From: Acidobacteriota bacterium
GTDB lineage: Bacteria; Acidobacteriota; Vicinamibacteria; Marinacidobacterales; Marinacidobacteraceae
Length of the DNA stretch: 64,000 nucleotides
NCBI GenBank assembly: GCA_022820545.1
Contig: JAJEFG010000097.1
Location: 11,061 to 75,060, forward strand
Reading direction: 5' to 3'
The notes under the pieces are model-generated. The model ran no database searches. It was not told where the DNA came from and worked only from the letters and a program-made list of their open reading frames with translations. The translations under genes and the position numbers were made by a program. Numbering within the stretch: position 1 is the first letter of the stretch; the number at the start of each line of letters is the position of its first letter. Below, in pieces: positions 1-64,000 of this stretch.

Positions 1-600
1 CCCGACCCGACGCCGGGCGCCGGGTTCGGCCAGGCCGCCACCCGGCGCCGAACGGTGATGCCGGCGTCTTCCTTCTCGCCGAAGAGCGACGCCGCGGCGA
101 TCTCCTCGTGCCCGCCGATCCCGACCAGCAGCCCGTCGCCGGGAACGAAGCCGAGGCGCCGGAGGCCGCTGCTGATGCGGGCGGTGCCCGGCTCGATGAC
201 GCCTTCGAGCCCGTGGAACGCGAAGTAGCGTTCGTCCACTCCGAAGATGGTCGCGGGGACGCTCCGGCCGTCGGGTGCGGCCACGGTGCCCGGCAGGCGG
301 TAGAGGGGCGCCGCGGGCTCGAACCGTTCCCGGTAGTCGTCGCGCGCACCCAGCCGGGCCGCGAGGCCGGTGTCCGGATCATCGGAGAAGGGGTGCAGTG
401 GGAGGACCACGTAGTCGGTGGCTCCGAGGCGCTCGGTGAAGGCCGCCCGCAGGCTGCCCCGCACCGAGTCCCCGACCACCAGCGCTCCTACCAGCACCGC
501 CACGGCCACGGCGGTGGCGGCGGCGACCAGGAGGTGTTCGCGGAGGTAGTGCCGGAGACCGCGCCGGGCGAACTGGACTACCCCGAAGGCGGTGGCCATG
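1..600 (-). CDS. ABC transporter permease, FtsX/MacB-LolE family (N-terminal part; gene runs off window start)
   Basis: Minus-strand ATG at 600 begins MATAFGVVQFARRGLRHYLREHLLVAAATAVAVAVLVGALVVGDSVRGSL. This is a typical FtsX-permease N-terminus: basic stretch, first TM, then a large periplasmic loop. It lies directly downstream of, and nearly abutting, the ABC ATPase gene. Confidence 0.6.
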
Positions 601-605
601 GAGTC

Positions 606-1286
606 TTAACCGGCGGAGAGACGCCCCCGGGCCATGCGGTAGCGCTTCGGGAAGCGGCTTCCGAGCTCCGCGTCGTGGGTCACCAGCACGACGATGCGGC
701 CCTCGTCGAGCGCTCCGGCCTCGAGCAGGAGGTCCGCGACGCCCGCCGCGGACTCGCCATCCAGGTTCCCGGTCGGCTCGTCGCAGAGCAGGAGGCGGGG
801 GGCCCGGATCAGGGCGCGCGCGATCGCGACCCGCTGCTTCTCCCCGCCCGAGAGTTCGCCGGGCAGGTGGTCGAGCCGGCCGGACAGACCCACCCGGTCG
901 AGGAGCGCGGCCGCCCGCGGGCGGTCGTCCTCCCGCGGCTCGGGAAGCGTGGGCGCGAGCACGTTCTCGAGGGCCGTGCACTGCGGCAGGAGGCAGTGGT
1001 CCTGGAACACGAAGCCGACCCGGTCGCGGCGGAACCGCGCCTGTTCGTCGGGGGAGAGTTCGTGGGGGTCCACCCCGTCGAGCCGGACGACCCCGTCGGA
1101 GGGGACTTCGATCGCGCCGAGCAGGAAGAGCAGCGTGCTCTTGCCGCACCCGGAGGCGCCCATCACCGAGGCGGCCTCTCCGGGCCGGAGGTTCAGGTCC
1201 ACCCCGTCGAGCACCCGGAGGAAACCGGCCGGCGCCGGGTAGTCCTTGACGAGATCGCTGACTTCGAGGCCCGCGGGGGTGGTCAC
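606..1286 (-). CDS. ABC transporter ATP-binding protein (LolD/MacB-like)
   Basis: Walker A GASGCGKST, ABC signature LSGGEKQR, Walker B LLLCDEPT, H-loop VTHD. GTG start at 1286. Confidence 0.85.
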   Translation of the reverse strand: MTTPAGLEVSDLVKDYPAPAGFLRVLDGVDLNLRPGEAASVMGASGCGKSTLLFLLGAIEVPSDGVVRLDGVDPHELSPDEQARFRRDRVGFVFQDHCLLPQCTALENVLAPTLPEPREDDRPRAAALLDRVGLSGRLDHLPGELSGGEKQRVAIARALIRAPRLLLCDEPTGNLDGESAAGVADLLLEAGALDEGRIVVLVTHDAELGSRFPKRYRMARGRLSAG

Positions 1287-1292
1287 CGCTGA

Positions 1293-2714
1293 TCAGGCGT
1301 GCTGGAACGCCCGGGCCCGGTAGAGCACGTCCAGGATGTTGCCCTCGTGCGGCTGCAGCCAGTTGAGCCGCGTCGTCGGGATCGGCCCGAAGTTCAGGCG
1401 GTCGATCGCAGTCGTCTCCAGCAGGTCGGCCCGGAAGGCGGCGTCCTCCGTAATGGCGGTCGCCACCAGGGTGTCCCCGATGTGCCTCAGCATCTCTTCC
1501 TGGGGGCAGCGCACCACCGAGACGAAGGGGAACATGTATTCCACGTTGGCCACGGCCGCCTCGGGACTGTCGCAGTGCACGACCGTGGGCCGCAGCCAGG
1601 AGGCGCGCCCCTGCTGCGCGAGGCGCGGGCCGTCCCGCAGCGGCGCCGTCAGATCGGCGGCGCCTCCGCCGCCGAGCCGCTCCTCGATGTCCCGGTCGAT
1701 GGCCTCGGCCATCCCGGGCACCGTGAAGGCGGCGAGCGCGCTCTCGGGGTCCTCCGGGGGCCGGGGGGCCACCGGAGCGAGGCGCTCCGCCAGGGCGGCG
1801 GCGATCGCTTCCGTGTGCCGGGAGGCCCAGATCCCCGAGCAGGAGATGCAGCTCCGGCCGCTGTTCAGGAAGACGCTCTCGAAGAGGACCTCCAGGTGGT
1901 CTTCCCAGTCGTCGACGACGTCGTCGCCGAGGAGAATCTTGGAGAACCCGGGGCCATGGACCCGGACCGAGGGATTGCTGCGATACCGCTCGACGGTCGC
2001 CCGGCTCCCGAAGATGAGCGTCCTGGGGGCCGCTTCGACGACGGCGGCGCCCACCTCGGCGCCGCCGGGATAGACGGCGATCGCTTCGCGTGGAATTCCG
2101 GCGGCGAAGAACGCCTCCGCCATCCGGTAGGGCGTCCAGGGCTCCTCCGGTCCCGGCTTGAGCACCAGGCCGATCTGCAGCGGAATCACCGGGAGCCAGA
2201 GGGTGTGGACCCCCGGCGAATTCGAAGGCAGCACGCAGGCGAGCACCGGGGTCTGCGCCTGGTAGGAGATCGGGACGCCCCGTTCCTCGATCCCGTGGCC
2301 GGCCGACAGGACCTCGAGATCGAGGCCGCGGGTCAGCGCGTCCAGGACCTGGTCCATCCGTTCGAGCACGAAGCGGTTCTTCTCCATGTTCGCCCGGCAC
2401 ATGGCTTCCGGCAGACCGGTGCTGGCCGACTGGGCGTGCACGAACTCCTCGGGCGTCTGGACCCCGTCTCCGAGCGGCAGGTCGGCTTCCATGTAGAGCC
2501 GGGCGGCCTCGCTGATCCGGGCGAGAAGCTCCCGGATCGGAAGCTCCCGGAGCGCGGCCCGGGCGCGGCCGGCGCGGCGGAGGTCGCGCTTGACGATCCC
2601 GCCGGTCGCCTGGTCCACCTCGGCGATCGGCTCGCCGGTCAGGAAGTGCGAAACGGTGGTCGTCTCGAGGCTCCGGTAGGGCTTCCCCCAGCGGAGGACG
2701 GGAACTCGGATCAC
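1293..2714 (-). CDS. aldehyde dehydrogenase superfamily protein (possibly acyl-CoA reductase-like)
   Basis: Long ORF with ALDH-like segments (VLPSNSPGVHTLWLPVIPLQIGLVLKPGPEEPWTP; catalytic-Cys-like FLNSGRSCISCSG). The track ORF extends to 2942 through a repeat element. The start is more likely the GTG at 2714 (VIRVPVLRWGKPYRSLE). Start uncertain. Confidence 0.5.
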   Translation of the reverse strand: MIRVPVLRWGKPYRSLETTTVSHFLTGEPIAEVDQATGGIVKRDLRRAGRARAALRELPIRELLARISEAARLYMEADLPLGDGVQTPEEFVHAQSASTGLPEAMCRANMEKNRFVLERMDQVLDALTRGLDLEVLSAGHGIEERGVPISYQAQTPVLACVLPSNSPGVHTLWLPVIPLQIGLVLKPGPEEPWTPYRMAEAFFAAGIPREAIAVYPGGAEVGAAVVEAAPRTLIFGSRATVERYRSNPSVRVHGPGFSKILLGDDVVDDWEDHLEVLFESVFLNSGRSCISCSGIWASRHTEAIAAALAERLAPVAPRPPEDPESALAAFTVPGMAEAIDRDIEERLGGGGAADLTAPLRDGPRLAQQGRASWLRPTVVHCDSPEAAVANVEYMFPFVSVVRCPQEEMLRHIGDTLVATAITEDAAFRADLLETTAIDRLNFGPIPTTRLNWLQPHEGNILDVLYRARAFQHA

Positions 2715-2770
2715 AGGGCGACGGAGTCTAACGGGCGGTACCCCGAGAGCGTCCTTGGCGCGGCGGCTAT

Positions 2771-2926
2771 GGAACGCCGGCTTCAGCCGGCACAGGCCGC
2801 CGGAGGCGGGCGGCGAGACGGACCTCAGTCGGGGGGATGGTGCGGCTGCGCACGCCACTGCACCTGCGGTAGCGACGAACCGCCCGCGGCCCGTCGGGCC
2901 GCTGTGCCGGCTGAAGCCGGCGTTCC
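2771..2926. repeat. Type A hairpin repeat, inverted pair (GGAACGCCGGCTTCAGCCGGCACAG at both ends in opposite orientation) flanking a ~105-bp spacer
   Basis: 2771-2795 is the exact reverse complement of 2902-2926. The core hairpin is CGCCGGCT-TCA-AGCCGGCG (8-bp stem). It lies in the divergent intergenic region between the ALDH-like gene and the first S9 peptidase. Confidence 0.6.
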
Positions 2927-3040
2927 GAGCCGTGTGCGTCACCGGTTGGCGGAAAGCGACGCCGGTTGCCTGAATGGCGTCCCGCGGGCCTGGCTGGTAC
3001 CTTGGCGGGCCGTCCCGTCCCCGAATCGAGGAGCCTCCCC

Positions 3041-5053
3041 ATGCTCAGGTTGACGTCACTTGCCACCCTCGTCGCCGCGCTGACCCTTCCGGCCGCCGCG
3101 GCGGCGCAAACGCCCTTCCAGCCGATGGACGTGTTCCAGCTCGAGTTCGCGGCCGACCCGCAGATCTCGCCCGACGGAGCCCGGGTCGCCTACGTCCGCA
3201 CCTCCATGGACATCATGACCGACCGCCAGCGCACCGAGCTGTGGATCGTGAACGCCGACGGATCGGGCCACCGCCGGCTGAGCGCCGGCGCCTCTCCGCG
3301 CTGGTCCCCGGACGGCGCCCGCATCGCCTACGTCGAGGACGGCCAGATCCACCTCCGGTGGATGGACACCGGGGAAACCGCGACCCTCACCCAGCTTCTC
3401 GAATCGCCGAGCGGACTCCGCTGGTCGCCGGACGGGGGCCGGATCGCGTTCAACATGCTGGTGCCCTATCCCCCGCCCCGGCTCGTCGCCCCTCCGAAGC
3501 CCCCGCCGGGGGCGGAATGGGCCGATCCGCCGATCATGGAGGACCGCTTCAAGAGCAGGCAGGACGGGATCGGGTATCTCGATTTCGGCTTCGACCACAT
3601 CTTCGTGGTCTCCGTGGAAGGCGGCACGCCGCTCCAGGTGACCACGGGCGACTTCCAGCACTCGAGCCCGGCCGCCTGGACGCCGGATGGCGAGCACCTC
3701 GTCTTCTCCTCGAACCGGAACGCGAACTGGGAGCACGACTACCGGAACTCGGAGCTGTACATCGCCCGGGCCGCGGGCGGTGAGATCCGGGCGCTGACCG
3801 ATCGGAAGGGGCCGGACCACAGCCCCGCGATCTCTCCCGACGGGAGCCGGATCGCGTTCGTCGGGAACGAGGACCGGCTGCGCACCTATCAGGTCCGCCG
3901 GCTCCAGGTCATGAACGTGGACGGAAGCGGCCGGCGCGACGTGACGGCCGGTCTCGACCGGAGCGTCGCGAATCCGGTGTGGGCCGCGGACGGGCATCGC
4001 ATCTACTTCCAGTACGACGACGAGGGCAACCGCAAGGTCGCGTTCACGACCCTCGACGGGGAAATCCAGGTGCTCGGAGAGAGCGTCGGCGGACCCTCGT
4101 ACGGCCTGCCGTACGCCAGCGGTTCCTTCTCCGTCGCCCGGACCGGCGCCTTCGCGCTCAACCAGAGCCGGCCGGACCGCCCCGGAGAGGTCGCGGTCGG
4201 CGCACCGGGCGAAGCGGTGCGCCGGATCACCTCGCTCAACGAGGACCTTCTCGGCCAGCGGACGCTGGGCGAAGTCGAGGAGATCTGGTGGGACTCCTCC
4301 TTCGACGGCCGTCCGGTCCAGGGCTGGATCGTCAAGCCGCCGGGCTTCGATCCGGGGCGGCGGTATCCGTTCATCCTGGAGATCCACGGCGGGCCCATCT
4401 CCCACTACGGCGACCGTTTCGCGGCCGAGATGCAGATGTTCGCCGCCGCCGGCTACGTCGTCCTCTACGCGAATCCCCGTGGCAGCACCAGCTACGGGGA
4501 GGAGTTCGGCGACCTGCTTTACCACAACTATCCGGGCAACGATTACGACGACCTGATGTCCGGGGTCGATGCGGTCATCGCCCGGGGCTACGTGGACGAG
4601 GACAACCTGTTCGTGACCGGCGGCAGCGCCGGCGGGATCATGACCGCCTGGATCGTGGGGAAGACCGACCGCTTCCGCGCGGCCGTCTCCGAAAAGCCGG
4701 TCATCAACTGGATCAGCAAGACGCTCACCGCCGACAACTGGTTCAACTACTTCGGAAACCGCTACGAGGGCCTCCCCTGGGAGGACCCGGAGCCCTACTG
4801 GAAGTTCTCGCCGCTCTCGCTGGTGGGGAACGTGACCACCCCGACGATGGTGCTCACGGGATCGCTCGATCTGCGCACGCCGCTATCGGAGTCCTACCAG
4901 CTCTTCCACGCCCTCAAGTTCCGCGGCATCGATACCGCGGTGGTGCGCATCCCCGGAGCCTTCCACAACATGAGCCGCCGGCCGAGCGAGCTGATCGCGA
5001 AGGTCGCCAACCAGATCGCCTGGTTCGAGAAGTACCGGACGTCCGGGAACTGA
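3041..5053 (+). CDS. S9 family serine peptidase (prolyl oligopeptidase/acylaminoacyl-peptidase type) with N-terminal TolB-like beta-propeller
   Basis: Signal peptide MLRLTSLATLVAALTLPAAAAAQ with GAGGAG RBS upstream. The N-terminal region repeats SPDG.R.AY motifs. The C-terminal alpha/beta-hydrolase carries the GGSAGG nucleophile elbow. Confidence 0.85.
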   Translation: MLRLTSLATLVAALTLPAAAAAQTPFQPMDVFQLEFAADPQISPDGARVAYVRTSMDIMTDRQRTELWIVNADGSGHRRLSAGASPRWSPDGARIAYVEDGQIHLRWMDTGETATLTQLLESPSGLRWSPDGGRIAFNMLVPYPPPRLVAPPKPPPGAEWADPPIMEDRFKSRQDGIGYLDFGFDHIFVVSVEGGTPLQVTTGDFQHSSPAAWTPDGEHLVFSSNRNANWEHDYRNSELYIARAAGGEIRALTDRKGPDHSPAISPDGSRIAFVGNEDRLRTYQVRRLQVMNVDGSGRRDVTAGLDRSVANPVWAADGHRIYFQYDDEGNRKVAFTTLDGEIQVLGESVGGPSYGLPYASGSFSVARTGAFALNQSRPDRPGEVAVGAPGEAVRRITSLNEDLLGQRTLGEVEEIWWDSSFDGRPVQGWIVKPPGFDPGRRYPFILEIHGGPISHYGDRFAAEMQMFAAAGYVVLYANPRGSTSYGEEFGDLLYHNYPGNDYDDLMSGVDAVIARGYVDEDNLFVTGGSAGGIMTAWIVGKTDRFRAAVSEKPVINWISKTLTADNWFNYFGNRYEGLPWEDPEPYWKFSPLSLVGNVTTPTMVLTGSLDLRTPLSESYQLFHALKFRGIDTAVVRIPGAFHNMSRRPSELIAKVANQIAWFEKYRTSGN

Positions 5054-5117
5054 TTTCCGCAATACACCCGCCTCGCTGCGTGGCCTCTTCCATCCCCATC
5101 AACCGGAGAGTCGTCCA

Positions 5118-7136
5118 ATGTCCCGATTCACGCTAGTCCTCACCCTTGTTGCCGCTCTGGCCGTCCCGTTCGCATCCGGGGGCCAGACGCCGTTCCAGCC
5201 GATGGACGTGTTCCAGCTCGAGTTTGCGGCCGACCCGCAGATCTCCCCGGACGGCAGTCAGGTCGTCTATGTCCGGACTTCGATGGACATCATGCGCGAC
5301 CGGCCGCGTTCCGAACTCTGGATCGTCAACGCCGATGGCAGCGGCCACCGGCATCTGAGCGCCGGATCGTCTCCGCGCTGGTCACCCGACGGCACCCGCA
5401 TCGCGTACACGGCGGGCGGACAGATCCACCTCCGCTGGATGGACACCGGGGAGACGGCGACGCTCACCCAGGTTCTCGAATCCCCGCGCGGCGTCCGCTG
5501 GTCCCCGGACGGGACGCGGCTCGCCTTCAACATGCTGGTCCCCTACCCGCCGCCGCAGCTCGCCGCGCCCCCGAAGCCGCCCCCCGGGGCCGAGTGGGCC
5601 GATCCTCCGATCATGGAGGACCGCTTCCGGAACCGGCAGGACGGGGTCGGGTATCTCGACTTCGGCTACAACCACATCTTTGTTGTGCCGGTCGACGGCG
5701 GCACGCCGGCCCAGGTGACTTCCGGGGACTTCCAGCACTCGAGTCCGGCTGCCTGGACGCCGGACAGCCGGCATCTCGTTTTCTCCTCGAATCGCAACCC
5801 CGACTGGGTAACCGACTACCGGAACTCCGAGCTCTACATCGCGCCGGTCGCCGGCGGGGAGATCCGCGCGCTGACCGGCCGGAAGGGGCCGGACCGGAGT
5901 CCCGCCGTCTCCCCCGACGGACAGCAGATCGCGTTCGTGAGCTACGAGGACCGGGTGCGGACGTACCAGGTCAGCCGGCTTCACGTGATGAACCTGGACG
6001 GAAGCGGAGCGCGCGCCGTCACCACCGGGCTCGACCGGAGCGTCTCGAACCCGGTGTGGGCCGCGGACGGACACCGGCTCTACTTCCAGTACGACGACGA
6101 GGGCAACTCGAAGGTCGCCTTCGTGACGCTGGACGGCGAGGTCGAGGTGCTCGGAGAGAGTCTCGGCGGCACCTCCTATGGCCGTCCCTACAGCGGCGGT
6201 TCGTTCTCGGTCGCGAACGACGGCTCCTTCGCGTTCAACCAGAGCCGTCCGGACCTGCCCGGCGAGGTGGCCGTCGGCAGGCACGGCGAGGCCGCGCGCC
6301 GGCTCACCTCGCTCAACGAGGACCTGCTCGCCGGCACGACCCTCGGCGAGGTCGAGGAGATCTGGTGGGACTCGTCCTTCGACGGCCGCCCGGTCCAGGG
6401 CTGGATCGTCAAGCCCCCGGACTTCGATCCGGGGCGCCGCTACCCGTTGATCCTCGAGATCCACGGGGGGCCGGTCACGAACTACGGCGACCGCTTCTCG
6501 GCCGAGATGCAACTGATGGCCGCTGCCGGATACGTGGTCCTCTATGCCAACCCCCGCGGGAGCACCAGCTACGGCGAGGAGTTCGGAGACCTGCTCTACC
6601 GCAACTACCCGGGCAACGACTACGACGACCTCATTTCGGGCGTGGACGCGGTCATCGCCCGCGGCTACGTGGACGAGGACAACCTGTTCGTGACGGGAGG
6701 CAGCGCCGGGGGGATCATGACCGCGTGGATCGTCGGGAAGACGGACCGCTTCCGGGCCGCCGTCTCCCAGAAACCCGTCGTCAACTGGATCAGCAAGACC
6801 CTGACCGCGGACAACTGGTACGGCTACTACTTCAGCCGCTACGAGGGCCTTCCCTGGGAGAACCCGGAGCCGTACTGGCGGTTTTCCCCGATCTCGCTGG
6901 CCGGGAACGTGAACACTCCGACGCTGATGGTCACGGGAGAAGAGGACCTCCGCACGCCCCTGTCCGAGTCCTACCAGTTGTTCCACGCCCTCAGGTTCCG
7001 CGGGATCGACACCGGGGTGGTCCGGCTGCCCGGCGCCTCCCACGACATGAGCCGCCGGCCGAGCCAGTTGATGGCCAAGATCGCCAACATCCTGGCCTGG
7101 TTCGAGAAGTACCGCACGCACCCCACCACGAACTGA
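5118..7136 (+). CDS. S9 family serine peptidase, tandem paralog of the upstream gene
   Basis: Colinear with the 3041-5053 product and close to 75-80% identical: QTPFQPMDVFQLEFAADPQISPDG..., GGSAGGIMTAWIVGKTDRFRAAVS. Confidence 0.85.
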   Translation: MSRFTLVLTLVAALAVPFASGGQTPFQPMDVFQLEFAADPQISPDGSQVVYVRTSMDIMRDRPRSELWIVNADGSGHRHLSAGSSPRWSPDGTRIAYTAGGQIHLRWMDTGETATLTQVLESPRGVRWSPDGTRLAFNMLVPYPPPQLAAPPKPPPGAEWADPPIMEDRFRNRQDGVGYLDFGYNHIFVVPVDGGTPAQVTSGDFQHSSPAAWTPDSRHLVFSSNRNPDWVTDYRNSELYIAPVAGGEIRALTGRKGPDRSPAVSPDGQQIAFVSYEDRVRTYQVSRLHVMNLDGSGARAVTTGLDRSVSNPVWAADGHRLYFQYDDEGNSKVAFVTLDGEVEVLGESLGGTSYGRPYSGGSFSVANDGSFAFNQSRPDLPGEVAVGRHGEAARRLTSLNEDLLAGTTLGEVEEIWWDSSFDGRPVQGWIVKPPDFDPGRRYPLILEIHGGPVTNYGDRFSAEMQLMAAAGYVVLYANPRGSTSYGEEFGDLLYRNYPGNDYDDLISGVDAVIARGYVDEDNLFVTGGSAGGIMTAWIVGKTDRFRAAVSQKPVVNWISKTLTADNWYGYYFSRYEGLPWENPEPYWRFSPISLAGNVNTPTLMVTGEEDLRTPLSESYQLFHALRFRGIDTGVVRLPGASHDMSRRPSQLMAKIANILAWFEKYRTHPTTN

Positions 7137-7160
7137 GGCAAGGAGGAAGGGCCCGCCTCG

Positions 7161-7201
7161 GAGCGCCGGCCTCCGGCCGGCATCGCGCGGGAGCGCGAAA
7201 C
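7161..7201 (+). repeat. Type B two-hairpin repeat unit, solo copy (GAGCGCCGGCCTCCGGCCGGCATCGCGCGGGAGCGCGAAAC)
   Basis: This is the canonical copy of a unit recurring at 12306, 12462(rc), 20782, 20931(rc), 26118, 26200, 26356(rc) and 38846(rc). It sits between the S9 paralog stop and the HupE-like start. Confidence 0.65.
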
Positions 7202-7209
7202 CGGTCGCG

Positions 7210-8424
7210 ATGACGCTGCGCCCGGCCACCGTGGGTGCTGCCCGCCATGGCGCGCCGCCATGGCCGGCCCCGGTATCCTCCCGCGTGCCTTCCGCCCGAC
7301 TCGCCCTCGTCGCGGCCCTCCTGCTGGCGAGCGCTGTGACACCGCCCGGTGTCGCCCCTGCCCGCGCCCATCCGCTGGCGTTCACGGAAGTGACCCTCAC
7401 GCTGCGGGACGACGGCGCTTTCGAGGCGAATCTCATCTACGACCTCGACGCGCTGGCGCTCGGCGTGCCCATCACCACGGAGGACACGGAACTGGCGGCG
7501 GCGCTCGCGAGCCTCCCGCCGGGCGAATTCGCGGCGCGCGTCGCCAGCCTGCGGGAGCTGTTCGCGCGGCGCGTCCGGGTCCGGTTCGACGGCGAGCCCA
7601 CGCCGTTCGACGTCTCGTTTCCCGACTACGGCACGCCCCGCGCGACGGAAGCGGACATCCCGACCGTGCTCGGCGTGACGGCGCGCCTCACGGGAAGGGT
7701 CCCCGAACGCGCGTCCACGGTGGGGTTCTTCGCGTCGCGCGCGTTCGGCGAGGTCCACCTGACCATCGTCGACACCGGGCGCGCGGTGGAGGTCCGCTCC
7801 GTCCTCGAACCCGGGGCGCGGAGCGACCCGCTCGATCTCACGGGGCCGGTCTCCCCGCCGGGCCGCCTCGAGGTGGCGGCCCGCTATGCGCGGCTCGGGT
7901 TCGTCCACATCGTGCCGGAGGGTACGGATCACATCCTGTTCGTGCTCGGGCTGTTCCTGCTGAGCGCGCGGCTCCGGCCCCTGATCTGGCAGGTGACCGC
8001 GTTCACGGTGGCGCACGCGGCCACCCTGACCGTGGCGGCGCTGGGCGTCGTCTCCCTCGCCCCGCGCCTCGTGGAGCCGCTCATCGCGCTCTCGATCGCG
8101 TACGTCGCCGTCGAGAACGTCCTGACCGATCGCCTGACCCGCTGGCGTCCGGCCGTGGTCTTCGGCTTCGGGCTGCTGCACGGGCTGGGTTTCGCGGGGG
8201 TCCTCGGCGAGCTGGGCCTGCCCGAGCACGAGCGGCTCCTGGCGCTCGTGACCTTCAATGCCGGCATCGAGCTGGGACAGCTCGCGGTCATCGCGGCCGC
8301 CGCGGGATCGTTCGGGTGGTTCCGCGCGAAGCCGTGGTACCGGCGACGGCTCGCCGTTCCCGCCTCCGCGGTCATCGGGCTGGTTGGCGTGACGTGGGCC
8401 ATCCAGCGGGCCTTGAGCCCCTGA
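7210..8424 (+). CDS. HupE/UreJ family membrane protein with N-terminal periplasmic domain
   Basis: The C-terminal TM region carries HupE/UreJ-like motifs (HIVPEGTDHILFVLGLFLL, GFGLLHGLGFAGVLGE). The signal-like stretch RLALVAALLLASAV suggests the start could be internal. Confidence 0.6.
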   Translation: MTLRPATVGAARHGAPPWPAPVSSRVPSARLALVAALLLASAVTPPGVAPARAHPLAFTEVTLTLRDDGAFEANLIYDLDALALGVPITTEDTELAAALASLPPGEFAARVASLRELFARRVRVRFDGEPTPFDVSFPDYGTPRATEADIPTVLGVTARLTGRVPERASTVGFFASRAFGEVHLTIVDTGRAVEVRSVLEPGARSDPLDLTGPVSPPGRLEVAARYARLGFVHIVPEGTDHILFVLGLFLLSARLRPLIWQVTAFTVAHAATLTVAALGVVSLAPRLVEPLIALSIAYVAVENVLTDRLTRWRPAVVFGFGLLHGLGFAGVLGELGLPEHERLLALVTFNAGIELGQLAVIAAAAGSFGWFRAKPWYRRRLAVPASAVIGLVGVTWAIQRALSP

Positions 8425-8524
8425 CCCGACCGTCGCCTCACGGCCCTCGGCGTTCCCGCGGGTTCACCGCAGGCTGCTAGACTCGCGCGCTGGCGCACGG
8501 CCGAAACCCCACCCCAGATTGCGA

Positions 8525-10735
8525 ATGACCAGGGCGACTCACGGCGCCACCACGCGCGTGACGCTCCTCGTGTCGCTTCTCGCGCTGCCGGCCGGAAGCA
8601 TGGCGGCCCAGGACTGGCCGAGCTGGCGGGGCCGGACGCAGACCGGCGTCTCCGAACAGACCGGGCTCGTGTCGAGCTGGTCGGTGGGCGGGGAAAACCT
8701 CATCTGGTTCCAGGAGTACATCGGCCGCTCGACCCCCGCCGTGTTCGACGGGCGGGTCTGCGCCAACGGGCGTACCGGGGAGGGCGTGGCCAAGAAGGAG
8801 ATCGTCACCTGCTGGGACGCGGAGGACGGCACGAAGCTCTGGGAACACACCTTCGCCGTCTTCAACACGACCGTCCCCTTCAACCGGGTCGGCTGGGGCA
8901 GCGTCACCGGCGATCCGGACACCGGCACCCTCTACGCCATGAACGTGGACGGCCACCTGCACGCCTTCGATCGTGGCGGGGAGATCGTCTGGAGCTGGCG
9001 GCTCGGCGAGGACCTCGGCCGCGCGTCCGGATACGGGGGACGGACTTCGACGCCGATCATCGACGAAGACCGGCTGGTGCTCAGCGTCATCGGCTCGGCC
9101 TGGGGCGAGCTCGGCGGGCCGCCGCGCCACCGCTATGTGGCGTTCGACAAGGCGACCGGGCAGGTTCGCTGGGTCGCGACGCCGGGCGGCACGCCGGCCG
9201 ACCTCAACACGCAGTCGGTGCCCATCGTGGCCGTCGTGGGCGGCCAGCGGCTTCTCGTCGACGGGAACGCCGACGGGAACATCTACGCGCTCCAGGCGCG
9301 CACCGGCAAGAAGGTCTGGGAGTTCCACCTCAGCAAGCGCGGCATCAACGTCTCGCCCGTGATCGACGGTGACACCGTTTTCATCGCGCACAGCGAAGAG
9401 AACCTCGACGCGGGGACCATGGGACGGGTCGTGGCCATTGACGCGACCGGGAGCGGCGACATCACCGCCACCGGCGAGAGGTGGCGCATCAACGAGCTCG
9501 CGGTCGGGTTCTCCTCGCCGCTCATCAAGGACGGCCGGCTCTACGTCATCGACAACTCCGCGAACCTGGTGGCCATCGACGCCGCCAGCGGAGCCGTCGT
9601 CTGGGAGCACAGCGTCGGGACCGTCGGCAAGTCGTCGCCGGTCTGGGCCGACGGCAAGCTCTACGTCACCGAGGTCAACGGCAACGTTCATATCCTCGAG
9701 CCCGGCGCCGACGGCGCCACCGAGCTCGACAGCGACGACGTCGAGGTCGCCGGCGGCCGCGAGGCGGAGATCTACGGTTCGTTCGCCCCGGCGTACGGGC
9801 GGCTCTACGTCACGGCCGAGTCCGGCGTCTATTGCATCGGCGACCCGGACGCGCCCTTCGATCCGGCGCCGGGCGCCACTCCCGCCCTCGAGCCCGAGAG
9901 CGCGCCGACCGGAACGGTCGCGAGCCTGCAGGTGGTCCCCGCCGAGGTCATCGCGGCGGCGGGGCAGACGATCGACTTCCGGCTCCTGGCATTCGATGCC
10001 AACGGACAACCGGCCGGGGAAGCGGCCGCCGTCTGGACGCTCGATGGCCTGACCGGCTCGCAGCTCGGCGAAGACGGCGCGTTCCAGGCGAGCTCCGGGA
10101 CCACCAACCAGGCGGGACGGGTCGTCGCGACGGTGGGCGACGTGTCGGCGGCCGCGCGGGTGCGCATCTTCGCGCCCCTGCCCTGGACCGAGACCTTCGA
10201 GAACGGGCGTCCGCCGCACTGGATCGGCGGGGGCGGAAGCCTCGCCGCGGTGGACGAAGGGGGCGAGCAGCTCTTCCGGAAAGGCGCGTCAAGAACCGGC
10301 ATCCACCGGCACGCCATCTACATCGGCCCGTCCGCGATGTCGAACTACACCGTGCAGGCCGACGTGATGTCGACCGAGCGGGGCCGGCGGCGTCCCGACA
10401 TCGGGCTCATCAACAGCGGCTACACGATGGACCTGCAGGGAAACCACCAGCGGATCGAGGTCCGCTCGTGGGCCGCCGAGCTGCGGATGGCCGAACGGTT
10501 TCCCTTCGCGTGGGACACCGACGTCTGGTACACCCTGAAGCTCCGGGTGGACGTCGCCGATGACCGCGCGCTCATCCGCGGCAAGGTCTGGCGGCGCGGC
10601 GAGGCCGAGCCCGACGACTGGACGGTGACCGTGGAGGACCCGGAGCCGGTGCGCCAGGGAAGCCCCGGCCTCATCGGCTACTCGCCGATCGACATCTACT
10701 ACGACAACGTGCAGGTGATGGAGAACCCCAGGTAA
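8525..10735 (+). CDS. secreted PQQ-like beta-propeller repeat protein with C-terminal Ig-like and DUF1080/LamG-like domain
   Basis: ATG at 8525, signal peptide LLVSLLALPAGSMAAQ. Repeated blades of the form G.LYA.D..TG...W. The C-terminus ...IGYSPIDIYYDNVQVMENPR resembles the DUF1080 (3-keto-disaccharide hydrolase-like) fold. Stop overlaps the next start (TAATG). Confidence 0.7.
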   Translation: MTRATHGATTRVTLLVSLLALPAGSMAAQDWPSWRGRTQTGVSEQTGLVSSWSVGGENLIWFQEYIGRSTPAVFDGRVCANGRTGEGVAKKEIVTCWDAEDGTKLWEHTFAVFNTTVPFNRVGWGSVTGDPDTGTLYAMNVDGHLHAFDRGGEIVWSWRLGEDLGRASGYGGRTSTPIIDEDRLVLSVIGSAWGELGGPPRHRYVAFDKATGQVRWVATPGGTPADLNTQSVPIVAVVGGQRLLVDGNADGNIYALQARTGKKVWEFHLSKRGINVSPVIDGDTVFIAHSEENLDAGTMGRVVAIDATGSGDITATGERWRINELAVGFSSPLIKDGRLYVIDNSANLVAIDAASGAVVWEHSVGTVGKSSPVWADGKLYVTEVNGNVHILEPGADGATELDSDDVEVAGGREAEIYGSFAPAYGRLYVTAESGVYCIGDPDAPFDPAPGATPALEPESAPTGTVASLQVVPAEVIAAAGQTIDFRLLAFDANGQPAGEAAAVWTLDGLTGSQLGEDGAFQASSGTTNQAGRVVATVGDVSAAARVRIFAPLPWTETFENGRPPHWIGGGGSLAAVDEGGEQLFRKGASRTGIHRHAIYIGPSAMSNYTVQADVMSTERGRRRPDIGLINSGYTMDLQGNHQRIEVRSWAAELRMAERFPFAWDTDVWYTLKLRVDVADDRALIRGKVWRRGEAEPDDWTVTVEDPEPVRQGSPGLIGYSPIDIYYDNVQVMENPR

Positions 10736-12183
10736 TGGAGATACGACAGGCGCTGATTCTCGGAGCCCTGGCGGCCCTGGTGGCGCCCACCGCCGCTTCG
10801 GCCCAGGAAATCGCGATGTTCGGCAACACGCCGTCCCGGAACATGGTGTCCGACGAGACGGGCGTCGCCGGCGACTGGGACGTGGATACCGGCCGGAACG
10901 TCCTCTGGTCCCAACCGGTCGGTTCGCAGGCCTACGGCGGGCCGGTGGTCGCGAACGGCCGGGTCTACGTCGGCACCAACAACGAGGGACGCCGCAACCC
11001 CTCCATCGAGGGGGACCGGGGCGTGGTCATGGCGTTCGCGGCGGACACCGGCACGTTCCTCTGGCAGATGGTGCATCCCAAGCTCCCGGCCGGCCGGGTC
11101 AACGACTGGCCGATGCAGGGAGTCTGCTCCACCGCGTTCATGGAGGGGGACCGCATCTACTACGTCTCCAACGAGGCGCACGTGATCTGCCTCGACGCGA
11201 ACGGCTTCGCCAACGGCAACGATGGCCCCTTCACCGACGAGGAAGATACCGGTGAGATTGCCGGAGACATCATCTGGTCCTACGACATGATCGGCGAGCT
11301 GGACGTCTTCCCGCACAACCTCGCCACGGGATCGCCGCTCATCGTCGGCGACGTCCTCTATACCGTCACGAGCAACGGTGTCGACGAGGGACACGTCAAC
11401 GTCCCGTCGCCCTTCTCGCCCGACTTCATCGCCCTCGACAAGAACACCGGCGAACTGCTGTGGGAGAGCACCCCGGTCGGCGAGAACATCCTGCACGGGG
11501 CCTGGACGAACCCGGCCTACGCGGTGATCGGCGGCCGGGCGCAGGTCATCTTCCCCGGCGGCGACGGGGTGATCTACAGCCTGGACGCCGCGACGGGCGA
11601 GCTCATCTGGCAGTTCGACTGCAACCCGAAGGACTCGGAGTGGATCCTCGGCGGCCGCGGGACGCGCAACAACATCCTCTCCACGCCGGTGGTCCACAAC
11701 GACAAGGTGTACATCGGCGTCGGCCAGGACCCGGAGCACGGCGAGGCGCCGGGCCATTTCTGGGTGATCGACGCGACCGGCGCCGGCGACGTCACCGACA
11801 CGCACGCGGTATGGCACCGCGGCGGCGAGGACTTCTACCGCACCATGTCCACCGCGGCGATCGCCGACGGCGTGCTCTACATCTCCAGCCTGTCGGGCTA
11901 CCTGCACGCGCTCGACCCGGAGACCGGGGAGGAGTTCTGGACCTACGACACCTACGCGGCGGTGTGGGGCTCTCCCTTCGTCGTGGACGGCAAGGTCTTC
12001 CTGGGTGACGAGGACGGGGACGTCGTGGTGCTGCGCGCGGGCAAGGAACTGGAGGTCCTCGGGGAGTACAACCTCGGCGCCTCCGTCTACTGCACCCCGG
12101 TGGTCAAGGACGGCGTCCTCTACATCCTCACCCGCAACCGGCTCTGGGCATTCAAGGAAGGCGCGCAGTCCGACCCCCTCTGA
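10735..12183 (+). CDS. secreted PQQ-like beta-propeller repeat protein
   Basis: Signal peptide MEIRQALILGALAALVAPTAASAQ. Propeller blade repeats (GRVYVGT, GVIYSLDAATGELIWQF, GYLHALDPETGEEFWTY). Translationally coupled to the upstream gene. Confidence 0.7.
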   Translation: MEIRQALILGALAALVAPTAASAQEIAMFGNTPSRNMVSDETGVAGDWDVDTGRNVLWSQPVGSQAYGGPVVANGRVYVGTNNEGRRNPSIEGDRGVVMAFAADTGTFLWQMVHPKLPAGRVNDWPMQGVCSTAFMEGDRIYYVSNEAHVICLDANGFANGNDGPFTDEEDTGEIAGDIIWSYDMIGELDVFPHNLATGSPLIVGDVLYTVTSNGVDEGHVNVPSPFSPDFIALDKNTGELLWESTPVGENILHGAWTNPAYAVIGGRAQVIFPGGDGVIYSLDAATGELIWQFDCNPKDSEWILGGRGTRNNILSTPVVHNDKVYIGVGQDPEHGEAPGHFWVIDATGAGDVTDTHAVWHRGGEDFYRTMSTAAIADGVLYISSLSGYLHALDPETGEEFWTYDTYAAVWGSPFVVDGKVFLGDEDGDVVVLRAGKELEVLGEYNLGASVYCTPVVKDGVLYILTRNRLWAFKEGAQSDPL

Positions 12184-12189
12184 CGGCCT

Positions 12190-12213
12190 GGAACGCCGGC
12201 TTCAGCCGGCGCG
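12190..12213 (+). repeat. Type A hairpin repeat, solo copy (GGAACGCCGGCTTCAGCCGGCG)
   Basis: Same core as 2771-2795. Lies immediately after the PQQ-propeller stop. Confidence 0.55.
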
Positions 12214-12305
12214 CGCGGCGCCTCTCCCACCGGGAGAAACCGTCGCGATCGGTCCCCCCTGCACCCCCCGCCGGGCACGAAAACGGCGCGAACGGCTTGA
12301 ACTCG

Positions 12306-12502
12306 GAGCGCCGGCCTCTGGCCGGCATCGCGGCCGCAGGCCGCGAAACGCACGCCGCAGCCGATTCCCATGGCGTCATCCCCACCGGGAACGCCTGCAC
12401 ACCGCCCGAAACGAGCCGGAGTGGACCCCCCTCTTCAGGGAGAGGAGCGCCACCAGCGCGGGTTTCGCGCTCCCGCGCGATGCCGGCCAGAGGCCGGCGC
12501 TC
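12306..12502. repeat. Full ~197-bp type B element: unit (+) at 12306-12349, conserved ~110-bp core, inverted unit at 12462-12502
   Basis: Terminal units are inverted copies; both share the loop variant TCT/AGA. The core resembles the cores at 20823-20930 (opposite orientation) and 26247-26355. Confidence 0.65.
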
Positions 12503-12687
12503 GGAGGCGGCACCACCACAGTCTGCTGGCCAGCCCCGTACCGTTGCACTTTCATGGCAACTGGCGCACCGCGCCCGGCGCAACCCCTACGCGCACCGGT
12601 TGCCCGGCGTTCCCGCGTCCGGTGGACCCGTGAGGTCGGAAATCCAGGCAGGGCGATGCCCGTCACCACACGGGGAGCCCTCACTGC

Positions 12688-12897
12688 CTATTCGGCGGAG
12701 GACAGATTCTCGGCGGACGTCCTGCCGTTGTTTCCGACCTGAAGTTCGTACGAGACCTTCTGCCCCTCGCGAAGCGACTGCAGCCCGGCTTTCTGAACCG
12801 CCGAGATGTGTACGAAAACGTCCTTTGAACGGTCATCGGGCTCGATGAACCCGAAACCTTTTGCCGCGTTGAACCACTTTACAGTGCCGGTAGCCAT
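12688..12897 (-). CDS. cspA: cold-shock protein CspA family
   Basis: [65 protein letters not shown], with RNP1/RNP2 motifs. RBS AGAGGAA upstream. Long upstream untranslated region typical of csp genes. Confidence 0.9.
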
Positions 12898-13158
12898 GAT
12901 TCGTTCCTCTAACAAAACGTGTTGATTCAGCACGCCACACGAAGCGTCGGCGCGCGGTTGGGAGCTCGCCTGGTCAGGGGATCGGAAGCCGAGCCGCGGT
13001 AGCGACCCTTCGAGATCGCACCGGACCAATGCGCGCAAGAACGCGGGAGTACACGCCACCAGCGCCAGGAAGTCAATGACGCGCTCCACCGGAATGACCC
13101 GCGCCCCTCCCGTTGCGCCGCCCGGACGCCGGCGGTCCGGCGGGCGCCGCGCGGGAAG

Positions 13159-15621
13159 CTACCGGGAGCCGCCCGCCTCCAGGCGCCCGTCCACGAACAC
13201 CCAGTCCGGCACCACGCGGTAGTCGAAGGGATGCCCTTCCAGGATGACGAAGTCGGCGTCCTTGCCCGGCTCGATGCTTCCGATCCGGTCGCCCAGGTCA
13301 ATCAGCTCGGCGGCGTTGAGCGTCGCCATCCGGAGCGCGTCCACCTCCGGGACGCCGTTGCGGAAGGCCCACGCGGAGTTGAGGATGGGCTCGCCGCCCA
13401 GCCGCCCGATGGGTGAAGCGCGCCGGGAGGCGCCGGGACCGAAGAACGCCACCTTGACGCCGGCCCGGTTCAGGATGGCGGGTCCCTCCACGCTCCAGCC
13501 CTCGCCGCCCCCGCGGATGTCCGACGCGTAGCTGCCGGAGTTCCCCAGAATGACCCCCGCGCCGGCCGCGGCGAGCCGGCCGGCCAGCCGGTGCGCCTCC
13601 ACCCCGCCGGTGATCACGAGGCGCAGGCCGTAGTCCTCCGCGAGACTCAGGGCCGCTTCGATCTCGGGCGCCCGGTCGGCGTGGACCATCGCCGGCACCT
13701 CGCGCCGGAGTAGCGGCAGGAGCGCCTCGAGGCGCGCGTCGTACTCGGCGGACCCGTCCGCTTCCGAATAGCGCCGTGCGGCATCCAGCGCTTCCCGGAT
13801 CATCGCCGCGGCGCTTTCGAGCGTCAGCGGCGCTCCCGCCTCGTCCGTCCACTCCCGGAGCGCCGACGGGGTGAGGGCGAACACCAGGCTCGCCGGCTCG
13901 CGGCGCACCATCTTCTCGAAGTCGATGCCGGGCGTCTTCACCAGGACGCCGTTCCCGCCGATCAGGTTGCGGGTGCCGGGGGTGACGTGGATCGCGGTCA
14001 CCCCGATCGTGGTGTTCACCCGGTACGAGGGGAACCAGGGGTCCACGGCGTAGAGGGCGTTCATCTCCGGCACCACCGGTTCGGTGATCTCGTCGTTCTG
14101 CACCTGCCACTTGAGGTCGCCGATCCAGTCGTTGGGAAAGGCGCGCGCGATCACGGTTCCCGGCATGACCACCCTGCCCCCGACGTCCATGACCGCCAGC
14201 CCCGCGGGCGGCGCGGCGGCCGCCTCCACCAGCGTGAACCGGCCGTCCTCGACGACGAGGGTGGCGTTCCGGATCTCCCCGCCGCTCACCGTGAACACGT
14301 GCGCGCCGGTGACGGCGAAACTCTCGTCCTCCGCAGTGATCTCCCCGGTCACCGCCGTGAACGGCCCCACCGCGCGCGGCCGGTCCGCCGGGAGCACGCG
14401 GTCGCGCTCGTACTCGAGCCGCCCGTCCACGAACACGCGCTCCACCCGGTCGGCGGTCAGGTCGAGGAAGTGCCCGTCGAGGAGCACCAGGTCCGCGTCC
14501 TTCCCGACCTCGATGCTGCCGATCCGGTCCTGGAGCATCATGGCGCGCGCTCCGTTGATGGTCATGATCTCGAGCGCCTGGTCGTCGGTGAGCCCGTGCC
14601 GCGCCAGAAAGGCCCCGTACTCGCGGAAGTCCTTGAAGTGCTGGTTCGACATGTCCGTCTGGATGCTGGCGTGCACGCCGGCGTCGAGGAGGTCCTTCAG
14701 CAGGTTCAGGGGCTCGGGATCGCCCCAGTACTGGACGATCATCATCGGACCGATGACCGGGACGATCTCGGTTCCGGCGAGCAGTTCCGTAAGCGGGAAG
14801 ATCTCCTCCGCGTGGGCGAGCGCCAGGCGGTCGAAGAAGCCGTACCTGCGCGCGAGGCGCAGCACCATCATCACCTCGCTCGGATAGTGCGCGTGGGCGT
14901 GCACCATGACCTCGCCCCGGATCACGGCCGCGAAGGCCTCGAGGCGCTCGTCGCGCTCGGGCGCCGCTCCCTCTCCGGCGGCGTGCGCTTCCTGCTCCCG
15001 CACGTAGGCCGCGGCGCGGCGGAAGTAGTCGTCGGCGACGGCGTACCAGCCCATCACCGTCTGCGGCGTCTCGCCGGGCCGCAGGTTGATCAGCGGCCGT
15101 ACCGCCATCTTCAGATCCACGTACGGCTTGAGGATCATCTCCGGGCCCGGATTGCGCTTCAGCTTCAGCGCGACCGCCTGCCCGCTGGAGATGATGCCGC
15201 TGCCCGAGCGCGTGACCAGCGACGTCACGCCGCCGGAGAGCGCCACCTGGAGCATTGGGTCCGACAGGTCGAGATGCTCCACCGCCTTCCACTCGGCGGT
15301 CACCGGGCCGGGAATACGCGCGCGGCTGGAACGGTCGAGGGCGGCGTGCGCGTGGGCGTCGATCAGGCCCGGGATCACGGTCGCCGCTTCGTACACCGGG
15401 GTCCCGGCGGGAACGTCGAGAGACGCGCCCACGGCTTCGATGATCCCGTCCCGGATCAGGATCTCGCCGTCCTGAAGCGTCCCGCCGGTGACGGTGTGGA
15501 TCGTCCGTCCACGAACGAGGACGGTCTCGGACTGGGCGCTCGCCGTGCCGGCCCCGGCGACGGCGAGCGCCACGAGCGCCGCGAGCCGCCTGCGCCTTCG
15601 GCTCGACGTGCGCCAGCTCAT
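13159..15621 (-). CDS. secreted metal-dependent amidohydrolase family protein (two tandem amidohydrolase-like halves)
   Basis: Signal peptide LAALVALAVAGAGTASAQ. N-terminus has amidohydrolase HxH (GLIDAHAHA). A second, similar beta-sandwich/TIM region occurs in the C-terminal half. 820 aa. Confidence 0.65.
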   Translation of the reverse strand: MSWRTSSRRRRRLAALVALAVAGAGTASAQSETVLVRGRTIHTVTGGTLQDGEILIRDGIIEAVGASLDVPAGTPVYEAATVIPGLIDAHAHAALDRSSRARIPGPVTAEWKAVEHLDLSDPMLQVALSGGVTSLVTRSGSGIISSGQAVALKLKRNPGPEMILKPYVDLKMAVRPLINLRPGETPQTVMGWYAVADDYFRRAAAYVREQEAHAAGEGAAPERDERLEAFAAVIRGEVMVHAHAHYPSEVMMVLRLARRYGFFDRLALAHAEEIFPLTELLAGTEIVPVIGPMMIVQYWGDPEPLNLLKDLLDAGVHASIQTDMSNQHFKDFREYGAFLARHGLTDDQALEIMTINGARAMMLQDRIGSIEVGKDADLVLLDGHFLDLTADRVERVFVDGRLEYERDRVLPADRPRAVGPFTAVTGEITAEDESFAVTGAHVFTVSGGEIRNATLVVEDGRFTLVEAAAAPPAGLAVMDVGGRVVMPGTVIARAFPNDWIGDLKWQVQNDEITEPVVPEMNALYAVDPWFPSYRVNTTIGVTAIHVTPGTRNLIGGNGVLVKTPGIDFEKMVRREPASLVFALTPSALREWTDEAGAPLTLESAAAMIREALDAARRYSEADGSAEYDARLEALLPLLRREVPAMVHADRAPEIEAALSLAEDYGLRLVITGGVEAHRLAGRLAAAGAGVILGNSGSYASDIRGGGEGWSVEGPAILNRAGVKVAFFGPGASRRASPIGRLGGEPILNSAWAFRNGVPEVDALRMATLNAAELIDLGDRIGSIEPGKDADFVILEGHPFDYRVVPDWVFVDGRLEAGGSR

Positions 15622-15667
15622 CTTCCTGTCCTCCCCCCGAGGTCCGGCCGGCCCGCCGAACCGGACG

Positions 15668-16765
15668 TCAGTAGACCCCCACGGTGGTGCCGCCCGCGAG
15701 CTGGCCGAAGGGCCGGACGCCGCTGACCCCGTCCCAGGCGTAGGGTCCCCAGGGTGGTTCCCGCTCGCCCTCGTCGCGTTCGAGGAAGCCCGGGACGAAG
15801 AACTCGCGCGTCAGCGTCGTGAGCCGGACGCGGCCGGTTTCCCCGTAGTCCACCACCTCGCCGCTGTCGGGGTCCACGACCTCCAGCACCGCGCGGGGCA
15901 TCGGCGGGTAGTAGGCGATCTTGTAGCCGTCCTCCGCGGTCGGCGGACGCGCCGGCGCGAGTCCCATCAGCGTGTTTCCGTAGGTGGGCTGGAGGAACAC
16001 CCCGTCCAGCAGTTCCTCCATGGCGAACCGCGTCCACTGGGGGGTGAACTCGGTGCCCCCCGAGAAGATGCCCCGGATGCCCGTCTCCGCCAGGGTTCTC
16101 CCCTCGTCCTCGAGCCGCAGGCAGAGCGCCTCGAGCAGCTTCGGCGTGGTGAAGAGGCACCGGATGTCGTGGCCGGCCGAGAGGACCGTCAGCGCCTGGT
16201 CGATGACGTGGGCCTGGTAGGCGAGCAGGTGCTCGGTCCAGCCCTTCTTGATCAGCTTGATGACCCAGCGGGGGTCGAGATCCACCGAGAACGCGATCCC
16301 GCCCCGGAACTGGGCGAGATGCTCCACTGCGAGCCGCAGCCGGCGCGGCCCCGAGGGACCGAGCATGAGCCAGTTGGATCCCGGCGGGAAGTGCTCCTCG
16401 GACAGCACCGCGCTGAACAGCTCGTAGTCGATCCGGAAATCGTCCACCGAGGTGCGGCTCTTCGGGATCCCTGTCGTCCCGCCGGTCTCGAAGACGTAGA
16501 GCGGCCGGTCCTGATAGGGGGCCGGAATCCAGCGGCGCACCGGACCGCCCCGGAGCCACGTGTCCTCGAACGGCGGAAACCGCTTGAGGTCGTCGAAGCC
16601 CTGCACGTCGGCCAGGGGATCGAAGTCGAGCCGCTTCCGGAAATCGAGCCAGAAGGAGCATCCCGTTTCCTCGGCAAAGTGCCAGCGCACGATGTCGCGG
16701 ACGTGTTCGTCGAGGTCGTGGCGCGCCGCCACGACGGCTTCGGAGTCTTGCAGGTCGGTTTCCAT
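15668..16765 (-). CDS. adenylate-forming enzyme, phenylacetate-CoA ligase (PaaK)/CapK/F390-synthetase family
   Basis: P-loop-like YVFETGGTTGIPKSRT and a PaaK-like overall layout. ATG at 16765 (METDLQD) with GAGAGGA RBS. Confidence 0.6.
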   Translation of the reverse strand: METDLQDSEAVVAARHDLDEHVRDIVRWHFAEETGCSFWLDFRKRLDFDPLADVQGFDDLKRFPPFEDTWLRGGPVRRWIPAPYQDRPLYVFETGGTTGIPKSRTSVDDFRIDYELFSAVLSEEHFPPGSNWLMLGPSGPRRLRLAVEHLAQFRGGIAFSVDLDPRWVIKLIKKGWTEHLLAYQAHVIDQALTVLSAGHDIRCLFTTPKLLEALCLRLEDEGRTLAETGIRGIFSGGTEFTPQWTRFAMEELLDGVFLQPTYGNTLMGLAPARPPTAEDGYKIAYYPPMPRAVLEVVDPDSGEVVDYGETGRVRLTTLTREFFVPGFLERDEGEREPPWGPYAWDGVSGVRPFGQLAGGTTVGVY

Positions 16766-16790
16766 GGTTCCTCTCGGTCGTGAACCCTTG

Positions 16791-18098
16791 TCAGGCGGCC
16801 ATCGCCCGCGCGAAGGCCGCTTCGGCGTCTTCGGCCATCCGGTCGAGCGAGTGCTCCTCCCGCACGCGCCGGAACCCGCGTTCCCCAACGCTGGCCCGCC
16901 GCTCCGGGTGCAGCACGAGCTGCGAGAGCGCCGCCGCGAAGTCCGCGGGTTCGCTGCTCTTCGCGAGCACGCCGCCTTCGGCCCGGTCCAGCAGCGCCGG
17001 ATAGGCCCCTTCCCGGGGAACCACGATCGGTGTACCCGCCATCATGGCCTCGATCGCCGGGATGCCCTTCGGCTCCGGAAACGCCGCGGGAATGCCGATG
17101 ACGTCGGCGTCGCGCAGGAAACGGATCTTCCCCGCGTGGTCCAGCTCGCCCAGATACTCGAAGGAGACGGCGGACCCGTCGGCGGCGAACAGCCGCCGGA
17201 CCTCCTCCAGATACCTCTTCCCCCCGCGACTCATCCACCCGGCGGCCCGCACCCGGAGCGGCGGCGCTTCCGGTTGTCCGGCGAGTTGGAGCACGGCGCG
17301 GGCCAGCCGGTCGAGTCCCTTCTCCGGAGCGATCCGGGAGAAGAAACCGATCGTCACCTCCCGCACGCCGGCCGCGTCCTCCACCGCCGGCGGAGCCTTC
17401 GGTTCCAAGGGATATCCCTCGGGGTCCACTCCCAGACGCACGAACGACACGCGCTCGCCGGGAATCCCCAGCGTGTCCGCCATGCCGCGGGCATGGTGCT
17501 CGGTAACCCCCACGAAGTGGTGCGCGGCGCCCGCGGCCTCCCGCATGAGGCCGAGCGCCCGGTCGCGGTCCCCGGCGGGCAGCCGGCCGAGGAACAGGTC
17601 CTCCCCGGAGAAAGTGACGACGACCGGGGCTCCGGTGGCCGCGGCCAGCGGACCGGCGAGCCCGAGGAGCAGCGAGTTGGGCAGCACCACCACGTCGGGG
17701 CCGGCGTCGCGGACGGACTCCGCGAGGGCCTCGACCGCGTGCCGGGCGGGTCCCCGCGCCCCCTCGAGCGTGGTGACGGTGAGGGGCCCGAGTTTCGCCG
17801 GGTCGTTGGACGACGAGAACCGCTCGACGAGGCCGAGCAGCGCCGGGGAATCCAGGATCCGGTCGAGTCCGGGGAGCGCTCCGAAGAGCGGCGCGGCGTG
17901 CTGCAGATACACCGTGATCCCCCCGAAGCGGACCCGGTCCTCCGAGACGCTCGTCTCGTCGGTGCGGCTGCGCTGGTAGAGGGGCACGAGGCGCACGTCG
18001 TGCCCGCGCCCGGCGAGCGACCGGGCCAGCGCGTTGTCGCGGATGCAGCTCCCGCACAGCATTTCTCCCGCTCCGGCGGTGAAACTCAGGATCCGCAC
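16791..18098 (-). CDS. glycosyltransferase family 4
   Basis: GT-B fold with the GT4 C-terminal signature (FSRIAPEKGLDRL..., EPKGIPAIEAMMAGTPIVV). GTG start. Confidence 0.8.
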   Translation of the reverse strand: MRILSFTAGAGEMLCGSCIRDNALARSLAGRGHDVRLVPLYQRSRTDETSVSEDRVRFGGITVYLQHAAPLFGALPGLDRILDSPALLGLVERFSSSNDPAKLGPLTVTTLEGARGPARHAVEALAESVRDAGPDVVVLPNSLLLGLAGPLAAATGAPVVVTFSGEDLFLGRLPAGDRDRALGLMREAAGAAHHFVGVTEHHARGMADTLGIPGERVSFVRLGVDPEGYPLEPKAPPAVEDAAGVREVTIGFFSRIAPEKGLDRLARAVLQLAGQPEAPPLRVRAAGWMSRGGKRYLEEVRRLFAADGSAVSFEYLGELDHAGKIRFLRDADVIGIPAAFPEPKGIPAIEAMMAGTPIVVPREGAYPALLDRAEGGVLAKSSEPADFAAALSQLVLHPERRASVGERGFRRVREEHSLDRMAEDAEAAFARAMAA

Positions 18099-18132
18099 GC
18101 GTTCGGATGGTGTCGGTCGCGGTGGCGCGGAC

Positions 18133-18495
18133 TCAGAATTCCGGCCAGCCGGTGACCGGGTTGCGCCAGATGCTGTAGTTCATGCCGCCCGAGTAGAGGT
18201 GGGGCGGCCAGTCGTCGGGTCCGGTCGCCTGCGACGGATAGAGGTGGTAACGCATTCCCAGGGCGCCCCAGATGCGGCGCCAGCGGTTCTGGAACTTCCT
18301 TGCCGGAGGGTACAGGTCGCGGGGATCGTCCACTTCGTACCGGAAATCGAAGATGCTCGGCGGACGGGGCTGCTCCTCCTCGTCCCCCACCGGCGCCTGC
18401 GCCGAGGCCGTGGCGCCCAGGCAGAGGGTGACCCCGATCACGACCAGCGTGGCGAGGCCCCGCCACCAGGCGGCGCGGCGGCGTTCCCGGCGCAA
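18133..18495 (-). CDS. small secreted hypothetical protein (Trp/Tyr-rich)
   Basis: A putative TTG start gives M-RRERRRAAWWRGLATLVVIGVTLCLGATASAQ-A, a good Sec signal. The mature part is aromatic-rich, unlike the R/G/P-rich spurious ORFs. Start codon uncertain. Confidence 0.4.
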   Translation of the reverse strand: MRRERRRAAWWRGLATLVVIGVTLCLGATASAQAPVGDEEEQPRPPSIFDFRYEVDDPRDLYPPARKFQNRWRRIWGALGMRYHLYPSQATGPDDWPPHLYSGGMNYSIWRNPVTGWPEF

Positions 18496-18509
18496 CGGTC
18501 CGACGTCCC

Positions 18510-19646
18510 TCAGTCCGACGCGCTCCCCTCCAGGAACGGCTCCATCGGCTCGGACCGGGGGCCGTTCTCGTCGCAGACCGCATAGCTGGAGCGGGCGCTC
18601 GTGTACATCGAGACACCGGCGTGCACGCCGGCCTTGTTGACCACGTAGAAGGACAGGCCGAAGGCCGGCAGGCCCCGGCTGTTCAGCAGCCGCTTCTCGA
18701 CGGTGTTGTCCTTGACGCGGGAGAGCGCGGTCATCGCGGCGTCCTTGGGGTGGGCGCCGCGCCGCATCTCCTCGACGATGAGGAAGGAGCAGAGCCCGTA
18801 GAGGTTGGCCTCGCCCCGCCCGGTGGAGCCCGCCGCGCCGACCGCGTTGTCCACGTAGAGCCCGGCGCCCAGGATCGGCGAGTCGCCGACGCGTCCGGGG
18901 ATCTTCCACGCGAGACCGCTGGTGGTGGTGACGCCCGCCAGGTCCCCGTTCGCGTTCAGGCCGTCGCAGTTGATGGTGCCGTAGTACTCCTCCTCGTCCA
19001 TCAGCCCGTCCCGGACCATGGAGAGGCCGGCGGCGTGGCCGGCGGCGGCGCGCTTCTTGGGATCGAGGTAGTGGCCGGGATCGATCCGGCGCTTCCACTC
19101 GAGCCACATCTCCCGGGACCGCGGGGTGTTCAGGTCGTCCTCGACCTTGAAACCCATGTTGCGGGCGAAGTGCTGGGCGCCCTTCCCGACCAGCAGGTGG
19201 TGGTCGGTGACCTGGAGGACCTGGTAGGCGACCGACGCGGGGGTGCGGACGCCCTCGATCCCGGCCACCGCGCCGGCGCGCCGGTTGGGGCCGTGCATGC
19301 AGCACGAATCGAGCTGGACCACGCCGTCGGCGTTGGGACGGCCTCCGAATCCGACGCTCGCGTCCTCGGGATCGAGTTCGGTGATCTTCACGCCTTCGAT
19401 CAGGCTCTCGAGGATGTCCTCTCCCGCGGTCATCATGCGGAACGCGCGTTCGACGACGACCTCGTCCCCGCCGTTCTTGTAGCGGTTCCCGTTCCCCGAG
19501 GCGATCACCACCGGCTTCGGGCCGGACGACTGGATCGCCGGCGCCCCGGAGGCCGTGGCCCCGAGCGCCGCCGCTCCCGCCGCGCCGACCTGGACGAACT
19601 GCCGGCGGCTCAGATTGCGGCCGGTCCACTGTGCTTTCTTCTTCAT
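18510..19646 (-). CDS. Tat-exported Ntn-hydrolase: N4-(beta-N-acetylglucosaminyl)-L-asparaginase / isoaspartyl peptidase family
   Basis: MKKKAQWTGRNLSRRQFVQVGAAGAAALGA is a twin-arginine signal. Glycosylasparaginase-like core (autoprocessing region GTINCDGL, TGRGEANL). Confidence 0.75.
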   Translation of the reverse strand: MKKKAQWTGRNLSRRQFVQVGAAGAAALGATASGAPAIQSSGPKPVVIASGNGNRYKNGGDEVVVERAFRMMTAGEDILESLIEGVKITELDPEDASVGFGGRPNADGVVQLDSCCMHGPNRRAGAVAGIEGVRTPASVAYQVLQVTDHHLLVGKGAQHFARNMGFKVEDDLNTPRSREMWLEWKRRIDPGHYLDPKKRAAAGHAAGLSMVRDGLMDEEEYYGTINCDGLNANGDLAGVTTTSGLAWKIPGRVGDSPILGAGLYVDNAVGAAGSTGRGEANLYGLCSFLIVEEMRRGAHPKDAAMTALSRVKDNTVEKRLLNSRGLPAFGLSFYVVNKAGVHAGVSMYTSARSSYAVCDENGPRSEPMEPFLEGSASD

Positions 19647-19720
19647 CGGTGTGCCCCTCACCCGCTCCTCGGTTCCCGGCCTTGCGGCGGCGCGGGACGG
19701 TTCTCCAAGCGGGAGCCGAA

Positions 19721-20773
19721 GTGTATTCGACACCCAATGGAGCGGAGCCCCGCCTTACCATCCCCGCCGTGCCGACCAAACCTACGCCGGCGGGGATCGA
19801 AGCCGCCCGCGCCGCCATTCCCCGGGAATTCCGGGACACGCCCCTGTTCGACTCCGCTGCGCTCGGCGCCGCCACCGGCTGCCGGGTCACGGTCAAGGTG
19901 GAATGCGTGAACCCGATCCGCAGCTTCAAGGCCCGCGGCGCCTGCTGGTTCGGCGCCCGGCGGGGGCCGGAGGCCGTCACGCGGCTCCGCGGCCTCCCGG
20001 CCGGGACGCCGGGGTGGGTCACCGGCTCGGCCGGGAACTTCGGCCAGGGACTCGCGTGGGCCGCCCGGCGGTCGGGGATTCCGCTCACCGTGTTCTCGTC
20101 GCTCCACGCGAATCCCGACAAGGTCCGCGCCATGCGGGACCTCGGGGCCGAGGTCCGGCTCGTCGGGGAGGACTTCGACGCCGCCAAGGAGGCGGCCCTC
20201 GCCTTCGCCGGGGCGACCGGGGCCGAATTCGTGGAGGACGGTCGCGAGCCCGAGATCACCGAGGGCGCCGGGACGATCGCGCTCGAGTGCGTCGAGGCCG
20301 TTTTCCGCGCCGACACCGCCCTGATTCCGGTTGGGAACGGTGCGCTCATCGGGGGCATGGGGCTCTGGCTTCGCCACGCCGCTCCGGAGGTGTCGGTGAT
20401 GGGCGTGGTGGCGCGCGAAGCGCCGGTCATGCGCCGCGCCTTCGAGTCGGGGGACCCATCTCCCGCGCGGGCCGCACCGGCCACGATCGCGGATGGGATC
20501 GCCGTCCGGGTTCCGGTACCCGAGGCCATTCCCATCATGCAGCGGGTCGTGCACGAAGTGGTGGAAGTCGGCGAGGGGGCCCTTCGCGAGGCGGTCCGCC
20601 TCCTTCACCGGACGCTCGGACTCGTGGTGGAACCGGCGGGGGCCGCCGGGATCGCAGCGCTCCTCGAGCATCCGGACCGGTTCCGTGGCCGCGCGATCCT
20701 CACCCCCCTCTGCGGCGGCAACGCCGACCCCGCGCTGCTCGGCGAAGTTCCGCGTGTCGGCCAAGCGCCGTGA
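19721..20773 (+). CDS. PLP-dependent threonine/serine dehydratase family enzyme
   Basis: PLP-lysine motif SFKARGA, glycine-rich loop GSAGNFGQGLA. GTG at 19721 is preceded by GGGAG. The track ORF starts earlier at 19631. Confidence 0.75.
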   Translation: MYSTPNGAEPRLTIPAVPTKPTPAGIEAARAAIPREFRDTPLFDSAALGAATGCRVTVKVECVNPIRSFKARGACWFGARRGPEAVTRLRGLPAGTPGWVTGSAGNFGQGLAWAARRSGIPLTVFSSLHANPDKVRAMRDLGAEVRLVGEDFDAAKEAALAFAGATGAEFVEDGREPEITEGAGTIALECVEAVFRADTALIPVGNGALIGGMGLWLRHAAPEVSVMGVVAREAPVMRRAFESGDPSPARAAPATIADGIAVRVPVPEAIPIMQRVVHEVVEVGEGALREAVRLLHRTLGLVVEPAGAAGIAALLEHPDRFRGRAILTPLCGGNADPALLGEVPRVGQAP

Positions 20774-20781
20774 TCGCGTCG

Positions 20782-20974
20782 GAGCGCCGGCCTCCGGCCG
20801 GCATCGCGCGGCAGCGCGAAACCTGCGCTGACAACGCTCTTTCCGTGGACGGGGCCAGGTTCCGCTCGCTTCGGGCGGCGCTGCCCCGTTCCCGGTTCGG
20901 ATCGCGCCGTGGGAATCGGTGGTGGCCCGCGTTTCGCGGCCTGCGGCCGCGATGCCGGCCGGAGGCCGGCGCTC
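20782..20974. repeat. Full ~193-bp type B element: unit (+) at 20782-20822, core, inverted unit at 20931-20974
   Basis: Same architecture as 12306-12502, but the core lies in the opposite orientation relative to the flanking units. The second hairpin of the right unit uses the stem GCGGCC/GGCCGC instead of GCGCG/CGCGC. Confidence 0.65.
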
Positions 20975-21032
20975 CGAGCCCGAGCTGTCCCCGTCATTTC
21001 CATTCCGCCGCGGTGCGCACGACGACACGTTC

Positions 21033-22778
21033 ATGACCGTTTCGCTGCGCGAGCAGGTCCCCCTGCCCGGCCGCTCGCGCGTTACCGGGAATCGCGGGGC
21101 TGTCACCGCCATGACCGCGGGCGCGGCGCGCGCCGGCGGCGGGATCCTGGCCGCCGGCGGCAACGCGGCCGACGCGGCGGTGGCCGCGATGCTGGCGGCG
21201 GGAGTGGTGGAGCCGGCCATGAACGGCCTCGGCGGAACCGCCTACGCCGTGGTGTTCGAGCCGGGGCGCGGCCGGGTCACCGCGCTCGACGGCAGCGCGC
21301 GGTGTCCCGAGGGGGCTCAGGAGGACATGTTCGAACCCCTCGAAGGGGTCGGGGGAGGGCTCTACGGCTTTCCTCCCACCCGGGGGGACCACGCCGAGAC
21401 CGGGGCGCTCAGCGTGCTGGCGCCCACGGCCCCGGCCACCCTCGTCGAACTCCACCGCCGGTTCGGCCGGCTGCCGTTCGCCGCCGTGGTCGAACCCGCG
21501 CTGCGGCTTGCGGAGGAGGGGTTCGTTCCGGACTGGGTCTTTTGCGTACACGTGGCCGCCGGCTACCGGCGGCTCCGGCTCTCGCCGGCGGCGTTCGCGC
21601 TCTACACGCGGGGCGACGGCCTTCCCTTCGTGCCCGGCGGTGAGGAAGACCGGCTGCGAAACCCCGAGCTCGCCGGCTCGCTCCGGGTGCTCGCCCAGGA
21701 AGGCCCCGAGCCCTTCTACCGCGGACCCATCGCCCGCCGGCTGCTCGACACGGTGAACGAGGCGGGCGGCATCCTCTCGGAAGACGACTTCGAGGCCGCC
21801 GCCGTCCGCGAGGTTCCGCCGCTCGACTTTGGCTTCCGGGACCTCACGGTGGCGACGCTGCCCGACAACTCCGGCGGACCCACGCTCGCGGCGGCGCTCG
21901 CGCACCTGGACGCCTTCCCGCCGGCGGGCCCTGCCGCTGGGGACGTCGCCGATGAGGTCCGTCATCTCCACCTGGTCGCGGAATCGCTGCGCCTCGCGTT
22001 TCGGGACCGCTTCGCGTATCTGGGCGACTCCGAGAGCGTGCCGGTGCCGCTTCCCGGCCTGCTCGATCCGGACTATCTCCACGAGCGGCGGCGGGGGGTC
22101 GCCCCGGACGGCCCCCGTGTCCATGCCCCGGCAGAGCCCCCGCCGCCCGGAACAGAGGAAGAAACCGGCGGTCCACCGTCCGGCGCACCAACCGCGGACT
22201 GCACGACCCACGTCAACGCAGCCGATGCGGACGGCATGGCGGTCTCGCTCACCGGGACGCTGGGGGGCCGCTTCGGGTCCGCCTTCGCCGCTCCCGGGCT
22301 CGGATATCCCCTGAACAACGGCATGATGTGGTTCGACCCGCGGCCGGGCCGCCGGATTTCGCCCGCACCGGGCCGCCGGGCGCTCCACGCCGCCGCGCCG
22401 GCGATCCTGCTACGGGACGGAGTTCCGTGGGCGGTGGTGGGATCGCCCGGAGGACGCCGCCTCATCTCGGCGGTGGTGATGGGGGTGACGCGCCTGGTGG
22501 ACCGCGGGGCCTCCATCCAGGAGGCGGTGGGCGGCCCCGGATTCCACGCCGACGTGGGGCCGCTCACCCTCGACGTGCGGACGCCCGACTGCGCGAGCGT
22601 CGCCCGCGGCCTCGAAGCGCGCGGCCACCAGGTACTGGTGCGGCGGGAGACGGCTCTCACGGGCCATTTCGGGCGGGCGAGCGGCATCCGGCTCTCGCGG
22701 GCCGGCATAGGAAATCGGCTCGAGCCAGGCGTGGATCCGGTGCGAGCCGGCACGGGAGTCGCCGTGGAGGCGGGCTGA
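21033..22778 (+). CDS. ggt: gamma-glutamyltransferase family protein
   Basis: N-terminus ILAAGGNAADAAVAAMLA. Autoprocessing/catalytic Thr region CTTHVNAADADGMAVSLTGTLGGRFGS. C-terminal GSPGG. The track ORF begins inside the repeat element; ATG at 21033 is chosen instead. Confidence 0.8.
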   Translation: MTVSLREQVPLPGRSRVTGNRGAVTAMTAGAARAGGGILAAGGNAADAAVAAMLAAGVVEPAMNGLGGTAYAVVFEPGRGRVTALDGSARCPEGAQEDMFEPLEGVGGGLYGFPPTRGDHAETGALSVLAPTAPATLVELHRRFGRLPFAAVVEPALRLAEEGFVPDWVFCVHVAAGYRRLRLSPAAFALYTRGDGLPFVPGGEEDRLRNPELAGSLRVLAQEGPEPFYRGPIARRLLDTVNEAGGILSEDDFEAAAVREVPPLDFGFRDLTVATLPDNSGGPTLAAALAHLDAFPPAGPAAGDVADEVRHLHLVAESLRLAFRDRFAYLGDSESVPVPLPGLLDPDYLHERRRGVAPDGPRVHAPAEPPPPGTEEETGGPPSGAPTADCTTHVNAADADGMAVSLTGTLGGRFGSAFAAPGLGYPLNNGMMWFDPRPGRRISPAPGRRALHAAAPAILLRDGVPWAVVGSPGGRRLISAVVMGVTRLVDRGASIQEAVGGPGFHADVGPLTLDVRTPDCASVARGLEARGHQVLVRRETALTGHFGRASGIRLSRAGIGNRLEPGVDPVRAGTGVAVEAG

Positions 22779-22812
22779 AGTTGAAACTCGGTTTCAGAAT
22801 ATAGACTTCCGC

Positions 22813-22843
22813 GCGCCGGGCGCCCCGCCCGGTTTTGTTTCTT
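22813..22843 (+). terminator. Rho-independent terminator after ggt
   Basis: GCCGGGCG-CCCC-GCCCGG stem-loop followed by TTTTGTTTCTT. Confidence 0.55.
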
Positions 22844-22885
22844 CCCCGGCTGGGTCTCTCCGGCCCCACCCCACGGAGTTTCCTG

Positions 22886-23638
22886 TTGCAGTTCCCCGTC
22901 CGCCCGTCCACCACCCTGCCCCTTCTCGCCGGCCTGCTGCTCGCGGCCGGCATTGCGATCACGGCCTGCGACGACGGCGGTTCCACCCCCGTAGCGCCAG
23001 CCCCTGCCCCGGCGCCGACTCCGGCACCCACGCCTCCCCCGCCGCCACCGGAAGCCGAGACAGCGACCTACCTCTTCGCCCAGCCGGAGGACCGCATCGG
23101 CCCGCGCCAGCCCGGAACGCTCCCGGAGGGAGTCAGTTTCTCGGCGGAACTCATTCTGGTGGCGCATGCCCCGGATGCCGGGCCGTTCGCCGTCGGCGAA
23201 ACCGCCTCTGACGCAATGAAGGAGCTGGTGGAAACCGGAAGTCCGGAAGCCCTTATCGAGTCGGGTGGGGACTCCTTCCAGGTCGTGGCCGACAGCCTGG
23301 GAGCACTGCTCCGGATCTTCCTGAGTCCGGAACCGTCGATTGAGATGAATCTTGCCCAGCCATGCCTGAGCTACGCCGAGAGAATCGAGCCGAGCCCGGA
23401 CTGGTTCATCGGGTTCGCCAACGTGTGTGCGACGGACGAGGACGGGCAATGGCTCGACATGATCGAGACGCAACTCCTCGCCTACGACGCCGGCACAGCG
23501 GCCGGAGATGAGTACGCAGACAAGGCGGACGGCGCGGACACCGAGCCGCGGGAGCCCATCGCCCTGCTCGACAAGCCGCCCCACTTCGTGGCCCCCGCCA
23601 TCGTGCAGATCCTGAGCGCGACCCGCGCCGCGGAATAA
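22886..23638 (+). CDS. lipoprotein with Pro/Ala-rich linker and Spondin_N-like domain
   Basis: A TTG at 22886 preceded by GGAG gives M-QFPVRPSTTLPLLAGLLLAAGIAITAC, a lipobox signal. Followed by APAPAPAPTPAPTPPPPPP linker and then ...LSYAERIEPSPDWFIGFANVCATDEDGQW. The track ORF start at 22835 overlaps the upstream terminator. Confidence 0.6.
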   Translation: MQFPVRPSTTLPLLAGLLLAAGIAITACDDGGSTPVAPAPAPAPTPAPTPPPPPPEAETATYLFAQPEDRIGPRQPGTLPEGVSFSAELILVAHAPDAGPFAVGETASDAMKELVETGSPEALIESGGDSFQVVADSLGALLRIFLSPEPSIEMNLAQPCLSYAERIEPSPDWFIGFANVCATDEDGQWLDMIETQLLAYDAGTAAGDEYADKADGADTEPREPIALLDKPPHFVAPAIVQILSATRAAE

Positions 23639-23649
23639 CTTCGGAGTAG

Positions 23650-23690
23650 ACCGAATTCGTCCGCGATGCGGTACGATTCGTTTTCATCGT
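23650..23690 (+). terminator. possible terminator hairpin followed by T-run
   Basis: Imperfect stem gaattcgtCCGCgatGCGGtacgattc followed by GTTTTC. Confidence 0.3.
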
Positions 23691-23741
23691 AGTGGAATCG
23701 TTACCAAGACGAACCCTTCGCGACTCAAAGGAGGAACCGCG

Positions 23742-24518
23742 ATGAAGACACGAAACATCTGGATGGGACTCGCGCTGCTCGGCGCACTCGTCTTGGCGGG
23801 CTGCGGAGGTGATTCGGGGACCACGCCGGCTCCGGCCCCGGCTCCGCCGCCCGCACCCGCGCCGGCGCCCGCACCGGCCCCGGCTCCGGAACCCGATGAG
23901 CCCACGATGGCGACCTACAGTTTCCCACCAGGCTCGGTGAAGGCGAACTATGGGAGCGCTGATGGAATTTTTGTGCAGATTCTCGGAGCCACGCCCTATC
24001 CCGAGGGCGCACGATCCGAGGAGGAACTCGCGTTCGTGGCCCATCCCCTGGGCGAAATGCTCTGGGCAGAAGGGGGCATGGCTTCCGAGGGTCTCGAGCA
24101 CCTGGCCTGGGACGGCCATGGGCACGACCTGGCGGAGGAGGCCGAGGACATGGGCTGGATGGTCCTCGCGGAGGACTTCAGCGCGGTTCAGGGAATTCTG
24201 CAGATGGGGGAATTCACCCTGAGTTCGGAGTTTCCCTGTCTCAGCTATGCCCAGAAACTGACGCCGAGCCCGGACTGGTTCATCGGTTTCAATGTCTGCG
24301 CCATGGACGAGGACGGCAACTGGCTGGAGACGCTCACGGTCCGGGCCGAGATGTACGACGCCGGAGTCGTTGACGGCGAGCCCTACATGGCGGTCGGCGG
24401 TACCGAGGAAACCGGTCCGGACACTCCGACGGACCCCCAGGAGCCCATCACCAGGGTGATGCTGCCGCCTTGGGACACCGACGCCGTGCTGGAAATCACG
24501 GCAACGCTCGCACAGTAG
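23742..24518 (+). CDS. lipoprotein with Pro/Ala-rich linker and Spondin_N-like domain (tandem paralog)
   Basis: MKTRNIWMGLALLGALVLAGCGG lipobox, with RBS AAGGAGGAA. PAPAPAPPPAPAPAPAPAPAPEP linker. ...LSYAQKLTPSPDWFIGFNVCAMDEDGNW parallels the upstream gene. Confidence 0.65.
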   Translation: MKTRNIWMGLALLGALVLAGCGGDSGTTPAPAPAPPPAPAPAPAPAPAPEPDEPTMATYSFPPGSVKANYGSADGIFVQILGATPYPEGARSEEELAFVAHPLGEMLWAEGGMASEGLEHLAWDGHGHDLAEEAEDMGWMVLAEDFSAVQGILQMGEFTLSSEFPCLSYAQKLTPSPDWFIGFNVCAMDEDGNWLETLTVRAEMYDAGVVDGEPYMAVGGTEETGPDTPTDPQEPITRVMLPPWDTDAVLEITATLAQ

Positions 24519-24629
24519 GCTTCCCTTCCGCGTTCGCCTGCGGCCGGGCCGGGGCTCCCGCTCTGGTGCGCCTCCGCGGGCGACCGCCTCCGGGGCCTGA
24601 GTCCACCCGGGCTTGGTCTCTCCGCCTCC

Positions 24630-26102
24630 ATGCCTGAACGCCGCCCGGAACCCGCCGCGGAGAACGAAGCGGCGCCGCCGCACGACCTTCCCCGCGTCGT
24701 CATCGTGGGGGCGGGGCAGACCGGCCGGGAGCTCGCCCGCCAGCTCGCCGGCGAGCGGCGCGTGGTGGTGCTGGACACCGACCCGACGAAACTGGAACGC
24801 CTGCGCGAGGACGCGCCGCACCAGACCTTCGAGGCCCTGCTGCGCGACGGCACGAGCGCGCTCGCGCTCCGCGAGGCCGCCGGCGACGGCGCCGAGTGGG
24901 TGATCGCGGCCACCGACCAGGACGCGGTCAATATCGAAGTCTGCCGGGTGGCGGCCGAACTGAGCCCGCGTCCGTCCACCATCGGGACGCTCCGGGAGTC
25001 GCACCGCACGGGAATGCTGCGGGCCACGGGCGCCGAGAGCATCGCGCGCCCCGGCGTCATCGCGAACCAGATCCGGAACCGGATCGAGCGCTCCCACCAG
25101 GTGGCGACCAGCCTCGGCCTCGGCCGCGGCGAGATCCGCGAGATCCAGGTGCTGCCGACGTCGCCGGCGGTGAACGTGAAGCTCCGCGACCTGGGCGCCC
25201 GGAAGTGGCTCGTCGCCGGGATTTACCGGGGCGACCGTTTCGTCGTCCCCGACGGCGATGCGGTGATCGAAGCGGGCGACCGCCTCCTGATCACCGGCGA
25301 GCCGGAAGTGGCCCCCGGCGCGGCGGAGTTCCTGCGCGAGGGGAAGTCCCTCTTCCCGCTCCAGTTCGGGAGCCACATCGTGGTCTTCGCGGAGCGGGAA
25401 CTTCCCGAAGTCGCCTGGCGGGAGGCCGAATACCTGTTCCGCACCTCCCGGGCGCGCCGGTTCCGGATCGTGGCGCCCGAGGGAGTGGAACCGCCCGGCG
25501 ACTTCGGGGTCCCCGCCGACCGCCTCGCCCGCATCGTGCCGGGCGACGACCCCTTCGCCGCGGCGCGCCCCGATGCCGGCTGCGTGGTGATCGACCACGG
25601 CGAGCCGTCCTTCCTCGCGCGCATCGGCCTCAATGCGGCGCGCTTTCTTTCCACCATGGCGCGGTTCTCCTGTCCGGTGCTGATCCCCGGCGCCAGCTTT
25701 CCGTGGGAGCGCCTGGTGATTCCGGTCACGGACGTGGAGGGCACGCTGCGCGCCGCGGACACCGCGATCGGCCTCTCGCGACAGTTCGGCATTCCCCTGG
25801 CCGCCGTGGCCGTGACCCCGCCGTCCTTCATCGGGCGGGGACTCGAGGGCGGCGCCGACGTGGCCTCGGTGCTCGCCGCCATCGAGCGGATGGCGGATCT
25901 CTACCGGGTGCGGATTCCCATCGTCCGCGCCGAGGGGAACCCCCCGCGGGAACTCGCCCGCCTCACCGGTCCCCGGGACCTCCTCGTCCTGGGATACGAC
26001 CAGGGACACGCCGGGTCGTTCTTCCGGCCGGACCCGGCCGTCCACATGATGATCCGGGCTCGGGCCTCGGTCCTCGCGCTACCGATCCCGGCGCACCACT
26101 GA
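24630..26102 (+). CDS. TrkA-N/TrkA-C (RCK) domain protein fused to tandem universal-stress-protein (UspA) domains
   Basis: Rossmann VVIVGAGQTGRELARQL, TrkA-C-like middle region, C-terminal Usp-like halves. Confidence 0.7.
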   Translation: MPERRPEPAAENEAAPPHDLPRVVIVGAGQTGRELARQLAGERRVVVLDTDPTKLERLREDAPHQTFEALLRDGTSALALREAAGDGAEWVIAATDQDAVNIEVCRVAAELSPRPSTIGTLRESHRTGMLRATGAESIARPGVIANQIRNRIERSHQVATSLGLGRGEIREIQVLPTSPAVNVKLRDLGARKWLVAGIYRGDRFVVPDGDAVIEAGDRLLITGEPEVAPGAAEFLREGKSLFPLQFGSHIVVFAERELPEVAWREAEYLFRTSRARRFRIVAPEGVEPPGDFGVPADRLARIVPGDDPFAAARPDAGCVVIDHGEPSFLARIGLNAARFLSTMARFSCPVLIPGASFPWERLVIPVTDVEGTLRAADTAIGLSRQFGIPLAAVAVTPPSFIGRGLEGGADVASVLAAIERMADLYRVRIPIVRAEGNPPRELARLTGPRDLLVLGYDQGHAGSFFRPDPAVHMMIRARASVLALPIPAHH

Positions 26103-26117
26103 ACGAAGGGCCGCTCG

Positions 26118-26433
26118 GAGCGCCGGCCTCCGGCTGGCATCGCTCCCCGGAGGGGAGCGAAACGCGCACCGCCACGGACTCCATTCGACGCGAGCCTCGG
26201 AGCGCCAGCCTCCGGCTGGCATCGCCGACCTCGGGGAGGGGAAAGGCACGCTGCTACCGAGCGTCATCCCGTGATCACCATCTGGACCAGCACAACCCGG
26301 GCCGCGAAGAGCCGAGCGTGGCCTCCGTTCGCGGGAAGGAGCGCCGCCGGCGCGGGTTTCGCGCTCCCGCGCGATGCCGGCCGGAGGCCGGCGCTCCGAC
26401 TGGCGCTCCGACTGGCGCTCCGGCCGGCGCTCC
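26118..26433. repeat. Composite type B repeat region: units (+) at 26118-26163 and 26200-26246, core, inverted unit at 26356-26396, then a 12-bp tandem repeat x4 (26386-26433)
   Basis: In unit 1 the first hairpin reads GCCGGCC/GGCTGGC, a G-U wobble. In unit 2 it reads GCCAGCC/GGCTGGC, a compensatory pair. The second hairpin of unit 1 uses the stem GCTCCCC/GGGGAGC. The trailing sequence repeats (t/c)GGCGCTCCG(a/g)(c/t) four times. Confidence 0.65.
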
Positions 26434-26435
26434 GG

Positions 26436-29000
26436 TCAGCGGCCCGGTCGCCTCGTTCCCGAAGCGTTCGCCCCGCCGATGGGCGAGCCCGGGGGCCGCT
26501 CCGGCCGGCTGGCGTGCGGGTCGAGGCTCTCGTCCCGGTCGGCAAAGCGGCGGATGTCGGCCACGGCGAGCGTGTCATGCGGCGTCGCGTCACCCATGTC
26601 GGCGAGGGTCCGCCCGAGCGCCATCAGCCGGTCCTCGATGATCGCCCGCACCCGCGCCGGGTTGTCCGGATTCATGGCCTCCCGCATCATGCCGTTGAGC
26701 ACGCTCCGTTCGGCGGCGTCCTGCACCATGCGGCGGTAGCTGTCGTCCGGCTCCGCGTTGCCCCAGGTCTTCTCGACCATGCGGTCCAGGACCTCACCGA
26801 GTCCGGGCTGGTCCGAATCCATGGCGTGGTTGTTCACGAGCCGCGCCATCCGCTCCGGGTGGAGCAGGAGCTCCACGGTGTAGTCGGCCGAGGTGTCCGC
26901 CGCGGCCAGCGGGTCGAAGACCAGCCCGGTGTGGCCGTCGAACGTCTCCCCGCCACCTTCCCTGTAGGCTGGAGGGGGAATCATCTCCACGATCCGTTCC
27001 GGAAGCGCCAGGAAGTCCGTCTCCAGCGTGCGGAGGACGGTCTCCAGCGCCTCCCGCTGGCGTTCGCCGGGGATGGGCGCCACGGGCCGCTGCCCGTCGC
27101 CCCGGACCGCGTAGTAGTACTCCTGGCCGCCGACGGTGTTCAGCGCCGCCTTCATCTGGAAGCGGTGGTGCAGGTAGAGCGGCACCAGCACCGGCTCGAG
27201 CAGCGACATGGCCTCGCCCGGCCGGATGATGTTCTCCCCGAAGGCGTCGAGTCCGGCCTGGCGGATCTCGATCTCGCGCCCCAGGTGCCGGACGAGGTCC
27301 TGGCCGTTGTCCCACACCGAGGCCAGCGGATGCGCGCCGGCCCCGATGTAGTTGTCGGTGTGGGCCATGAACCGGGTCTCGGACATCAGCCCTTCCTGCA
27401 TGATGGCGTCGAGCCGCGCCGCGGTCTCCTCCGGCGGGAAGTGGCCGTAGGCCCAGCGCACGGAGAGGATGTCGTAGGAGCCGACCCCGACCCCGTAGGC
27501 GTCATCCAGCTTCACCACTCCGTCCTCGAGGACCGCGAGCGGCGCCGGGTAGTCCATGACGCTCGCCCGGCCGCCATAGGTGGACGCCATGTAGTTGTGC
27601 GGGAACCCCAGCGTGTGTCCCACCTCGTGGGCCGAGAGCTGCGCCACCCGGGCGAGCGCCATGTCCAGCGGAGTAGCGCCCTCGCCCACCTGCGCGAGGT
27701 AGGAGAAGCCCGGCGCCGCCGAGAGTCCGCAGGAGTGGGGGCCGTCAGGGTCCGGCGGCAGCCCGATGGGGAGCGCCCCGGATGCCCCGCCATAAGGAGC
27801 CACCATGCCCACCCCGAGCATGTGGTCCTGCCGGAGGCGCAGGCTGCCCAGGTTCACGTTCCCCTTGATGATCTCGCCGGTGCGGGGGTCCTGCACCCCG
27901 CCGCCGTAGGACCAGCCGCGGGTGCGGCGATGGGTCCAGTGGATCATGTTGTAGCGAATGTCCTGGGCGTCGGCGCCCTCCGGGAGCACCTCCACCCGAT
28001 AGGCATCGATGAACCCGGCCGCCTCGAAGGCCTCGGCCCACCAGCGGGCGCCCTCGAGGAGCGCGGTCCGGACCGGCTCGGGGACGCCGCGGTCGAGGTA
28101 GTAGACGATCGGTTCCACGACCTCCGAACGTTCCGCGGAGGGGTCCGTCTTCTGGAGGCGGTGCCGGGCCGCGAGCCGCACCGTCATCGGCTGGTCGATC
28201 GGGGTGGCGTAGTCCATGTAGGTCGGACCGTTCACGCCGATCCGCGGGTCCGCGACCCGGATCTCGAAACCGGGCCCCGGCAGGCGCACGAGCGAGTGGT
28301 GGTGCCGGAGGGTCACCGCGTCTCCGCTGGCCGCGACGCCGGAGACGAGCCCGCCCGGGTTGTCGCTCGTGAAGGTCAGCATGGTCTCGACTTCGGTGTT
28401 GTCGGGGAAGCCCTTGGTGTTCTCCAGGTAGAAGACGCTGCGGTCACGGTCGAGCCGGAAGGTCCCCTGCCCGGCCCGCGCGATCCGCGCCGCCGAGCCG
28501 TGGGCGTCGCGCAGGAAGAAGTCCGTCATGTCCACGAGGACGCGCCCGTCGGTCTCGGCCTCGACCTGGAACCCCCAGTGCACCGAGGGGGCGAACGCGT
28601 CGCGGACCGCCCGGATCTCGTCCGGATTGTCGCTGACCGCCCGATAGCGGTAGTTCGGCTCCATGAGCAGGATGCGCGGGCCGACACGGATCGGCATCAG
28701 CACCGCCCGCCGGCTGATCTGCCCGCGGTCGAGCCCGATCGGGTTGCTCCCGAGGCCGGAGGCCGCGGAGACCGAGTACATGAACTCTTCCTCCATTTCG
28801 GCGAACTCCGCGAACAGGTGTCCGGTGCGTTCGTCCCAGTAGAGGGGCACGAAGCCGGAGATCGCGGTCATCCCGGCGGTCTTTTCCTCGATGGTGGGAG
28901 GCGCGTCCTGCGCCAGGGCCGGCGCGCCGACGAGCGCGGCGGCCAACAGCAAGAGGCCCGGCCTGAGCAGGAGGCGGGACGGAAGCATCGTCGTGATCAT
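26436..29000 (-). CDS. secreted zinc-dependent metalloprotease (large DUF5117/DUF4953-type zincin)
   Basis: Signal MITTMLPSRLLLRPGLLLLAAALVGAPALAQ. Zinc site HEVGHTLGFPHN. About 850 aa. Confidence 0.8.
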   Translation of the reverse strand: MITTMLPSRLLLRPGLLLLAAALVGAPALAQDAPPTIEEKTAGMTAISGFVPLYWDERTGHLFAEFAEMEEEFMYSVSAASGLGSNPIGLDRGQISRRAVLMPIRVGPRILLMEPNYRYRAVSDNPDEIRAVRDAFAPSVHWGFQVEAETDGRVLVDMTDFFLRDAHGSAARIARAGQGTFRLDRDRSVFYLENTKGFPDNTEVETMLTFTSDNPGGLVSGVAASGDAVTLRHHHSLVRLPGPGFEIRVADPRIGVNGPTYMDYATPIDQPMTVRLAARHRLQKTDPSAERSEVVEPIVYYLDRGVPEPVRTALLEGARWWAEAFEAAGFIDAYRVEVLPEGADAQDIRYNMIHWTHRRTRGWSYGGGVQDPRTGEIIKGNVNLGSLRLRQDHMLGVGMVAPYGGASGALPIGLPPDPDGPHSCGLSAAPGFSYLAQVGEGATPLDMALARVAQLSAHEVGHTLGFPHNYMASTYGGRASVMDYPAPLAVLEDGVVKLDDAYGVGVGSYDILSVRWAYGHFPPEETAARLDAIMQEGLMSETRFMAHTDNYIGAGAHPLASVWDNGQDLVRHLGREIEIRQAGLDAFGENIIRPGEAMSLLEPVLVPLYLHHRFQMKAALNTVGGQEYYYAVRGDGQRPVAPIPGERQREALETVLRTLETDFLALPERIVEMIPPPAYREGGGETFDGHTGLVFDPLAAADTSADYTVELLLHPERMARLVNNHAMDSDQPGLGEVLDRMVEKTWGNAEPDDSYRRMVQDAAERSVLNGMMREAMNPDNPARVRAIIEDRLMALGRTLADMGDATPHDTLAVADIRRFADRDESLDPHASRPERPPGSPIGGANASGTRRPGR

Positions 29001-29138
29001 GGGGCTCAACCTTTGCGGAGAGAGATGGCGTGGCCCCGAATCATGCCGGAAACTCCCGGAGCGCGGCAATGAGGCGCGCGCCGGCGGACTTCCCGCGTCG
29101 CACTCCGGGTCGGAAACCCGGAGTGGACGGGCCGGAAC

Positions 29139-30068
29139 TCAGCGGGACCGGCGCAGGAAGTCGAGGAACTCGCTGTCGCTCCCGATGACCAGCGTCACGC
29201 CCTCGTCGAGCGCGGTGCGGTAGGTCTCGAGCGACTTCATGAAGCGGTAGAAGTCGGCGTCCCGCTGGTAGGCGCGGGCATAGATGGCCGAAGCCTCGGC
29301 ATCGGCCCGGCCGCGGATCTCCTCGGCCTGGCGGAATGCCTCCGACTCGATGGACTTCAGCTCACGCTCGCGCTGTCCCCGCACCTCGGCGGCGCGCCCC
29401 TGCCCTTCGGAGCGGCTCCGTTCCGCGATCCGCTGGCGTTCCGAGATCATCCGTTCGTACACCTTGGCCCGGACTTCCTCCACGTAGTTGACCCGCTTGA
29501 TGCGGACGTCCACGAGCTCGATCCCGAAGCTCGGAGTCACCTCCGACGCCTTCTCGAGGATGCTGCGGGTGATCGCGTTCCTGCCGAACTCGATCTCGCT
29601 CGGCACTTCCTCGGTCGCGAAGGAGACGAGGTCCTCGGTGATCTCGAAGTCGCGGTTCGTGATCCGCACGATCTCGATCAGGTCGTAGGTGGCCACCGCG
29701 TTTCGGGTCTCGCCGTCGATGATGTCGTCGAGGCGGCTCTGGGCGCCGCGCTCGTCGCGCACCGACTGGAAGAACAGGAGCGGGTCGGCGATGCGCCAGC
29801 GCGCGTAGGTGTCCACCCAGATGAACTTCTTGTCGCGGGTGGTGATCTGGTTGGCGTCCCCGTCCCAGGGCAGCCAGCGCTGGTCGAAGCGGGTCACCCG
29901 GTGGATGAACGGCAGCTTGAAATGCAGACCCGGTTCGGTCACCGCGCCGCCCACCGGCTCGCCGAACTGGGTGATGATGGCCTGTTCGGTCTCCCGGATG
30001 GTGTAGGTCGACGCAAAGAGGAGGACGATTCCGGCCAGCGTCCCCAGGACCGGTAGCGCGCGCTTCAT
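29139..30068 (-). CDS. hflC: protease modulator HflC (SPFH/band-7)
   Basis: N-terminal TM plus SPFH domain (...LHFKLPFIHRVTRFDQRW...). ATGA overlap with upstream hflK. Confidence 0.85.
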   Translation of the reverse strand: MKRALPVLGTLAGIVLLFASTYTIRETEQAIITQFGEPVGGAVTEPGLHFKLPFIHRVTRFDQRWLPWDGDANQITTRDKKFIWVDTYARWRIADPLLFFQSVRDERGAQSRLDDIIDGETRNAVATYDLIEIVRITNRDFEITEDLVSFATEEVPSEIEFGRNAITRSILEKASEVTPSFGIELVDVRIKRVNYVEEVRAKVYERMISERQRIAERSRSEGQGRAAEVRGQRERELKSIESEAFRQAEEIRGRADAEASAIYARAYQRDADFYRFMKSLETYRTALDEGVTLVIGSDSEFLDFLRRSR

Positions 30069-31141
30069 TTGGGGTCCTCCCTCTCGGGCTGCCCGCCCGG
30101 ACTCGGCGGTTGCCGCCGTTCGCCGTTCAGATTCAGGAGCGGCAGGATGTTGGCGCCGCTCTCGTCGAGGATGACCTTCTGGCCGAGCTTCGGCATGACT
30201 TCGGACAGGGTCTCGAGGTACATCCGGGCCCTCGTCACCCGGGGGGCGTTCCGGTACTCGGCGTACACGGCTTCGAAGCGCGCCGCCTCGCCGCGGGCGC
30301 GGTTCACCCGCTCCGCCGCGTAGCCCTCGGCCTCCTGGATGAGGCGCTCGGCGTCGCCGCGGGCGCGGGGGATCGCCTGGTTGTACTCGGCGAGCGCCTC
30401 GTTCGTGAGCCGCTCCTTCTCCTGGATGGCCTCGTTCACCTCGTTGAAGGACGGCTTGACCAGGTCCGGCGGGTTGACGTCCTGGAGGACGAGCTGCTGG
30501 ACGCTGATCCCGGTCTCGTAGCGGTCGTTCATGTCCTGGAGGAGGTCCTTGGCCTGCGCCGCGATCTGCTCACGGCCGACGGTGAGGACCTCGTCCACGC
30601 TGTGGTCGCCGACGACGTCCCGCATGGCGGCCTCGCTCATGTCCCGGAAGGTCGAGCGGATGTCGCGGACGTTGAAGAGATACGCCCGCGGGTCCTGCAC
30701 CTTGAACTGCACGATCCACTCGACCACCGCGACGTTCAGGTCGCCGGTGAGCATGAGCGACTCCTCGAGGAACTGGCGCTCGTCGTAGGTGGTCCGCACC
30801 CCGGCCTCGACGGTCCGGAAGCCGAATTCCTCCTTGAGCTGGCGTTCCACCGGCACCTTGATCACCGTCTCGAGGAAGGGCACGATGAAGTGGAGCCCCG
30901 GATCCGTCACGCGCGAGTACCGGCCGAACCGGGTCACGACCCCCGCCTCGTCGGGCTGGACCTGATAGACGGACATGAAGAAGAGGGCCACCGCCACGAC
31001 CCCGGCCGCGATCCGCAGGGCCGTCCGGCGGGCGTTCCCTCCGAAACGCCTCAGGAACCCCTCCAGATCCGGCATGGCGGGGCCTTCCCCGCCGAGTCCC
31101 GTCCAGGGTCCGTTGCCCCCGGGACCGTCGTAAAACGCCAT
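30065..31141 (-). CDS. hflK: protease modulator HflK (SPFH/band-7)
   Basis: MAFYDGPGG... TM, then SPFH domain. AGGAGG RBS before the ATG at 31141. The track ORF extends further to 31375. Confidence 0.85.
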   Translation of the reverse strand: MAFYDGPGGNGPWTGLGGEGPAMPDLEGFLRRFGGNARRTALRIAAGVVAVALFFMSVYQVQPDEAGVVTRFGRYSRVTDPGLHFIVPFLETVIKVPVERQLKEEFGFRTVEAGVRTTYDERQFLEESLMLTGDLNVAVVEWIVQFKVQDPRAYLFNVRDIRSTFRDMSEAAMRDVVGDHSVDEVLTVGREQIAAQAKDLLQDMNDRYETGISVQQLVLQDVNPPDLVKPSFNEVNEAIQEKERLTNEALAEYNQAIPRARGDAERLIQEAEGYAAERVNRARGEAARFEAVYAEYRNAPRVTRARMYLETLSEVMPKLGQKVILDESGANILPLLNLNGERRQPPSPGGQPEREDPK

Positions 31142-31205
31142 TCGCTCTCGCCTCCTGCTTTGACAGCCTGTGGCCAGGATCGTAGCGCGGGGCCCGGCGG
31201 CTACC

Positions 31206-31715
31206 ATGCGCCGCATGCGGAGCCAGGTGATCTCTCCAGGACTCTTGATCCTCCTCAGCGGCGCCTGCGGAGCCCCATCCGGTTCCGGCGGGTCCGGCAG
31301 CGCGCCTCCGGAGGAACGACACGCGGTGACGCCGGAGGAAGCCGCCGCCATCGAGGCGGACATCCGCGCGCTCATGGAAGAGCAGGCCGGCGCCTGGAAC
31401 GAGGGGGATCTCGTCCGGTTCGTCGCCGACTATCTCGACTCCCCCCGGATGCGGTTCGTCTCGGGCGGGAGCGTCCGCTACGGCTCGGAGGACGTGCTCG
31501 ACCGCTATCGCCGGACCTACCCGGACCGGGCGGCGATGGGAGCGCTGACCTTCACGGACCTCGATGTGCGGGTACTCACCGACGAGTACGTTTTCGTCTT
31601 CGGCCGCTACAACCTCGAGCGGGAAAACGACGCGCCCACCGGGCTCTTCACGCTCCTCTTCGAGCGGACCGCGGACGGCTGGAAGATCTCGCACGACCAC
31701 ACGTCGTCGGGCTGA
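31206..31715 (+). CDS. lipoprotein, SnoaL/NTF2-like (DUF4440-like) fold
   Basis: MRRMRSQVISPGLLILLSGACG lipobox. NTF2-like length and pattern (...DLVRFVADYLD... W at the C-terminus). Confidence 0.5.
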   Translation: MRRMRSQVISPGLLILLSGACGAPSGSGGSGSAPPEERHAVTPEEAAAIEADIRALMEEQAGAWNEGDLVRFVADYLDSPRMRFVSGGSVRYGSEDVLDRYRRTYPDRAAMGALTFTDLDVRVLTDEYVFVFGRYNLERENDAPTGLFTLLFERTADGWKISHDHTSSG

Positions 31716-31773
31716 GGGTTCGCGCCGCCGGCGACGCACCGGCGGCGCACCCGCAGTGATACAACCCGCCGGC

Positions 31774-33147
31774 ATGACGACGCGCCGCCTCTCCGTCACC
31801 CTTCTGATCGCTTCGCTGACGCTTCCGGCAGCGGCACTGGCCCAGACCGGCGAACCTCCCGGAAGGGATCCCCGGATGTACGGCCTCATCGAAGCCGTCT
31901 CCGCCGAGCGCATCGAGTCCGACATCCGCACCCTGGTGAGCTTCGGAACGCGGCACACCCTCTCCGAGACCGAGAGCGAGACCCGGGGGATCGGCGCTGC
32001 GCGGCGCTGGATCCACGCGGAATTCACGCAGATTTCGGATGCCTGCGGCGGCTGTCTCGAGGTGTCCTACCAGCGGAACGTGGTGCCGGGGCGGGAGGGA
32101 AGCCGCATCCCGGTGGACACCGAGGTCGTGAACGTCCTCGCCACCCTGCGGGGCGCCAGCGAGCCGAACCGCATCGTCATCATGTCGGGGGACATCGACA
32201 GCCGGGTGTCCGACGCGAACAACTTCACCGACGATTCGCCGGGGGCCAACGACAACGCGAGCGGCATGGCGGGCGCCATCGAGGCCGCCCGGGTGCTGAG
32301 CCGACACGCCGGCTCCTTCCCCGCCACGATCATCCTGGCCGGACTCTCCGGGGAGGAACAGGGGCTCTACGGCGGCCGGCACATGGCGAGCGTGGCCCGG
32401 GAGGAGGGCTGGGACATCGACGCCGTCCTGAACAACGACATGATCGGCAACATCGAAGGGGTGGACGGGGTCATCCGCAACGACGTCTTCCGGGTGTTCT
32501 CGGAACCGACCCCGGTGACGGAGACCGAGGAGGCGCGGCGGCGGCGGCGCGTCACCGGCGGCGAGGTGGACGGCGTGTCCCGGCAACTCGCGCGCTACGT
32601 GGCGCGGATGGCCGACCTCTACATCCCCAATCTCGAGGCCAGGATGATCTACCGTCTCGACCGCTTCGGGCGCGGCGGGCACCACCGCCCCTTCAACGAC
32701 GCGGGGTTCCCGGGCGTCCGCATCATGGAGACCCACGAGAACTACCGGCGCCAGCACCAGGACCTCCGCGTCGAGGACGGGATCGAGTACGGCGACGTGA
32801 TCGAGGGAGTGAACTTCGACTACGCGGCGAAGCTGACCGGGGTGAACGTGATCACCCTCGCCGGGCTCGCCTGGGCGCCCGCCCCGCCCACCGGGGTCGG
32901 GATCGCCGGCGCGGTGCGGGCGTCCGCCGTCCTGTCGTGGGATCCGGTGGCTTCCGACAGCCTCGCGGGCTACCGCGTCTACTGGCGGGACACCACCGCG
33001 CCCCAGTGGGAGCACTCGCGGTTCGTCGGGGACGCCACCGAGTACACGTTCGAGAACCTGGTGATCGACAACTACCTGTTCGGGGTGGCGTCGGTGGGGG
33101 CGGACGGGAACGAGAGCGTCGTGGTGTTTCCGACGGCCCGCCGGTAG
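31774..33147 (+). CDS. secreted M28 family Zn-aminopeptidase with C-terminal fibronectin type III-like domain
   Basis: Signal MTTRRLSVTLLIASLTLPAAALAQ. M28 metal ligands (IVIMSGDIDS... NDNASGMAGAIEAA... GEEQGLYG). C-terminus resembles FN3 (LSWDPVASDSLAGYRVYWRD). Confidence 0.8.
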   Translation: MTTRRLSVTLLIASLTLPAAALAQTGEPPGRDPRMYGLIEAVSAERIESDIRTLVSFGTRHTLSETESETRGIGAARRWIHAEFTQISDACGGCLEVSYQRNVVPGREGSRIPVDTEVVNVLATLRGASEPNRIVIMSGDIDSRVSDANNFTDDSPGANDNASGMAGAIEAARVLSRHAGSFPATIILAGLSGEEQGLYGGRHMASVAREEGWDIDAVLNNDMIGNIEGVDGVIRNDVFRVFSEPTPVTETEEARRRRRVTGGEVDGVSRQLARYVARMADLYIPNLEARMIYRLDRFGRGGHHRPFNDAGFPGVRIMETHENYRRQHQDLRVEDGIEYGDVIEGVNFDYAAKLTGVNVITLAGLAWAPAPPTGVGIAGAVRASAVLSWDPVASDSLAGYRVYWRDTTAPQWEHSRFVGDATEYTFENLVIDNYLFGVASVGADGNESVVVFPTARR

Positions 33148-36100
33148 TCGGGGGGGGCGTGCGTAGCCCGCAAGGGCGGAAGGAGTAGCGACGTGCGCGG
33201 CGCGGAGCCCCGCGGCGCCGGTCTGGGTGCCATTAGCTGTTTCGCAGCCCACACGGGCAGCGCAGCCCGCCGGAGGCCGGCCCACCGAGGGTTCGACGTC
33301 CGGCGGCGGCTCAGGGCGCGGAAGTACTCCTCGACCATGTCGCGGTAGCGCTCGGGGGCGCGGTCGTCGGAGCCGGTGAGGACATCGACTCCGGAGCCTC
33401 CGGTCAGGGCGCGGCGCAGCTCGAACTCGAGTTGCCGGAGGGTGTCGAGGACTTCGGCTTCGAGGATCTCCATGCCGCGCGGGTCTCCGGTCAGGCGCTC
33501 GGGGGTCAGATCGCGGAGGGCGTCCACCACCTCTCCCAATCGGTCGCTCCCGCGGTCTCCGCTGGCCCCGATGCCGGTCAGTTCCCGGCGCAGCGCCTCC
33601 GCATCCTGGACCCGCCGGTCGAGTTCGCGCCGTAGCTGACGGGCCTCCCGCCCCTCGGCGCCCCCACCGCCGCCTCCCTGCCCCTGAGACGACTCCTGTC
33701 CCTCAGAGGACTCCTGCCCCGCCGACCCCTGCGACGGTGAATCGGACTGCGATTCCGGCTGTTCCGCACGGTCGGCGAGACGGTTCCGCAGACCCTCGAG
33801 CCCCCGGACCAGACTCGCCGCCCGGTCGAGGACATCGTCGCGGCCGGCGCGGTCCGAACCTTCCACCACTTCCCGCGCCTCCGCGAGATCCTGCTCCAGC
33901 GCTTCGAGATCGTTCGCGATCATCGATTCGAACTGGTCGGCGTAGTCCGGCGACCGCTGCGCCGCGACCCCGCGGGAGTAGTGGATCTTCTCCTTCAGCT
34001 TCCGGTCGCGGATCCCGTCCGCGGCATCGCCGACCGCGTCAGCGGCCTCCGGTTCATCCCGGCTCCAGTCGCGGCTGACCTCGTCGAGCTGCTGCTCGAG
34101 CCGCTGGACCCGCTCGGCGAGGTCCTGCTTCTGCCCCGAAACCTGAGCGATCGCTTCCCGGGTCCGCTCCTCTTCGAGATCCTGGACGGCGGAACGGATC
34201 CGGTCCTGCGCGGCCCGGAGCCGCTTCGTCTCGTCGAGGGCGTTCTGGACGTCGCGCGCCAGGCGTTCCCGCCGCTGCCCATCCAGATCGCGCCGGGCGT
34301 TCCGCAGCTCGTTCGCAGCCGACAGGCCGCTTTCGAGTCCTTCGGAGCCGTTTGCCGACCGCATGTCCTGCGCCGCATCGCGGAGTCTCCGGGAAACCGC
34401 CGCGAGATCCGGGCGCGAGCGCTCGCGGGCCAGGCGTTCGAGCCGCCGGGCCACATCTTCGGTCTCGGCGGCGAGCTGGTTCTGGGCCGAGCCGGCGCCG
34501 CCCCCGGACTGGCGCACGCCGCGGCGAATCCGTTCGTTCTCCTGCTCCTGGCGGCGGGCAAGCTCCGCGAGACGCTGAAGGAGTTCGTCCACTTCGTTGT
34601 CCGCGGACGAGCGCTGCTGCTGCTCCACCGTCTCGTACTGGTTGCGGAGCTTGTCCATCTCGAGTTCGAACAGACTCGCCAGGTCCTCCGCCTGGGCGCG
34701 CGGGCCGCCACCGCCGCCGCCTCCGCCGCCCTGACCGAACGCGACCTGCACATCGCGGAAGACCGCGTCGGCGCGCTGCAGGTGGGTCAGCGCCTTCTGC
34801 TCGCGGGGGAGGGCGTCGTCCGGATTGCCGGCAATGAGCAGCTCCTCGGCGACCGTCATCTCCACGAGCCCCGCGTCGAGATGCTCCACGATCTCGGAGA
34901 ACTCCGCCGTCGCTCCGATGCCGCGGTTGCGGAGGCGCCGGTTCAGCGTCGCCACCTGCTCCCGGAGACGGCCCTGGGCGAGGCCGATGGTGGCGACGGT
35001 CTCGGTGACCGCGCTGGCCGGCATGCCGTCCCGATCGCGAAGGACCTTGAAGGTCGCGACGACGATCTGCTTCTGGCGCAGGCTGAGCGTGCCGTCGAGT
35101 CCGTCGCCGCCGCCGCCGGCGCCCGCACCCGGCATGGTGTCGCCCTGCCGGTACGTCCGGTCGAACGGCCGCACCGCGATGAAGAAGATGTCGGTCGCGG
35201 CCTCGGCCCCCGCCCCGTCCCGCGCCACCGCGTAGTAGGAAACGAGATCACCCGGCACGAGATCGTGTTCCTCGAGGAACAGCGTGTGCCCGGTCTGGAT
35301 CTCGTCGCGGGCCCCTCGGGAAGCGAGCACCTCCCGGGTCTCCTCACCACCGTTGACCGAGACCCGCAGCTCCACCCGCCGCAGCGCGTAGTCGTCCTCG
35401 GCAAGGACCTCGGTGAAGACCTCCTCCACCGGGTTGGCCTGCGTGTCCCTGCCGGGGCGCAGGAACCGCACGATGGGAGGCAGGTCCTCGAGCACCTCGA
35501 TCAGGTAGTCGCGGGAGGCCGTGCGCAGGTTCCCGTCCGGTCCGGCGAGCGCCACCCGGTAGGAGCCGCTCTCCGAGAGCCGGAGCGTGGCGGCCAGCAG
35601 CTCGGCGCCCGCGCCGGTGGGCGAGTCCTCCGGCGCCTCGGGCGCTTCGAGGGGGATCTCGATCGGTCCCGGTTCCAGGCGCACCACGCCGGCCGCCGCG
35701 GGCACCGTGGGGATCACCGTCAGTTCGACGACCGTGCCGGCCACGGCGGCGATATCTCCCCCGTCCTCGACCTCGCGGGGGCTCAGTCCGGTATGTTCCG
35801 GATAGCGGTAGCGAAGGCCGATCCGTCCCACGTAGGGGACGTCCTCGACCTCGATCCGGAATGTCGGCGAGAGCACCCCGTCCGCGTCCACGTAGTAGTC
35901 CGTCGCTTCCGGAATCCCGAGCAGCAGGTGCCGGAAGGCGCCGTCCTCCGGGTCGGGCAGCATGGGGACCGTTTCCCAGAGCCCGCTGCCCTCGACGCGG
36001 GTGCGGAGGTCCACCCGTTCCGCCGTGAACCCTTCCAGCCGGGCTGCGATCCACCGGTCCGAGTCGCGCGCCACGGCGGCGTCCCCCGGCTCCACCAGCA

Positions 36101-36725
36101 CCCGGTAGGGGTTCGCGTCGGTGATGTCGCCCCAGGGGGAAAGGAGGAGAGCGGCGCCGCGTAGCAGCGCCGGGGGGGCGAGGAGGGAAGCCACGATGGC
36201 CACGCCCGCGACGGTGGCGAGCGCCCCTCCGGCGCGGCGGAGCGCCGAACTCTCGATGAGCCGGCCCTCGTTCAGCGTCTCCAGGCGGCGGATGGCCTCC
36301 TCCACCACGAGGCGCGTGAGATCCGCGGAAATCCCGCTGCCGCGGGTGCCCTCCTGCTCATCCCGGTGGCCCAGCTCGACGCCGCTGCTGACCGATTCCC
36401 GCAGCGTGGGATCGTGTTCCTCGACGTAGCGCGCCACCTGCTCGTCGGTCACCCGGGAGCGGAGAGGCCGTACGACGAAACGCCAGACGACCGCGCCGAA
36501 GGTCAGCCACGCCGCGGCCTGCAGCCCGCGGACCACCCACGGCGCGTAGCGCAGCGCATCCATTGCCGCCGACGAGACCCCGACGACAAGCACGGCGGCC
36601 GCCGCGACCATCGTGAAGCCGAGGATGAGCCGCCGGGTGCGCCAGCGGTTCCGCACCCGGCGGATGACCCGGAGGAGGTCGTCGTAGGAAGACCGGGGCG
36701 ACGAGTACAACCCGAGTGTCGTCAT
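33072..36725 (-). CDS. large membrane-anchored coiled-coil protein (resembles DUF4175-type proteins of Bat/MoxR operons)
   Basis: N-terminal TMs (LILGFTMVAAAAVLVVGV; LQAAAWLTFGAVVWRFVV). A long central coiled-coil/charged region follows, including poly-Gly runs. 1218 aa from the ATG at 36725. Last gene of the minus-strand MoxR operon. Confidence 0.6.
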   Translation of the reverse strand: MTTLGLYSSPRSSYDDLLRVIRRVRNRWRTRRLILGFTMVAAAAVLVVGVSSAAMDALRYAPWVVRGLQAAAWLTFGAVVWRFVVRPLRSRVTDEQVARYVEEHDPTLRESVSSGVELGHRDEQEGTRGSGISADLTRLVVEEAIRRLETLNEGRLIESSALRRAGGALATVAGVAIVASLLAPPALLRGAALLLSPWGDITDANPYRVLVEPGDAAVARDSDRWIAARLEGFTAERVDLRTRVEGSGLWETVPMLPDPEDGAFRHLLLGIPEATDYYVDADGVLSPTFRIEVEDVPYVGRIGLRYRYPEHTGLSPREVEDGGDIAAVAGTVVELTVIPTVPAAAGVVRLEPGPIEIPLEAPEAPEDSPTGAGAELLAATLRLSESGSYRVALAGPDGNLRTASRDYLIEVLEDLPPIVRFLRPGRDTQANPVEEVFTEVLAEDDYALRRVELRVSVNGGEETREVLASRGARDEIQTGHTLFLEEHDLVPGDLVSYYAVARDGAGAEAATDIFFIAVRPFDRTYRQGDTMPGAGAGGGGDGLDGTLSLRQKQIVVATFKVLRDRDGMPASAVTETVATIGLAQGRLREQVATLNRRLRNRGIGATAEFSEIVEHLDAGLVEMTVAEELLIAGNPDDALPREQKALTHLQRADAVFRDVQVAFGQGGGGGGGGGPRAQAEDLASLFELEMDKLRNQYETVEQQQRSSADNEVDELLQRLAELARRQEQENERIRRGVRQSGGGAGSAQNQLAAETEDVARRLERLARERSRPDLAAVSRRLRDAAQDMRSANGSEGLESGLSAANELRNARRDLDGQRRERLARDVQNALDETKRLRAAQDRIRSAVQDLEEERTREAIAQVSGQKQDLAERVQRLEQQLDEVSRDWSRDEPEAADAVGDAADGIRDRKLKEKIHYSRGVAAQRSPDYADQFESMIANDLEALEQDLAEAREVVEGSDRAGRDDVLDRAASLVRGLEGLRNRLADRAEQPESQSDSPSQGSAGQESSEGQESSQGQGGGGGGAEGREARQLRRELDRRVQDAEALRRELTGIGASGDRGSDRLGEVVDALRDLTPERLTGDPRGMEILEAEVLDTLRQLEFELRRALTGGSGVDVLTGSDDRAPERYRDMVEEYFRALSRRRTSNPRWAGLRRAALPVWAAKQLMAPRPAPRGSAPRTSLLLPPLRATHAPPDYRRAVGNTTTLSFPSAPTDATPNR

Positions 36726-36795
36726 GGGCGCGGGGTTGTCGGAGTATAGGCACCTCCGCACCGGGCCGCCGCGCGGGGGGGCATTCCGCCGGGAA

Positions 36796-38841
36796 TCACC
36801 CCGGAACTCCGGGCGCCACGCTCCGGTTTGCGGCCCATGCCTCGCTCACCAGGAGCAGCAGGAACGCGGCGAGCAACAGCCACGAAGCCGCCCGTCCGGG
36901 CAGGTCCGCAGCGACGGGGTTCGCCGCCGCCTGAGCTTCCCCCTCCGCTGCCGCCACGGCCGCGATCCGGACTTCCGCGGGGTCGAGCGTTCGAAGGTCC
37001 GATTCGGCAAGGGGAGGATTCACTCCGATCTGGTGGAAATCCGCCGTCCCCGGCCGCCGGGCGCGGTAGAAGCCGGGTTCCACGAGACGAAGCGCGTCCA
37101 TGCCGTCCAGGACGGTGCGTTCCCCCGAGGGAGAGTCGGCCAGCACCTCCTCCGCTTCTCCCGCCGGACCGCTCGCCAACCGGAACGCGGCGGCGGGATC
37201 CACGCTCTCGCCGACCCGGTAGGCAATCGGAATCCGCTCGTGACCCGCGGCGAACTCCACCATCCGGTGCAGCAGCGGGACGAATGCGGCGCGCCGGGGC
37301 AGGTCGGTCCACTCCGCGTCGAGCGAGGAAGCGAACAACAGCGTCCTCCCTTCTCCCCACTCCGACTCCACCATGGCCGGCTTGCCGTCGTCGAAACGCC
37401 CCAGGACCGCGGCATCGGGTGGGATCCCGGTGAGGTCCCGGTACCGGAAGAACGCAAGCGTGCCGAGGACCGCGGAGCCCTCACCCCCGAAGGGCTCGAA
37501 GACCGGGTGCCGGGCCGCCAGGTCTCCGAGGCGTCCCGCCGGGTCGCGGTCCACGAAACCTCCGGGCACCGCCGGGGCAAACCTCTCGAGTTCCTCGGTC
37601 GCCGCCCGCGACAGCCGGCGCGGGCCGGTGGCCATCACGAGGCCCCCGCCGTCCTCGACGAAGTCCCCGAGCGCGCGGATCGCACCGGCGTCGAGGCGGC
37701 CCGGGTCCCGGACGAGCGCCACCTGGACGCCTTCGAGCGCACCGCGCACCGCGCCTTCTCCCCGGGCCGGACCGCGGTCCAGCAGGAAACCGGGGGCGAC
37801 GCCCACTCCGAGCGCCTCGCTGACGTACACCGAGGGTGGACTGCCACCGAGGTCGGCGACCCGGATCGCCGCCTCCGGGTGGATCATCAGGTGAAAACGG
37901 TCGTCGCCCGGGAAGCCGTCTTCGGGAAGGCGCACTTCGGCGGCGAGGGGTTCGCTCGGGCGCAGGACCGGGTCGAACCGGACCGTCGTCATCCGGTCGG
38001 CCGCGGCGGTGAGCGTCTTCCGGTCCACCTGCCGGCCCGAAAGCGAGAGTTCGATCTCGCCGCTCCACTCCGGAGTCGCGGGAGAGGGCGCGAAGCCCAC
38101 CTCGGCGGTCACCACGAGCTGCTCCCGGCCGTCGGACACCACCGTCACATCCGCGATCCAGGCGTTCGCCGGCGGGCCCGCGCTCACCTGCCGCACCCGG
38201 AGTTCGACGCCGGGCGGCAGGCTGGGTTGCGGCCGGCCGTCTTCGAAACCACTCCGCTGGAGATCGGAGATCAGCACCACTTCCCGGCGCCGGCCCGCGG
38301 CCCCGGGCAGCAGGCGGCCGGCGAGGCCGAGGGCGGGGGCATAGCTCGTACCGCCGCCCCCTGCGGAGAGGTTGGCCACGGCCGGCGCCAGCGTTCCCCG
38401 GTCCCCGGTCAACTCGGTGAGCGCCGCCGCCCGCCCGTCGAAGGCGACCACGATGGCCCGGTCCTCCCGGCCCAGGCCGCTCACTTCCTCCTGCGCCGCC
38501 TCCCGGGCGGCCGCCATCCGGTTCCCCACCGTCATGCTCAGCGAGCGGTCCACGAGGACCGCCCGATCGAGCGCCGTTCCTTCCCCGCCGGCGAGCGCGC
38601 CTCCGCGCAGCACCGGCTCGGCAAACGCAGCGGCCAGCAGCAAGAGCGCGAGGCAGCGGAGGATCAGCAGGGGGATGTTCCGAAACCGGCGGCGCTTGAA
38701 CCGCGCCGTCGCGCTCGTCAACTGGAGCAGCAGGAACGAGGGGAACGGGACCGGCTCGCGCCGGCGGCGGGTGAGGTGCAGGACGATGGGGACGGCGACG
38801 AGGAGGGTTCCGAGCAGGAACAGCGGGGCCAGGAAACTCAT
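36796..38841 (-). CDS. BatA-like protein: N-terminal double-TM aerotolerance-regulator-type domain plus vWA domain
   Basis: MSFLAPLFLLGTLLVAVPIVLHL is the hallmark BatA_N start. The vWA region follows (...VLVDRSLSM...). Confidence 0.75.
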   Translation of the reverse strand: MSFLAPLFLLGTLLVAVPIVLHLTRRRREPVPFPSFLLLQLTSATARFKRRRFRNIPLLILRCLALLLLAAAFAEPVLRGGALAGGEGTALDRAVLVDRSLSMTVGNRMAAAREAAQEEVSGLGREDRAIVVAFDGRAAALTELTGDRGTLAPAVANLSAGGGGTSYAPALGLAGRLLPGAAGRRREVVLISDLQRSGFEDGRPQPSLPPGVELRVRQVSAGPPANAWIADVTVVSDGREQLVVTAEVGFAPSPATPEWSGEIELSLSGRQVDRKTLTAAADRMTTVRFDPVLRPSEPLAAEVRLPEDGFPGDDRFHLMIHPEAAIRVADLGGSPPSVYVSEALGVGVAPGFLLDRGPARGEGAVRGALEGVQVALVRDPGRLDAGAIRALGDFVEDGGGLVMATGPRRLSRAATEELERFAPAVPGGFVDRDPAGRLGDLAARHPVFEPFGGEGSAVLGTLAFFRYRDLTGIPPDAAVLGRFDDGKPAMVESEWGEGRTLLFASSLDAEWTDLPRRAAFVPLLHRMVEFAAGHERIPIAYRVGESVDPAAAFRLASGPAGEAEEVLADSPSGERTVLDGMDALRLVEPGFYRARRPGTADFHQIGVNPPLAESDLRTLDPAEVRIAAVAAAEGEAQAAANPVAADLPGRAASWLLLAAFLLLLVSEAWAANRSVAPGVPG

Positions 38842-38845
38842 GCGG

Positions 38846-38886
38846 GTTTCGCGCTACCGCGCGATGCCGACCGGAGGTCGGCGCTC
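38846..38886 (-). repeat. Type B repeat unit, solo inverted copy inserted between the DUF58 and BatA-like genes
   Basis: The first-hairpin variant GCCGACC/GGTCGGC is a compensatory double change. It is flanked by a ~26-nt duplication of the BatA-like gene start (38816-38841 vs 38890-38915). Confidence 0.65.
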
Positions 38887-38924
38887 CGAAGGAACAGCGG
38901 GGCCAGGAAGCTCATTTCCTTCCC

Positions 38925-39872
38925 TCAGCGCCTTCGGCGGCGACCTTCCCGCTCGCTCAGGTAACGGAACAGCGCGAAATCGAGCGGAGTGCTGGTATCG
39001 GTCAGGACGTAGTCGACCTCCCGCCGGACGAGTCCCGCCCGGAGCGCCCGGGTGTGCTCCGCCATCGCCTCCCGGTAGCGCTCCCGGGCGCGGGTGGGCG
39101 AGAGGTCGAGCAGGGCGCCCGACTCCAGATCGCGGAACCGCGTGCCCGATTCCTCGAAGCCGGGCGCTCCGTCGAGATCGAGGTCCACTTCGGCCGGGTC
39201 GAGGACGTGGAACACCATGATGTCGTGTCCGGTCGCCAGGAGGCGGTCGAACGCCGCCAGGACCTGCTCGGGCGGCTCGTAGAAGTCGGACACCACGGCC
39301 ACGAGGCCCCGCCGTCCGAGCGCCGCCCCCAGCTGGGCCAGCGGCGGTCCCAGATCGGAGGCGGTACTCCGCTTCCGCGTGTCCGCCTCCGGTGGCGGGT
39401 CGGCCCGGGCCAGATGCTGGAGCACGGTCTCGAGGTGCTTGGCCGACGGCGGGACGAACTCCCGCAGTTCGTGGTCGAAGATGGCCAGCCCCACCCGGTC
39501 CCGCTGGCTGCGGGAGAACGCGGTCAGGCTGCCCGCCAGGAAACGCGCGTAATCCAGCTTCCGGATGCCGCGCCAGCCGAAGTCCATGGAGCGGGAGACA
39601 TCGACGGCGACCAGGAAGTTGGCGTTCGTGTCCGCTTCGAACTCCTTCACGTGGAAGCGGTCGGAGCGCGCGAAGAGCCGCCAGTCGAGTCTCCGGATGT
39701 CGTCTCCGGGCATGTAGGGCCGGTGCTCCGCGAAGTCGATGGAACGCCCCAGGAAGGTCGAACGGTGCAACCCGCTGATGAAACCCTGCACGACCATCTT
39801 CGCGACGAGCGACAGGTTCGAGATCCGGGCGAGCGCCACGGGATCGATGAATCTCGTCTGCGCAGCCGGCAT
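38925..39872 (-). CDS. DUF58 domain protein (MoxR-associated vWA-like)
   Basis: ...LHRSTFLGRSIDFAEHRPYMPGDDIRRLDWRLFARSDRFHVKEFEADTNANFLVAVDVSRSM... is the canonical DUF58 core. Confidence 0.8.
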   Translation of the reverse strand: MPAAQTRFIDPVALARISNLSLVAKMVVQGFISGLHRSTFLGRSIDFAEHRPYMPGDDIRRLDWRLFARSDRFHVKEFEADTNANFLVAVDVSRSMDFGWRGIRKLDYARFLAGSLTAFSRSQRDRVGLAIFDHELREFVPPSAKHLETVLQHLARADPPPEADTRKRSTASDLGPPLAQLGAALGRRGLVAVVSDFYEPPEQVLAAFDRLLATGHDIMVFHVLDPAEVDLDLDGAPGFEESGTRFRDLESGALLDLSPTRARERYREAMAEHTRALRAGLVRREVDYVLTDTSTPLDFALFRYLSEREGRRRRR

Positions 39873-39913
39873 CGCCTGATTTGCCAGAGCGGTCAGGAAG
39901 GCTCTCCCGGCTG

Positions 39914-40993
<1,080 letters not shown>

Positions 40994-41003
40994 GCTCCGG
41001 CGG

Positions 41004-41876
41004 TCAGTGGATCATTCCGTAGATTACGTAGTTCACGCCGAGCTTGAACGCCTCGTTGGTCAGGTCCACCGGCCAGTAGGCGTTTCCCGACCACTCCCAG
41101 TAGTCCCCGATGTCGTGGTTGTAGTTGGCGATCACCATCAGGCGTTCTCCGGGATCGTCGTTCTCGAAGAACCCGTAGTACACCGGGACGAGGTCCGGAC
41201 GCCCGATGTGCTCGAAGTCGAGCGTCTCGATGTGGAAGAACGAGTCGAAGACCGGGTGCGAAACGTCGAGCTCCACCGCCGTGTAGCCGGGGAGGACGCG
41301 CTCCATCTGGACGAGGAAGTTCTCGAGCTGGCGGGGCTGCACGAAGTCGTCCACGACCAGGAACCCGCCCTTGAGAAGCCAGGCGCGCAGGTTCTCGGCT
41401 TCCTGGTCGCTCGGCTCCCAGAACCCGACTTCGCACAGGTAGGCGAAGGGGCGCTTGAAGAGGGCCGCCTCGTTGAGCGAGTAGATGTCGCCGCCGCCCT
41501 CGTTGAGGGTGAGCGAGGTGTACTCCCCGAGGATGCGGGTGAAGTTCTCCTCGCCCCACGGATAGTCGTGGTTCCACTTCAGGTCGAGTCCCCAGTAGAA
41601 CGGCCCCCGGCGGTAACGCGGGGGCTCGAAACGGATCCGCGCGAAGGTGAAGCGGTCGCTGTAGGCGAAGTTGTCGTAGTCGAGGGGGAGTTCCACGGCG
41701 TTCGGATCGGGACGGAAGGTCGCGGTGAGCCCGAACCGGTCCCGGGTTCCCGGGGGATCCTCCGACGCGCTCTCCAGCCGGCCGGCCGCGAAGAGGCCCG
41801 CACCCAACGCGCTCGCCAGGACGGCGGCAGCGCTGACCCGCGCCACCGTCTTCCATCTTCGCCGCGTCCGTGACAT
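41004..41876 (-). CDS. DUF4159 domain protein
   Basis: N-terminal TM, then the DUF4159-like region (...LKGGFLVVDDF... C-terminal GVNYVIYGMIH). Paralogous to 48019-48846. Confidence 0.6.
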   Translation of the reverse strand: MSRTRRRWKTVARVSAAAVLASALGAGLFAAGRLESASEDPPGTRDRFGLTATFRPDPNAVELPLDYDNFAYSDRFTFARIRFEPPRYRRGPFYWGLDLKWNHDYPWGEENFTRILGEYTSLTLNEGGGDIYSLNEAALFKRPFAYLCEVGFWEPSDQEAENLRAWLLKGGFLVVDDFVQPRQLENFLVQMERVLPGYTAVELDVSHPVFDSFFHIETLDFEHIGRPDLVPVYYGFFENDDPGERLMVIANYNHDIGDYWEWSGNAYWPVDLTNEAFKLGVNYVIYGMIH

Positions 41877-44591
41877 TCAGCCCTCCCGGCGGAGATCCAG
41901 CAGCAGCCGGAGGGCGGGATCGAAGGTGGGGGCGATCTCGAGCGCCTCGAGCACCCGGCGCCGCGCCGCGTCCCGGTCCCCGGCCCGGAAGTGGGCGAGC
42001 GCCAGCGAATAGAGGGCGCCGGCGCGGTCGGGCGCTCCGCTGGCCAGAACCGCCTGCCGTTCGCGGACCTCCAGATCGGCGAGGCCCTGCGCCGCCGCGG
42101 CCTCGGCGAGGCGCTCGTGCGGTTCGGGGAGCATGGGATACGCCTCGATGGCGGACTTCAACGCGGCTCCCGCTTCGCGCGGGTTTCCGGAATCGGAGTA
42201 GATGGCCGCCAGTTGGAGCCACTCATCGTATGCCGCCGGGAATCGCTTCAAGTGGTCGTGGAGGGAAAGCCGCGCCAGATCGGATTCACCGGCGTCGGCG
42301 TACAGGCGGGAAAGATAGCGGTAGGGCCCGTCCGGGCCGCCGTATTCGGGGGCAAGCTCGGCGGCGCGCTCAAGGCGTTCGATGGCCTCGGCGGCCCGAC
42401 CGGCCTCCTGGAGGGCGACTCCGGCGCGGATCTGGAGCACGAAGTTTGCCGGCGCCGCATCGGCGCGGGCGACGACGGCTTCGATTCTCCGATCCGGTTC
42501 CGGCGGCGGCTGGAGCGGCATCCCCTGCCCTTGGGGGCCGGACTCCTTCAGCCCGCGCGCCGTCTCCCCGAAACGGGCTTCCAGCAGTGCGTCGACCGCC
42601 TCGTCCAGCGCCTGCGGGGTGATCCCGAGGGTCTCTTCGATGACCTGCGGGGTGTCCATGCCCTGCCGGTAGCCCTCGAGCATCTCGAGGATCGCGGGGA
42701 ACCCGTACTCCCGTTCCAGGTGTTCCAGGACGAGCGAGGCGTGAAAGTAGGACACGGCCACCTGGCCCGGCCAGGTCGGCCGCACGAAACCGTCGTCGAG
42801 GTGGGGAATGTCGAGGAGTTGGCCGTCCCGGAGCGCGGTGTAGAACGGGAGGCTGGCCCCGTCCCCGAAGCGCCAGCGCTCTTCGAGCAGGCTGAGCCCC
42901 TCCGTGAACCAGCGTGGGACACGGTTGTCGGTAAGGCCCATGGCCGCCGCGTGCGCCAGCTCGTGCCAGAGCGTCGAGGCCCAGTGGTACGTTCCGATTC
43001 CGCGCGCCGAAGGCGATTCGAGGGCGATCACGTTCCCGAAGCAGACGCCGTGGGCGCCGATCCCGGGGATGCCCACGGTCCGTACCGAGAAGTCGGCGGA
43101 ACGGTCGTAGATCTCGATGCGGAGGGTCTCCGGAGCTTCGTACCCGTACCGGTCCCGGAAGGAGTCCACCGCTTCCCGCGAGAGGGCTTCCACGTAGGGG
43201 CGGAGGACCTCCGCCTCGGCGGCCGGGAGAACGAACTCGAAGGGCGGCGAACTGACCCGGGTGAATCCGTCCAGTTCGTCCAGCAGATCGAGGGTGTTCT
43301 TCACCAGGGCATCGAACGGATCGCGCTCGAAGGCGTCTTCCAGCACCTTGCGGCCCTCGCCGACGTCGCCGAGGCGGAGCAGATTGAGGCCCAGCAGCCG
43401 CAGGGCCGCGGCCGAGTCCGGGCTCCTCCGGAGCGCCGCCCGGCTTCGCTGGGCCGCCTCCTCGTACCAGCGACGCCGCTCGGAGGCGGAGGCAAGCGCC
43501 AGATCGAAGAGCGGGTCGCCCGCCCAGTTGTGCAGATAGCGGGCCTCCAATTCGAAGAGCTCGGGCTCTTCGCCGGCGAGCAGGCGGACCGCCGCGAGGG
43601 CGGAGAGCGTTTCGGGGGCGTCCGCCAGCGAGTCCACGGCGTCGGCGGCGCGCTGCTCCGCTTCTTCACGGCGGTCCTGTTCGAGCAGCCGCTGCACTTC
43701 GAGCGCGCGCGCCGGCGGAAAGTGCGGATTGACGGCCAGGGCCTCCGCCAGCGCGTCGATCGGATCGCCTCCTTCGGCCAGGGCGGCGATCTGCCGATCC
43801 TGGAGGCGGGCCGCCAGGAAGAGGCCGTGGGGATGCCTGGGGTTGATTCGGAGCACCGCCGAGATGCTCTCCGCGGCCTCCGCGGTGTTGAACTTGTCGA
43901 GCAGGAGCTCCGCGGCCAGCAACGAGGGCAGCGGATCGCCCGGATCCAGGACCGCCGCCTCGTCGAAGACCCGCAGCGCGTCGCGGAACAGTCCCGAGCT
44001 CTGGAACCCGAGCGCGGCGGCAGCCTGCCCCACCGCGGCGAGTTCGCGGGCGCGGAACACGGCTCCGGGCAGCGTGTTGTAGGCGTCGATCACCTCGTCC
44101 AGGCGGGCGAGCCCCGCCTGTCGTTTGCCGCGTCGCAGCTCGAGCAGGCCGAGGAGGGTCTCCGCCTCGAGGGAACTCCCGTCGGACGCCGGGCCCACCC
44201 GTTCGATGTGCCGCCGCAGCAGGTCCTCCGCCGCCTCGCCTTCCCCGATCTCGAGATGGATTTCGGCCCGCGCCAGGAGTTCCGCGGGGAGCGGGCTCGC
44301 CCCGACCTCCGGCTCGAGAACCTCCAGCGCCTCCCGGTAGCGGCCGGTCAACCGCAGCGTTTCGGCCAGTCCGCGCCGGGCGCCGGGCTCGGAAAGCGCC
44401 GCCCGATAGGCCGCCTCCGCCTCATCGTAACGGCCGCCCCGCAGGGCCGCGGCTGCGGTTTCCGGCCCCCCCGGCCACCCGTTCGAGGCTGAGGCTTCGT
44501 CCTGCGGCGCGGACGGCGCCGCCGGAAGGCCGACGAGGAGCGGGGTGAGCACCGCGGCCGTCCGCGCGGGGCCGCACGGCCAGCCTCTCAC
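41877..44591 (-). CDS. TPR-repeat protein fused to a peptidase-MA-like zincin domain (HELAH...E)
   Basis: Multiple TPR-like helical repeats at both ends. Central GIGTYHWASTLWHELAHAAAMGLTDNRVPRWFTEGLSLLEE is an HExxH plus downstream Glu (gluzincin pattern). GTGA overlap with the upstream gene. Confidence 0.6.
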   Translation of the reverse strand: MRGWPCGPARTAAVLTPLLVGLPAAPSAPQDEASASNGWPGGPETAAAALRGGRYDEAEAAYRAALSEPGARRGLAETLRLTGRYREALEVLEPEVGASPLPAELLARAEIHLEIGEGEAAEDLLRRHIERVGPASDGSSLEAETLLGLLELRRGKRQAGLARLDEVIDAYNTLPGAVFRARELAAVGQAAAALGFQSSGLFRDALRVFDEAAVLDPGDPLPSLLAAELLLDKFNTAEAAESISAVLRINPRHPHGLFLAARLQDRQIAALAEGGDPIDALAEALAVNPHFPPARALEVQRLLEQDRREEAEQRAADAVDSLADAPETLSALAAVRLLAGEEPELFELEARYLHNWAGDPLFDLALASASERRRWYEEAAQRSRAALRRSPDSAAALRLLGLNLLRLGDVGEGRKVLEDAFERDPFDALVKNTLDLLDELDGFTRVSSPPFEFVLPAAEAEVLRPYVEALSREAVDSFRDRYGYEAPETLRIEIYDRSADFSVRTVGIPGIGAHGVCFGNVIALESPSARGIGTYHWASTLWHELAHAAAMGLTDNRVPRWFTEGLSLLEERWRFGDGASLPFYTALRDGQLLDIPHLDDGFVRPTWPGQVAVSYFHASLVLEHLEREYGFPAILEMLEGYRQGMDTPQVIEETLGITPQALDEAVDALLEARFGETARGLKESGPQGQGMPLQPPPEPDRRIEAVVARADAAPANFVLQIRAGVALQEAGRAAEAIERLERAAELAPEYGGPDGPYRYLSRLYADAGESDLARLSLHDHLKRFPAAYDEWLQLAAIYSDSGNPREAGAALKSAIEAYPMLPEPHERLAEAAAAQGLADLEVRERQAVLASGAPDRAGALYSLALAHFRAGDRDAARRRVLEALEIAPTFDPALRLLLDLRREG

Positions 44592-45646
44592 GGGGTCTCC
44601 TCCCGGAGCGCGGCGATCCGTTCCGCGATTTCGGCGATCTGGAGGAGAAGCGTCTCCAGTTCGGCCAGGTAGGCCTCCTCCTCCATTCCTTCCCGCGCCT
44701 CCCGGAGAGCGTCCACGCGAGCGGCGAGCGCGTCCCGTTCGGCAACCAGCCGGCGAATCTCCGGTGTATCCGCCGAGGTATCCGCGACGGCTTCCCCGCT
44801 CCGGATGAGCAGTGCCCGCCGCCCGGCCAGCACCCCGTCCATCCCCGCCGCCATCTCCGGCTCGAGACTGCCGACCCCGTCGCCGTTGTCGTCCAGCAGC
44901 GCGTGCTCGGTCCGCAGCAGACCCTCCTGCTCGTACTCGCGTTCCACGCCGCGCCGGGCGAAATCGAAGGCCTCCAGAACCGAGAGGCGTCCGTCCTTGT
45001 TCCGGTCCCCTTCGTCTCCGGCCAGCGCGGCGATGAAATGCCGCGGGAAGCGGGTCTCGTTGGTCTCGCCCGCGCGCGTCGCCGCGAGCACCACCCGTCC
45101 GGGTCCGGCGAGAGCCGGGAGGAAGGCCCCCGCGGCGCTTCCGAGGTGCGCGACGGTGACCGGTCCCGATCCGAAGCCGCTCAACATCTCGCCGAGACGC
45201 TCCGGAGACAGATCGGGGCCGGGGAGCTGAAAGCGCGGGCTGCTCCCCGCGCTCCCGTGGCCGATCAGGACCAGCACCAGCCCCGCCCCGGCGGCTTCCG
45301 GCCCGCGGGCGGCCTCGATTTCACGGGCGAGTTCCTCCTGGGTGCTCCGCGCCACGGGAGCGCAGGAGGCTTCCGGCTCCCCATCCTCGGGAAGGCGCTC
45401 CACGAGCACCCGCACCCGGCCCGGAGCGGGGGCCTCCAGTGCGGCGGCGCAGAGGTCGCGCGCCCAACCCGAGAACCGCTCCCGATGCTCGGGAGTGCCG
45501 CCGACACCCGCGACGATGAGCAGCGCGGGGACGTCGGCGCTGCCGTTTTCCACCGCCTCGGCCCGGACTCCCGCCAGGGCGAGAACAGCGAGGAAAGCGG
45601 CGCTGAAGCGCCGGTGCGTCGGGCGGCGGGCAGCCGCGTCGTTCAC
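44588..45646 (-). CDS. secreted hypothetical protein with C-terminal coiled coil
   Basis: Signal FSAAFLAVLALAGVRAEA. No recognised catalytic motif. The C-terminal 60 aa are heptad-like. GTGA-coupled on both sides within the operon. Confidence 0.5.
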   Translation of the reverse strand: MNDAAARRPTHRRFSAAFLAVLALAGVRAEAVENGSADVPALLIVAGVGGTPEHRERFSGWARDLCAAALEAPAPGRVRVLVERLPEDGEPEASCAPVARSTQEELAREIEAARGPEAAGAGLVLVLIGHGSAGSSPRFQLPGPDLSPERLGEMLSGFGSGPVTVAHLGSAAGAFLPALAGPGRVVLAATRAGETNETRFPRHFIAALAGDEGDRNKDGRLSVLEAFDFARRGVEREYEQEGLLRTEHALLDDNGDGVGSLEPEMAAGMDGVLAGRRALLIRSGEAVADTSADTPEIRRLVAERDALAARVDALREAREGMEEEAYLAELETLLLQIAEIAERIAALREETP

Positions 45647-47997
45647 GGGAGACCCCGCGCGTGCCGAACGCCCCAGTCGGCGGCCAGCAACCCGAAAAGC
45701 AACAGGAACACCGCCGGCACGTTCCAGAGTTCCCGCCGCTCCACGACCGTGGTCCCCGATTCCGCAAGACTCAGATCGGTAAGCAGCTCCTCGGCCTCGT
45801 CCGGCTCGAACAGTCGGCCGCCGGTGGCCTCCGCGATGCGGGCGAGCACCTCGGGATCCGCTTCCGCATCGAAGAACTCGTCGTCCACGACCCCGGCCTC
45901 GAACAGGGTTGCGGCTCGCGGAGCTTCCGATTCCTCTCCCAGTCCGGCGCCTCCGGCGCGGATCTCCACCTGATGGGTGCCCGACCCCGTGGGAACGTAA
46001 ACGCCCGAGTACTCACCGTCTCCCTGTCCGGTCCAGCGCAGCGGAACCCCGGAGATGACGCCGTCGGGCCCGGTGACCTCGGCCTCGACCAGGGCGTCGT
46101 TGACGGCGAGGAACCGTTCGTCCTCGACCCGGGCCCGCAGCGTCACCCGTTCGCCAACCAGCGACTTGGCCGGCGTAGCGGAGACTTCCAGCCGCCGGGG
46201 CGCCTCGGACGCGAGCCAGCGGAGCAGCCGCCGCGACAGCACCTCGTGGGTCTCGTCCTCGAGCGGAATGCTTGCGTCCATCTGCCACACCCACAGGTCC
46301 TGGACCGTCAGGCTCGCGGAGCGGCCCCGTCCGAATCGCTGGACCAGCAACACGGCCTCGGGTTCTTCCGACGCGCCCAGTCCCTCGAGGAGCACCGTCG
46401 CCCCCGGTTTCGGCCGGCCCAACCGGTTGACCGCCGAGAGCGCGGGCAGGTTCCGGTAGAGGTCCGCGTTGGCGAGCGGATCCGGATCGAGCCGCGCGAC
46501 CGGGTGGAGCGAACCGGCGCGGGTGGGGAGGACCGAGAGCTCCCGGAAGGCCGCCGGAACCGGACGGTCCCCGGCGTCCGCCGGCGCCGACGCCCCTTCG
46601 GGAAGCGCGAGCGGCAGGACTTCAGCCAGCGGGGTGTCGCGGTAACCGCCTTCGCCGAAGGCGCTCGTTCCCCCGAGCGTGAGGAGGCCGCCCCCTCGCT
46701 GGCTCACGAAATCGCGGAGCATGTTGAGCTGGTCCTGACTGAAGAAGCTCGCCTCCACGCTGCCCAGGATCACCCCGTCGTAGCCGAAGAGTTCTTCGCG
46801 GGTATCCGGGAACCCGCCGGCGAGTTCCCCGGCGTCCGCGACGTCCACCCGGTAGAACTTCCCCTCGGCGGTGCGGATCAGGCAGGAAACGTGCAGTTCC
46901 GGGTCGCCGGCGACCGCCCGCCGGAGGAACTTCAACTCCCAGCGCGGCTGCCCCTCGAAATAGAGCAGCCGGAGCGGCTCATCGTCCACCTCCATCAGGA
47001 CGCTCTGCTCGTTGTTGCGGGTCAGGACTTCCCCGGTGAACGGGGCGACCCGGAACCGCAGCCGGCGCGTCCCGGCCTCCTCCGCGGGAGCCAGCAGCGT
47101 GACGGCGGTCTCGACCGAGTCCCCGGACAGCCGGACCGTCTCCGTGGCGATGATGCGCCCTTCGTCGAGGGCCTCCACGCGCGCCGTGCGCCCGGCGAGT
47201 CCGGTGGCGCGGAGGGGCAGGCGGATTTCGAGCAGTGAACCGCGGAGCACGCGCGCGGGCACGTCCGGAGCCCCCAGCTCGAGATCGGCATCGAACTCGG
47301 GCCGGCCGACCGCCACCGGATAGACCCGAATCCCGCGGGTTCTCAGATCGAGGAGCGTCTGCTCGAGGTCCTCCTCGCGTCGTCCGGCCACCGTGTCCGC
47401 CCCGTCGCTCACGAGCACGATCCCGGCCACCGGCAGCGAGGCGAGTTCGTCGGCCACCCGGGTGAGGCTGCCGAGCAGATCGGTGCGCGCCCCCGTGAAG
47501 CCGAGTTCCGCAGCGCTGGCCACCCGCCGGGTCTCCTCCGAGAAGCGAAACAGCCGGGTTACGAACTGCTCCCGAAGGAGATCGCCGAGCGCGGTCTCAC
47601 CGCGGCCGGCCGCCGCCTCGTCGGGAAACGCGGCGAGCAGCGCCTCGCTCCGCGGCCGGCCGTCCTCCCCATCGGCGATCTGCATGCTCCGGGAGTCGTC
47701 GAGGAGCACCCCAACGACGTTTTCCTGCGGTACGACGAGGGACAGCACCAACTGCGGACGCAGCAGGCAGAGCAGGACGAGGGCGATGGCGGCGAACCGC
47801 GCCGCGCCGAGCAGGAGGCGGCCCCGCGTCCCGAGCCGCCTGCCCAGCCGCCGATAGCCCAGCACGGAAAACACGAGCGCCCCGACCACCGCGGCCGCGA
47901 TCCAGAAGACCCCCCAGGGCACGAGCAGTTCGATCTGCCCGCGCTCGAACGCGACCGGAGGGCTGCCCAGCAGCCATTCGAACGCGGAGAGGAACAC
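45643..47997 (-). CDS. membrane-anchored vWA-domain protein (BatB-like)
   Basis: N-terminal TMs. MIDAS-like LLDDSRSM. C-terminal TM (VPAVFLLLFGLLAADW). Confidence 0.6.
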   Translation of the reverse strand: MFLSAFEWLLGSPPVAFERGQIELLVPWGVFWIAAAVVGALVFSVLGYRRLGRRLGTRGRLLLGAARFAAIALVLLCLLRPQLVLSLVVPQENVVGVLLDDSRSMQIADGEDGRPRSEALLAAFPDEAAAGRGETALGDLLREQFVTRLFRFSEETRRVASAAELGFTGARTDLLGSLTRVADELASLPVAGIVLVSDGADTVAGRREEDLEQTLLDLRTRGIRVYPVAVGRPEFDADLELGAPDVPARVLRGSLLEIRLPLRATGLAGRTARVEALDEGRIIATETVRLSGDSVETAVTLLAPAEEAGTRRLRFRVAPFTGEVLTRNNEQSVLMEVDDEPLRLLYFEGQPRWELKFLRRAVAGDPELHVSCLIRTAEGKFYRVDVADAGELAGGFPDTREELFGYDGVILGSVEASFFSQDQLNMLRDFVSQRGGGLLTLGGTSAFGEGGYRDTPLAEVLPLALPEGASAPADAGDRPVPAAFRELSVLPTRAGSLHPVARLDPDPLANADLYRNLPALSAVNRLGRPKPGATVLLEGLGASEEPEAVLLVQRFGRGRSASLTVQDLWVWQMDASIPLEDETHEVLSRRLLRWLASEAPRRLEVSATPAKSLVGERVTLRARVEDERFLAVNDALVEAEVTGPDGVISGVPLRWTGQGDGEYSGVYVPTGSGTHQVEIRAGGAGLGEESEAPRAATLFEAGVVDDEFFDAEADPEVLARIAEATGGRLFEPDEAEELLTDLSLAESGTTVVERRELWNVPAVFLLLFGLLAADWGVRHARGLP

Positions 47998-48018
47998 GGG
48001 AGAGGGAACGGGCCGGAA

Positions 48019-48846
48019 TCAGTGCGCCATCGCGTAGATGATGAAGTTGATTCCCATCGCGTAGGCGTAGTTGGAGAAATGCAGCGGGTAGTACGGGTTC
48101 TCGGCCCACTCCCAGGCGTCCCCGAGGTCGGTGTTCCAGTTCACGAGAACCATCAGGCGCCCTTCGTCGTCGAAGATGCCCCGCACCACCGGGTTGTAGC
48201 CGTCTCTCTCCCAGGTCGGCCCGCCCCGGATCCCCTGGCCCACGTTGGGGACCTGGACGATCTCGTTCACTTCGAAGAAGGCGCGGAAGACCGGATGGTC
48301 CAGCGAAATGTCCTCGATCGGCCGGCCCGGCAGGACCCGGCCCATCTCGTGCGCGAAGTTCACCCACTCCGCGGTGCCCCAGAAGTCGTCCACGACCAGG
48401 AACCCACCCTGATGCAGGTAACGCCGCAGGGCCAGCACTTCTTCGTCGGTCATGGCCATGTGTCCGACCTCGACCGTGTAGAGGAAGGGGTACTTTCCGA
48501 GGTCGGGGTCCGTCAGCAGGACGCTGTTCTCGTTCTCGTAGGAGTCGAGGTTCGTGATCCGCCGCAGCCCGATCAGGAACTGCCGGTCCGCCTTGGGGTA
48601 GTCCACGCTCCAGCCGCGCCAGCCGTAGCTCGTGTAGGCCGCCCGCGTGAAATAGAAGTCATGGCCCGGCGGACGGCCGAAGCGCGGCCCCCCCAGGTCT
48701 TCCCGCATCGCCTCGGCCAGCATCTCGCGGATCTGCCGCCGGGTCGGCTGGAGCGCGGAGGCCGGGTTCCACACCAGCAGCGTTCCCCCGAACAGGACCG
48801 CCGCCACGAGGATGAAGGCGGCGGCCAGAATTCCTCGGCGGGACAC
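48019..48846 (-). CDS. DUF4159 domain protein (paralog)
   Basis: A GTG at 48846 gives VSRRGILAAAFILVAAVLFGG, a TM, then ...LHQGGFLVVDDFWG... and C-terminal GINFIIYAMAH, parallel to 41004-41876. First gene of the operon. Confidence 0.6.
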   Translation of the reverse strand: MSRRGILAAAFILVAAVLFGGTLLVWNPASALQPTRRQIREMLAEAMREDLGGPRFGRPPGHDFYFTRAAYTSYGWRGWSVDYPKADRQFLIGLRRITNLDSYENENSVLLTDPDLGKYPFLYTVEVGHMAMTDEEVLALRRYLHQGGFLVVDDFWGTAEWVNFAHEMGRVLPGRPIEDISLDHPVFRAFFEVNEIVQVPNVGQGIRGGPTWERDGYNPVVRGIFDDEGRLMVLVNWNTDLGDAWEWAENPYYPLHFSNYAYAMGINFIIYAMAH

Positions 48847-49052
48847 GTCGCCGGAGCCTATCGCGTCCCGGCCCGGTGGTGACACTCCGGTGGCCCGGAC
48901 TGCCGGGAATGCGCACCGCGCGGCCCGCCGCGGCCGCGCTGGCGCGCCGGCGTTCCAGGACGTCCGCGCCGCCTTTGCGGGTGCGGGCAGCGGCGGGACC
49001 GCTGGTACCATCCCGGCTCCCTTTTCTCGCGTTTCCGAAGCGGGGTATCGCC

Positions 49053-50117
49053 ATGCGGGTCTTCTCACTTCTTCTCGTTCTCGCCGGTTTCGCCGCCGCG
49101 CTCGCCTGCGCTCCGCCGGCCGAGGAACCTGCCGAAGACGTCGCTCCGCCGGCCTTCGCGCCCGGACCGCCCGCGGACTTCGAGAGCCCCGTCATCCCGG
49201 CCGACAACCCCCAGACCCCCGAAAAAGTCGCCCTCGGGAAGCAGCTCTACTTCGACACCCGCCTCTCGGCGGACGGCACCCGCTCCTGCTACACCTGTCA
49301 CCTGGTCGAAAACGGGCTGACCGACGGCAAGCCGGTCGCGGAAGGCGCCCTCGGCCGGGTGCTGACGCGGTCCAGCCCCACGCTCTGGAACATCGCGTAC
49401 CACACCCAGTTCTACTGGGACGGCCGCAGCGGCTCGCTCGAGGCCCAGGCGCGGGCGGCCTGGACCGGCGGCAACATGGGGGCCGACGCCGATGCGGTGG
49501 TGGCCGAGCTCAACGCGATCCCGGGCTACGCGGAGCAGTTCGGAGCGGTCTTCGGGGGACCCGCCACCCCCGACAACGTGGTGCAGGCGATCGCCGCCTT
49601 CGAGCGGGACGCGTTCTATTGCGGCGACACCGCCTATGACGACTGGCGGCGCGGCGACGCGAGCGCCATGTCGGAGGAGGCCATGCGCGGAGCGGAGCTC
49701 TTCACCGCCGGCGCCGGCTGCGCCACCTGTCACAGCGGCGTCCTCTTCACCGACATGAAGTACCACAACGTGGGCATCGGGATGGACGCCGAAGAGCCCG
49801 ATCTCGGCCGGGCCCGGGTGACCGAAGAGGCCGTCTGCAGCACGACCGAGGACGAACCCTGCCAGGGCGCCTTCAAGACCCCCACCCTCCGCGACATCTC
49901 GAAGAGCGCTCCGTACTTCCACGACGGCAGCGTGGCCACCCTGGAGGAGGCCGTCCGGCTGATGGCGAGCGGCGGGCTGGCGAATCCCTACCTGGACACG
50001 GACGAGCTCATGGACCGAGAGTTGTCGGACGAGCAGATCGCCGACCTGGTGGCCTTCCTGCACACCCTCGACTGCAACAGCGGCCCCCAGATCTTCGAGC
50101 CGCCGACGCTCCCGTAG
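49053..50117 (+). CDS. di-haem cytochrome c peroxidase (CCP/MauG family)
   Basis: Two CxxCH motifs (CYTCH, CATCH). Signal/lipobox-like MRVFSLLLVLAGFAAALACA. Confidence 0.85.
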   Translation: MRVFSLLLVLAGFAAALACAPPAEEPAEDVAPPAFAPGPPADFESPVIPADNPQTPEKVALGKQLYFDTRLSADGTRSCYTCHLVENGLTDGKPVAEGALGRVLTRSSPTLWNIAYHTQFYWDGRSGSLEAQARAAWTGGNMGADADAVVAELNAIPGYAEQFGAVFGGPATPDNVVQAIAAFERDAFYCGDTAYDDWRRGDASAMSEEAMRGAELFTAGAGCATCHSGVLFTDMKYHNVGIGMDAEEPDLGRARVTEEAVCSTTEDEPCQGAFKTPTLRDISKSAPYFHDGSVATLEEAVRLMASGGLANPYLDTDELMDRELSDEQIADLVAFLHTLDCNSGPQIFEPPTLP

Positions 50118-50135
50118 CCCACTAGAATCCCCGCC

Positions 50136-50447
50136 ATGCAGGTCAGCTTCGAAGGGCGCGGGGCCCGCTGGGAAGGCGCCGCGGAAATCGCCGAACGGGC
50201 CGAGACCGACAAGCACCAACCCTGGTCGCTGAGGGTGGTCTCCGGGAGTGAAACGGTCGAGGGCACCATGCTGGTCACCGACCTGGCGTCGAGCGCCGCC
50301 GACGAAGCGGCCGCGAGCAGCGGCGAGGACGTGAACGCCATCCTGGGGCGCGCCTTTTCGCGCTCGCTGGTCGCGGAACTCGGCCTCCGCCCGCTGGCGT
50401 CCGGCTTCCGCTTCGTCGTGGATCACCGCTGGGTCACCGGTTACTAG
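50136..50447 (+). CDS. hypothetical small protein
   Basis: Compact ORF between ccp and the yitJ-like gene on the same strand. Composition is protein-like. No recognised motifs. Confidence 0.35.
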   Translation: MQVSFEGRGARWEGAAEIAERAETDKHQPWSLRVVSGSETVEGTMLVTDLASSAADEAAASSGEDVNAILGRAFSRSLVAELGLRPLASGFRFVVDHRWVTGY

Positions 50448-50508
50448 GGGCCCCGGAGCCCGTCCCGGCAGGGTTGCCAGGGTTTGCCGCGCAGGAGACC
50501 GGGAACGC

Positions 50509-52374
50509 ATGCGCCGCTCCGAACTGGCCGCCTTCCTGAGCGCGCGGCCGCGCGTCGGCGACGGCGCCCTGGGCACCGCGCTCTATGCCGGCGGCATCGC
50601 CTCCCGGCGCTCCTTCGAGGATCTGAACCGCTCGGACCCTGACCGGGTCCGCGCGGTCCACACCGCCCATCTCGCCGCCGGCGCCGAGGTGATCAGCACG
50701 AATACGTTCGGAGCCAACTCCTGGAAGCTGGGACGGCACGGGCTCGCCGCGGAAGTGGCGAAAATCAATGCCGCCGGCGTCCGGGTGGCGCGGAGCGCCG
50801 TCCGGCCCGGCGGCCTGGTGTTCGGATCCGTGGGGCCGAGCGGCGAAGTCGTGGGCCCGTTCGACGAGGAGAAGGCCCCGGAGTTCGCCGCCGGGTTCCG
50901 GGAGCAGATCGTGGCGCTGGTCGAAAGCGGCGTGGACGCGATCCTGATCGAGACCTTCACCAGCCTCGCCGAGGCCCGCCTGGCGCTCTCGGCGGCCCGG
51001 GAGGTGGCCCCCGACATCGGCGTCGTCGTTCTGATGACGTTCTCGGAACAGGCCACCACCCTGTTCGGCGTGTCGGCGGAACAGGCGGCCCGGACGCTCG
51101 CGCGGGACGGGGCCGACGCGGTCGGCTCGAACTGCGGGGTCGGCCCGGACACCACGCTCACCGCGCTCGAGCGGATGCACGACGCCGTGGACCTTCCGCT
51201 GGTCGCACAGCCGAACGCCGGGATCCCCGAACGCATCGAGGGACGTTTCTTCTATCCGTCGTCTCCCGACTACGTGGCCCACTACGCGAAGCGGTATCTC
51301 CGGCTCGGGGTCTCCCTCATCGGTGGATGTTGCGGAACGGGCGCCGAACACATCGGCGCCGTCGCCGGGGTGGTCCGGGCCGCGTCCGCCGGCGTTCGTG
51401 CTTCCCGGGTGAAAGCCCCGGCCTCATCCTCCGCAGCCGTCGCCGGGGAGGAGCCGCCCGCCGGCGTCCCCGCGGTGCCGGTCCCGGAACGCTCCGGCCT
51501 CGCCCGCGCTCTCGCGGACGGCCGGTTCGCCGTCTCGGTGGAGATGGATCCGCCCCGGGGCGCCGCCCCGGGCAAGTTCCTCGACAGGGTCCGGGACCTG
51601 GCGGACGCCGGGGTTCGCTTCGTGAACGTGGCGGACGGGCCGCGCGCCACCGCCCGGATGAGCGCCATCGCGTTCGCGGCGCTCCTCGAACGGGGCGGCG
51701 AGGTGGAGACCATCCTCCACTATCAGTGCCGGGACCGGAATCTGATCGGGATCCAGTCGGATCTGCTCGGGGCCCATGCTCTCGGGATCCGCAACCTGCT
51801 CGCGGTGACCGGCGACCCGCCCAAGCTCGGAGACTACCCGCACGCGACTCCGGTCTTCGACGTGGACTCCGTCGGCCTCGTTCGCATTCTGGGAGGCCTG
51901 AATCGGGGGCTCGATCTGGCGGGGAACCCGCTGGGGGCCGCCCTTCCGTTCCATATCGGGGTCGGCGCCAACCCGGCCGCCGCCGACCTCGAAGGCGAGA
52001 TGCGGAAGTTCGAAAGGAAGGTTGCCGCCGGCGCGCAGTACTGCCTCACGCAGCCGGTGTACGAGACCCGCCTGCTCGAGCGATTCCTGAACGACGTGCG
52101 CGGCTACCGGATCCCCGTTCTCGCCGGGGTCCTTCCCCTGGTCAGTTCCCGAAACGCGGAGTTTCTCCACAACGAGGTGCCCGGGATGACCGTCCCGCAG
52201 TCCGTCCGCAGCCGGCTCGCCGCGGCCCCCGACCGGCAGCGGGCGCGGGACGTGGGCGTTTCGGTGGCCCGCGACATGGTCGCCGCGGCGCGCGACCTCG
52301 CCGGGGGCGTCTACGTGATGCCGCCCTTCAACCGCTTTGACCTGGCCATCCGGAGCGTGACGGGACTGATCTGA
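50509..52374 (+). CDS. bifunctional homocysteine S-methyltransferase / 5,10-methylenetetrahydrofolate reductase (YitJ-like)
   Basis: N-terminal Hcy-binding domain with zinc-ligand motif GGCCGTG. C-terminal MetF-like TIM barrel (...LHYQCRDRN..., ...LLAVTGDPP...). Confidence 0.85.
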   Translation: MRRSELAAFLSARPRVGDGALGTALYAGGIASRRSFEDLNRSDPDRVRAVHTAHLAAGAEVISTNTFGANSWKLGRHGLAAEVAKINAAGVRVARSAVRPGGLVFGSVGPSGEVVGPFDEEKAPEFAAGFREQIVALVESGVDAILIETFTSLAEARLALSAAREVAPDIGVVVLMTFSEQATTLFGVSAEQAARTLARDGADAVGSNCGVGPDTTLTALERMHDAVDLPLVAQPNAGIPERIEGRFFYPSSPDYVAHYAKRYLRLGVSLIGGCCGTGAEHIGAVAGVVRAASAGVRASRVKAPASSSAAVAGEEPPAGVPAVPVPERSGLARALADGRFAVSVEMDPPRGAAPGKFLDRVRDLADAGVRFVNVADGPRATARMSAIAFAALLERGGEVETILHYQCRDRNLIGIQSDLLGAHALGIRNLLAVTGDPPKLGDYPHATPVFDVDSVGLVRILGGLNRGLDLAGNPLGAALPFHIGVGANPAAADLEGEMRKFERKVAAGAQYCLTQPVYETRLLERFLNDVRGYRIPVLAGVLPLVSSRNAEFLHNEVPGMTVPQSVRSRLAAAPDRQRARDVGVSVARDMVAAARDLAGGVYVMPPFNRFDLAIRSVTGLI

Positions 52375-52437
52375 CGCCCCGAACAGCGGCCTCCCGGGGC
52401 GTAACCCGCTCGCGTCGACGCACGGCCGGGTGGGAGA

Positions 52438-53424
52438 ATGGCGCGCATGATCCGCCTCGGGAGCCTCACGGGAGCCGGGGCGCTCCTGATCGCCGCTCCC
52501 TCGCTTGCCCAGGAACCGGAGATCTTCCAGTTCGAGGGAGGCGTGGACCTGGTTTCGGTGCCGGTGGCCGTCTCCACCGAGGACGGCGAGTTCGTCACCG
52601 GTCTCGGCGTCGAGAACTTCCGTGTCCTGGAGGACGGGGTGGAACAGGAGATTCTCGTCTTCGGAGCGGGGCTCGACGAGTCGTGGGTGGACCTGCCGCC
52701 GGACCAGAAGGAAGAACTGTCCCAGAAGCAGGTGATCGGGCTCCTCCTCGATTCCTCGGGCAGCATGGAGGAGGACCTGTCGCTCCTCCACGAAGCGGCG
52801 ATCAAGTTCCTCACCAACATCCCCCGCACCGAGAGCCTGTTCGTCATCAGCTTCGACGAGAACATCTGGCTCTCCGAGTACTCGAGCGACGACCAGCGCA
52901 TCATCTCGAACCGGATCTACGACATCGAAGCGGAGGGTTGGACGGCGCTCTACGACGCGGTCGCCACCTTCCTGGATCGCGTCTACGACTACGACGGCAG
53001 GAAGACGCTCGCGGTGCTCAGCGATGGCGCCGACTCGCGGTCCACCCTGATGTTCTCGGAGGCCCTCGATCTCGTGGAGCTCGGGGACACCACCATCCAC
53101 TCGATCCAGTTCGGGGATCGCGCCCGCCACGCCGCGGTCTTCGAGAACGGCCGTTTCCTGCGGGCCATCGCCGACGCTACCGGCGGTTCCTACGCCCTGG
53201 CCTCGTCCCTCGAGAAGCTCGACGAGCTCTACGACCGCATCCTCGACGAGCTCTACAGCCAGTACACGATCGGCTACGCGTCGTCGAACACCCGCCGGGA
53301 GGGACGCTACCGCCGCATCGAGGTGGAAGTGACGGCGCCGGGGTTCGAGGACGTGGAAGTCAGGGCCCGCCGGGGCTACTACGGGCCCTACGAGCCGTCG
53401 GAGAATCCTCAACCCGACCGGTAG
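52438..53424 (+). CDS. secreted vWA domain protein
   Basis: Signal LGSLTGAGALLIAAPSLAQ. MIDAS DSSGSM. Confidence 0.7.
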   Translation: MARMIRLGSLTGAGALLIAAPSLAQEPEIFQFEGGVDLVSVPVAVSTEDGEFVTGLGVENFRVLEDGVEQEILVFGAGLDESWVDLPPDQKEELSQKQVIGLLLDSSGSMEEDLSLLHEAAIKFLTNIPRTESLFVISFDENIWLSEYSSDDQRIISNRIYDIEAEGWTALYDAVATFLDRVYDYDGRKTLAVLSDGADSRSTLMFSEALDLVELGDTTIHSIQFGDRARHAAVFENGRFLRAIADATGGSYALASSLEKLDELYDRILDELYSQYTIGYASSNTRREGRYRRIEVEVTAPGFEDVEVRARRGYYGPYEPSENPQPDR

Positions 53425-53469
53425 GCGCCACTCGAGGCTCGACTCTCGCAGCCACTAGACTCCGCGCCG

Positions 53470-55380
53470 ATGTTCGCCGCGCTCGAGGAGGTCATTCGGG
53501 AGACTGCCGCCAACGCCGGAGCGCCGGACTTCTCCGTGGTGTCGGAGATTCCCCCCTCGCCGGACCAGGGGGATCTCGCGTTCCCGGCGGCCTTCGGACT
53601 GGCGCGCCACCTGCGCCGGCCGCCCCGGGAGATCGCGCAGGCGCTCGCCGAGGCGCTCGCCGAGCGTCCGGAAGTGCGGCGGGTGGAAGTGGCCGGTCCC
53701 GGGTACGTCAACGTCTTCCTGAACCGGGAAATGTGGATCCGGCAATCGCTCGCCGGAACGGCCGTCGAGACCCCGGACGGCGTCCACGTGGTCGAGCACA
53801 CCAGCATCAACCCCAACAAGGCGGCCCACATCGGGCACCTGCGGAACGCCGCGCTCGGCGATTCCTTCGCCCGCATCCTGCGTTTCCTGGGGCACCGGAT
53901 CGAGATCCAGACCTACACCGACGACACCGGCGTCCAGGTCGCCGACGTGGTGCTGGGATTCCTCCGGCTCCGGGGCGCGGACGCGGAAGAGGTGCGCCGG
54001 CTCGCCGCGCAGCCGCGCTTCGACTATCTCTGCTGGGACCTCTACACGGAGGTCTCCCGCTGGATCGAGGAGGACCCGGAGGGGCCGGGGGCGCGGCAGC
54101 GGGCCCTCCACGGACTCGAGCACGGTGAGGAGCCGTGGGCGGAGATCGGGACGATCGTGGCGAACGCCGTCGCGCGCCGGCACCTCGAGACCATGGACCG
54201 CATCGGGGTCCGCTACGACCTCCTGCCGTGCGAGAAGTCGATCCTCCGCCTCCACTTCTGGGAGCGGGCGTTCGAGCTGCTCCGGGACAGCGGCGCCATC
54301 CGGCGAAGCGAGTCCGGCCGGAACCGCGGCTGCTGGGTCATGGACACCGATCTCGCCCAGGACGGCGAAAAGGTCATCGTGCGCTCGAACGCCACGGTGA
54401 CCTACGTGGGGAAGGACATCGCCTACCAGATGTGGCAACTCGGATTGCTGGACCGCGATTTCCGGTGGCGGCGGTTCCACGAGTATCCCGACGGCAGCCG
54501 CGCCTGGATCAGCACCTCCGGACCGGAGGAGCCCGACACGCCGCGCTTCGGTTCCGCGGCCCTCGTCCATCACGTCATCGACGCCCGGCAGTCCTACACC
54601 CAGCAGGTCGTGCAGCAGGCGGTCGCCAGCCTGACTTCCGAAACCGACCGCTCCCGGACCCGGCACCTCTCCTACGAGATGGTGGCGCTGACGCCGGGCA
54701 CGGTCGCGGCGCTCGGTCTCGGATCCGTCGCCGGGGACGGAGCGGTGGAGGTCTCCGGCCGGAAGGGCATCGGCGTCAAGGCCGACGACTTCCTCGATGC
54801 GCTGGTGGGACGTGCGGCCGAAGAAGTTGCGGCACGGAATCCGGATCTCCCGGCGGAAGAACGGCGGGCCGTGGCGCTCGCGATCGCGGTCGGAGCGCTG
54901 CGCTACCTGATGGTGCGGGTGACCAAGAACCAGCTCATCGTCTTCGACCTCGAAGAGGCCCTCAGCCTCGAAGGCGCCACGGGACCGTACCTGCAGTACG
55001 CCGCGGTCCGGGCGGCGAAGATCCTGGCCCGCGTCGCGCGCCCCCTGCCCGAGGGTCCGCCCCCTCCCCCGGAGGGTTTCGACGACCTCCTCGCCGAACG
55101 GGATCCCGAAGAGGCCGCGGACCTCTGGGTCCTGCTCCGGGGCGCGCTCGGCCTCCGGGAAGCGGCCGCGGCCGCGGCCGCCAGCGAGGACCCGCAGGTC
55201 CTTGCCCGCTGGGCGTACGAGGGCGCGCAGCGCTTCAACGGCTTCTACCACCGCTACCGCATCGCCGGAGAGCCGGAGGCCGCCGCGCGCCTGCTGCGCA
55301 CCTACGTGGTGGAGACGTTCTTCGCCCAGCACCGGCGGGGGCTCGCCCTGCTCGGGATCCCCGTCCCGGAACGGATGTGA
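53470..55380 (+). CDS. argS: arginine--tRNA ligase
   Basis: Class I HIGH motif (KAAHIGHLRNA). ArgRS anticodon-binding C-terminus (...RYRIAGEPE...). Confidence 0.9.
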   Translation: MFAALEEVIRETAANAGAPDFSVVSEIPPSPDQGDLAFPAAFGLARHLRRPPREIAQALAEALAERPEVRRVEVAGPGYVNVFLNREMWIRQSLAGTAVETPDGVHVVEHTSINPNKAAHIGHLRNAALGDSFARILRFLGHRIEIQTYTDDTGVQVADVVLGFLRLRGADAEEVRRLAAQPRFDYLCWDLYTEVSRWIEEDPEGPGARQRALHGLEHGEEPWAEIGTIVANAVARRHLETMDRIGVRYDLLPCEKSILRLHFWERAFELLRDSGAIRRSESGRNRGCWVMDTDLAQDGEKVIVRSNATVTYVGKDIAYQMWQLGLLDRDFRWRRFHEYPDGSRAWISTSGPEEPDTPRFGSAALVHHVIDARQSYTQQVVQQAVASLTSETDRSRTRHLSYEMVALTPGTVAALGLGSVAGDGAVEVSGRKGIGVKADDFLDALVGRAAEEVAARNPDLPAEERRAVALAIAVGALRYLMVRVTKNQLIVFDLEEALSLEGATGPYLQYAAVRAAKILARVARPLPEGPPPPPEGFDDLLAERDPEEAADLWVLLRGALGLREAAAAAAASEDPQVLARWAYEGAQRFNGFYHRYRIAGEPEAAARLLRTYVVETFFAQHRRGLALLGIPVPERM

Positions 55381-55952
55381 TGCGGCGAGCGCGCTTTCTC
55401 CGCCCGGTCCTGCGGTTCACGCGAACCGCCGCCATCGCCGCGGCGGTCGCCTGGGTCCTCATGGCGCATGGCGCGCAGGTCTACCGCATCCAGGGGTCGA
55501 GCATGGCGCCGACGCTCCGTTCGGGAGAACGGGTGCTGGTCAACAAGGTCGGGATGCGCCTCGCCTCCATCGCCCGCGACGACGTGGTGCTGTTCCGTGA
55601 TCCGACGGGCGAGGACACCGTCATGGTGAAGCGGGTGGTGGGCGTGCCGGGTGACACGGTCCGGTTTCTGGGCAACGACGTGCAGGTCCTTCCCGGGTCC
55701 GGGACGAGCCGCCCACTCCACGACGCGGTGACACCGGTGGCCAACGCCGCCGGGACGGGGAATCCCCCCGCCGTCGACGGGCCCGGCCCGGCCGCGATCA
55801 CCCTCGCGGCGGGCGAGTACTTCGTGCTCGGCGACAACCGGGGCGGCAGCAGCGACAGCCGTCACTGGGGCGCCGTTTCCCGGGACGCCATCCTCGGGGA
55901 GGCCGTGTTCCGGGTGTTTCCCTGGCGCCGGATCGGATTCGTGAGCCCATGA
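55380..55952 (+). CDS. lepB: signal peptidase I
   Basis: Ser box IQGSSMAPTL, Lys box, GDNRGGSSDSRHWG. ATG overlaps the argS stop by 1 nt. Confidence 0.85.
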   Translation: MRRARFLRPVLRFTRTAAIAAAVAWVLMAHGAQVYRIQGSSMAPTLRSGERVLVNKVGMRLASIARDDVVLFRDPTGEDTVMVKRVVGVPGDTVRFLGNDVQVLPGSGTSRPLHDAVTPVANAAGTGNPPAVDGPGPAAITLAAGEYFVLGDNRGGSSDSRHWGAVSRDAILGEAVFRVFPWRRIGFVSP

Positions 55953-57583
55953 GTCCCGCGGGAACCCTTGACCGGAGTGGCAGCCGGGCCGCCGCGGAAG
56001 CTCCGGCCCGTCTCCTCCGCACCCTCCCCTTCCGCCCGGGGACCTTCTTCGACGCCTGGACCCGCAGTCCCGAACGTTTCTCCGAACTGCTTCCCGACCC
56101 GTTCGCGGCGGGAGCCTACGCGCGAATCGGGGGCCCCAGGCCTCCCGACGCCGTGAGGGCGGCGGCTGCCGCGGTGATCGCGACGACCAACCGCTCCTGG
56201 GGCGCGGACCCGGCGGCCCTCGCTTCGGCAGAGCGCCTGTGCGGTCCCCAAACGCTGGCGGTCGTCACCGGTCAGCAACCGGGACTCTTCGGAGGCCCGC
56301 TCTATTCGCTCATCAAGGCAATGTCCACGGTCGCCGCCGCCCGCGAGCTGGAGGCGCAGACCGGCGCGCCCGTAGTCCCGGTCTTCTGGATCGAGGGTGA
56401 CGACCACGACTTCGAGGAGATCCGAAACGCCTGGCTGCTGGACCGCGCGGGCTCCCCTCACCCGCTCCGCTACGAGCCGGAGGACGAACACGTGGGGCTG
56501 CCGGCGTGCCGCCGGGTTCTGGACGACTCGATTCTCGACCTGCACGGGCAGTTGCCGGGCATCCTTCCCGAAACGGAATACACCGAGGCTCTCCTGCTCG
56601 CCGTCCGCGATTGCTACGCGCCGGGCCGGGCGCTTCCGGAAGCGTTCGGCCGCCTGCTCCTCCACCTCTCGCGGGGTTCCGGGCTCGTGGTGATGGACCC
56701 CACCCGCCCGGAACTGAAGCGCCTCGCGTTCCCGGTGTACGAAGCCGCGGTTCGGCACGAAGCGGCAGGCCGCCGCCGGATCACGGCCCGTACCCGGGAG
56801 ATCGAGGCGATGGGATTCCAGGGGCAGGCGGCCGCCGAGGGCTACGGTGTCTTCTGCACGGGAGCGACCGGAGCGCGGGAGCGGGTGCAAACGGATTCCG
56901 CCGGAGACCCTCCGGAAGGCGTCCTCGACGGCTGCGTCGAGCGCCTGAGCGCCGCCGTGTTGCTCAGGCCGCTGGTCCAGGACTTCCTGCTGCCGACCGC
57001 GATCTACGTCGGCGGTCCGTCGGAGATCGCCTACCACGCCCAGATGGGAGATCTCTACGGGCTCCACCGGATCCCGCGTCCGCTCGTGATCCCGCGCCAT
57101 CAGGTCGCCATCCTCACGAAATCCCAGCTTCGGGTGCTGGACCAGGACGGTATCGGCTTCGATGAACTCTCGGCCGGCGACGAGGCCGCCCTCAATCGGC
57201 GGGCGGCCGACCCCGCCGCGCGGGAAGCCTTCGCCAGGGCCAACGAGGTGGTGGACTCCTCGCTCGAAGACGTCGAGCGGACCGCCGGCGCGGTCGACAG
57301 GAGCCTCACGGCGGCGGTTCGGCGCGCCCGGGGCAAGGTGCACGCGATCCTCGCGGATCTCGAGGCCAAGAGCGTCCGCGCCGCGAAGCGCCGCGACGAC
57401 GAACGCCGGCAGCGTTTCCTGCGCACCCGGAACGCGCTCTTCCCCGGCGGCGCGCCGCAGGAGCGCCGGCTCAGTCCGCTGGTCTTCGCAAACCGCTACG
57501 GGCCGCACTTCGGGGCGTGGCTGCTCTCCGCGTTCGAGGACCCCGCTGCGGACCGCAGGGCCCGGAACCTGCTGGTCCGCTGA
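55949..57583 (+). CDS. bshC: bacillithiol biosynthesis cysteine-adding enzyme BshC
   Basis: VVTGQQPGLFGGPLYSLIKA...PVFWIEGDDHDFEEI matches the characteristic BshC N-terminal core. Coiled-coil C-terminus. ATGA overlap with lepB. Confidence 0.7.
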   Translation: MSPAGTLDRSGSRAAAEAPARLLRTLPFRPGTFFDAWTRSPERFSELLPDPFAAGAYARIGGPRPPDAVRAAAAAVIATTNRSWGADPAALASAERLCGPQTLAVVTGQQPGLFGGPLYSLIKAMSTVAAARELEAQTGAPVVPVFWIEGDDHDFEEIRNAWLLDRAGSPHPLRYEPEDEHVGLPACRRVLDDSILDLHGQLPGILPETEYTEALLLAVRDCYAPGRALPEAFGRLLLHLSRGSGLVVMDPTRPELKRLAFPVYEAAVRHEAAGRRRITARTREIEAMGFQGQAAAEGYGVFCTGATGARERVQTDSAGDPPEGVLDGCVERLSAAVLLRPLVQDFLLPTAIYVGGPSEIAYHAQMGDLYGLHRIPRPLVIPRHQVAILTKSQLRVLDQDGIGFDELSAGDEAALNRRAADPAAREAFARANEVVDSSLEDVERTAGAVDRSLTAAVRRARGKVHAILADLEAKSVRAAKRRDDERRQRFLRTRNALFPGGAPQERRLSPLVFANRYGPHFGAWLLSAFEDPAADRRARNLLVR

Positions 57584-57597
57584 GCGGCAAGCGGCTG

Positions 57598-58590
57598 TCA
57601 GTGCTGGTGGGGCGGCGGTTCGGGGAAGAAGCAGACGATCGGTCCGGCCCGGACCTCCGCCGCGGTGGCCGTCCCGCCGACCACGAACCCGGGTGGGTCC
57701 ACGTCGACGTCGGTGTTGCCGGGCGGCCGCGCGTACATCGCCTGGGCGTGGAAGATGTCCCACTCGGTGAAGTGCGGCGGCTCCAGTTCCCCGGAGTACC
57801 ACATGTGGGAGGGCCGCAGGCCGCCCAGCGGGTGGTAGAGCCCCATCACGTGGCCGATCTCGTGGTGCACCGCCCAGGTCTCGGGGATGTGCCGGAAGAC
57901 GACCACGTTGGCGTCCCCGCCGACCCGGTAGGCGAACGCGTTCGCCGTCTCCGCGTACTCGGACACCTCGGCCGCGTTCCAGCGGAGGATCACCGTTCCC
58001 GGCGTCATGTCCGCGGGCGGCTCCCGCGTCACCTCGATCCGCTCGCCCCGGTAGCGTCCGGCGCTGAGGAGCGGCACCGTGACCCGGATGGCCTCCCTCA
58101 CGAAGTCGATCGTCTCGGCGGGAATCTCGGCGCCGGTCGTGGGTTCCGGGCGGGCGTCGATGAAGAAGGTCGGCTCGGAATCCCAGGGGATGAGCGGTTC
58201 CAGCTCGCCGCCGCCGGCGCCGTTCCGGGCGATTTCCCGGTAGAAGTCGCGCGTCCAGGACCCTCCCGTCGGGATCGCGTCGAGCTCCAGGGCGCCGTTC
58301 GGCGCCCGGATCGTGGTGGTGCGCTCCACGATTCCGGGCCCGGACACCGTGATCCGATGCTCTCCCGCGGGGAGGTCGAGCCCGAAGGATCCGTCGGCTG
58401 CGGAGCGGGCCGTCACCCCGCCGGCGTTCAGCGTCGCCCCCGCCACCGGGCCGCCTTCCACCGTCCTCGTGAGAACCCCGCGGACGCTGGCGGAGGCGGG
58501 GGGCGCCGACGGCGTGGTGGGCGCGGGCGGCTCTCCCCCGCCGCACGAACCGAAGACCAGGCCGCAGGCAGCGAACCAGCCAGCCTTCAT
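57598..58590 (-). CDS. lipoprotein metzincin-type zinc metalloprotease
   Basis: Lipobox LVFGSCGG. HEIGHVMGLYH is the HExxHxxGxxH metzincin signature. N-terminal carboxypeptidase-regulatory-like beta domain. Confidence 0.7.
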   Translation of the reverse strand: MKAGWFAACGLVFGSCGGGEPPAPTTPSAPPASASVRGVLTRTVEGGPVAGATLNAGGVTARSAADGSFGLDLPAGEHRITVSGPGIVERTTTIRAPNGALELDAIPTGGSWTRDFYREIARNGAGGGELEPLIPWDSEPTFFIDARPEPTTGAEIPAETIDFVREAIRVTVPLLSAGRYRGERIEVTREPPADMTPGTVILRWNAAEVSEYAETANAFAYRVGGDANVVVFRHIPETWAVHHEIGHVMGLYHPLGGLRPSHMWYSGELEPPHFTEWDIFHAQAMYARPPGNTDVDVDPPGFVVGGTATAAEVRAGPIVCFFPEPPPHQH

Positions 58591-59810
58591 TCGTTCCGCA
58601 CCGCTCCCCGCGAGGTCATCTCCCCGGTCGTGGCCCCGGTGAAGATCGCGTTGGAGATCTGACCGGTCAGGTTCCCGCTCGTCCGGAGGTGGTCGAGCGG
58701 GCGCTCGACCGCCAGCACCAGCGCCGACAGCGTGACCGGCAGGCCCAGCGCGCCGAGCAGGATCGTGAGGTTCACGAAGCTCGCCGCGGGCACACCCGAG
58801 ACCGCGAGGGAACTCAGGATCGCGGTCACCCAGAGGAGGGCCAGCTCGCCCAGGTCCAGCGGACGCCCCACGAGCTGGGCGATCGCCACCACCGACACCA
58901 CCTGGTAGATCCCGCTGGAGTCGCGGCCGGCCGCCGCGCCGAGCGGCAACACGAAGCCGGCGACCTTCTCGGAGATCCCGGTCTCACGCGGGACCGCCGC
59001 CATGGACACCGGAAGCGCCGCCGCCGTCGAGACCGAGGCAAAGGCGATGGGCAACGGCTCGCGCAGCGCCCGGGCCAGCGTGCCGAACGGCTGGCGCGCC
59101 CACAGCCGCAACAGCATCGCGTGAACGCCGGCGACGTGCACGAGGGTGGCGATGAGGCAGACCGTGACGTACCAGGCCAGCGTTCCGAGAATGTCGAGGC
59201 CGGACTGACCGACCACCGCGGCCAGGATCGCGAACACCCCGGCCGGCGCCAGGCGCACGACCCAGTGGACGATCCGGTAGAGGACGTCGTTGACCGCCTG
59301 CAGCACGTCGATGAGCGGTTTCACCCGTTCGCTGCCGAGCGCGTTCACGGCGACGCCGAACAGGATCGCGAGGAACAGGACCTGGAGGACCTCGGCCTCG
59401 GCGAACGCCCCGAACACGTTCGTCGGAACGATGCCCACCAGGATGTCCATGATGGACCGCGCCTGCCCGGCGGCCGCGCCGGCGCCCTGTTCCGTACCGC
59501 CGAGCGCCGAAATGTCCACCCCTCGTCCGGGCCCGAGCCACACGGCGATCCCGATGCCGAGCGCCAGCGCCACCGCCAGGGTGCTCAGGTTGTAGACGAT
59601 CGCCCGACCGCCGATCCTGCCGGCGCCCTTGCCCCCGGTCCGCGTGAGCGCGAGCGCGAGCGTGACGAAGATCAGGGGAGCGATGATCATGCGGAGCAGC
59701 CGCACGAACAGATCGGCGATCGGCTGCAGCACGACGGCCGACTCCCCGAAGAGCATCCCGACGAGCACGCCACCCACGGCTCCCACGACGACCTGAAGGT
59801 GAAGCGGCAT
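58587..59810 (-). CDS. dicarboxylate/amino acid:cation symporter (DAACS; GltP/DctA family)
   Basis: Multi-TM protein carrying the family motifs shown (...LDMGRTMINVLGDAV-type regions: GQISNAIFTGATTGEMTSRG). 4-nt overlap with the downstream protease gene. Confidence 0.8.
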   Translation of the reverse strand: MPLHLQVVVGAVGGVLVGMLFGESAVVLQPIADLFVRLLRMIIAPLIFVTLALALTRTGGKGAGRIGGRAIVYNLSTLAVALALGIGIAVWLGPGRGVDISALGGTEQGAGAAAGQARSIMDILVGIVPTNVFGAFAEAEVLQVLFLAILFGVAVNALGSERVKPLIDVLQAVNDVLYRIVHWVVRLAPAGVFAILAAVVGQSGLDILGTLAWYVTVCLIATLVHVAGVHAMLLRLWARQPFGTLARALREPLPIAFASVSTAAALPVSMAAVPRETGISEKVAGFVLPLGAAAGRDSSGIYQVVSVVAIAQLVGRPLDLGELALLWVTAILSSLAVSGVPAASFVNLTILLGALGLPVTLSALVLAVERPLDHLRTSGNLTGQISNAIFTGATTGEMTSRGAVRNE

Positions 59811-59916
59811 TGGCGGAGTCCCCCGAAGAACGGCCGATGGTACCCCTGACGGCGGCGTCCGGGTCCGTGTTGGGGATCATCCGAACGTCCGCGCCCTCCT
59901 AGACTTCCGGTCGCGT

Positions 59917-62900
59917 ATGAGCGCCACGCGAATCGGCCGGCCCGGATTCCTGCGGGCGATCTCCGAACGGATCGTGGTGTTCGACGGCGCCGTCGGAACG
60001 ATGCTGCAGGCCGAACGCCTGGACGAGGCGGGTTTTCGGGGCGATCTCCTGCGGGAACATCCGAAACCGCTCCAGGGGCTCCACGACGTCCTGTCCCTGA
60101 CCCGGCCCGAGCTGGTGGAGAAGGTGCACCAGCTCTACCTCGACGCCGGCGCGGATGCCCTCACCACGAACACGTTCAACGCGAACGCCGTCTCCCTCCT
60201 CGACTACGGCCTCGAAGAACGCGCCTTCGAGATCAACCGCCGCGGAGCGGAGACCGCGCGCCGGGTCGCCGACGCCGCGGGGCGCGACTGCTTCGTGCTG
60301 GGTTCCATGGGACCCACCAACCGGACCCTGAGCGTGTCTCCCGACGTCTCGGACCCTGCCTTCCGGGCCATTTCCTGGGACGCGTTGCGGGACGCCTACC
60401 GCGAGCAGGCAGCGGGTCTCCTGGCGGGAGGGGCCGATCTCCTGCTCGTCGAGACCTGTTTCGACACCCTGAACGCCAAGGCGGCGCTCGCGGCGAGCCG
60501 GGACGCCATCGCCGAGGCGCCCGGGAACCCCGGGCTTCTCGTTTCCTTCACTTCCGTGGACCAGGGGGGGCGCAACCTCACCGGGCAGGACTCCGAAGCC
60601 TTCTGGGTTTCGGTCGAGCACGCCCGGGTGACCGCCGCCGGGGTGAACTGCTCGATCGGGGCCGAGGCCATGCGCCCCATCGTCGAGACCCTGTCCCGCC
60701 TCGCTCCGGTTCCGGTGGGCGCGGTCCCGAATGCCGGGCTTCCGAACGAACTCGGCGGCTATGACGAGGCGCCGGAAGTCACCGCCGCGGCGCTGGGCGC
60801 CCTCGCGGACGACGGCCTCGTCAATTTCGTCGGCGGCTGCTGCGGCACCACCCCGGACCACATCCGCGCGGTCCGGAGGGCGGTGAACGGCACCCCGCCG
60901 CGCCGGCCTCCGGCACGCTCCCGAAGGCTCCGCCTCGCCGGCACCGAGCCCCTGGTGCGGCCGGAGTCGGCCTTCCTGGTGGTGGGCGAGCGCACCAACG
61001 TGACCGGATCGCGCCGCTTTGCCCGCCTCATCCGGAACGACCAGTTCGAAGCGGCGGTCTCGGTGGCCCGGGATCAGGTCGAGGGCGGCGCCAACCTGCT
61101 CGACGTGAACATGGACGAGGGTCTTCTCGAGTCCGAAGCCGCCATGGGCCGGTTCCTGCGGCTCATCGCCATGGAACCCGACGTCGCCCGGCTCCCGATC
61201 ATGGTGGACAGCTCGCGCCTCGAGGTCATCGAAGCCGGGCTCCGCGCCCTTCCCGGCAAGGGGGTGGTCAACTCGCTGTCGCTCAAGGACGGCGAGGAGG
61301 CCTTCCTCGCCGCCGCCCGCCGCATCCGCCGTTTCGGCGCCGCCGTCATCGTGATGGCGTTCGACGAGGAGGGACAGGCGGTGGACGCGGAGCGCAAGAC
61401 CGCCATCTGCGCGCGCGCCTACCGGCTGCTGACCGAACGGGCGGGGTTTCCGCCCGAGGACATCATCTTCGATCCGAACGTGCTCGCCGTCGCCACCGGC
61501 ATCCCCGAGCACGACCGCTACGCCGTCGAGTTCATCGACGCCATCCCCGGGATCCGGGCCGCCTGTCCGGGATCCCTGATCTCCGGGGGCATCTCCAACC
61601 TGTCCTTCGCGTTCCGGGGCAACGAGGGCGTCCGGCAGGCGATGAACGCGGTGTTCCTGCACCACGCCATCGCGGCGGGGCTCGACATGGGGATCGTGAA
61701 CGCGGGACGGCTCCCCGTCTACGACGAGATCGAGCCGACGCTCCGGGAGCGCGTCGAAGACGTCGTCCTCGCCCGGCGCGGGGACGCGACGGAGCGGCTC
61801 CTCGCAGTCGCCGATCGGGCCGGGGCCGGGCGGAAGGCGGCGGCGGCGGACGACTCGTGGCGCCGGCGTCCGGTCGCGGAGCGGCTCGCTCACGCGGTGG
61901 TGAACGGCGTCCTCGACTTCGTCGAACGGGACGCCGACGAGGCCCGGCGCGGAATGCCCTCCGCACTCGCCGTGATCGAGGGTCCGCTGATGGACGGCAT
62001 GCGGGTGGTGGGGGACCGCTTCGGCGACGGGAGGATGTTCCTCCCCCAGGTCGTCAAGAGCGCCCGGGTGATGAAGCGCGCCGTGGCCGTCCTCGAGCCG
62101 CACATGGAGACGGACGAGGCCAGCGGACCACGGGAGCGGATCGTTCTCGCGACGGTCAAGGGCGATGTCCATGACATCGGCAAGAGCATCGTGGGCATCG
62201 TGCTCGCCTGCAACGGCTACCGGGTGGAGGACCTCGGAGTCATGGTCCCCGCGGACCGGATCCTCGACACCGCCCGCGAGACGGACGCGGACCTGGTCGG
62301 CCTCTCCGGCCTCATCACCCCGTCCCTCGACGAGATGGAGCGTTTCGCCGCCGAGATGGAGCGGCGCGGGGTGACGCTGCCGCTGCTCATCGGCGGCGCG
62401 ACCACCTCTTCCCGCCACACCGCGCTCCGGATCGCCCCCCGGCGATCGGGCCCGGTCGTGCACGTGGCCGACGCCTCGCGCACCTCGGGAGTGGTTCGCG
62501 CCCTTCTCGGCGAGAAGTCGGCGTCTTTCGTGGAGGAGAACCGCCGCCGGCAGGAAGCGGAACGAAACCGCACCCCCCGCCGGAGCGCGCCGCTCCTCGA
62601 GCTCGACGCCGCCCGCCGCCGCGCTCCGGAGTTCCCCGGTTCCGAGCCCGTCGAACCCGCGTTCTGGGGCCGGCGCGTCCTCCGGAACATCCCGGTCGCC
62701 GATCTGGTCCCGTACGTGGACTGGACCCCGTTCTTCCACGCCTGGGAATTCCGGGGCGCCTTCCCCGACCTCCTGGAACGGGACGCGACCCGGACCGCGG
62801 CGCGGGAGCTGCACGGCAACGCCCGAGAGCGGCTCGAGAGACTCGCCGCGGAGTCGCGGCTGGAAGCGCGCGCCGTCTATGGGTTCTTCCCCGCCGCGAG

Positions 62901-63567
62901 GGAGGGCGACGACATCCTCATCTGGGACCCCGAACGCCCGCACGCAGCGCCCGAGTCCCGGATTCCGACGCTCCGGCAACAGGAGGACCGGCCCGGGCCG
63001 CGCCTCGCGGCCGCCGACTTCCTGCGAGCCTCCGAGGCGGGCCGGCCACCGGCGGACGGCGCCGACGTGATCGGAGCGTTCACCGTCACCGCCGGTCACG
63101 GACTGGCAGACCTCATCGCCGAGGCGGAAGCCGCCGGGGACGACTACGACGCCCTCCTGCTGCGTTCGCTCGGAGACCGCCTCGCCGAGGCCCTCGCCGA
63201 GTGGCTCCACGAGCGCGCCCGGCGGGATCTCGGATACGGCGAGTCCGAGAACCTGACCCCCGCAGACCTGATCCGGGGGCGGTTCCGCGGGATCCGCCCC
63301 GCCCCCGGGTATCCCGCGACCCCGGACCTCGGCGTCCTCAGCGAGATCTTCGGCCTGCTGGACGCCGGCACGGCCATCGGCGTCGAGCTGACCGAGAACT
63401 TCGCGATCCGGCCGGCCGCTTCGGTTGCCGGGCTCTACTTCGCAAGCCCCGATTCGCGCTACTTCTCCGTCGGGACGATCGGCCGGGACCAGCTCGAGGA
63501 CTACGCCCGGCGCCGGGGGATTCCCATCCCGGCGGCCGAACGCCTCCTCCGCCGGCACCTCGGGTGA
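59917..63567 (+). CDS. metH: cobalamin-dependent methionine synthase
   Basis: Hcy domain GGCCGTTP, pterin-binding domain, B12-binding DxHxxG (GDVHDIGK), AdoMet-reactivation domain. 1216 aa. Confidence 0.9.
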
Positions 63568-63596
63568 TCGCTCCCCGCTGCGAGGCGGCAATTGCG

Positions 63597-63630
63597 ATGT
63601 GATTACATCATTACATCATGTGATCATGTA
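63597..63630 (+). promoter_or_regulatory. AT-rich repeat/palindrome cluster upstream of the RHH antitoxin gene (likely promoter/operator)
   Basis: ATGTGAT TACATCAT TACATCAT GTGATCA TG. Direct repeats of TACATCAT and ATGTGAT plus a TGATCA palindrome, in a 70% GC background, immediately 5' of the ATG at 63634. Confidence 0.45.
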
Positions 63631-63633
63631 GCC

Positions 63634-63897
63634 ATGAAACGGTTACAGATTCAGTTGGACGAACCCCTCTACGACGCCCTCCGCCGGCGCGCATTCGAAG
63701 AGCAGGCTTCCATGGCATCGGTCGTCCGGGACGCCCTCGCCGGATCTTTCCGAACCCTCCAGCCGTCCCGCTCCACCGTCGACGACTTCGGCTTCATCGG
63801 CGCCGGAAGCAGCGAACCGCCCGCCGGCGGTCCGGTGTCCGTGCGGCACGATGAGTTCCTGGACGAGGCGATCGCGGCGCGGTTCCCGAAGGCGTGA
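63634..63897 (+). CDS. ribbon-helix-helix (CopG/VapB-type) antitoxin
   Basis: MKRLQIQLDEPLYDALRRRAFEEQASMASVVRDALA is an RHH fold. GTGA overlap with the downstream PIN gene. Confidence 0.7.
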   Translation: MKRLQIQLDEPLYDALRRRAFEEQASMASVVRDALAGSFRTLQPSRSTVDDFGFIGAGSSEPPAGGPVSVRHDEFLDEAIAARFPKA

Positions 63898-64000
63898 TCT
63901 TCCTGGACACGTCGCTCGTCTACGCGCTCGCTGACCAGCGGGACCAATACCACCCGGTTGCACGCCGCCGATTCGAGCTTGCCCTCCAGAGCCGCCGGCC
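63894..64000 (+). CDS. PIN-domain toxin (VapC-like), N-terminal fragment at window end
   Basis: VIFLDTSLVYALADQRDQYH is the PIN N-terminal strand with the first acidic residue. Confidence 0.6.
   Translation, partial: MIFLDTSLVYALADQRDQYHPVARRRFELALQSRR

Follow-up and report, generated by a model that had tools for sequence, protein, structure and literature searches.

REP sequences are short palindromic repeats that are spread by a domesticated transposase, the REP-associated tyrosine transposase (RAYT), and nearly all the REP/RAYT systems characterised so far, to our knowledge, are from Proteobacteria. In the combined system of REP and RAYT/TnpA-REP (the REPtron) of E. coli, Pseudomonas and Stenotrophomonas, the repeats are high-copy, short, GC-rich extragenic palindromes with a conserved 5' foot adjoining the stem, many of them near stop codons, while the RAYT gene keeps a conserved syntenic position, with sense REPs upstream and inverted ones downstream. 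The canonical foot is the tetranucleotide GTAG (GT[AG]G) (PMC3733652, PMC6006769). In REPINs, two inverted REPs make one long hairpin of a narrow size range, the doublet being pictured as the replicating unit (Bertels and Rainey 2011, PMC3116915), and in the BIMEs of E. coli, which are mosaics of Y and Z REPs with linker motifs, two REP subtypes stand in opposite orientation with a conserved linker between them. The ends of IS200/IS605 elements, and of their miniature derivatives (PATEs), have subterminal hairpins that an HUH-Y1 enzyme recognises in single-stranded DNA; in IS200/IS605 these hairpins all point the same way on one strand and enclose the transposase, with which they form a mobile unit.

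The 64-kb stretch of DNA analysed here (the window) contains a family of two-hairpin units, called type B, that shares with the REPtron all the features listed above, the arrangement of sense units upstream and inverted units downstream of the RAYT gene being found at L197, L111, L102, L195 and L097. It differs in the foot, which is GGAG(C) here and GGAA in a sister type, the canonical GTAG or GT[AG]G being absent; in the bipartite unit, with a near-invariant hairpin 1 and then a hypervariable hairpin 2; in the RAYT clade, whose combination of motifs and extension fits no subclass signature in the table of PMC6006769; and in the hosts, which are uncultured Acidobacteriota, many of them known from sponge metagenomes. 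The paired units resemble REPINs in folding and in their narrow size range, but their spacer is long (~110 bp), conserved and asymmetric, their arms bear different hairpin-2 types, and singlets outnumber doublets in the present sample. They resemble the BIMEs in layout, with no sequence relation. An analogy with the IS200/IS605 ends and PATEs would cover the HUH-Y1 enzyme, the subterminal hairpins, single-stranded DNA and the lack of target duplication, whereas the arrangement of those ends is not found here, and the enzyme is placed by its model scores with RAYT and not with IS200, its gene keeping a fixed syntenic locus.

The family represents previously undescribed REP elements of sponge-associated Acidobacteriota, a well-known kind of element in a new lineage rather than a system of a new kind. 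With a probability of roughly 0.8, the units are REP sequences, and the doublets REPIN/BIME-like, of a family paired with one Acidobacteriota clade of RAYT (HUH-Y1), because RAYT genes are flanked by type-B units and distant homologues carry the foot with hairpin 1. The class of the elements being recovered, most of the novelty is therefore gone, as was foreseen in the preliminary description of this DNA.

Repeat units in the window

Nine copies of a unit of ~41 nt had been described from the letters of the window, and all of them are present at the coordinates first given, with the structure TC-GGAGCGCC-hairpin1-AT-hairpin2-AAAC and 0 copies expected by chance in the 64-kb window. A search with GGAGCGCCGGCCTCCGGCCGGCATCGC, allowing up to three mismatches, gave nine matches (7160+, 12305+, 12503-, 20781+, 20975-, 26117+, 26199+, 26397- and 38887-), and no match of this motif was found in 100 of 100 dinucleotide shuffles of the window. 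The same nine units were recovered, at 51-74 bits, by a covariance model built from related copies, which added one degenerate copy and three units of the sister family (type A). The foot of type B reads TC-GGAG-C, is invariant and stands 1 nt away from the stem, with GGAA in its place in type A. The features are as follows.

2768..2929, no single strand: two inverted type-A units (GGAACGCCGGCTTCAGCCGGCAC followed by hairpin 2), 2768-2819(+) and 2885-2929(-), both model matches
7157..7201, plus strand: solo type-B unit with the exact motif, model 58.9 bits, sense, 20 nt past the stop of gene 5118-7136(+)
12187..12240, plus strand: solo type-A unit, model 21 bits, 3 nt past the stop of gene 10735-12183(+)
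12302..12506, no single strand: inverted doublet (REPIN/BIME-like), left unit 12302-12349(+) with hairpin 2 GCGGCCGCAGGCCGC, core 12350-12461, right unit 12462-12506(-) with hairpin 2 GCGCGGGAGCGCG; between gene 10735-12183(+) and a minus-strand csp gene
20778..20978, no single strand: inverted type-B doublet, units 20778-20822(+) and 20931-20978(-), overall orientation opposite to that of 12302-12506; begins 4 nt past the stop of gene 19769-20773(+)
26114..26163, plus strand: solo type-B unit, model 74.1 bits, hairpin 1 containing a G-T wobble, hairpin 2 being GCTCCCCGGAGGGGAGC; 11 nt past the stop of gene 24630-26102(+)
26196..26400, no single strand: inverted doublet, left unit 26196-26245(+), whose hairpin 1 is GCCAGCC/GGCTGGC and whose hairpin 2 has decayed, right unit 26356-26400(-)
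26401..26433, minus strand: three partial copies of the unit's 5' foot (GGAGCGCCGGCC / GGAGCGCCAGTC / GGAGCGCCAGTC), abutting the 5' end of unit 26356-26400
33239..33289, minus strand: degenerate type-B-like copy, model 36.2 bits, five motif mismatches, in the 3' part of called gene 33072-36710(-)
38816..38915, minus strand: 26-nt direct repeat with one mismatch, 38816-38841 and 38890-38915, abutting both ends of the 48-nt unit
38842..38889, minus strand: solo type-B unit, hairpin 1 GCCGACC/GGTCGGC, model 54.4 bits at 38846-38890; sense, after the stop of gene 38925-39872(-) and before the start of gene 36796-38841(-)

The hairpin variants quoted in the preliminary description read as given there, namely GCCAGCC/GGCTGGC at 26199, GCCGACC/GGTCGGC at 38887 and the G-T wobble at 26117 for hairpin 1, and GCGCG, GCGGCC and GCTCCCC for hairpin 2. 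Its three inverted pairs with a shared core are likewise real, except that the third span, 26118-26396, resolves into the solo unit 26114-26163 and then the doublet 26196-26400. Partial feet are not confined to that doublet, since one lies 9-14 nt upstream in 20 of the 139 units of all loci, the background being 2.8% per 40 nt. Each copy of the 26-nt repeat at 38816..38915 begins with ATG on the minus strand, and from the distal ATG an ORF of 25 codons runs through the unit to a TGA stop that overlaps the ATG of the gene.

Doublet architecture

The three doublets of the window share an asymmetric core (alignment A1, with related doublets; mean column identity 65%), and in all 16 of the 16 inverted pairs the feet face outward, with a span of 152-233 bp and of 431 bp in one case. 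When treated as single-stranded DNA, the doublet 20778..20978 forms an inter-arm stem of ~31 bp (z = -6.4 and -6.75 for the two strands). These inverted pairs of ~200 bp are REPIN/BIME-like doublets. Solo units stand to paired ones as 82 to 29 in the classified contexts of a sample collected through matches of single units in 8-kb tiles.

RAYT genes and the units around them

There is no RAYT gene in the 64-kb window, while beyond it the RAYT genes of related genomes are flanked by type-B units (L198, L197, L196, L110), which supports the leading reading of the preliminary description, a REP/RAYT substrate of MITE- or BIME-like architecture. Thus, the gene at L198 (2001-2744) has seven type-B units around it, of which six match the 27-nt motif exactly; units with hairpin-1 variants are placed one in sense orientation upstream and three inverted downstream of the gene at L197, three upstream at L196 and two upstream at L110. 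The gene at L115/L116 is flanked by exactly type A. Among complete relatives in which a RAYT was detected, OY821641 (P0035) is the closest, and the units around its gene are of a sister REP type, GGAGCGCCGGTSTTCASACCGGCAC, and not of type B itself. The same hairpin-1 variant was found in RAYT-flanking and dispersed units of one genome (L111-L113 versus L112 position 600). The neighbours common to the genes at L102, L114 and L197 are ThyA-DHFR-RidA on one side and an M16 peptidase on the other, and each complete chromosome among the matches listed has one member of the clade.

The proteins flanked by the units were assigned by the NCBIfam equivalog REP_Tyr_transpos (NF047646) with 84.6-96.8 bits (cut-off 80) and by Pfam Y1_Tnp with 32.5 bits (cut-off 23), the IS200 model giving 19.5-23 bits, below its cut-off of 55; the only PDB sequence match of the RAYT was TnpA-REP, 4ER8. 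All 10 sequences compared keep both histidines of the HUH motif (NHxH, in most cases NHVH) as well as the tyrosine in the Y motif, whose consensus is YIRNNP, and the clade combines the motifs NHVH, W-M and YIRNNP with an N-terminal extension of ~45 residues (alignment A4). Next to the genes of homologues with 43-55% identity on metagenome contigs, ctgGGAGCGCCGGC-NTCCN-GCCGGCAT is found: the foot with hairpin 1 belongs to the whole RAYT clade.

We infer RAYT catalysis on type-B units as well as any role of these units in RNA, the former by analogy. As in E. coli TnpA-REP and IS200/IS605, the RAYT would bind the invariant 5' foot (TC-GGAGC) and hairpin 1 formed in single-stranded DNA and, on the same model, would cut and rejoin beside this structure, whereby copies could be seeded and replaced in intergenic DNA. 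Hairpin 2 would be required as a structure only, so that many stem sequences might be allowed if paired. The copies are retained chiefly just past stop codons in sense orientation, where, as GC-rich hairpins at the 3' ends of mRNAs, they are probably transcribed with the gene and either tolerated or of slight use.

Position relative to genes and a possible transcript role

By our own crude codon-usage gene calls, 137 of the 141 units are extragenic, and the placement of copies at gene 3' ends that had been claimed earlier holds for five out of five window sites, which lie just past stop codons. Between genes that run in the same direction, solo units have the sense orientation in 25 of 30 site clusters (25:5, p = 3e-4); this bias tracks gene direction, not GC skew (34:30), and ~40% of the units sense to the upstream gene begin within ~13 nt of its stop codon. 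Divergent, promoter-side regions hold 18 units.

It is possible, though doubtful, that the units are mainly host-selected transcript elements, that is, GC-rich 3'-end hairpins which the RAYT only spreads and whose effect would be to make the upstream mRNA more stable, to end transcription or to modulate the termination of translation, their pairing being kept by selection at the RNA level. Such an explanation is compatible with the REP/RAYT one and partly overlaps it. It draws on the sense bias that follows gene direction, on the closeness to stop codons, including all five window sites, and on the 25-codon ORF through unit 38842-38889, which an ATGA overlap couples to the start of the gene; however, the gene calls behind the position counts are crude, and 18 units occupy divergent regions. 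Moreover, the units end in GAAAC and no T tract follows any of them, which does not support the earlier suggestion of a terminator in its canonical intrinsic form, and the eight terminator-like sites in 7000-26999 all fall outside the units. Nor is the earlier option of a small RNA supported, as Rfam 15 gave no match at gathering thresholds, and none on any unit at E <= 1. The G-T pairs (16) do not significantly exceed the A-C pairs (8), so a clear signature of single-stranded RNA is missing.

A two-module class of REP, in which an invariant handle for the RAYT (GGAG foot and hairpin 1) is combined with a hypervariable hairpin and GAAAC kept for a host transcript function, seems quite unlikely. 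If it were true, the RAYT/REP system would have been domesticated by sponge-symbiont Acidobacteriota as a genome-wide layer of 3'-end regulation. The functions that might be imagined for the second module are, for example, mRNA 3'-end protection and control of translation termination or re-initiation right after stops; the ATGA-coupled read-through ORF at 38842-38915 hints at the latter.

Pairing constraint on the hairpins

The hairpins of type-B units are constrained to pair. In 130 distinct copies, 95.7% of the cells are paired versus 83.9% in shuffles, and double-change cells number 196 versus 72, the 'compensatory' counts being of copies, not of independent events; slid controls on the same copies gave 25-37%. 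In the ungapped alignment of 29 sequences, the pairing is 91.7% versus 82.6% in shuffles, with 37 versus 12.5 double-change cells, a level reached by none of 500 shuffles. The nearly invariant hairpin 1 has a 7-bp stem paired at 99.5%, and the hypervariable hairpin 2, with a stem of 5-8 bp closed by CGC/GCG and then AAAC, is paired at 92%, the remainder being a conserved G-A/A-G mismatch. Per-site variation is 7-30% in the loops versus less than 1% in the 3' stem arms (loops at least 10 times the stems). The excess of paired and double-change cells over shuffles upholds the earlier argument for selection on structure and not neutral decay, and the objection that changes breaking the pairing might be as frequent as those keeping it fails in both the 29- and the 130-copy tests.

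It is unlikely that the pairing is kept by mutation and not by selection, through template switching or gene conversion between the palindrome arms, with the hairpin-2 types being a few amplified lineages. About a dozen discrete hairpin-2 stem types with many copies each, and the 3' arm GGCTGGC common to unit 26117 and its neighbour 26199, are what such a process would leave, as is the orthologous site at which the entire hairpin 2 is swapped between the window and L019 (GCGCGGGAGCGCG versus GCGGCCGCAGGCCGC) with no stepwise changes; replacement of entire hairpins in this way may account for much of the diversity of hairpin 2. However, a tandem G-A/A-G mismatch is kept in ~25 copies of one hairpin-2 family, with the adjacent pair flipping from C-G to G-C, and counts against arm-to-arm copying because copying would erase it. 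In addition, the loops diverge freely and the stems do not, and hairpin-1 variants are found with several hairpin-2 types.

Flanking sequences

HUH-Y1 transposition is expected to leave no target duplication, and the general absence of flanking repeats above background, at 89 of 91 units, is as expected for HUH-Y1 elements, while two units have flanking duplications of 24-26 nt where Y1 transposition predicts none. It is very improbable that the doublets are ordinary MITEs, derived by deletion from an insertion sequence of the DDE type and ending in the units as terminal inverted repeats. Their 152-233 bp, their ~45-nt inverted ends with outward feet and the direct repeats at two elements would suit such an origin, but those 89 units have no such repeat, solo ends are in the majority, the duplications of 24 and 26 nt far exceed typical DDE target duplications, and the only transposase-family gene found among the repeats, by a systematic search that covered RAYT homologues, is the HUH-Y1 RAYT. 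No insertion sequence with such ends was encountered in the loci examined, where the systematic search was for RAYT homologues, and this, together with the missing target-site duplications, speaks against a DDE-transposon MITE.

Distribution, significance and turnover

Matches of the motif were found at more than 101 loci in at least 13 assemblies, nearly all labelled Acidobacteriota or Vicinamibacteria among the matches listed, which disposes of the objection that the repeats are a local duplication confined to the window. The related contigs are from sponge metagenomes, and 2.9 million viral contigs gave no match of the type-B motif.

The type-B family extends REP/RAYT systems to uncultured, often sponge-derived Acidobacteriota and offers a clean natural dataset for work on substrate recognition by HUH-Y1 enzymes and on the co-evolution of REP and RAYT, in which an invariant recognition hairpin stands beside a freely co-varying one and hairpin-1 variants track RAYT lineages. 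The assemblies are fragmented because of these repeats, many RAYT contigs being only ~1 kb, and the spurious ORFs that the repeats produce may mislead intergenic annotation in these metagenome-assembled genomes. Given the sense bias and the closeness to stop codons, sponge metatranscriptomes that already exist could be used to test for a role at the 3' ends of mRNAs.

The copy density is high, with nine or ten units in 64 kb, and the repeats turn over at orthologous sites, their content differing between genomes whose flanking genes are 83-90% identical. Thus, the site orthologous to doublet 26196..26400 in OZ220713 (L019) holds other repeat content.

Copies in the window and distribution of the family

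Nine copies of the type-B unit, a two-hairpin repeat of ~41-50 nt, had been listed in the preliminary description, and by direct reading each was found at its coordinates exactly as described. A search with GGAGCGCCGGCCTCCGGCCGGCATCGC, allowing up to 3 mismatches, placed them at 7160+, 12305+, 12503-, 20781+, 20975-, 26117+, 26199+, 26397- and 38887-, and gave matches in 0 of 100 dinucleotide-preserving shuffles of the window, the G+C content of which is ~71%. All nine were recovered in the window by the covariance model at 51-74 bits, together with one degenerate copy and three units of the sister two-hairpin family (type A, foot GGAA), and nothing convincing was picked up by the model beyond 39 kb. 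The inverted pairs reported earlier are present at three sites as doublets, i.e., two inverted units around a core of ~110 bp, so that the features of the window are the following:

12302-12506, inverted doublet
20778-20978, inverted doublet, reverse complement of 12302-12506
26196-26400, inverted doublet
26114-26163, further solo unit
33239-33289(-), degenerate copy resembling type B, 36 bits, in the 3' portion of the long called gene 33072-36710(-)
2768-2819(+), 2885-2929(-) and 12187-12240(+), type-A units (GGAACGCCGGCTTCAGCCGGCAC plus hairpin 2)

The doublets have an asymmetric core in common, with GCGGCCGCAGGCCGC as hairpin 2 of the left unit and GCGCGGGAGCGCG as that of the right one. 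In their right arms, the foot GGAGCGCC has a potential pairing partner in the 8-nt GGCGCTCC, and this pairing would enclose hairpins 1 and 2 in a three-way junction. The degenerate copy may be either a decayed unit absorbed into the coding sequence or a chance resemblance.

When one genome was scanned for each species, GAGCGCCNNCCTCNGGNNGGCATCGC was found in at least 101 stretches of at least 13 assemblies; therefore, the type-B family is neither a local duplication nor limited to one genome. Among the matches listed, all but one were named Acidobacteria, Acidobacteriota, Vicinamibacteria or 'Ca. Marinacidobacterium', the exception being a degenerate copy in WGAH01, labelled Deltaproteobacteria, and the viral contigs had no motif match. 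The genes of the window are 83-90% identical to those of two Vicinamibacteria chromosomes, OZ220713 and OY821641, and many assemblies contain an identical copy of one window protein, on metagenome scaffolds in the four cases listed.

Anatomy of the unit and constraint on its pairing

Position-specific counts over 137 copies gave the consensus TC-GGAGC-[GCCGGCC-TCC-GGCCGGC]-AT-[CGC...GCG]-AAAC, in which the conservation sets in abruptly at the TC preceding the foot and is gone a few bases past GAAAC. Because the genome scan demanded an exact match at 21 positions, the conservation at these is partly by construction; free to vary were pairs 4 and 5 of hairpin 1, a single base of the loop and all positions beyond the motif. 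The closing pairs of hairpin 2 are always C-G, G-C and C-G, and above them the stem, 5-8 bp long, comes in ~12 forms with 73 distinct sequences, almost all of which pair perfectly. One hairpin-2 family retains a tandem G-A/A-G mismatch (CGCC-GA-CC / GG-GA-GGCG) in ~25 copies, with the adjoining pair switching from C-G to G-C. Within the hairpin-2 families the loop sites vary by 7-30% per site and the 3' arm by <1%, and at one orthologous site the entire hairpin 2 was exchanged, with no stepwise mutation.

The structural constraint that had been proposed for the units is supported by two alignments, in which the cells are counts of copies and not independent events. In the ungapped alignment of 29 distinct 50-nt units, 91.7% of the cells were paired versus 82.6% after shuffling, with 37 double-change cells versus 12.5 and with 21-43% pairing of slid partners; in the alignment of 130 distinct copies, which is model-based and thus fitted to structure, the values were 95.7% versus 83.9%, 196 versus 72, and 25-37%, respectively. 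The observed values were equalled by 0 of 500 shuffles in either alignment. Hairpin 1 contributes to the model-based alignment 34 double changes from G-C to A-T or from C-G to T-A, set against just 4 G-T pairs and 5 cells that do not pair. The excess of G-T pairs (16) over A-C pairs (8) is not significant, and so these counts give no clear sign of folding on one strand only.

RAYT genes flanked by the units

Within the window, no gene of a RAYT (REP-associated tyrosine transposase) or of IS200-like type was found by phmmer and tblastn. The first probe, an E. coli RAYT sequence, served as a lead only, and its single match was then confirmed by Pfam and NCBIfam. The protein of locus L097 (OZ219815), one of the related-genome and metagenome loci compared (L-numbers; P-numbers are the RAYT proteins encoded there), exceeds the cut-off of the NCBIfam REP-associated tyrosine transposase equivalog (92.5 bits versus 80) and also that of Pfam Y1_Tnp. 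Its gene is flanked by inverted two-hairpin repeats of closely related type, and the genomic contexts of its homologues showed a repeat-flanked RAYT every time:

L198 (P0038), seven type-B units, 6 of 7 with the exact 27-nt motif, placed around the 3' end of the RAYT gene and overlapping it
L197 (P0031), type-B units, one upstream in sense and three downstream inverted, hairpin 1 GGTC/GACC
L196 (P0009), three type-B units upstream of the RAYT gene
L110 (P0033), type-B units upstream of the RAYT gene, hairpin 1 GACC/GGTC
L102, L111, L195 and L115, sister-type arrays flanking the RAYT gene, which in the metagenome loci L115/L116 include exactly the type A of the window

All five further proteins tested scored 84.6-96.8 bits with the RAYT equivalog. 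The RAYT proteins share without exception both histidines of the HUH motif (NHxH, mostly NHVH) and the tyrosine of a YIRNNP-type motif, and among solved structures E. coli TnpA-REP, 4ER8, alone was matched by sequence. The metagenome scan for RAYT loci gave mostly distant homologues, and those of only 43-55% identity still have ctgGGAGCGCCGGC-NTCCN-GCCGGCAT beside the gene; therefore, the foot and hairpin 1 form the conserved 'handle' of the whole RAYT clade, and hairpin 2 and the 3' motif differ from lineage to lineage. In a single genome, the RAYT-flanking repeats (L111-L113) and a dispersed type-B copy (L112, position 600) have the same hairpin-1 variant, as RAYT-REP co-evolution would predict. 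The position of the RAYT gene is kept in three assemblies, with ThyA-DHFR-RidA on one side and an M16 peptidase on the other, and the one RAYT seen in OY821641 has sister-type repeats on its flanks, not type B.

Long tandem REP arrays with periods of ~80-121 nt and up to 13 copies flank the RAYT genes of L102 (2429-2900 and 3730-4570), L103, L111, L195 and L097 (1040-1600). Many RAYT-bearing contigs are only ~1 kb long, which is consistent with the breaking of assemblies by such arrays. In L198, a type-B unit (2688-2744) makes up the last ~19 codons of the RAYT ORF, ending ...SSAGERGAPASGRHRPRSGRNSQT, and thus a REP sits, as an insertion, at the 3' end of the gene encoding its own transposase.

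Probable identity, proposed mechanism and relation to known systems

The presence of type-B units on the flanks of RAYT genes in related genomes upholds the leading reading of the preliminary description, a REP/RAYT-type and BIME/REPIN-like family of constrained structure, and the units are very probably (a probability of about 0.8) REP sequences with their RAYT, the doublets being REPIN/BIME-like. The enzymes TnpA-REP of E. coli and IS200/IS605 recognise a hairpin with its 5' foot in single-stranded DNA, and cut and rejoin nearby without target duplication. By analogy, the RAYT would recognise the hairpin and 5' foot of the units in single-stranded DNA and would cleave and rejoin nearby, with the conserved TC ahead of the foot as a candidate cut site, leaving no target duplications; hairpin 1 and the foot would thereby be constrained by the RAYT in both sequence and structure, and hairpin 2 in structure only. 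The background to the TnpA-REP/RAYT mechanism is found in PMC6006769.

The REPs are classed in published surveys by GTAG or CGTC tags (PMC3733652), whereas the foot here is GGAG (GGAA in the sister type), stands 1 nt from the stem, and belongs to a unit with a second, hypervariable hairpin. The RAYT subclasses have been described with their typical REP forms, and the motifs of the RAYT proteins here (NHVH, W-M, YIRNNP) match none of those tabulated exactly (PMC6006769). These differences are not regarded as a new category; the literature searched for the motif strings and for RAYT with sponge contained no account of the family.

The terminator reading put forward earlier is unsupported, as the terminator scan gave no T tracts at the units, and none of the units had a match in Rfam either at the gathering thresholds or at E <= 1. 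The attC and CRISPR-repeat readings, prompted by the GAAAC end, were rejected, the units being neither at cassette boundaries nor in regularly spaced arrays.

Genomic placement and orientation

With the genes called by a codon-usage model trained on the window, 137 of 141 units were intergenic. Among the solo units in co-directional intergenic regions, 31 of 40 lie in sense to transcription, or 25 of 30 (p = 3e-4) with orthologous sites collapsed; the bias tracks gene direction, and no replication-strand bias (34:30) was found with local GC skew as a proxy. Approximately 40% of the units in sense to the upstream gene start within ~13 nt of its stop codon. The REPs of E. coli shield mRNA 3' ends and, near a stop codon, influence how the upstream gene is translated. 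Both the sense bias and the short distance to stop codons suggest that the copies which survive are those that do no harm, or are of use, as hairpins at the 3' ends of mRNAs.

The feet point outward in 16 of 16 inverted pairs, which are 152-233 bp long apart from one of 431 bp, and which fold as single strands into an inter-arm stem of ~31 bp (z = -6.4 and -6.75). In 89 of 91 units, direct repeats on the flanks do not exceed background, and target-site duplications are absent in general. The possibility that hairpin-2 type marks a downstream 'cargo' was dropped, the link with the downstream sequence being weak (37.8% identity within a type versus 31.8% between types).

Turnover, flanking duplications and nested sequences

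At two orthologous sites with flanking genes 83-90% identical (window 26100-26400 versus L019 2320-2500; window 20830-20985 versus L098 4960-5200), the REPs present are unlike in their type, their number and their hairpin 2, and one arm and the aligning flanking genes are retained at both; the change of occupants between aligned genes indicates turnover at fixed hotspots.

A 26-nt direct repeat (38816-38841 and 38890-38915, 1 mismatch) abuts both ends of the window unit 38842-38889. Each of its copies begins with ATG on the minus strand, and the distal ATG opens a 25-codon ORF through the unit, the TGA of which overlaps the start (ATGA) of gene 36796-38841(-). A similar abutting duplication of 24 nt, containing a stop codon, is found in L015 (2800-3040), and both duplications include a gene end. 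Three stacked 12-nt partial copies of the foot (GGAGCGCCGGCC once, GGAGCGCCAGTC twice) occupy 26401-26433 of the window, and over all loci a partial foot lies 9-14 nt upstream in 20 of 139 units, ~5 times background. In many loci TGGCGC, which could pair with the foot, is over-represented 20-25 nt past GAAAC (22 of 97 units versus 4-7 of 97 upstream). The simple REP/RAYT model leaves unexplained the excess of solo units, which outnumber doublets, as well as the two flanking duplications, the partial feet and the TGGCGC enrichment.

A 19-nt sequence, CCAGT(T/C)CTCCCGGTGGGGG (also written CCAGTYCTCCCGGTGGGGG), has none of its copies in the window and occurs ~18 times, in either orientation, in the loci compared (L008, L041, L044, L055, L056, L061, L068, L069, L071, L080, L110 and L114), at least 12 times within one of the two hairpins of a REP unit. 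Either a very small nested insertion or the footprint of an excision, targeting REP stems, may account for it.

Neighbouring genes

A cold-shock protein gene of the window (12688-12894(-) and 12735-13011(-)) was missed by the gene caller; its leader has a sub-threshold match to the Rfam cspA thermoregulator (29.8 bits versus gathering 78, E = 4e-4). The adjacent paralogous genes 3041-5053 and 5118-7136, 77% identical over 300 nt (repeat D1) and with an internal 120-nt periodicity (repeat D8), probably encode tandem-duplicated repeat-domain proteins.

Follow-up and report, generated by a model that had tools for sequence, protein, structure and literature searches.

According to the summaries of Supply et al. 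(1997) given in PMC12548453 and PMC3184786, mycobacterial MIRUs insert at start codons and carry an internal ORF that is coupled at a spacing of -4 nt. By analogy of arrangement, they appear to be the closest known counterpart of the junction described here, which belongs to a MoxR-DUF58-BatA operon on the minus strand of a 64,000-nt stretch of Acidobacteriota DNA (the window). The junction resembles a MIRU site in that a short repeat occupies the start of the BatA-like gene, with that start present on both sides. Searching the literature for REP elements in combination with translational coupling found nothing. A fairly probable account of the locus is that of a tolerated repeat insertion, in which a relay ORF opened by the duplicated start preserves translational coupling between DUF58 and BatA.

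Duplicated gene start and inserted unit

A preliminary description of this DNA reported two minus-strand copies of the gene start, at 38841 and 38915, around a repeat unit, and the arrangement is borne out. The first 26 nt of the BatA-like gene occur upstream as ATGAGCTTCCTGGCCCCGCTGTTCCT and downstream as ATGAGTTTCCTGGCCCCGCTGTTCCT, identical at 25 of 26 positions, with 48 nt (TCGGAGCGCCGACCTCCGGTCGGCATCGCGCGGTAGCGCGAAACCCGC) between them (Table 1). Even when three mismatches are allowed, the window holds no further match; shuffled sequences predict 0.

Table 1. Features at the junction of the DUF58 and BatA-like genes
Feature	Position	Strand	Description
DUF58 gene	38925..39872	-	Upstream cistron of the MoxR-DUF58-BatA operon; TGA stop at 38927..38925; Pfam DUF58 E=2.5e-44; from the ORF list
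9-nt spacer, GGGAAGGAA	38916..38924	-	With the TGA makes an SD-like GAGGGAAGGAA before the upstream ATG; predicted anti-SD duplex -7.4 kcal/mol
Upstream 26-nt copy, ATGAGCTTCCTGGCCCCGCTGTTCCT	38890..38915	-	Original start position, now the start of the putative relay ORF; place and upstream context match the single start of L009
Putative relay uORF	38838..38915	-	25 codons and a TGA overlapping the true ATG (ATGA); translates as MSFLAPLFLRSADLRSASRGSAKPA*, its stop lying at +1 of the main ATG
48-nt repeat unit	38842..38889	-	3'-truncated "B arm" of the GGAGCGCC family, from family matches; missing from empty alleles
Hairpin 1 of unit	38882..38866	-	GCCGACC-TCC-GGTCGGC
Hairpin 2 of unit	38863..38850	-	CGCGC-GGTA-GCGCG
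Downstream 26-nt copy	38816..38841	-	True BatA-like start; no SD upstream; predicted anti-SD duplex -3.0 kcal/mol
BatA_N + VWA gene	36796..38841	-	681 aa; Pfam BatA E=1.8e-12, VWA_2 E=2.9e-15

The BatA-like protein has homologues of 88-91% identity in Acidobacteriota MAGs. Positions 1-77 of the Pfam BatA profile align to residues 1-76 of the ORF starting at 38841, which identifies this ATG as the true start. An N-terminally extended BatA was rejected on the same alignment. Programmed translational bypass, as in T4 gene 60 or mitochondrial byp, was likewise rejected: the downstream copy has its own ATG with the BatA profile running from residue 1, no stop follows the take-off codon, and alleles of 281 and 437 nt in relatives are far too long.

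The RNA of the unit is predicted to fold into two hairpins (-25.2 kcal/mol, z = -2.0), so that the SD and the true ATG are separated by structure worth about -25 kcal/mol. Only these hairpins stand out; the fold of the whole region is no more stable than that of shuffled sequences (z = -0.27). There is no T-run terminator in the sequence at the BatA start. Rfam searches gave no meaningful match, whether with gathering thresholds across the whole window or in E-value mode across 38700-39000; no described RNA family corresponds to the unit. A hammerhead ribozyme was rejected by eye, the CUGANGA core being absent.

The 27-nt core of the family occurs in nine copies in the window, with 0 expected. 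GGAGCGCC units are GC-rich two-hairpin sequences. Many of their copies are extragenic, inverted pairs are frequent, and the hairpins covary, the stems being kept by compensatory changes. Paired arms lie about 110 nt apart inside composite elements of about 204 nt, with inverted arms of about 45 nt. Other copies of the family mostly follow stop codons and occupy convergent, divergent or long intergenic regions; the unit at 7157-7205, which adjoins an ATGA start, is the sole intercistronic one among the other window copies. The unit at the BatA site begins with CTCGGAGCGCC and has no GTAG-type 5' tetranucleotide. A Pfam scan found no transposase domain in 25 window proteins, a scope outside which lie about 14 other predicted window genes and the rest of the genome.

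In the proposed mechanism, a 48-nt fragment of this GC-rich, two-hairpin, REP/MITE-like repeat would have entered the BatA-like gene 26 nt in, and the first 26 nt of the gene would have been duplicated during insertion, leaving one copy on each side. Microhomology-mediated template switching could account for the junction at best tentatively: CTCGG is common to TTCCTSCTCGG in the gene and to the 5' end of the unit, but the junction is 2 nt shorter than a simple prediction, and GCCGGCG, shared at the other side, is missing from the product.

Filled and empty sites among relatives

Orthologous loci, whose comparison the preliminary description had proposed, confirm that the insertion and the start duplication are the derived state. 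The closest relative, L009, has an empty site with a single start, laid out as TGA, 9 nt and ATGAGC like the window's upstream copy. Beyond L009, empty sites occur in at least 10 related assemblies (L010, L012, L013, L014, L017, L021-23, L027 and the outgroups L005-L007). The duplication recurs in six further genomes, where the distance from ATG to ATG is 71, 74, 90, 281 or 437 nt. The filled sites of L001 and L015 have junctions identical to those of the window; those of L028, L004 and the L002 group are modified.

Repeats can mislead assemblers, so a collapsed or chimeric assembly was considered. It deserves next to no credence. The same junctions recur in independent assemblies from different samples, namely L001 (Logan SRR24576271), L015 (MAG JAJDVI010000033) and L028 (Logan SRR26713614), and these differ by lineage-specific substitutions.

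On the BatA tree, filled alleles are scattered and have well-supported empty sisters, with 99% support for (window, L009) and 100% for (L015, (L010, L014)). This pattern, the presence of a GACC/GGTC variant of the unit at the unrelated loci L024 and L016, and the position of the unit at 7157-7205 directly before an ATGA start could all be taken as signs of a MIRU-like active element. Its units would target start codons specifically and again and again, the duplication would be its own TSD, and the four filled lineages would be independent insertions. The variant was found at only three loci in a metagenome scan, which shows that it occurs elsewhere and is too few for statistics. Active insertion is nonetheless distinctly unlikely. 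Direct repeats flank neither the other window copies nor any unit in related loci totalling about 400 kb, and with most copies lying after stop codons or in convergent or long intergenic regions, the family at large shows no preference for start codons with tetranucleotide direct repeats. Moreover, the window, L001 and L015 agree exactly in their junctions, in where the unit is truncated at its 3' end and in the compensatory hairpin variant, as a single event would predict. The earlier reading of the duplication as an insertion footprint thus stands as regards a derived insertion with a duplicated start, but the 26-nt repeat is not a transposition footprint typical of the family. A 24-nt repeat in L017 (16930/17476), tried as an element footprint, was rejected as a protein motif common to two neighbouring genes.

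Codon 2 of the empty alleles is AGC or AGT, as would follow from deletion between the AGC upstream and AGT downstream copies with varying crossovers, and this too speaks against independent insertions. We infer that the filled allele arose once and was then repeatedly lost when the two 26-nt copies recombined and deleted what lay between them. Compared with L009, L001 and L015 by sliding-window identity, the window reveals no clear recombination switch around the junction, so vertical inheritance is not separable from allele transfer. It is highly doubtful that the GGAGCGCC units form an active MIRU-like class that repeatedly hits gene starts with target duplications of about 26 nt, with the four filled lineages as independent hits on one hotspot. 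Widely staggered breaks, for instance, might then account for the long duplication, as might target-primed copying of an element that was truncated, and duplicating the start would build the element's own relay ORF, a general low-cost strategy of operon insertion. A BLAST comparison of syntenic loci yielded no second filled/empty polymorphism of the family, only a different MITE of about 200 nt and a 21-nt tandem repeat.

The hairpin unit might also be retained for tuning BatA expression, for instance through mRNA stability, attenuation or protein binding. REP-type elements are known to affect mRNA stability and translation (review: PMC3184786), and the hairpins here are stable and covary across the family. 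A regulatory role is very improbable, given that most close relatives have an empty site, that the hairpins have decayed in L015 (z = -0.25), and that the unit is disrupted by nested insertions in L004 and L002; the missing terminator and Rfam match weigh against it as well.

Upstream reading frames and the putative relay

The preliminary description placed an SD at the upstream copy and none at 38841, in agreement with the predicted anti-SD duplexes (-7.4 against -3.0 kcal/mol). Across all filled alleles the true ATG is without an SD (0.1 to -3.3 kcal/mol). The further claim that the original RBS was displaced is accurate insofar as the SD now serves the upstream copy, but in most relatives the ancestral layout lacked a separate RBS, the DUF58 stop overlapping the BatA start (ATGA), and the two genes were already coupled in that state through the overlap. 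The upstream ATG is indeed out of frame, 74 nt from the true ATG, yet the ORF is not simply the dead relic that running into a TGA would suggest, since this TGA overlaps the true ATG. The same stop-start overlap joins the uORF to BatA in L001, L015, L004 and the L002 group. At its other end, the uORF start overlaps the DUF58 stop in L001, L015, L004 and L028, and the two are 9 nt apart in the window and 4 nt apart in L002.

In the relay model, the upstream copy would retain the original initiation context, that is, the SD-like spacer in the window and the ATGA overlap in most relatives. It would open a short ORF without coding value of its own, translated through the hairpins and terminating at the TGA that overlaps the true ATG, and ribosomes ending there would reinitiate on the SD-less BatA gene. 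Use of the upstream ATG, with BatA reached by reinitiation, is suggested by these features; the main ATG could instead serve SD-independent initiation.

Frame geometry across the alleles points toward a relay that is used and under selection. The ATG-to-ATG distances of 74, 74, 71, 281 and 437 nt (window, L001, L015, L004 and L002 group) are all 2 mod 3, as are four of the five distinct lengths, and the upstream ORFs of 25, 25, 24, 94 and 146 codons stay open as far as the TGA within the main ATGA. The 71-nt spacing of L015 arose from two separate deletions, of 1 nt and 2 nt, that jointly restore the frame. In the 437-nt allele, 3-5 stops interrupt the remaining two forward frames, and shuffled sequence leaves the frame open with a probability of 0.043 (L002), compared with 0.24 for 281 nt (L004) and 0.81 for the 74-nt allele. 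At 71% GC open frames are common, leaving the 74- and 71-nt alleles almost uninformative on frame retention. The joint null probability of about 1e-3 is rough and assumes independent events. As sister lineages, L004 and the L002 group share arms of a nested element, so their long ORFs are not fully independent observations. Substitutions among the L002-group ORFs show no third-codon-position bias, hence the peptide is not conserved, and what is retained is just an open frame.

These data also bear on the possibility that the uORF is a neutral by-product of the insertion, with SD-less independent initiation of BatA at 38841 and open frames in relatives that reflect chance in GC-rich DNA. This is unlikely, though less readily dismissed than the other alternatives. 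The rarity of stops at such GC content and the shuffled probabilities at 74 and 281 nt are in its favor, a good SD is missing from several of the window's other gene starts too, and the ATGA overlap is lost in L028 (90 nt), where a TAG within the loop of hairpin 2 closes the uORF. Even there, however, the ORF halts 12 nt before the true ATG, neither fused to the gene nor continuing past its start, and the shared 2 mod 3 spacing, the open 146-codon ORF and the paired deletions of L015 are harder to reconcile with chance.

Relay coupling would probably explain both the toleration of the insert and the open frame kept through nested insertions of up to 437 nt. Whereas it was first suggested that the insertion may alter translational coupling, the ATGA handover kept in the 71-, 74-, 281- and 437-nt alleles indicates that coupling is probably preserved by the relay. 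The locus would then be a natural, polymorphic case of a stop-start-overlap operon that absorbs repeat DNA at a cistron junction and keeps its downstream gene, the duplicated start and an open frame ending in ATGA carrying ribosomes over 48 to 411 nt of hairpin-rich insert. Its natural allele set (empty, 71, 74, 90, 281 and 437 nt) is suited to studying the length and frame limits of termination-reinitiation. There is also a lesson for annotation: gene callers missed the putative relay ORFs and reported long "intergenic" gaps instead.

Comparison with known repeats and couplers

Relay coupling here would extend the MIRU idea beyond mycobacteria to uncultured Acidobacteriota (Vicinamibacteria-type MAGs), with another repeat family and another source of the relay start. 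Like a MIRU, the 48-nt unit is a short (40-100 bp) dispersed repeat in sense orientation between operon cistrons, here DUF58 and BatA. The ends of its ORF overlap the flanking stop and start codons (-4 nt, ATGA type), which would keep the downstream gene coupled, and filled and empty sites occur among relatives, with direct repeats flanking the insert. The likeness is drawn from arrangement and not from sequence. The unit is one piece of a GC-rich two-hairpin family that appears unrelated to MIRUs. In addition, the direct repeat consists of 26-28 nt of coding sequence instead of a tetranucleotide, the relay start derives from the duplicated gene start and not from the element, other copies are mostly extragenic after stop codons without start-codon preference, and the BatA locus holds a single unit, not a tandem (VNTR) array.

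With REP, BIME and REPIN sequences the family shares GC-rich imperfect palindromes, many extragenic copies, frequent inverted pairs, compensated stems and the lack of a TSD. It differs in that no RAYT transposase gene was seen among the 25 window proteins scanned, in the absent GTAG-type tetranucleotide, and in the separation of arms within composites, which is more MITE-like; at the BatA site, moreover, a single truncated arm stands alone within what used to be a coding start. Nor does the family conform to classical MITEs or IS elements, since the composites have inverted arms but no TSD and the 26-nt duplication is unique to the BatA-site copy.

Repeats inserted in ORFs, such as RPE of Rickettsia, Correia, ERIC and BOX (PMC3184786), are comparable as small, non-autonomous, co-transcribed repeats translated within an ORF, with nested insertions tolerated through the open frame. 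Here, however, the translated repeat would lie outside the functional protein, in a separate relay ORF before an intact gene. The putative relay is also similar to the engineered bicistronic "translational coupler," a short leader ORF that ends in ATGA or TAATG on the target start (PMC12548453). In both, a well-initiated leader has a stop overlapping an RBS-less start, and would deliver ribosomes and melt the structure around that start. The difference is one of origin: the construct at the BatA start is natural and accidental, with a leader made of a duplicated native start and repeat DNA.

The duplicated BatA start and its repeat unit

On the minus strand of the window, which is 71% GC, the genes run in the order DUF4159, MoxR AAA_3, DUF58, BatA_N+VWA protein and DUF4175-like protein. 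Around the BatA start the strand reads ...CGC TGA GGGAAGGAA ATGAGCTTCCTGGCCCCGCTGTTCCT / TCGGAGCGCCGACCTCCGGTCGGCATCGCGCGGTAGCGCGAAACCCGC / ATGAGTTTCCTGGCCCCGCTGTTCCT GCTCGG..., with two 26-mers that differ at one base, bearing out the preliminary description of two near-identical start copies around a repeat unit. The 26-mer has only these two matches in the window, where none is expected. The ORF beginning at 38841 matches the Pfam BatA profile from its first residue, so the ATG there is the true N-terminus.

The 48 nt between the copies belong to a dispersed repeat family whose core, GGAGCGCC-GCCGGCC-TCC-GGCCGGC-ATCGC, has 9 copies in 64 kb (expected 0). The unit comprises two hairpins followed by GAAAC, in the family pattern GGAGCGCC-hp1-AT-hp2-GAAAC, and folds as RNA at -25 kcal/mol. 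Hairpin 1 carries compensatory pairs (GACC/GGTC at the BatA site, CAGCC/GGCTG at 26199, GGTC..GACC in relatives), and hairpin 2 is wholly different in sequence among copies and self-complementary in every one, a complete covariation. Units usually lie inverted, as unlike "A" and "B" arms of ~204-nt composite elements; at the BatA site a B arm stands alone and ends abruptly right after GAAACCCGC. The family has no match in Rfam, and none of the 25 window proteins scanned against Pfam (~39 genes are predicted) contains a transposase domain. At 26398-26433 on the minus strand, 3-4 tandem 12-nt copies of the unit 5' end (GGAGCGCCRGYC) abut a B arm.

Positions of the BatA locus, repeat-family copies and a separate MITE
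Feature	Position	Strand or orientation
26-mer, upstream copy	38915-38890	minus
26-mer, downstream copy	38841-38816	minus
DUF58	38925-39872	minus
BatA_N+VWA protein	36796-38841	minus
Composite element	12302-12505	
Composite element	20778-20977	opposite
Composite element	26114-26399	
Solo unit	7157-7205	
GGAACGCC subfamily copies	2771/2926 and 12190	
~200-nt MITE	L013 8820-9020	
~200-nt MITE	L016 ~12080-12270	
~200-nt MITE	L005 ~17750	
~200-nt MITE	L006 ~17690	

Distribution and history of the insertion

DUF58-BatA junctions were compared across 25 related contigs (L numbers); the closest relatives of the window are uncultured Acidobacteriota/Vicinamibacteria MAGs. The site is empty, with a single BatA start, in the closest of them, L009 (92% nucleotide identity in BatA), whose context of TGA, 9 nt (GAGAAGGAA) and ATGAGC is that of the window's upstream copy. 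It is also empty in L010, L012, L013, L014, L017, L021-23 and L027, where the DUF58 TGA overlaps the BatA ATG, and in the outgroups L005-L007, where the stop is followed by 9 nt and then ATG. Filled alleles, with insert and duplicated start, occur in L001 (74 nt from ATG to ATG, junctions as in the window), L015 (71 nt), L028 (90 nt), L004 (281 nt) and the L002 group (L002, L011, L018, L019 and L020; 437 nt). L004 and the L002 group keep the 5' start copy and the unit 3' end (..AACCMGC/ATGA), with further composite elements nested within the insert. The empty orthologous sites thus identify the window's state as a derived insertion and duplication, and the assembly artefact considered in the preliminary description is dispelled by the same junctions and structure in independent assemblies.

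In a bootstrap neighbour-joining tree built on the BatA gene, filled alleles are dispersed: the window groups with empty L009 (bootstrap 99%), L015 with empty L010 and L014 (100%), L001 with L028 (84%) and L004 with the L002 group (74%), and empty L012, L017 and L027 form a clade (100%). This scatter requires four gains, or one gain and four losses. Independent insertions may have occurred in the filled lineages, given that the same unit variant is found at other loci (L024; the L016 upstream region). A single gain followed by recurrent precise losses, or exchange of alleles, is somewhat favoured because the window, L001 and L015 have junctions, truncation point and the GACC/GGTC variant in common, because the units of the window and L001 show 4 differences in 48 positions, close to gene-wide divergence, and because 26-nt direct repeats on either side of hairpins offer a mechanistically simple route to deletion. 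All outgroups and most downstream copies have AGT as codon 2, and upstream copies have AGC or AAC. Empty alleles carry AGC (L009, L010, L013/L021) or AGT (L012, L014, L017), a split that also favours single gain or exchange, since it matches different crossover points retaining different copies. In L002 the downstream copy has bases of the upstream type (AAC, CTC), suggesting that the two start copies have undergone gene conversion.

In L016, a relative at 79% identity, the operon is interrupted ahead of BatA (6339-10000); a MobA/VirD2 relaxase-like ORF stands with an FG-GAP repeat ORF in place of DUF58, and a partial unit, which matches the window's exactly across 38 nt, lies ~320 nt upstream of a GTG start. 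The relatives are also polymorphic for a separate ~200-nt MITE, which ends in ACCTGTGGCAAAACCCACG / CGTGGGTTTCACCACAGGT and has a TSD of 0-1 nt; one copy sits between MoxR and DUF58 in L013. L005 has 3 more copies than L006 of a 21-nt tandem repeat (GCCAGCCGCCGGCAGGGCCAA; L005 17027-17110) in the N-terminal region of a DUF4440/SnoaL-like gene, the two assemblies being otherwise near-identical. L017 carries a 1475-nt insertion relative to L013 (~15640-17115), and its 24-nt exact repeat (16930/17476) is an N-terminal motif common to neighbouring peptidase M28 and DUF4440 genes.

A probable relay reading frame into BatA

The upstream copy, previously described as out of frame and running into a TGA, is not simply a dead relic: it opens MSFLAPLFLRSADLRSASRGSAKPA*, a putative relay ORF whose TGA is that of the true start's ATGA. 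ORFs ending on the true ATGA recur in L001 (25 codons), L015 (24), L004 (94) and the L002 group (146); in these and the window, every ATG-to-ATG distance is 2 mod 3 and the frame runs uninterrupted to that TGA. Both remaining forward frames of the 437-nt insert are interrupted (3-5 stops), and shuffling leaves the frame open in 4.3% of cases for L002 and 24% for L004. L015 reached its length through two separate deletions (1 nt and 2 nt) that jointly keep the frame. The exception is L028, whose ORF stops at a TAG in the hairpin 2 loop, 12 nt upstream of the ATG, neither fusing to BatA nor reading past its start. Among L002-group alleles (n=4), substitutions show no excess at third codon positions, which argues that what is conserved is an open frame and not the peptide.

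The reported displacement of the Shine-Dalgarno (SD) sequence also holds: in the window a strong SD precedes the upstream ATG (-7.4 kcal/mol), and all filled alleles lack one at the true ATG (0.1 to -3.3 kcal/mol). The upstream ATG of most relatives overlaps the DUF58 stop. The joint probability of the relay features without selection is roughly 1e-3, a figure that assumes independence and is indicative only because L004 and the L002 group have a partly common history. Gene callers do not call the 94- and 146-codon relay ORFs (L002 9559-10001, L004 9723-10001, L018-L020 2559-3001), so these loci look like unusually long intergenic gaps inside an operon.

No TSD or flanking duplication accompanies the other copies of the family in the window, and in ~400 kb of non-redundant related sequence direct repeats of at least 16 nt flank a unit at the BatA site only, ruling out a family-typical target-site duplication. 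Of the footprint first proposed, the insertion stands, but the target duplication of a transposition does not. Since 26 is 2 mod 3, a lone 26-nt tandem duplication would already create an ORF that terminates on the second ATGA; together with insert lengths (48, 45, 255 and 411 nt) that are all multiples of 3, this makes a two-step origin, tandem duplication plus insert, possible. The duplication could also stem from staggered breaks that captured a filler fragment, or from template switching at the common CTCGG, but neither fits cleanly.

At 7134-7213, a solo unit lies between a peptidase S9 stop plus an AAGGAGG motif and the HupE/UreJ ATG at 7210, likewise part of an ATGA. Read backwards from that TGA, the frame stays open across the unit as far as a CTG overlapping the S9 stop (CTGA), an arrangement that could be either a second relay, weaker than the first, or a coincidence; L002 15509-15577 holds a comparable CTGA...TGA. 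Tandem prolyl-oligopeptidase (S9) paralogues occupy 2966-5053 and 5118-7136, with stretches at 77% nucleotide identity.

Judged from sequence, the BatA site is probably best explained as a tolerated repeat insertion bridged by the relay ORF. In the ancestral operon, BatA would have been translated through termination-reinitiation at the ATGA overlap, and the insertion would have separated the initiation context from the coding sequence by two stable hairpins. Since the duplication took in the first 26 nt, ATG included, ribosomes might still initiate at the old site; translation across the repeat would melt the hairpins, and ribosomes would terminate on the true ATG and then reinitiate, a putative relay of two couplings.

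Comparison with MIRU

The nearest analogue of the BatA-site insert is the mycobacterial MIRU (Supply et al. 1997, as summarised in PMC12548453), which inserts at start codons and has an internal ORF coupled at a spacing of -4 nt. MIRU ORFs overlap adjacent genes, and filled MIRU sites are bordered by tetranucleotide direct repeats (PMC3184786). The BatA-site insert would work like a MIRU but lies outside the MIRU family: its repeat belongs to a different, REP/MITE-like family whose other copies have no start-codon preference, its direct repeat consists of 26 coding nt, and the start of its relay ORF comes from the duplicated gene start.
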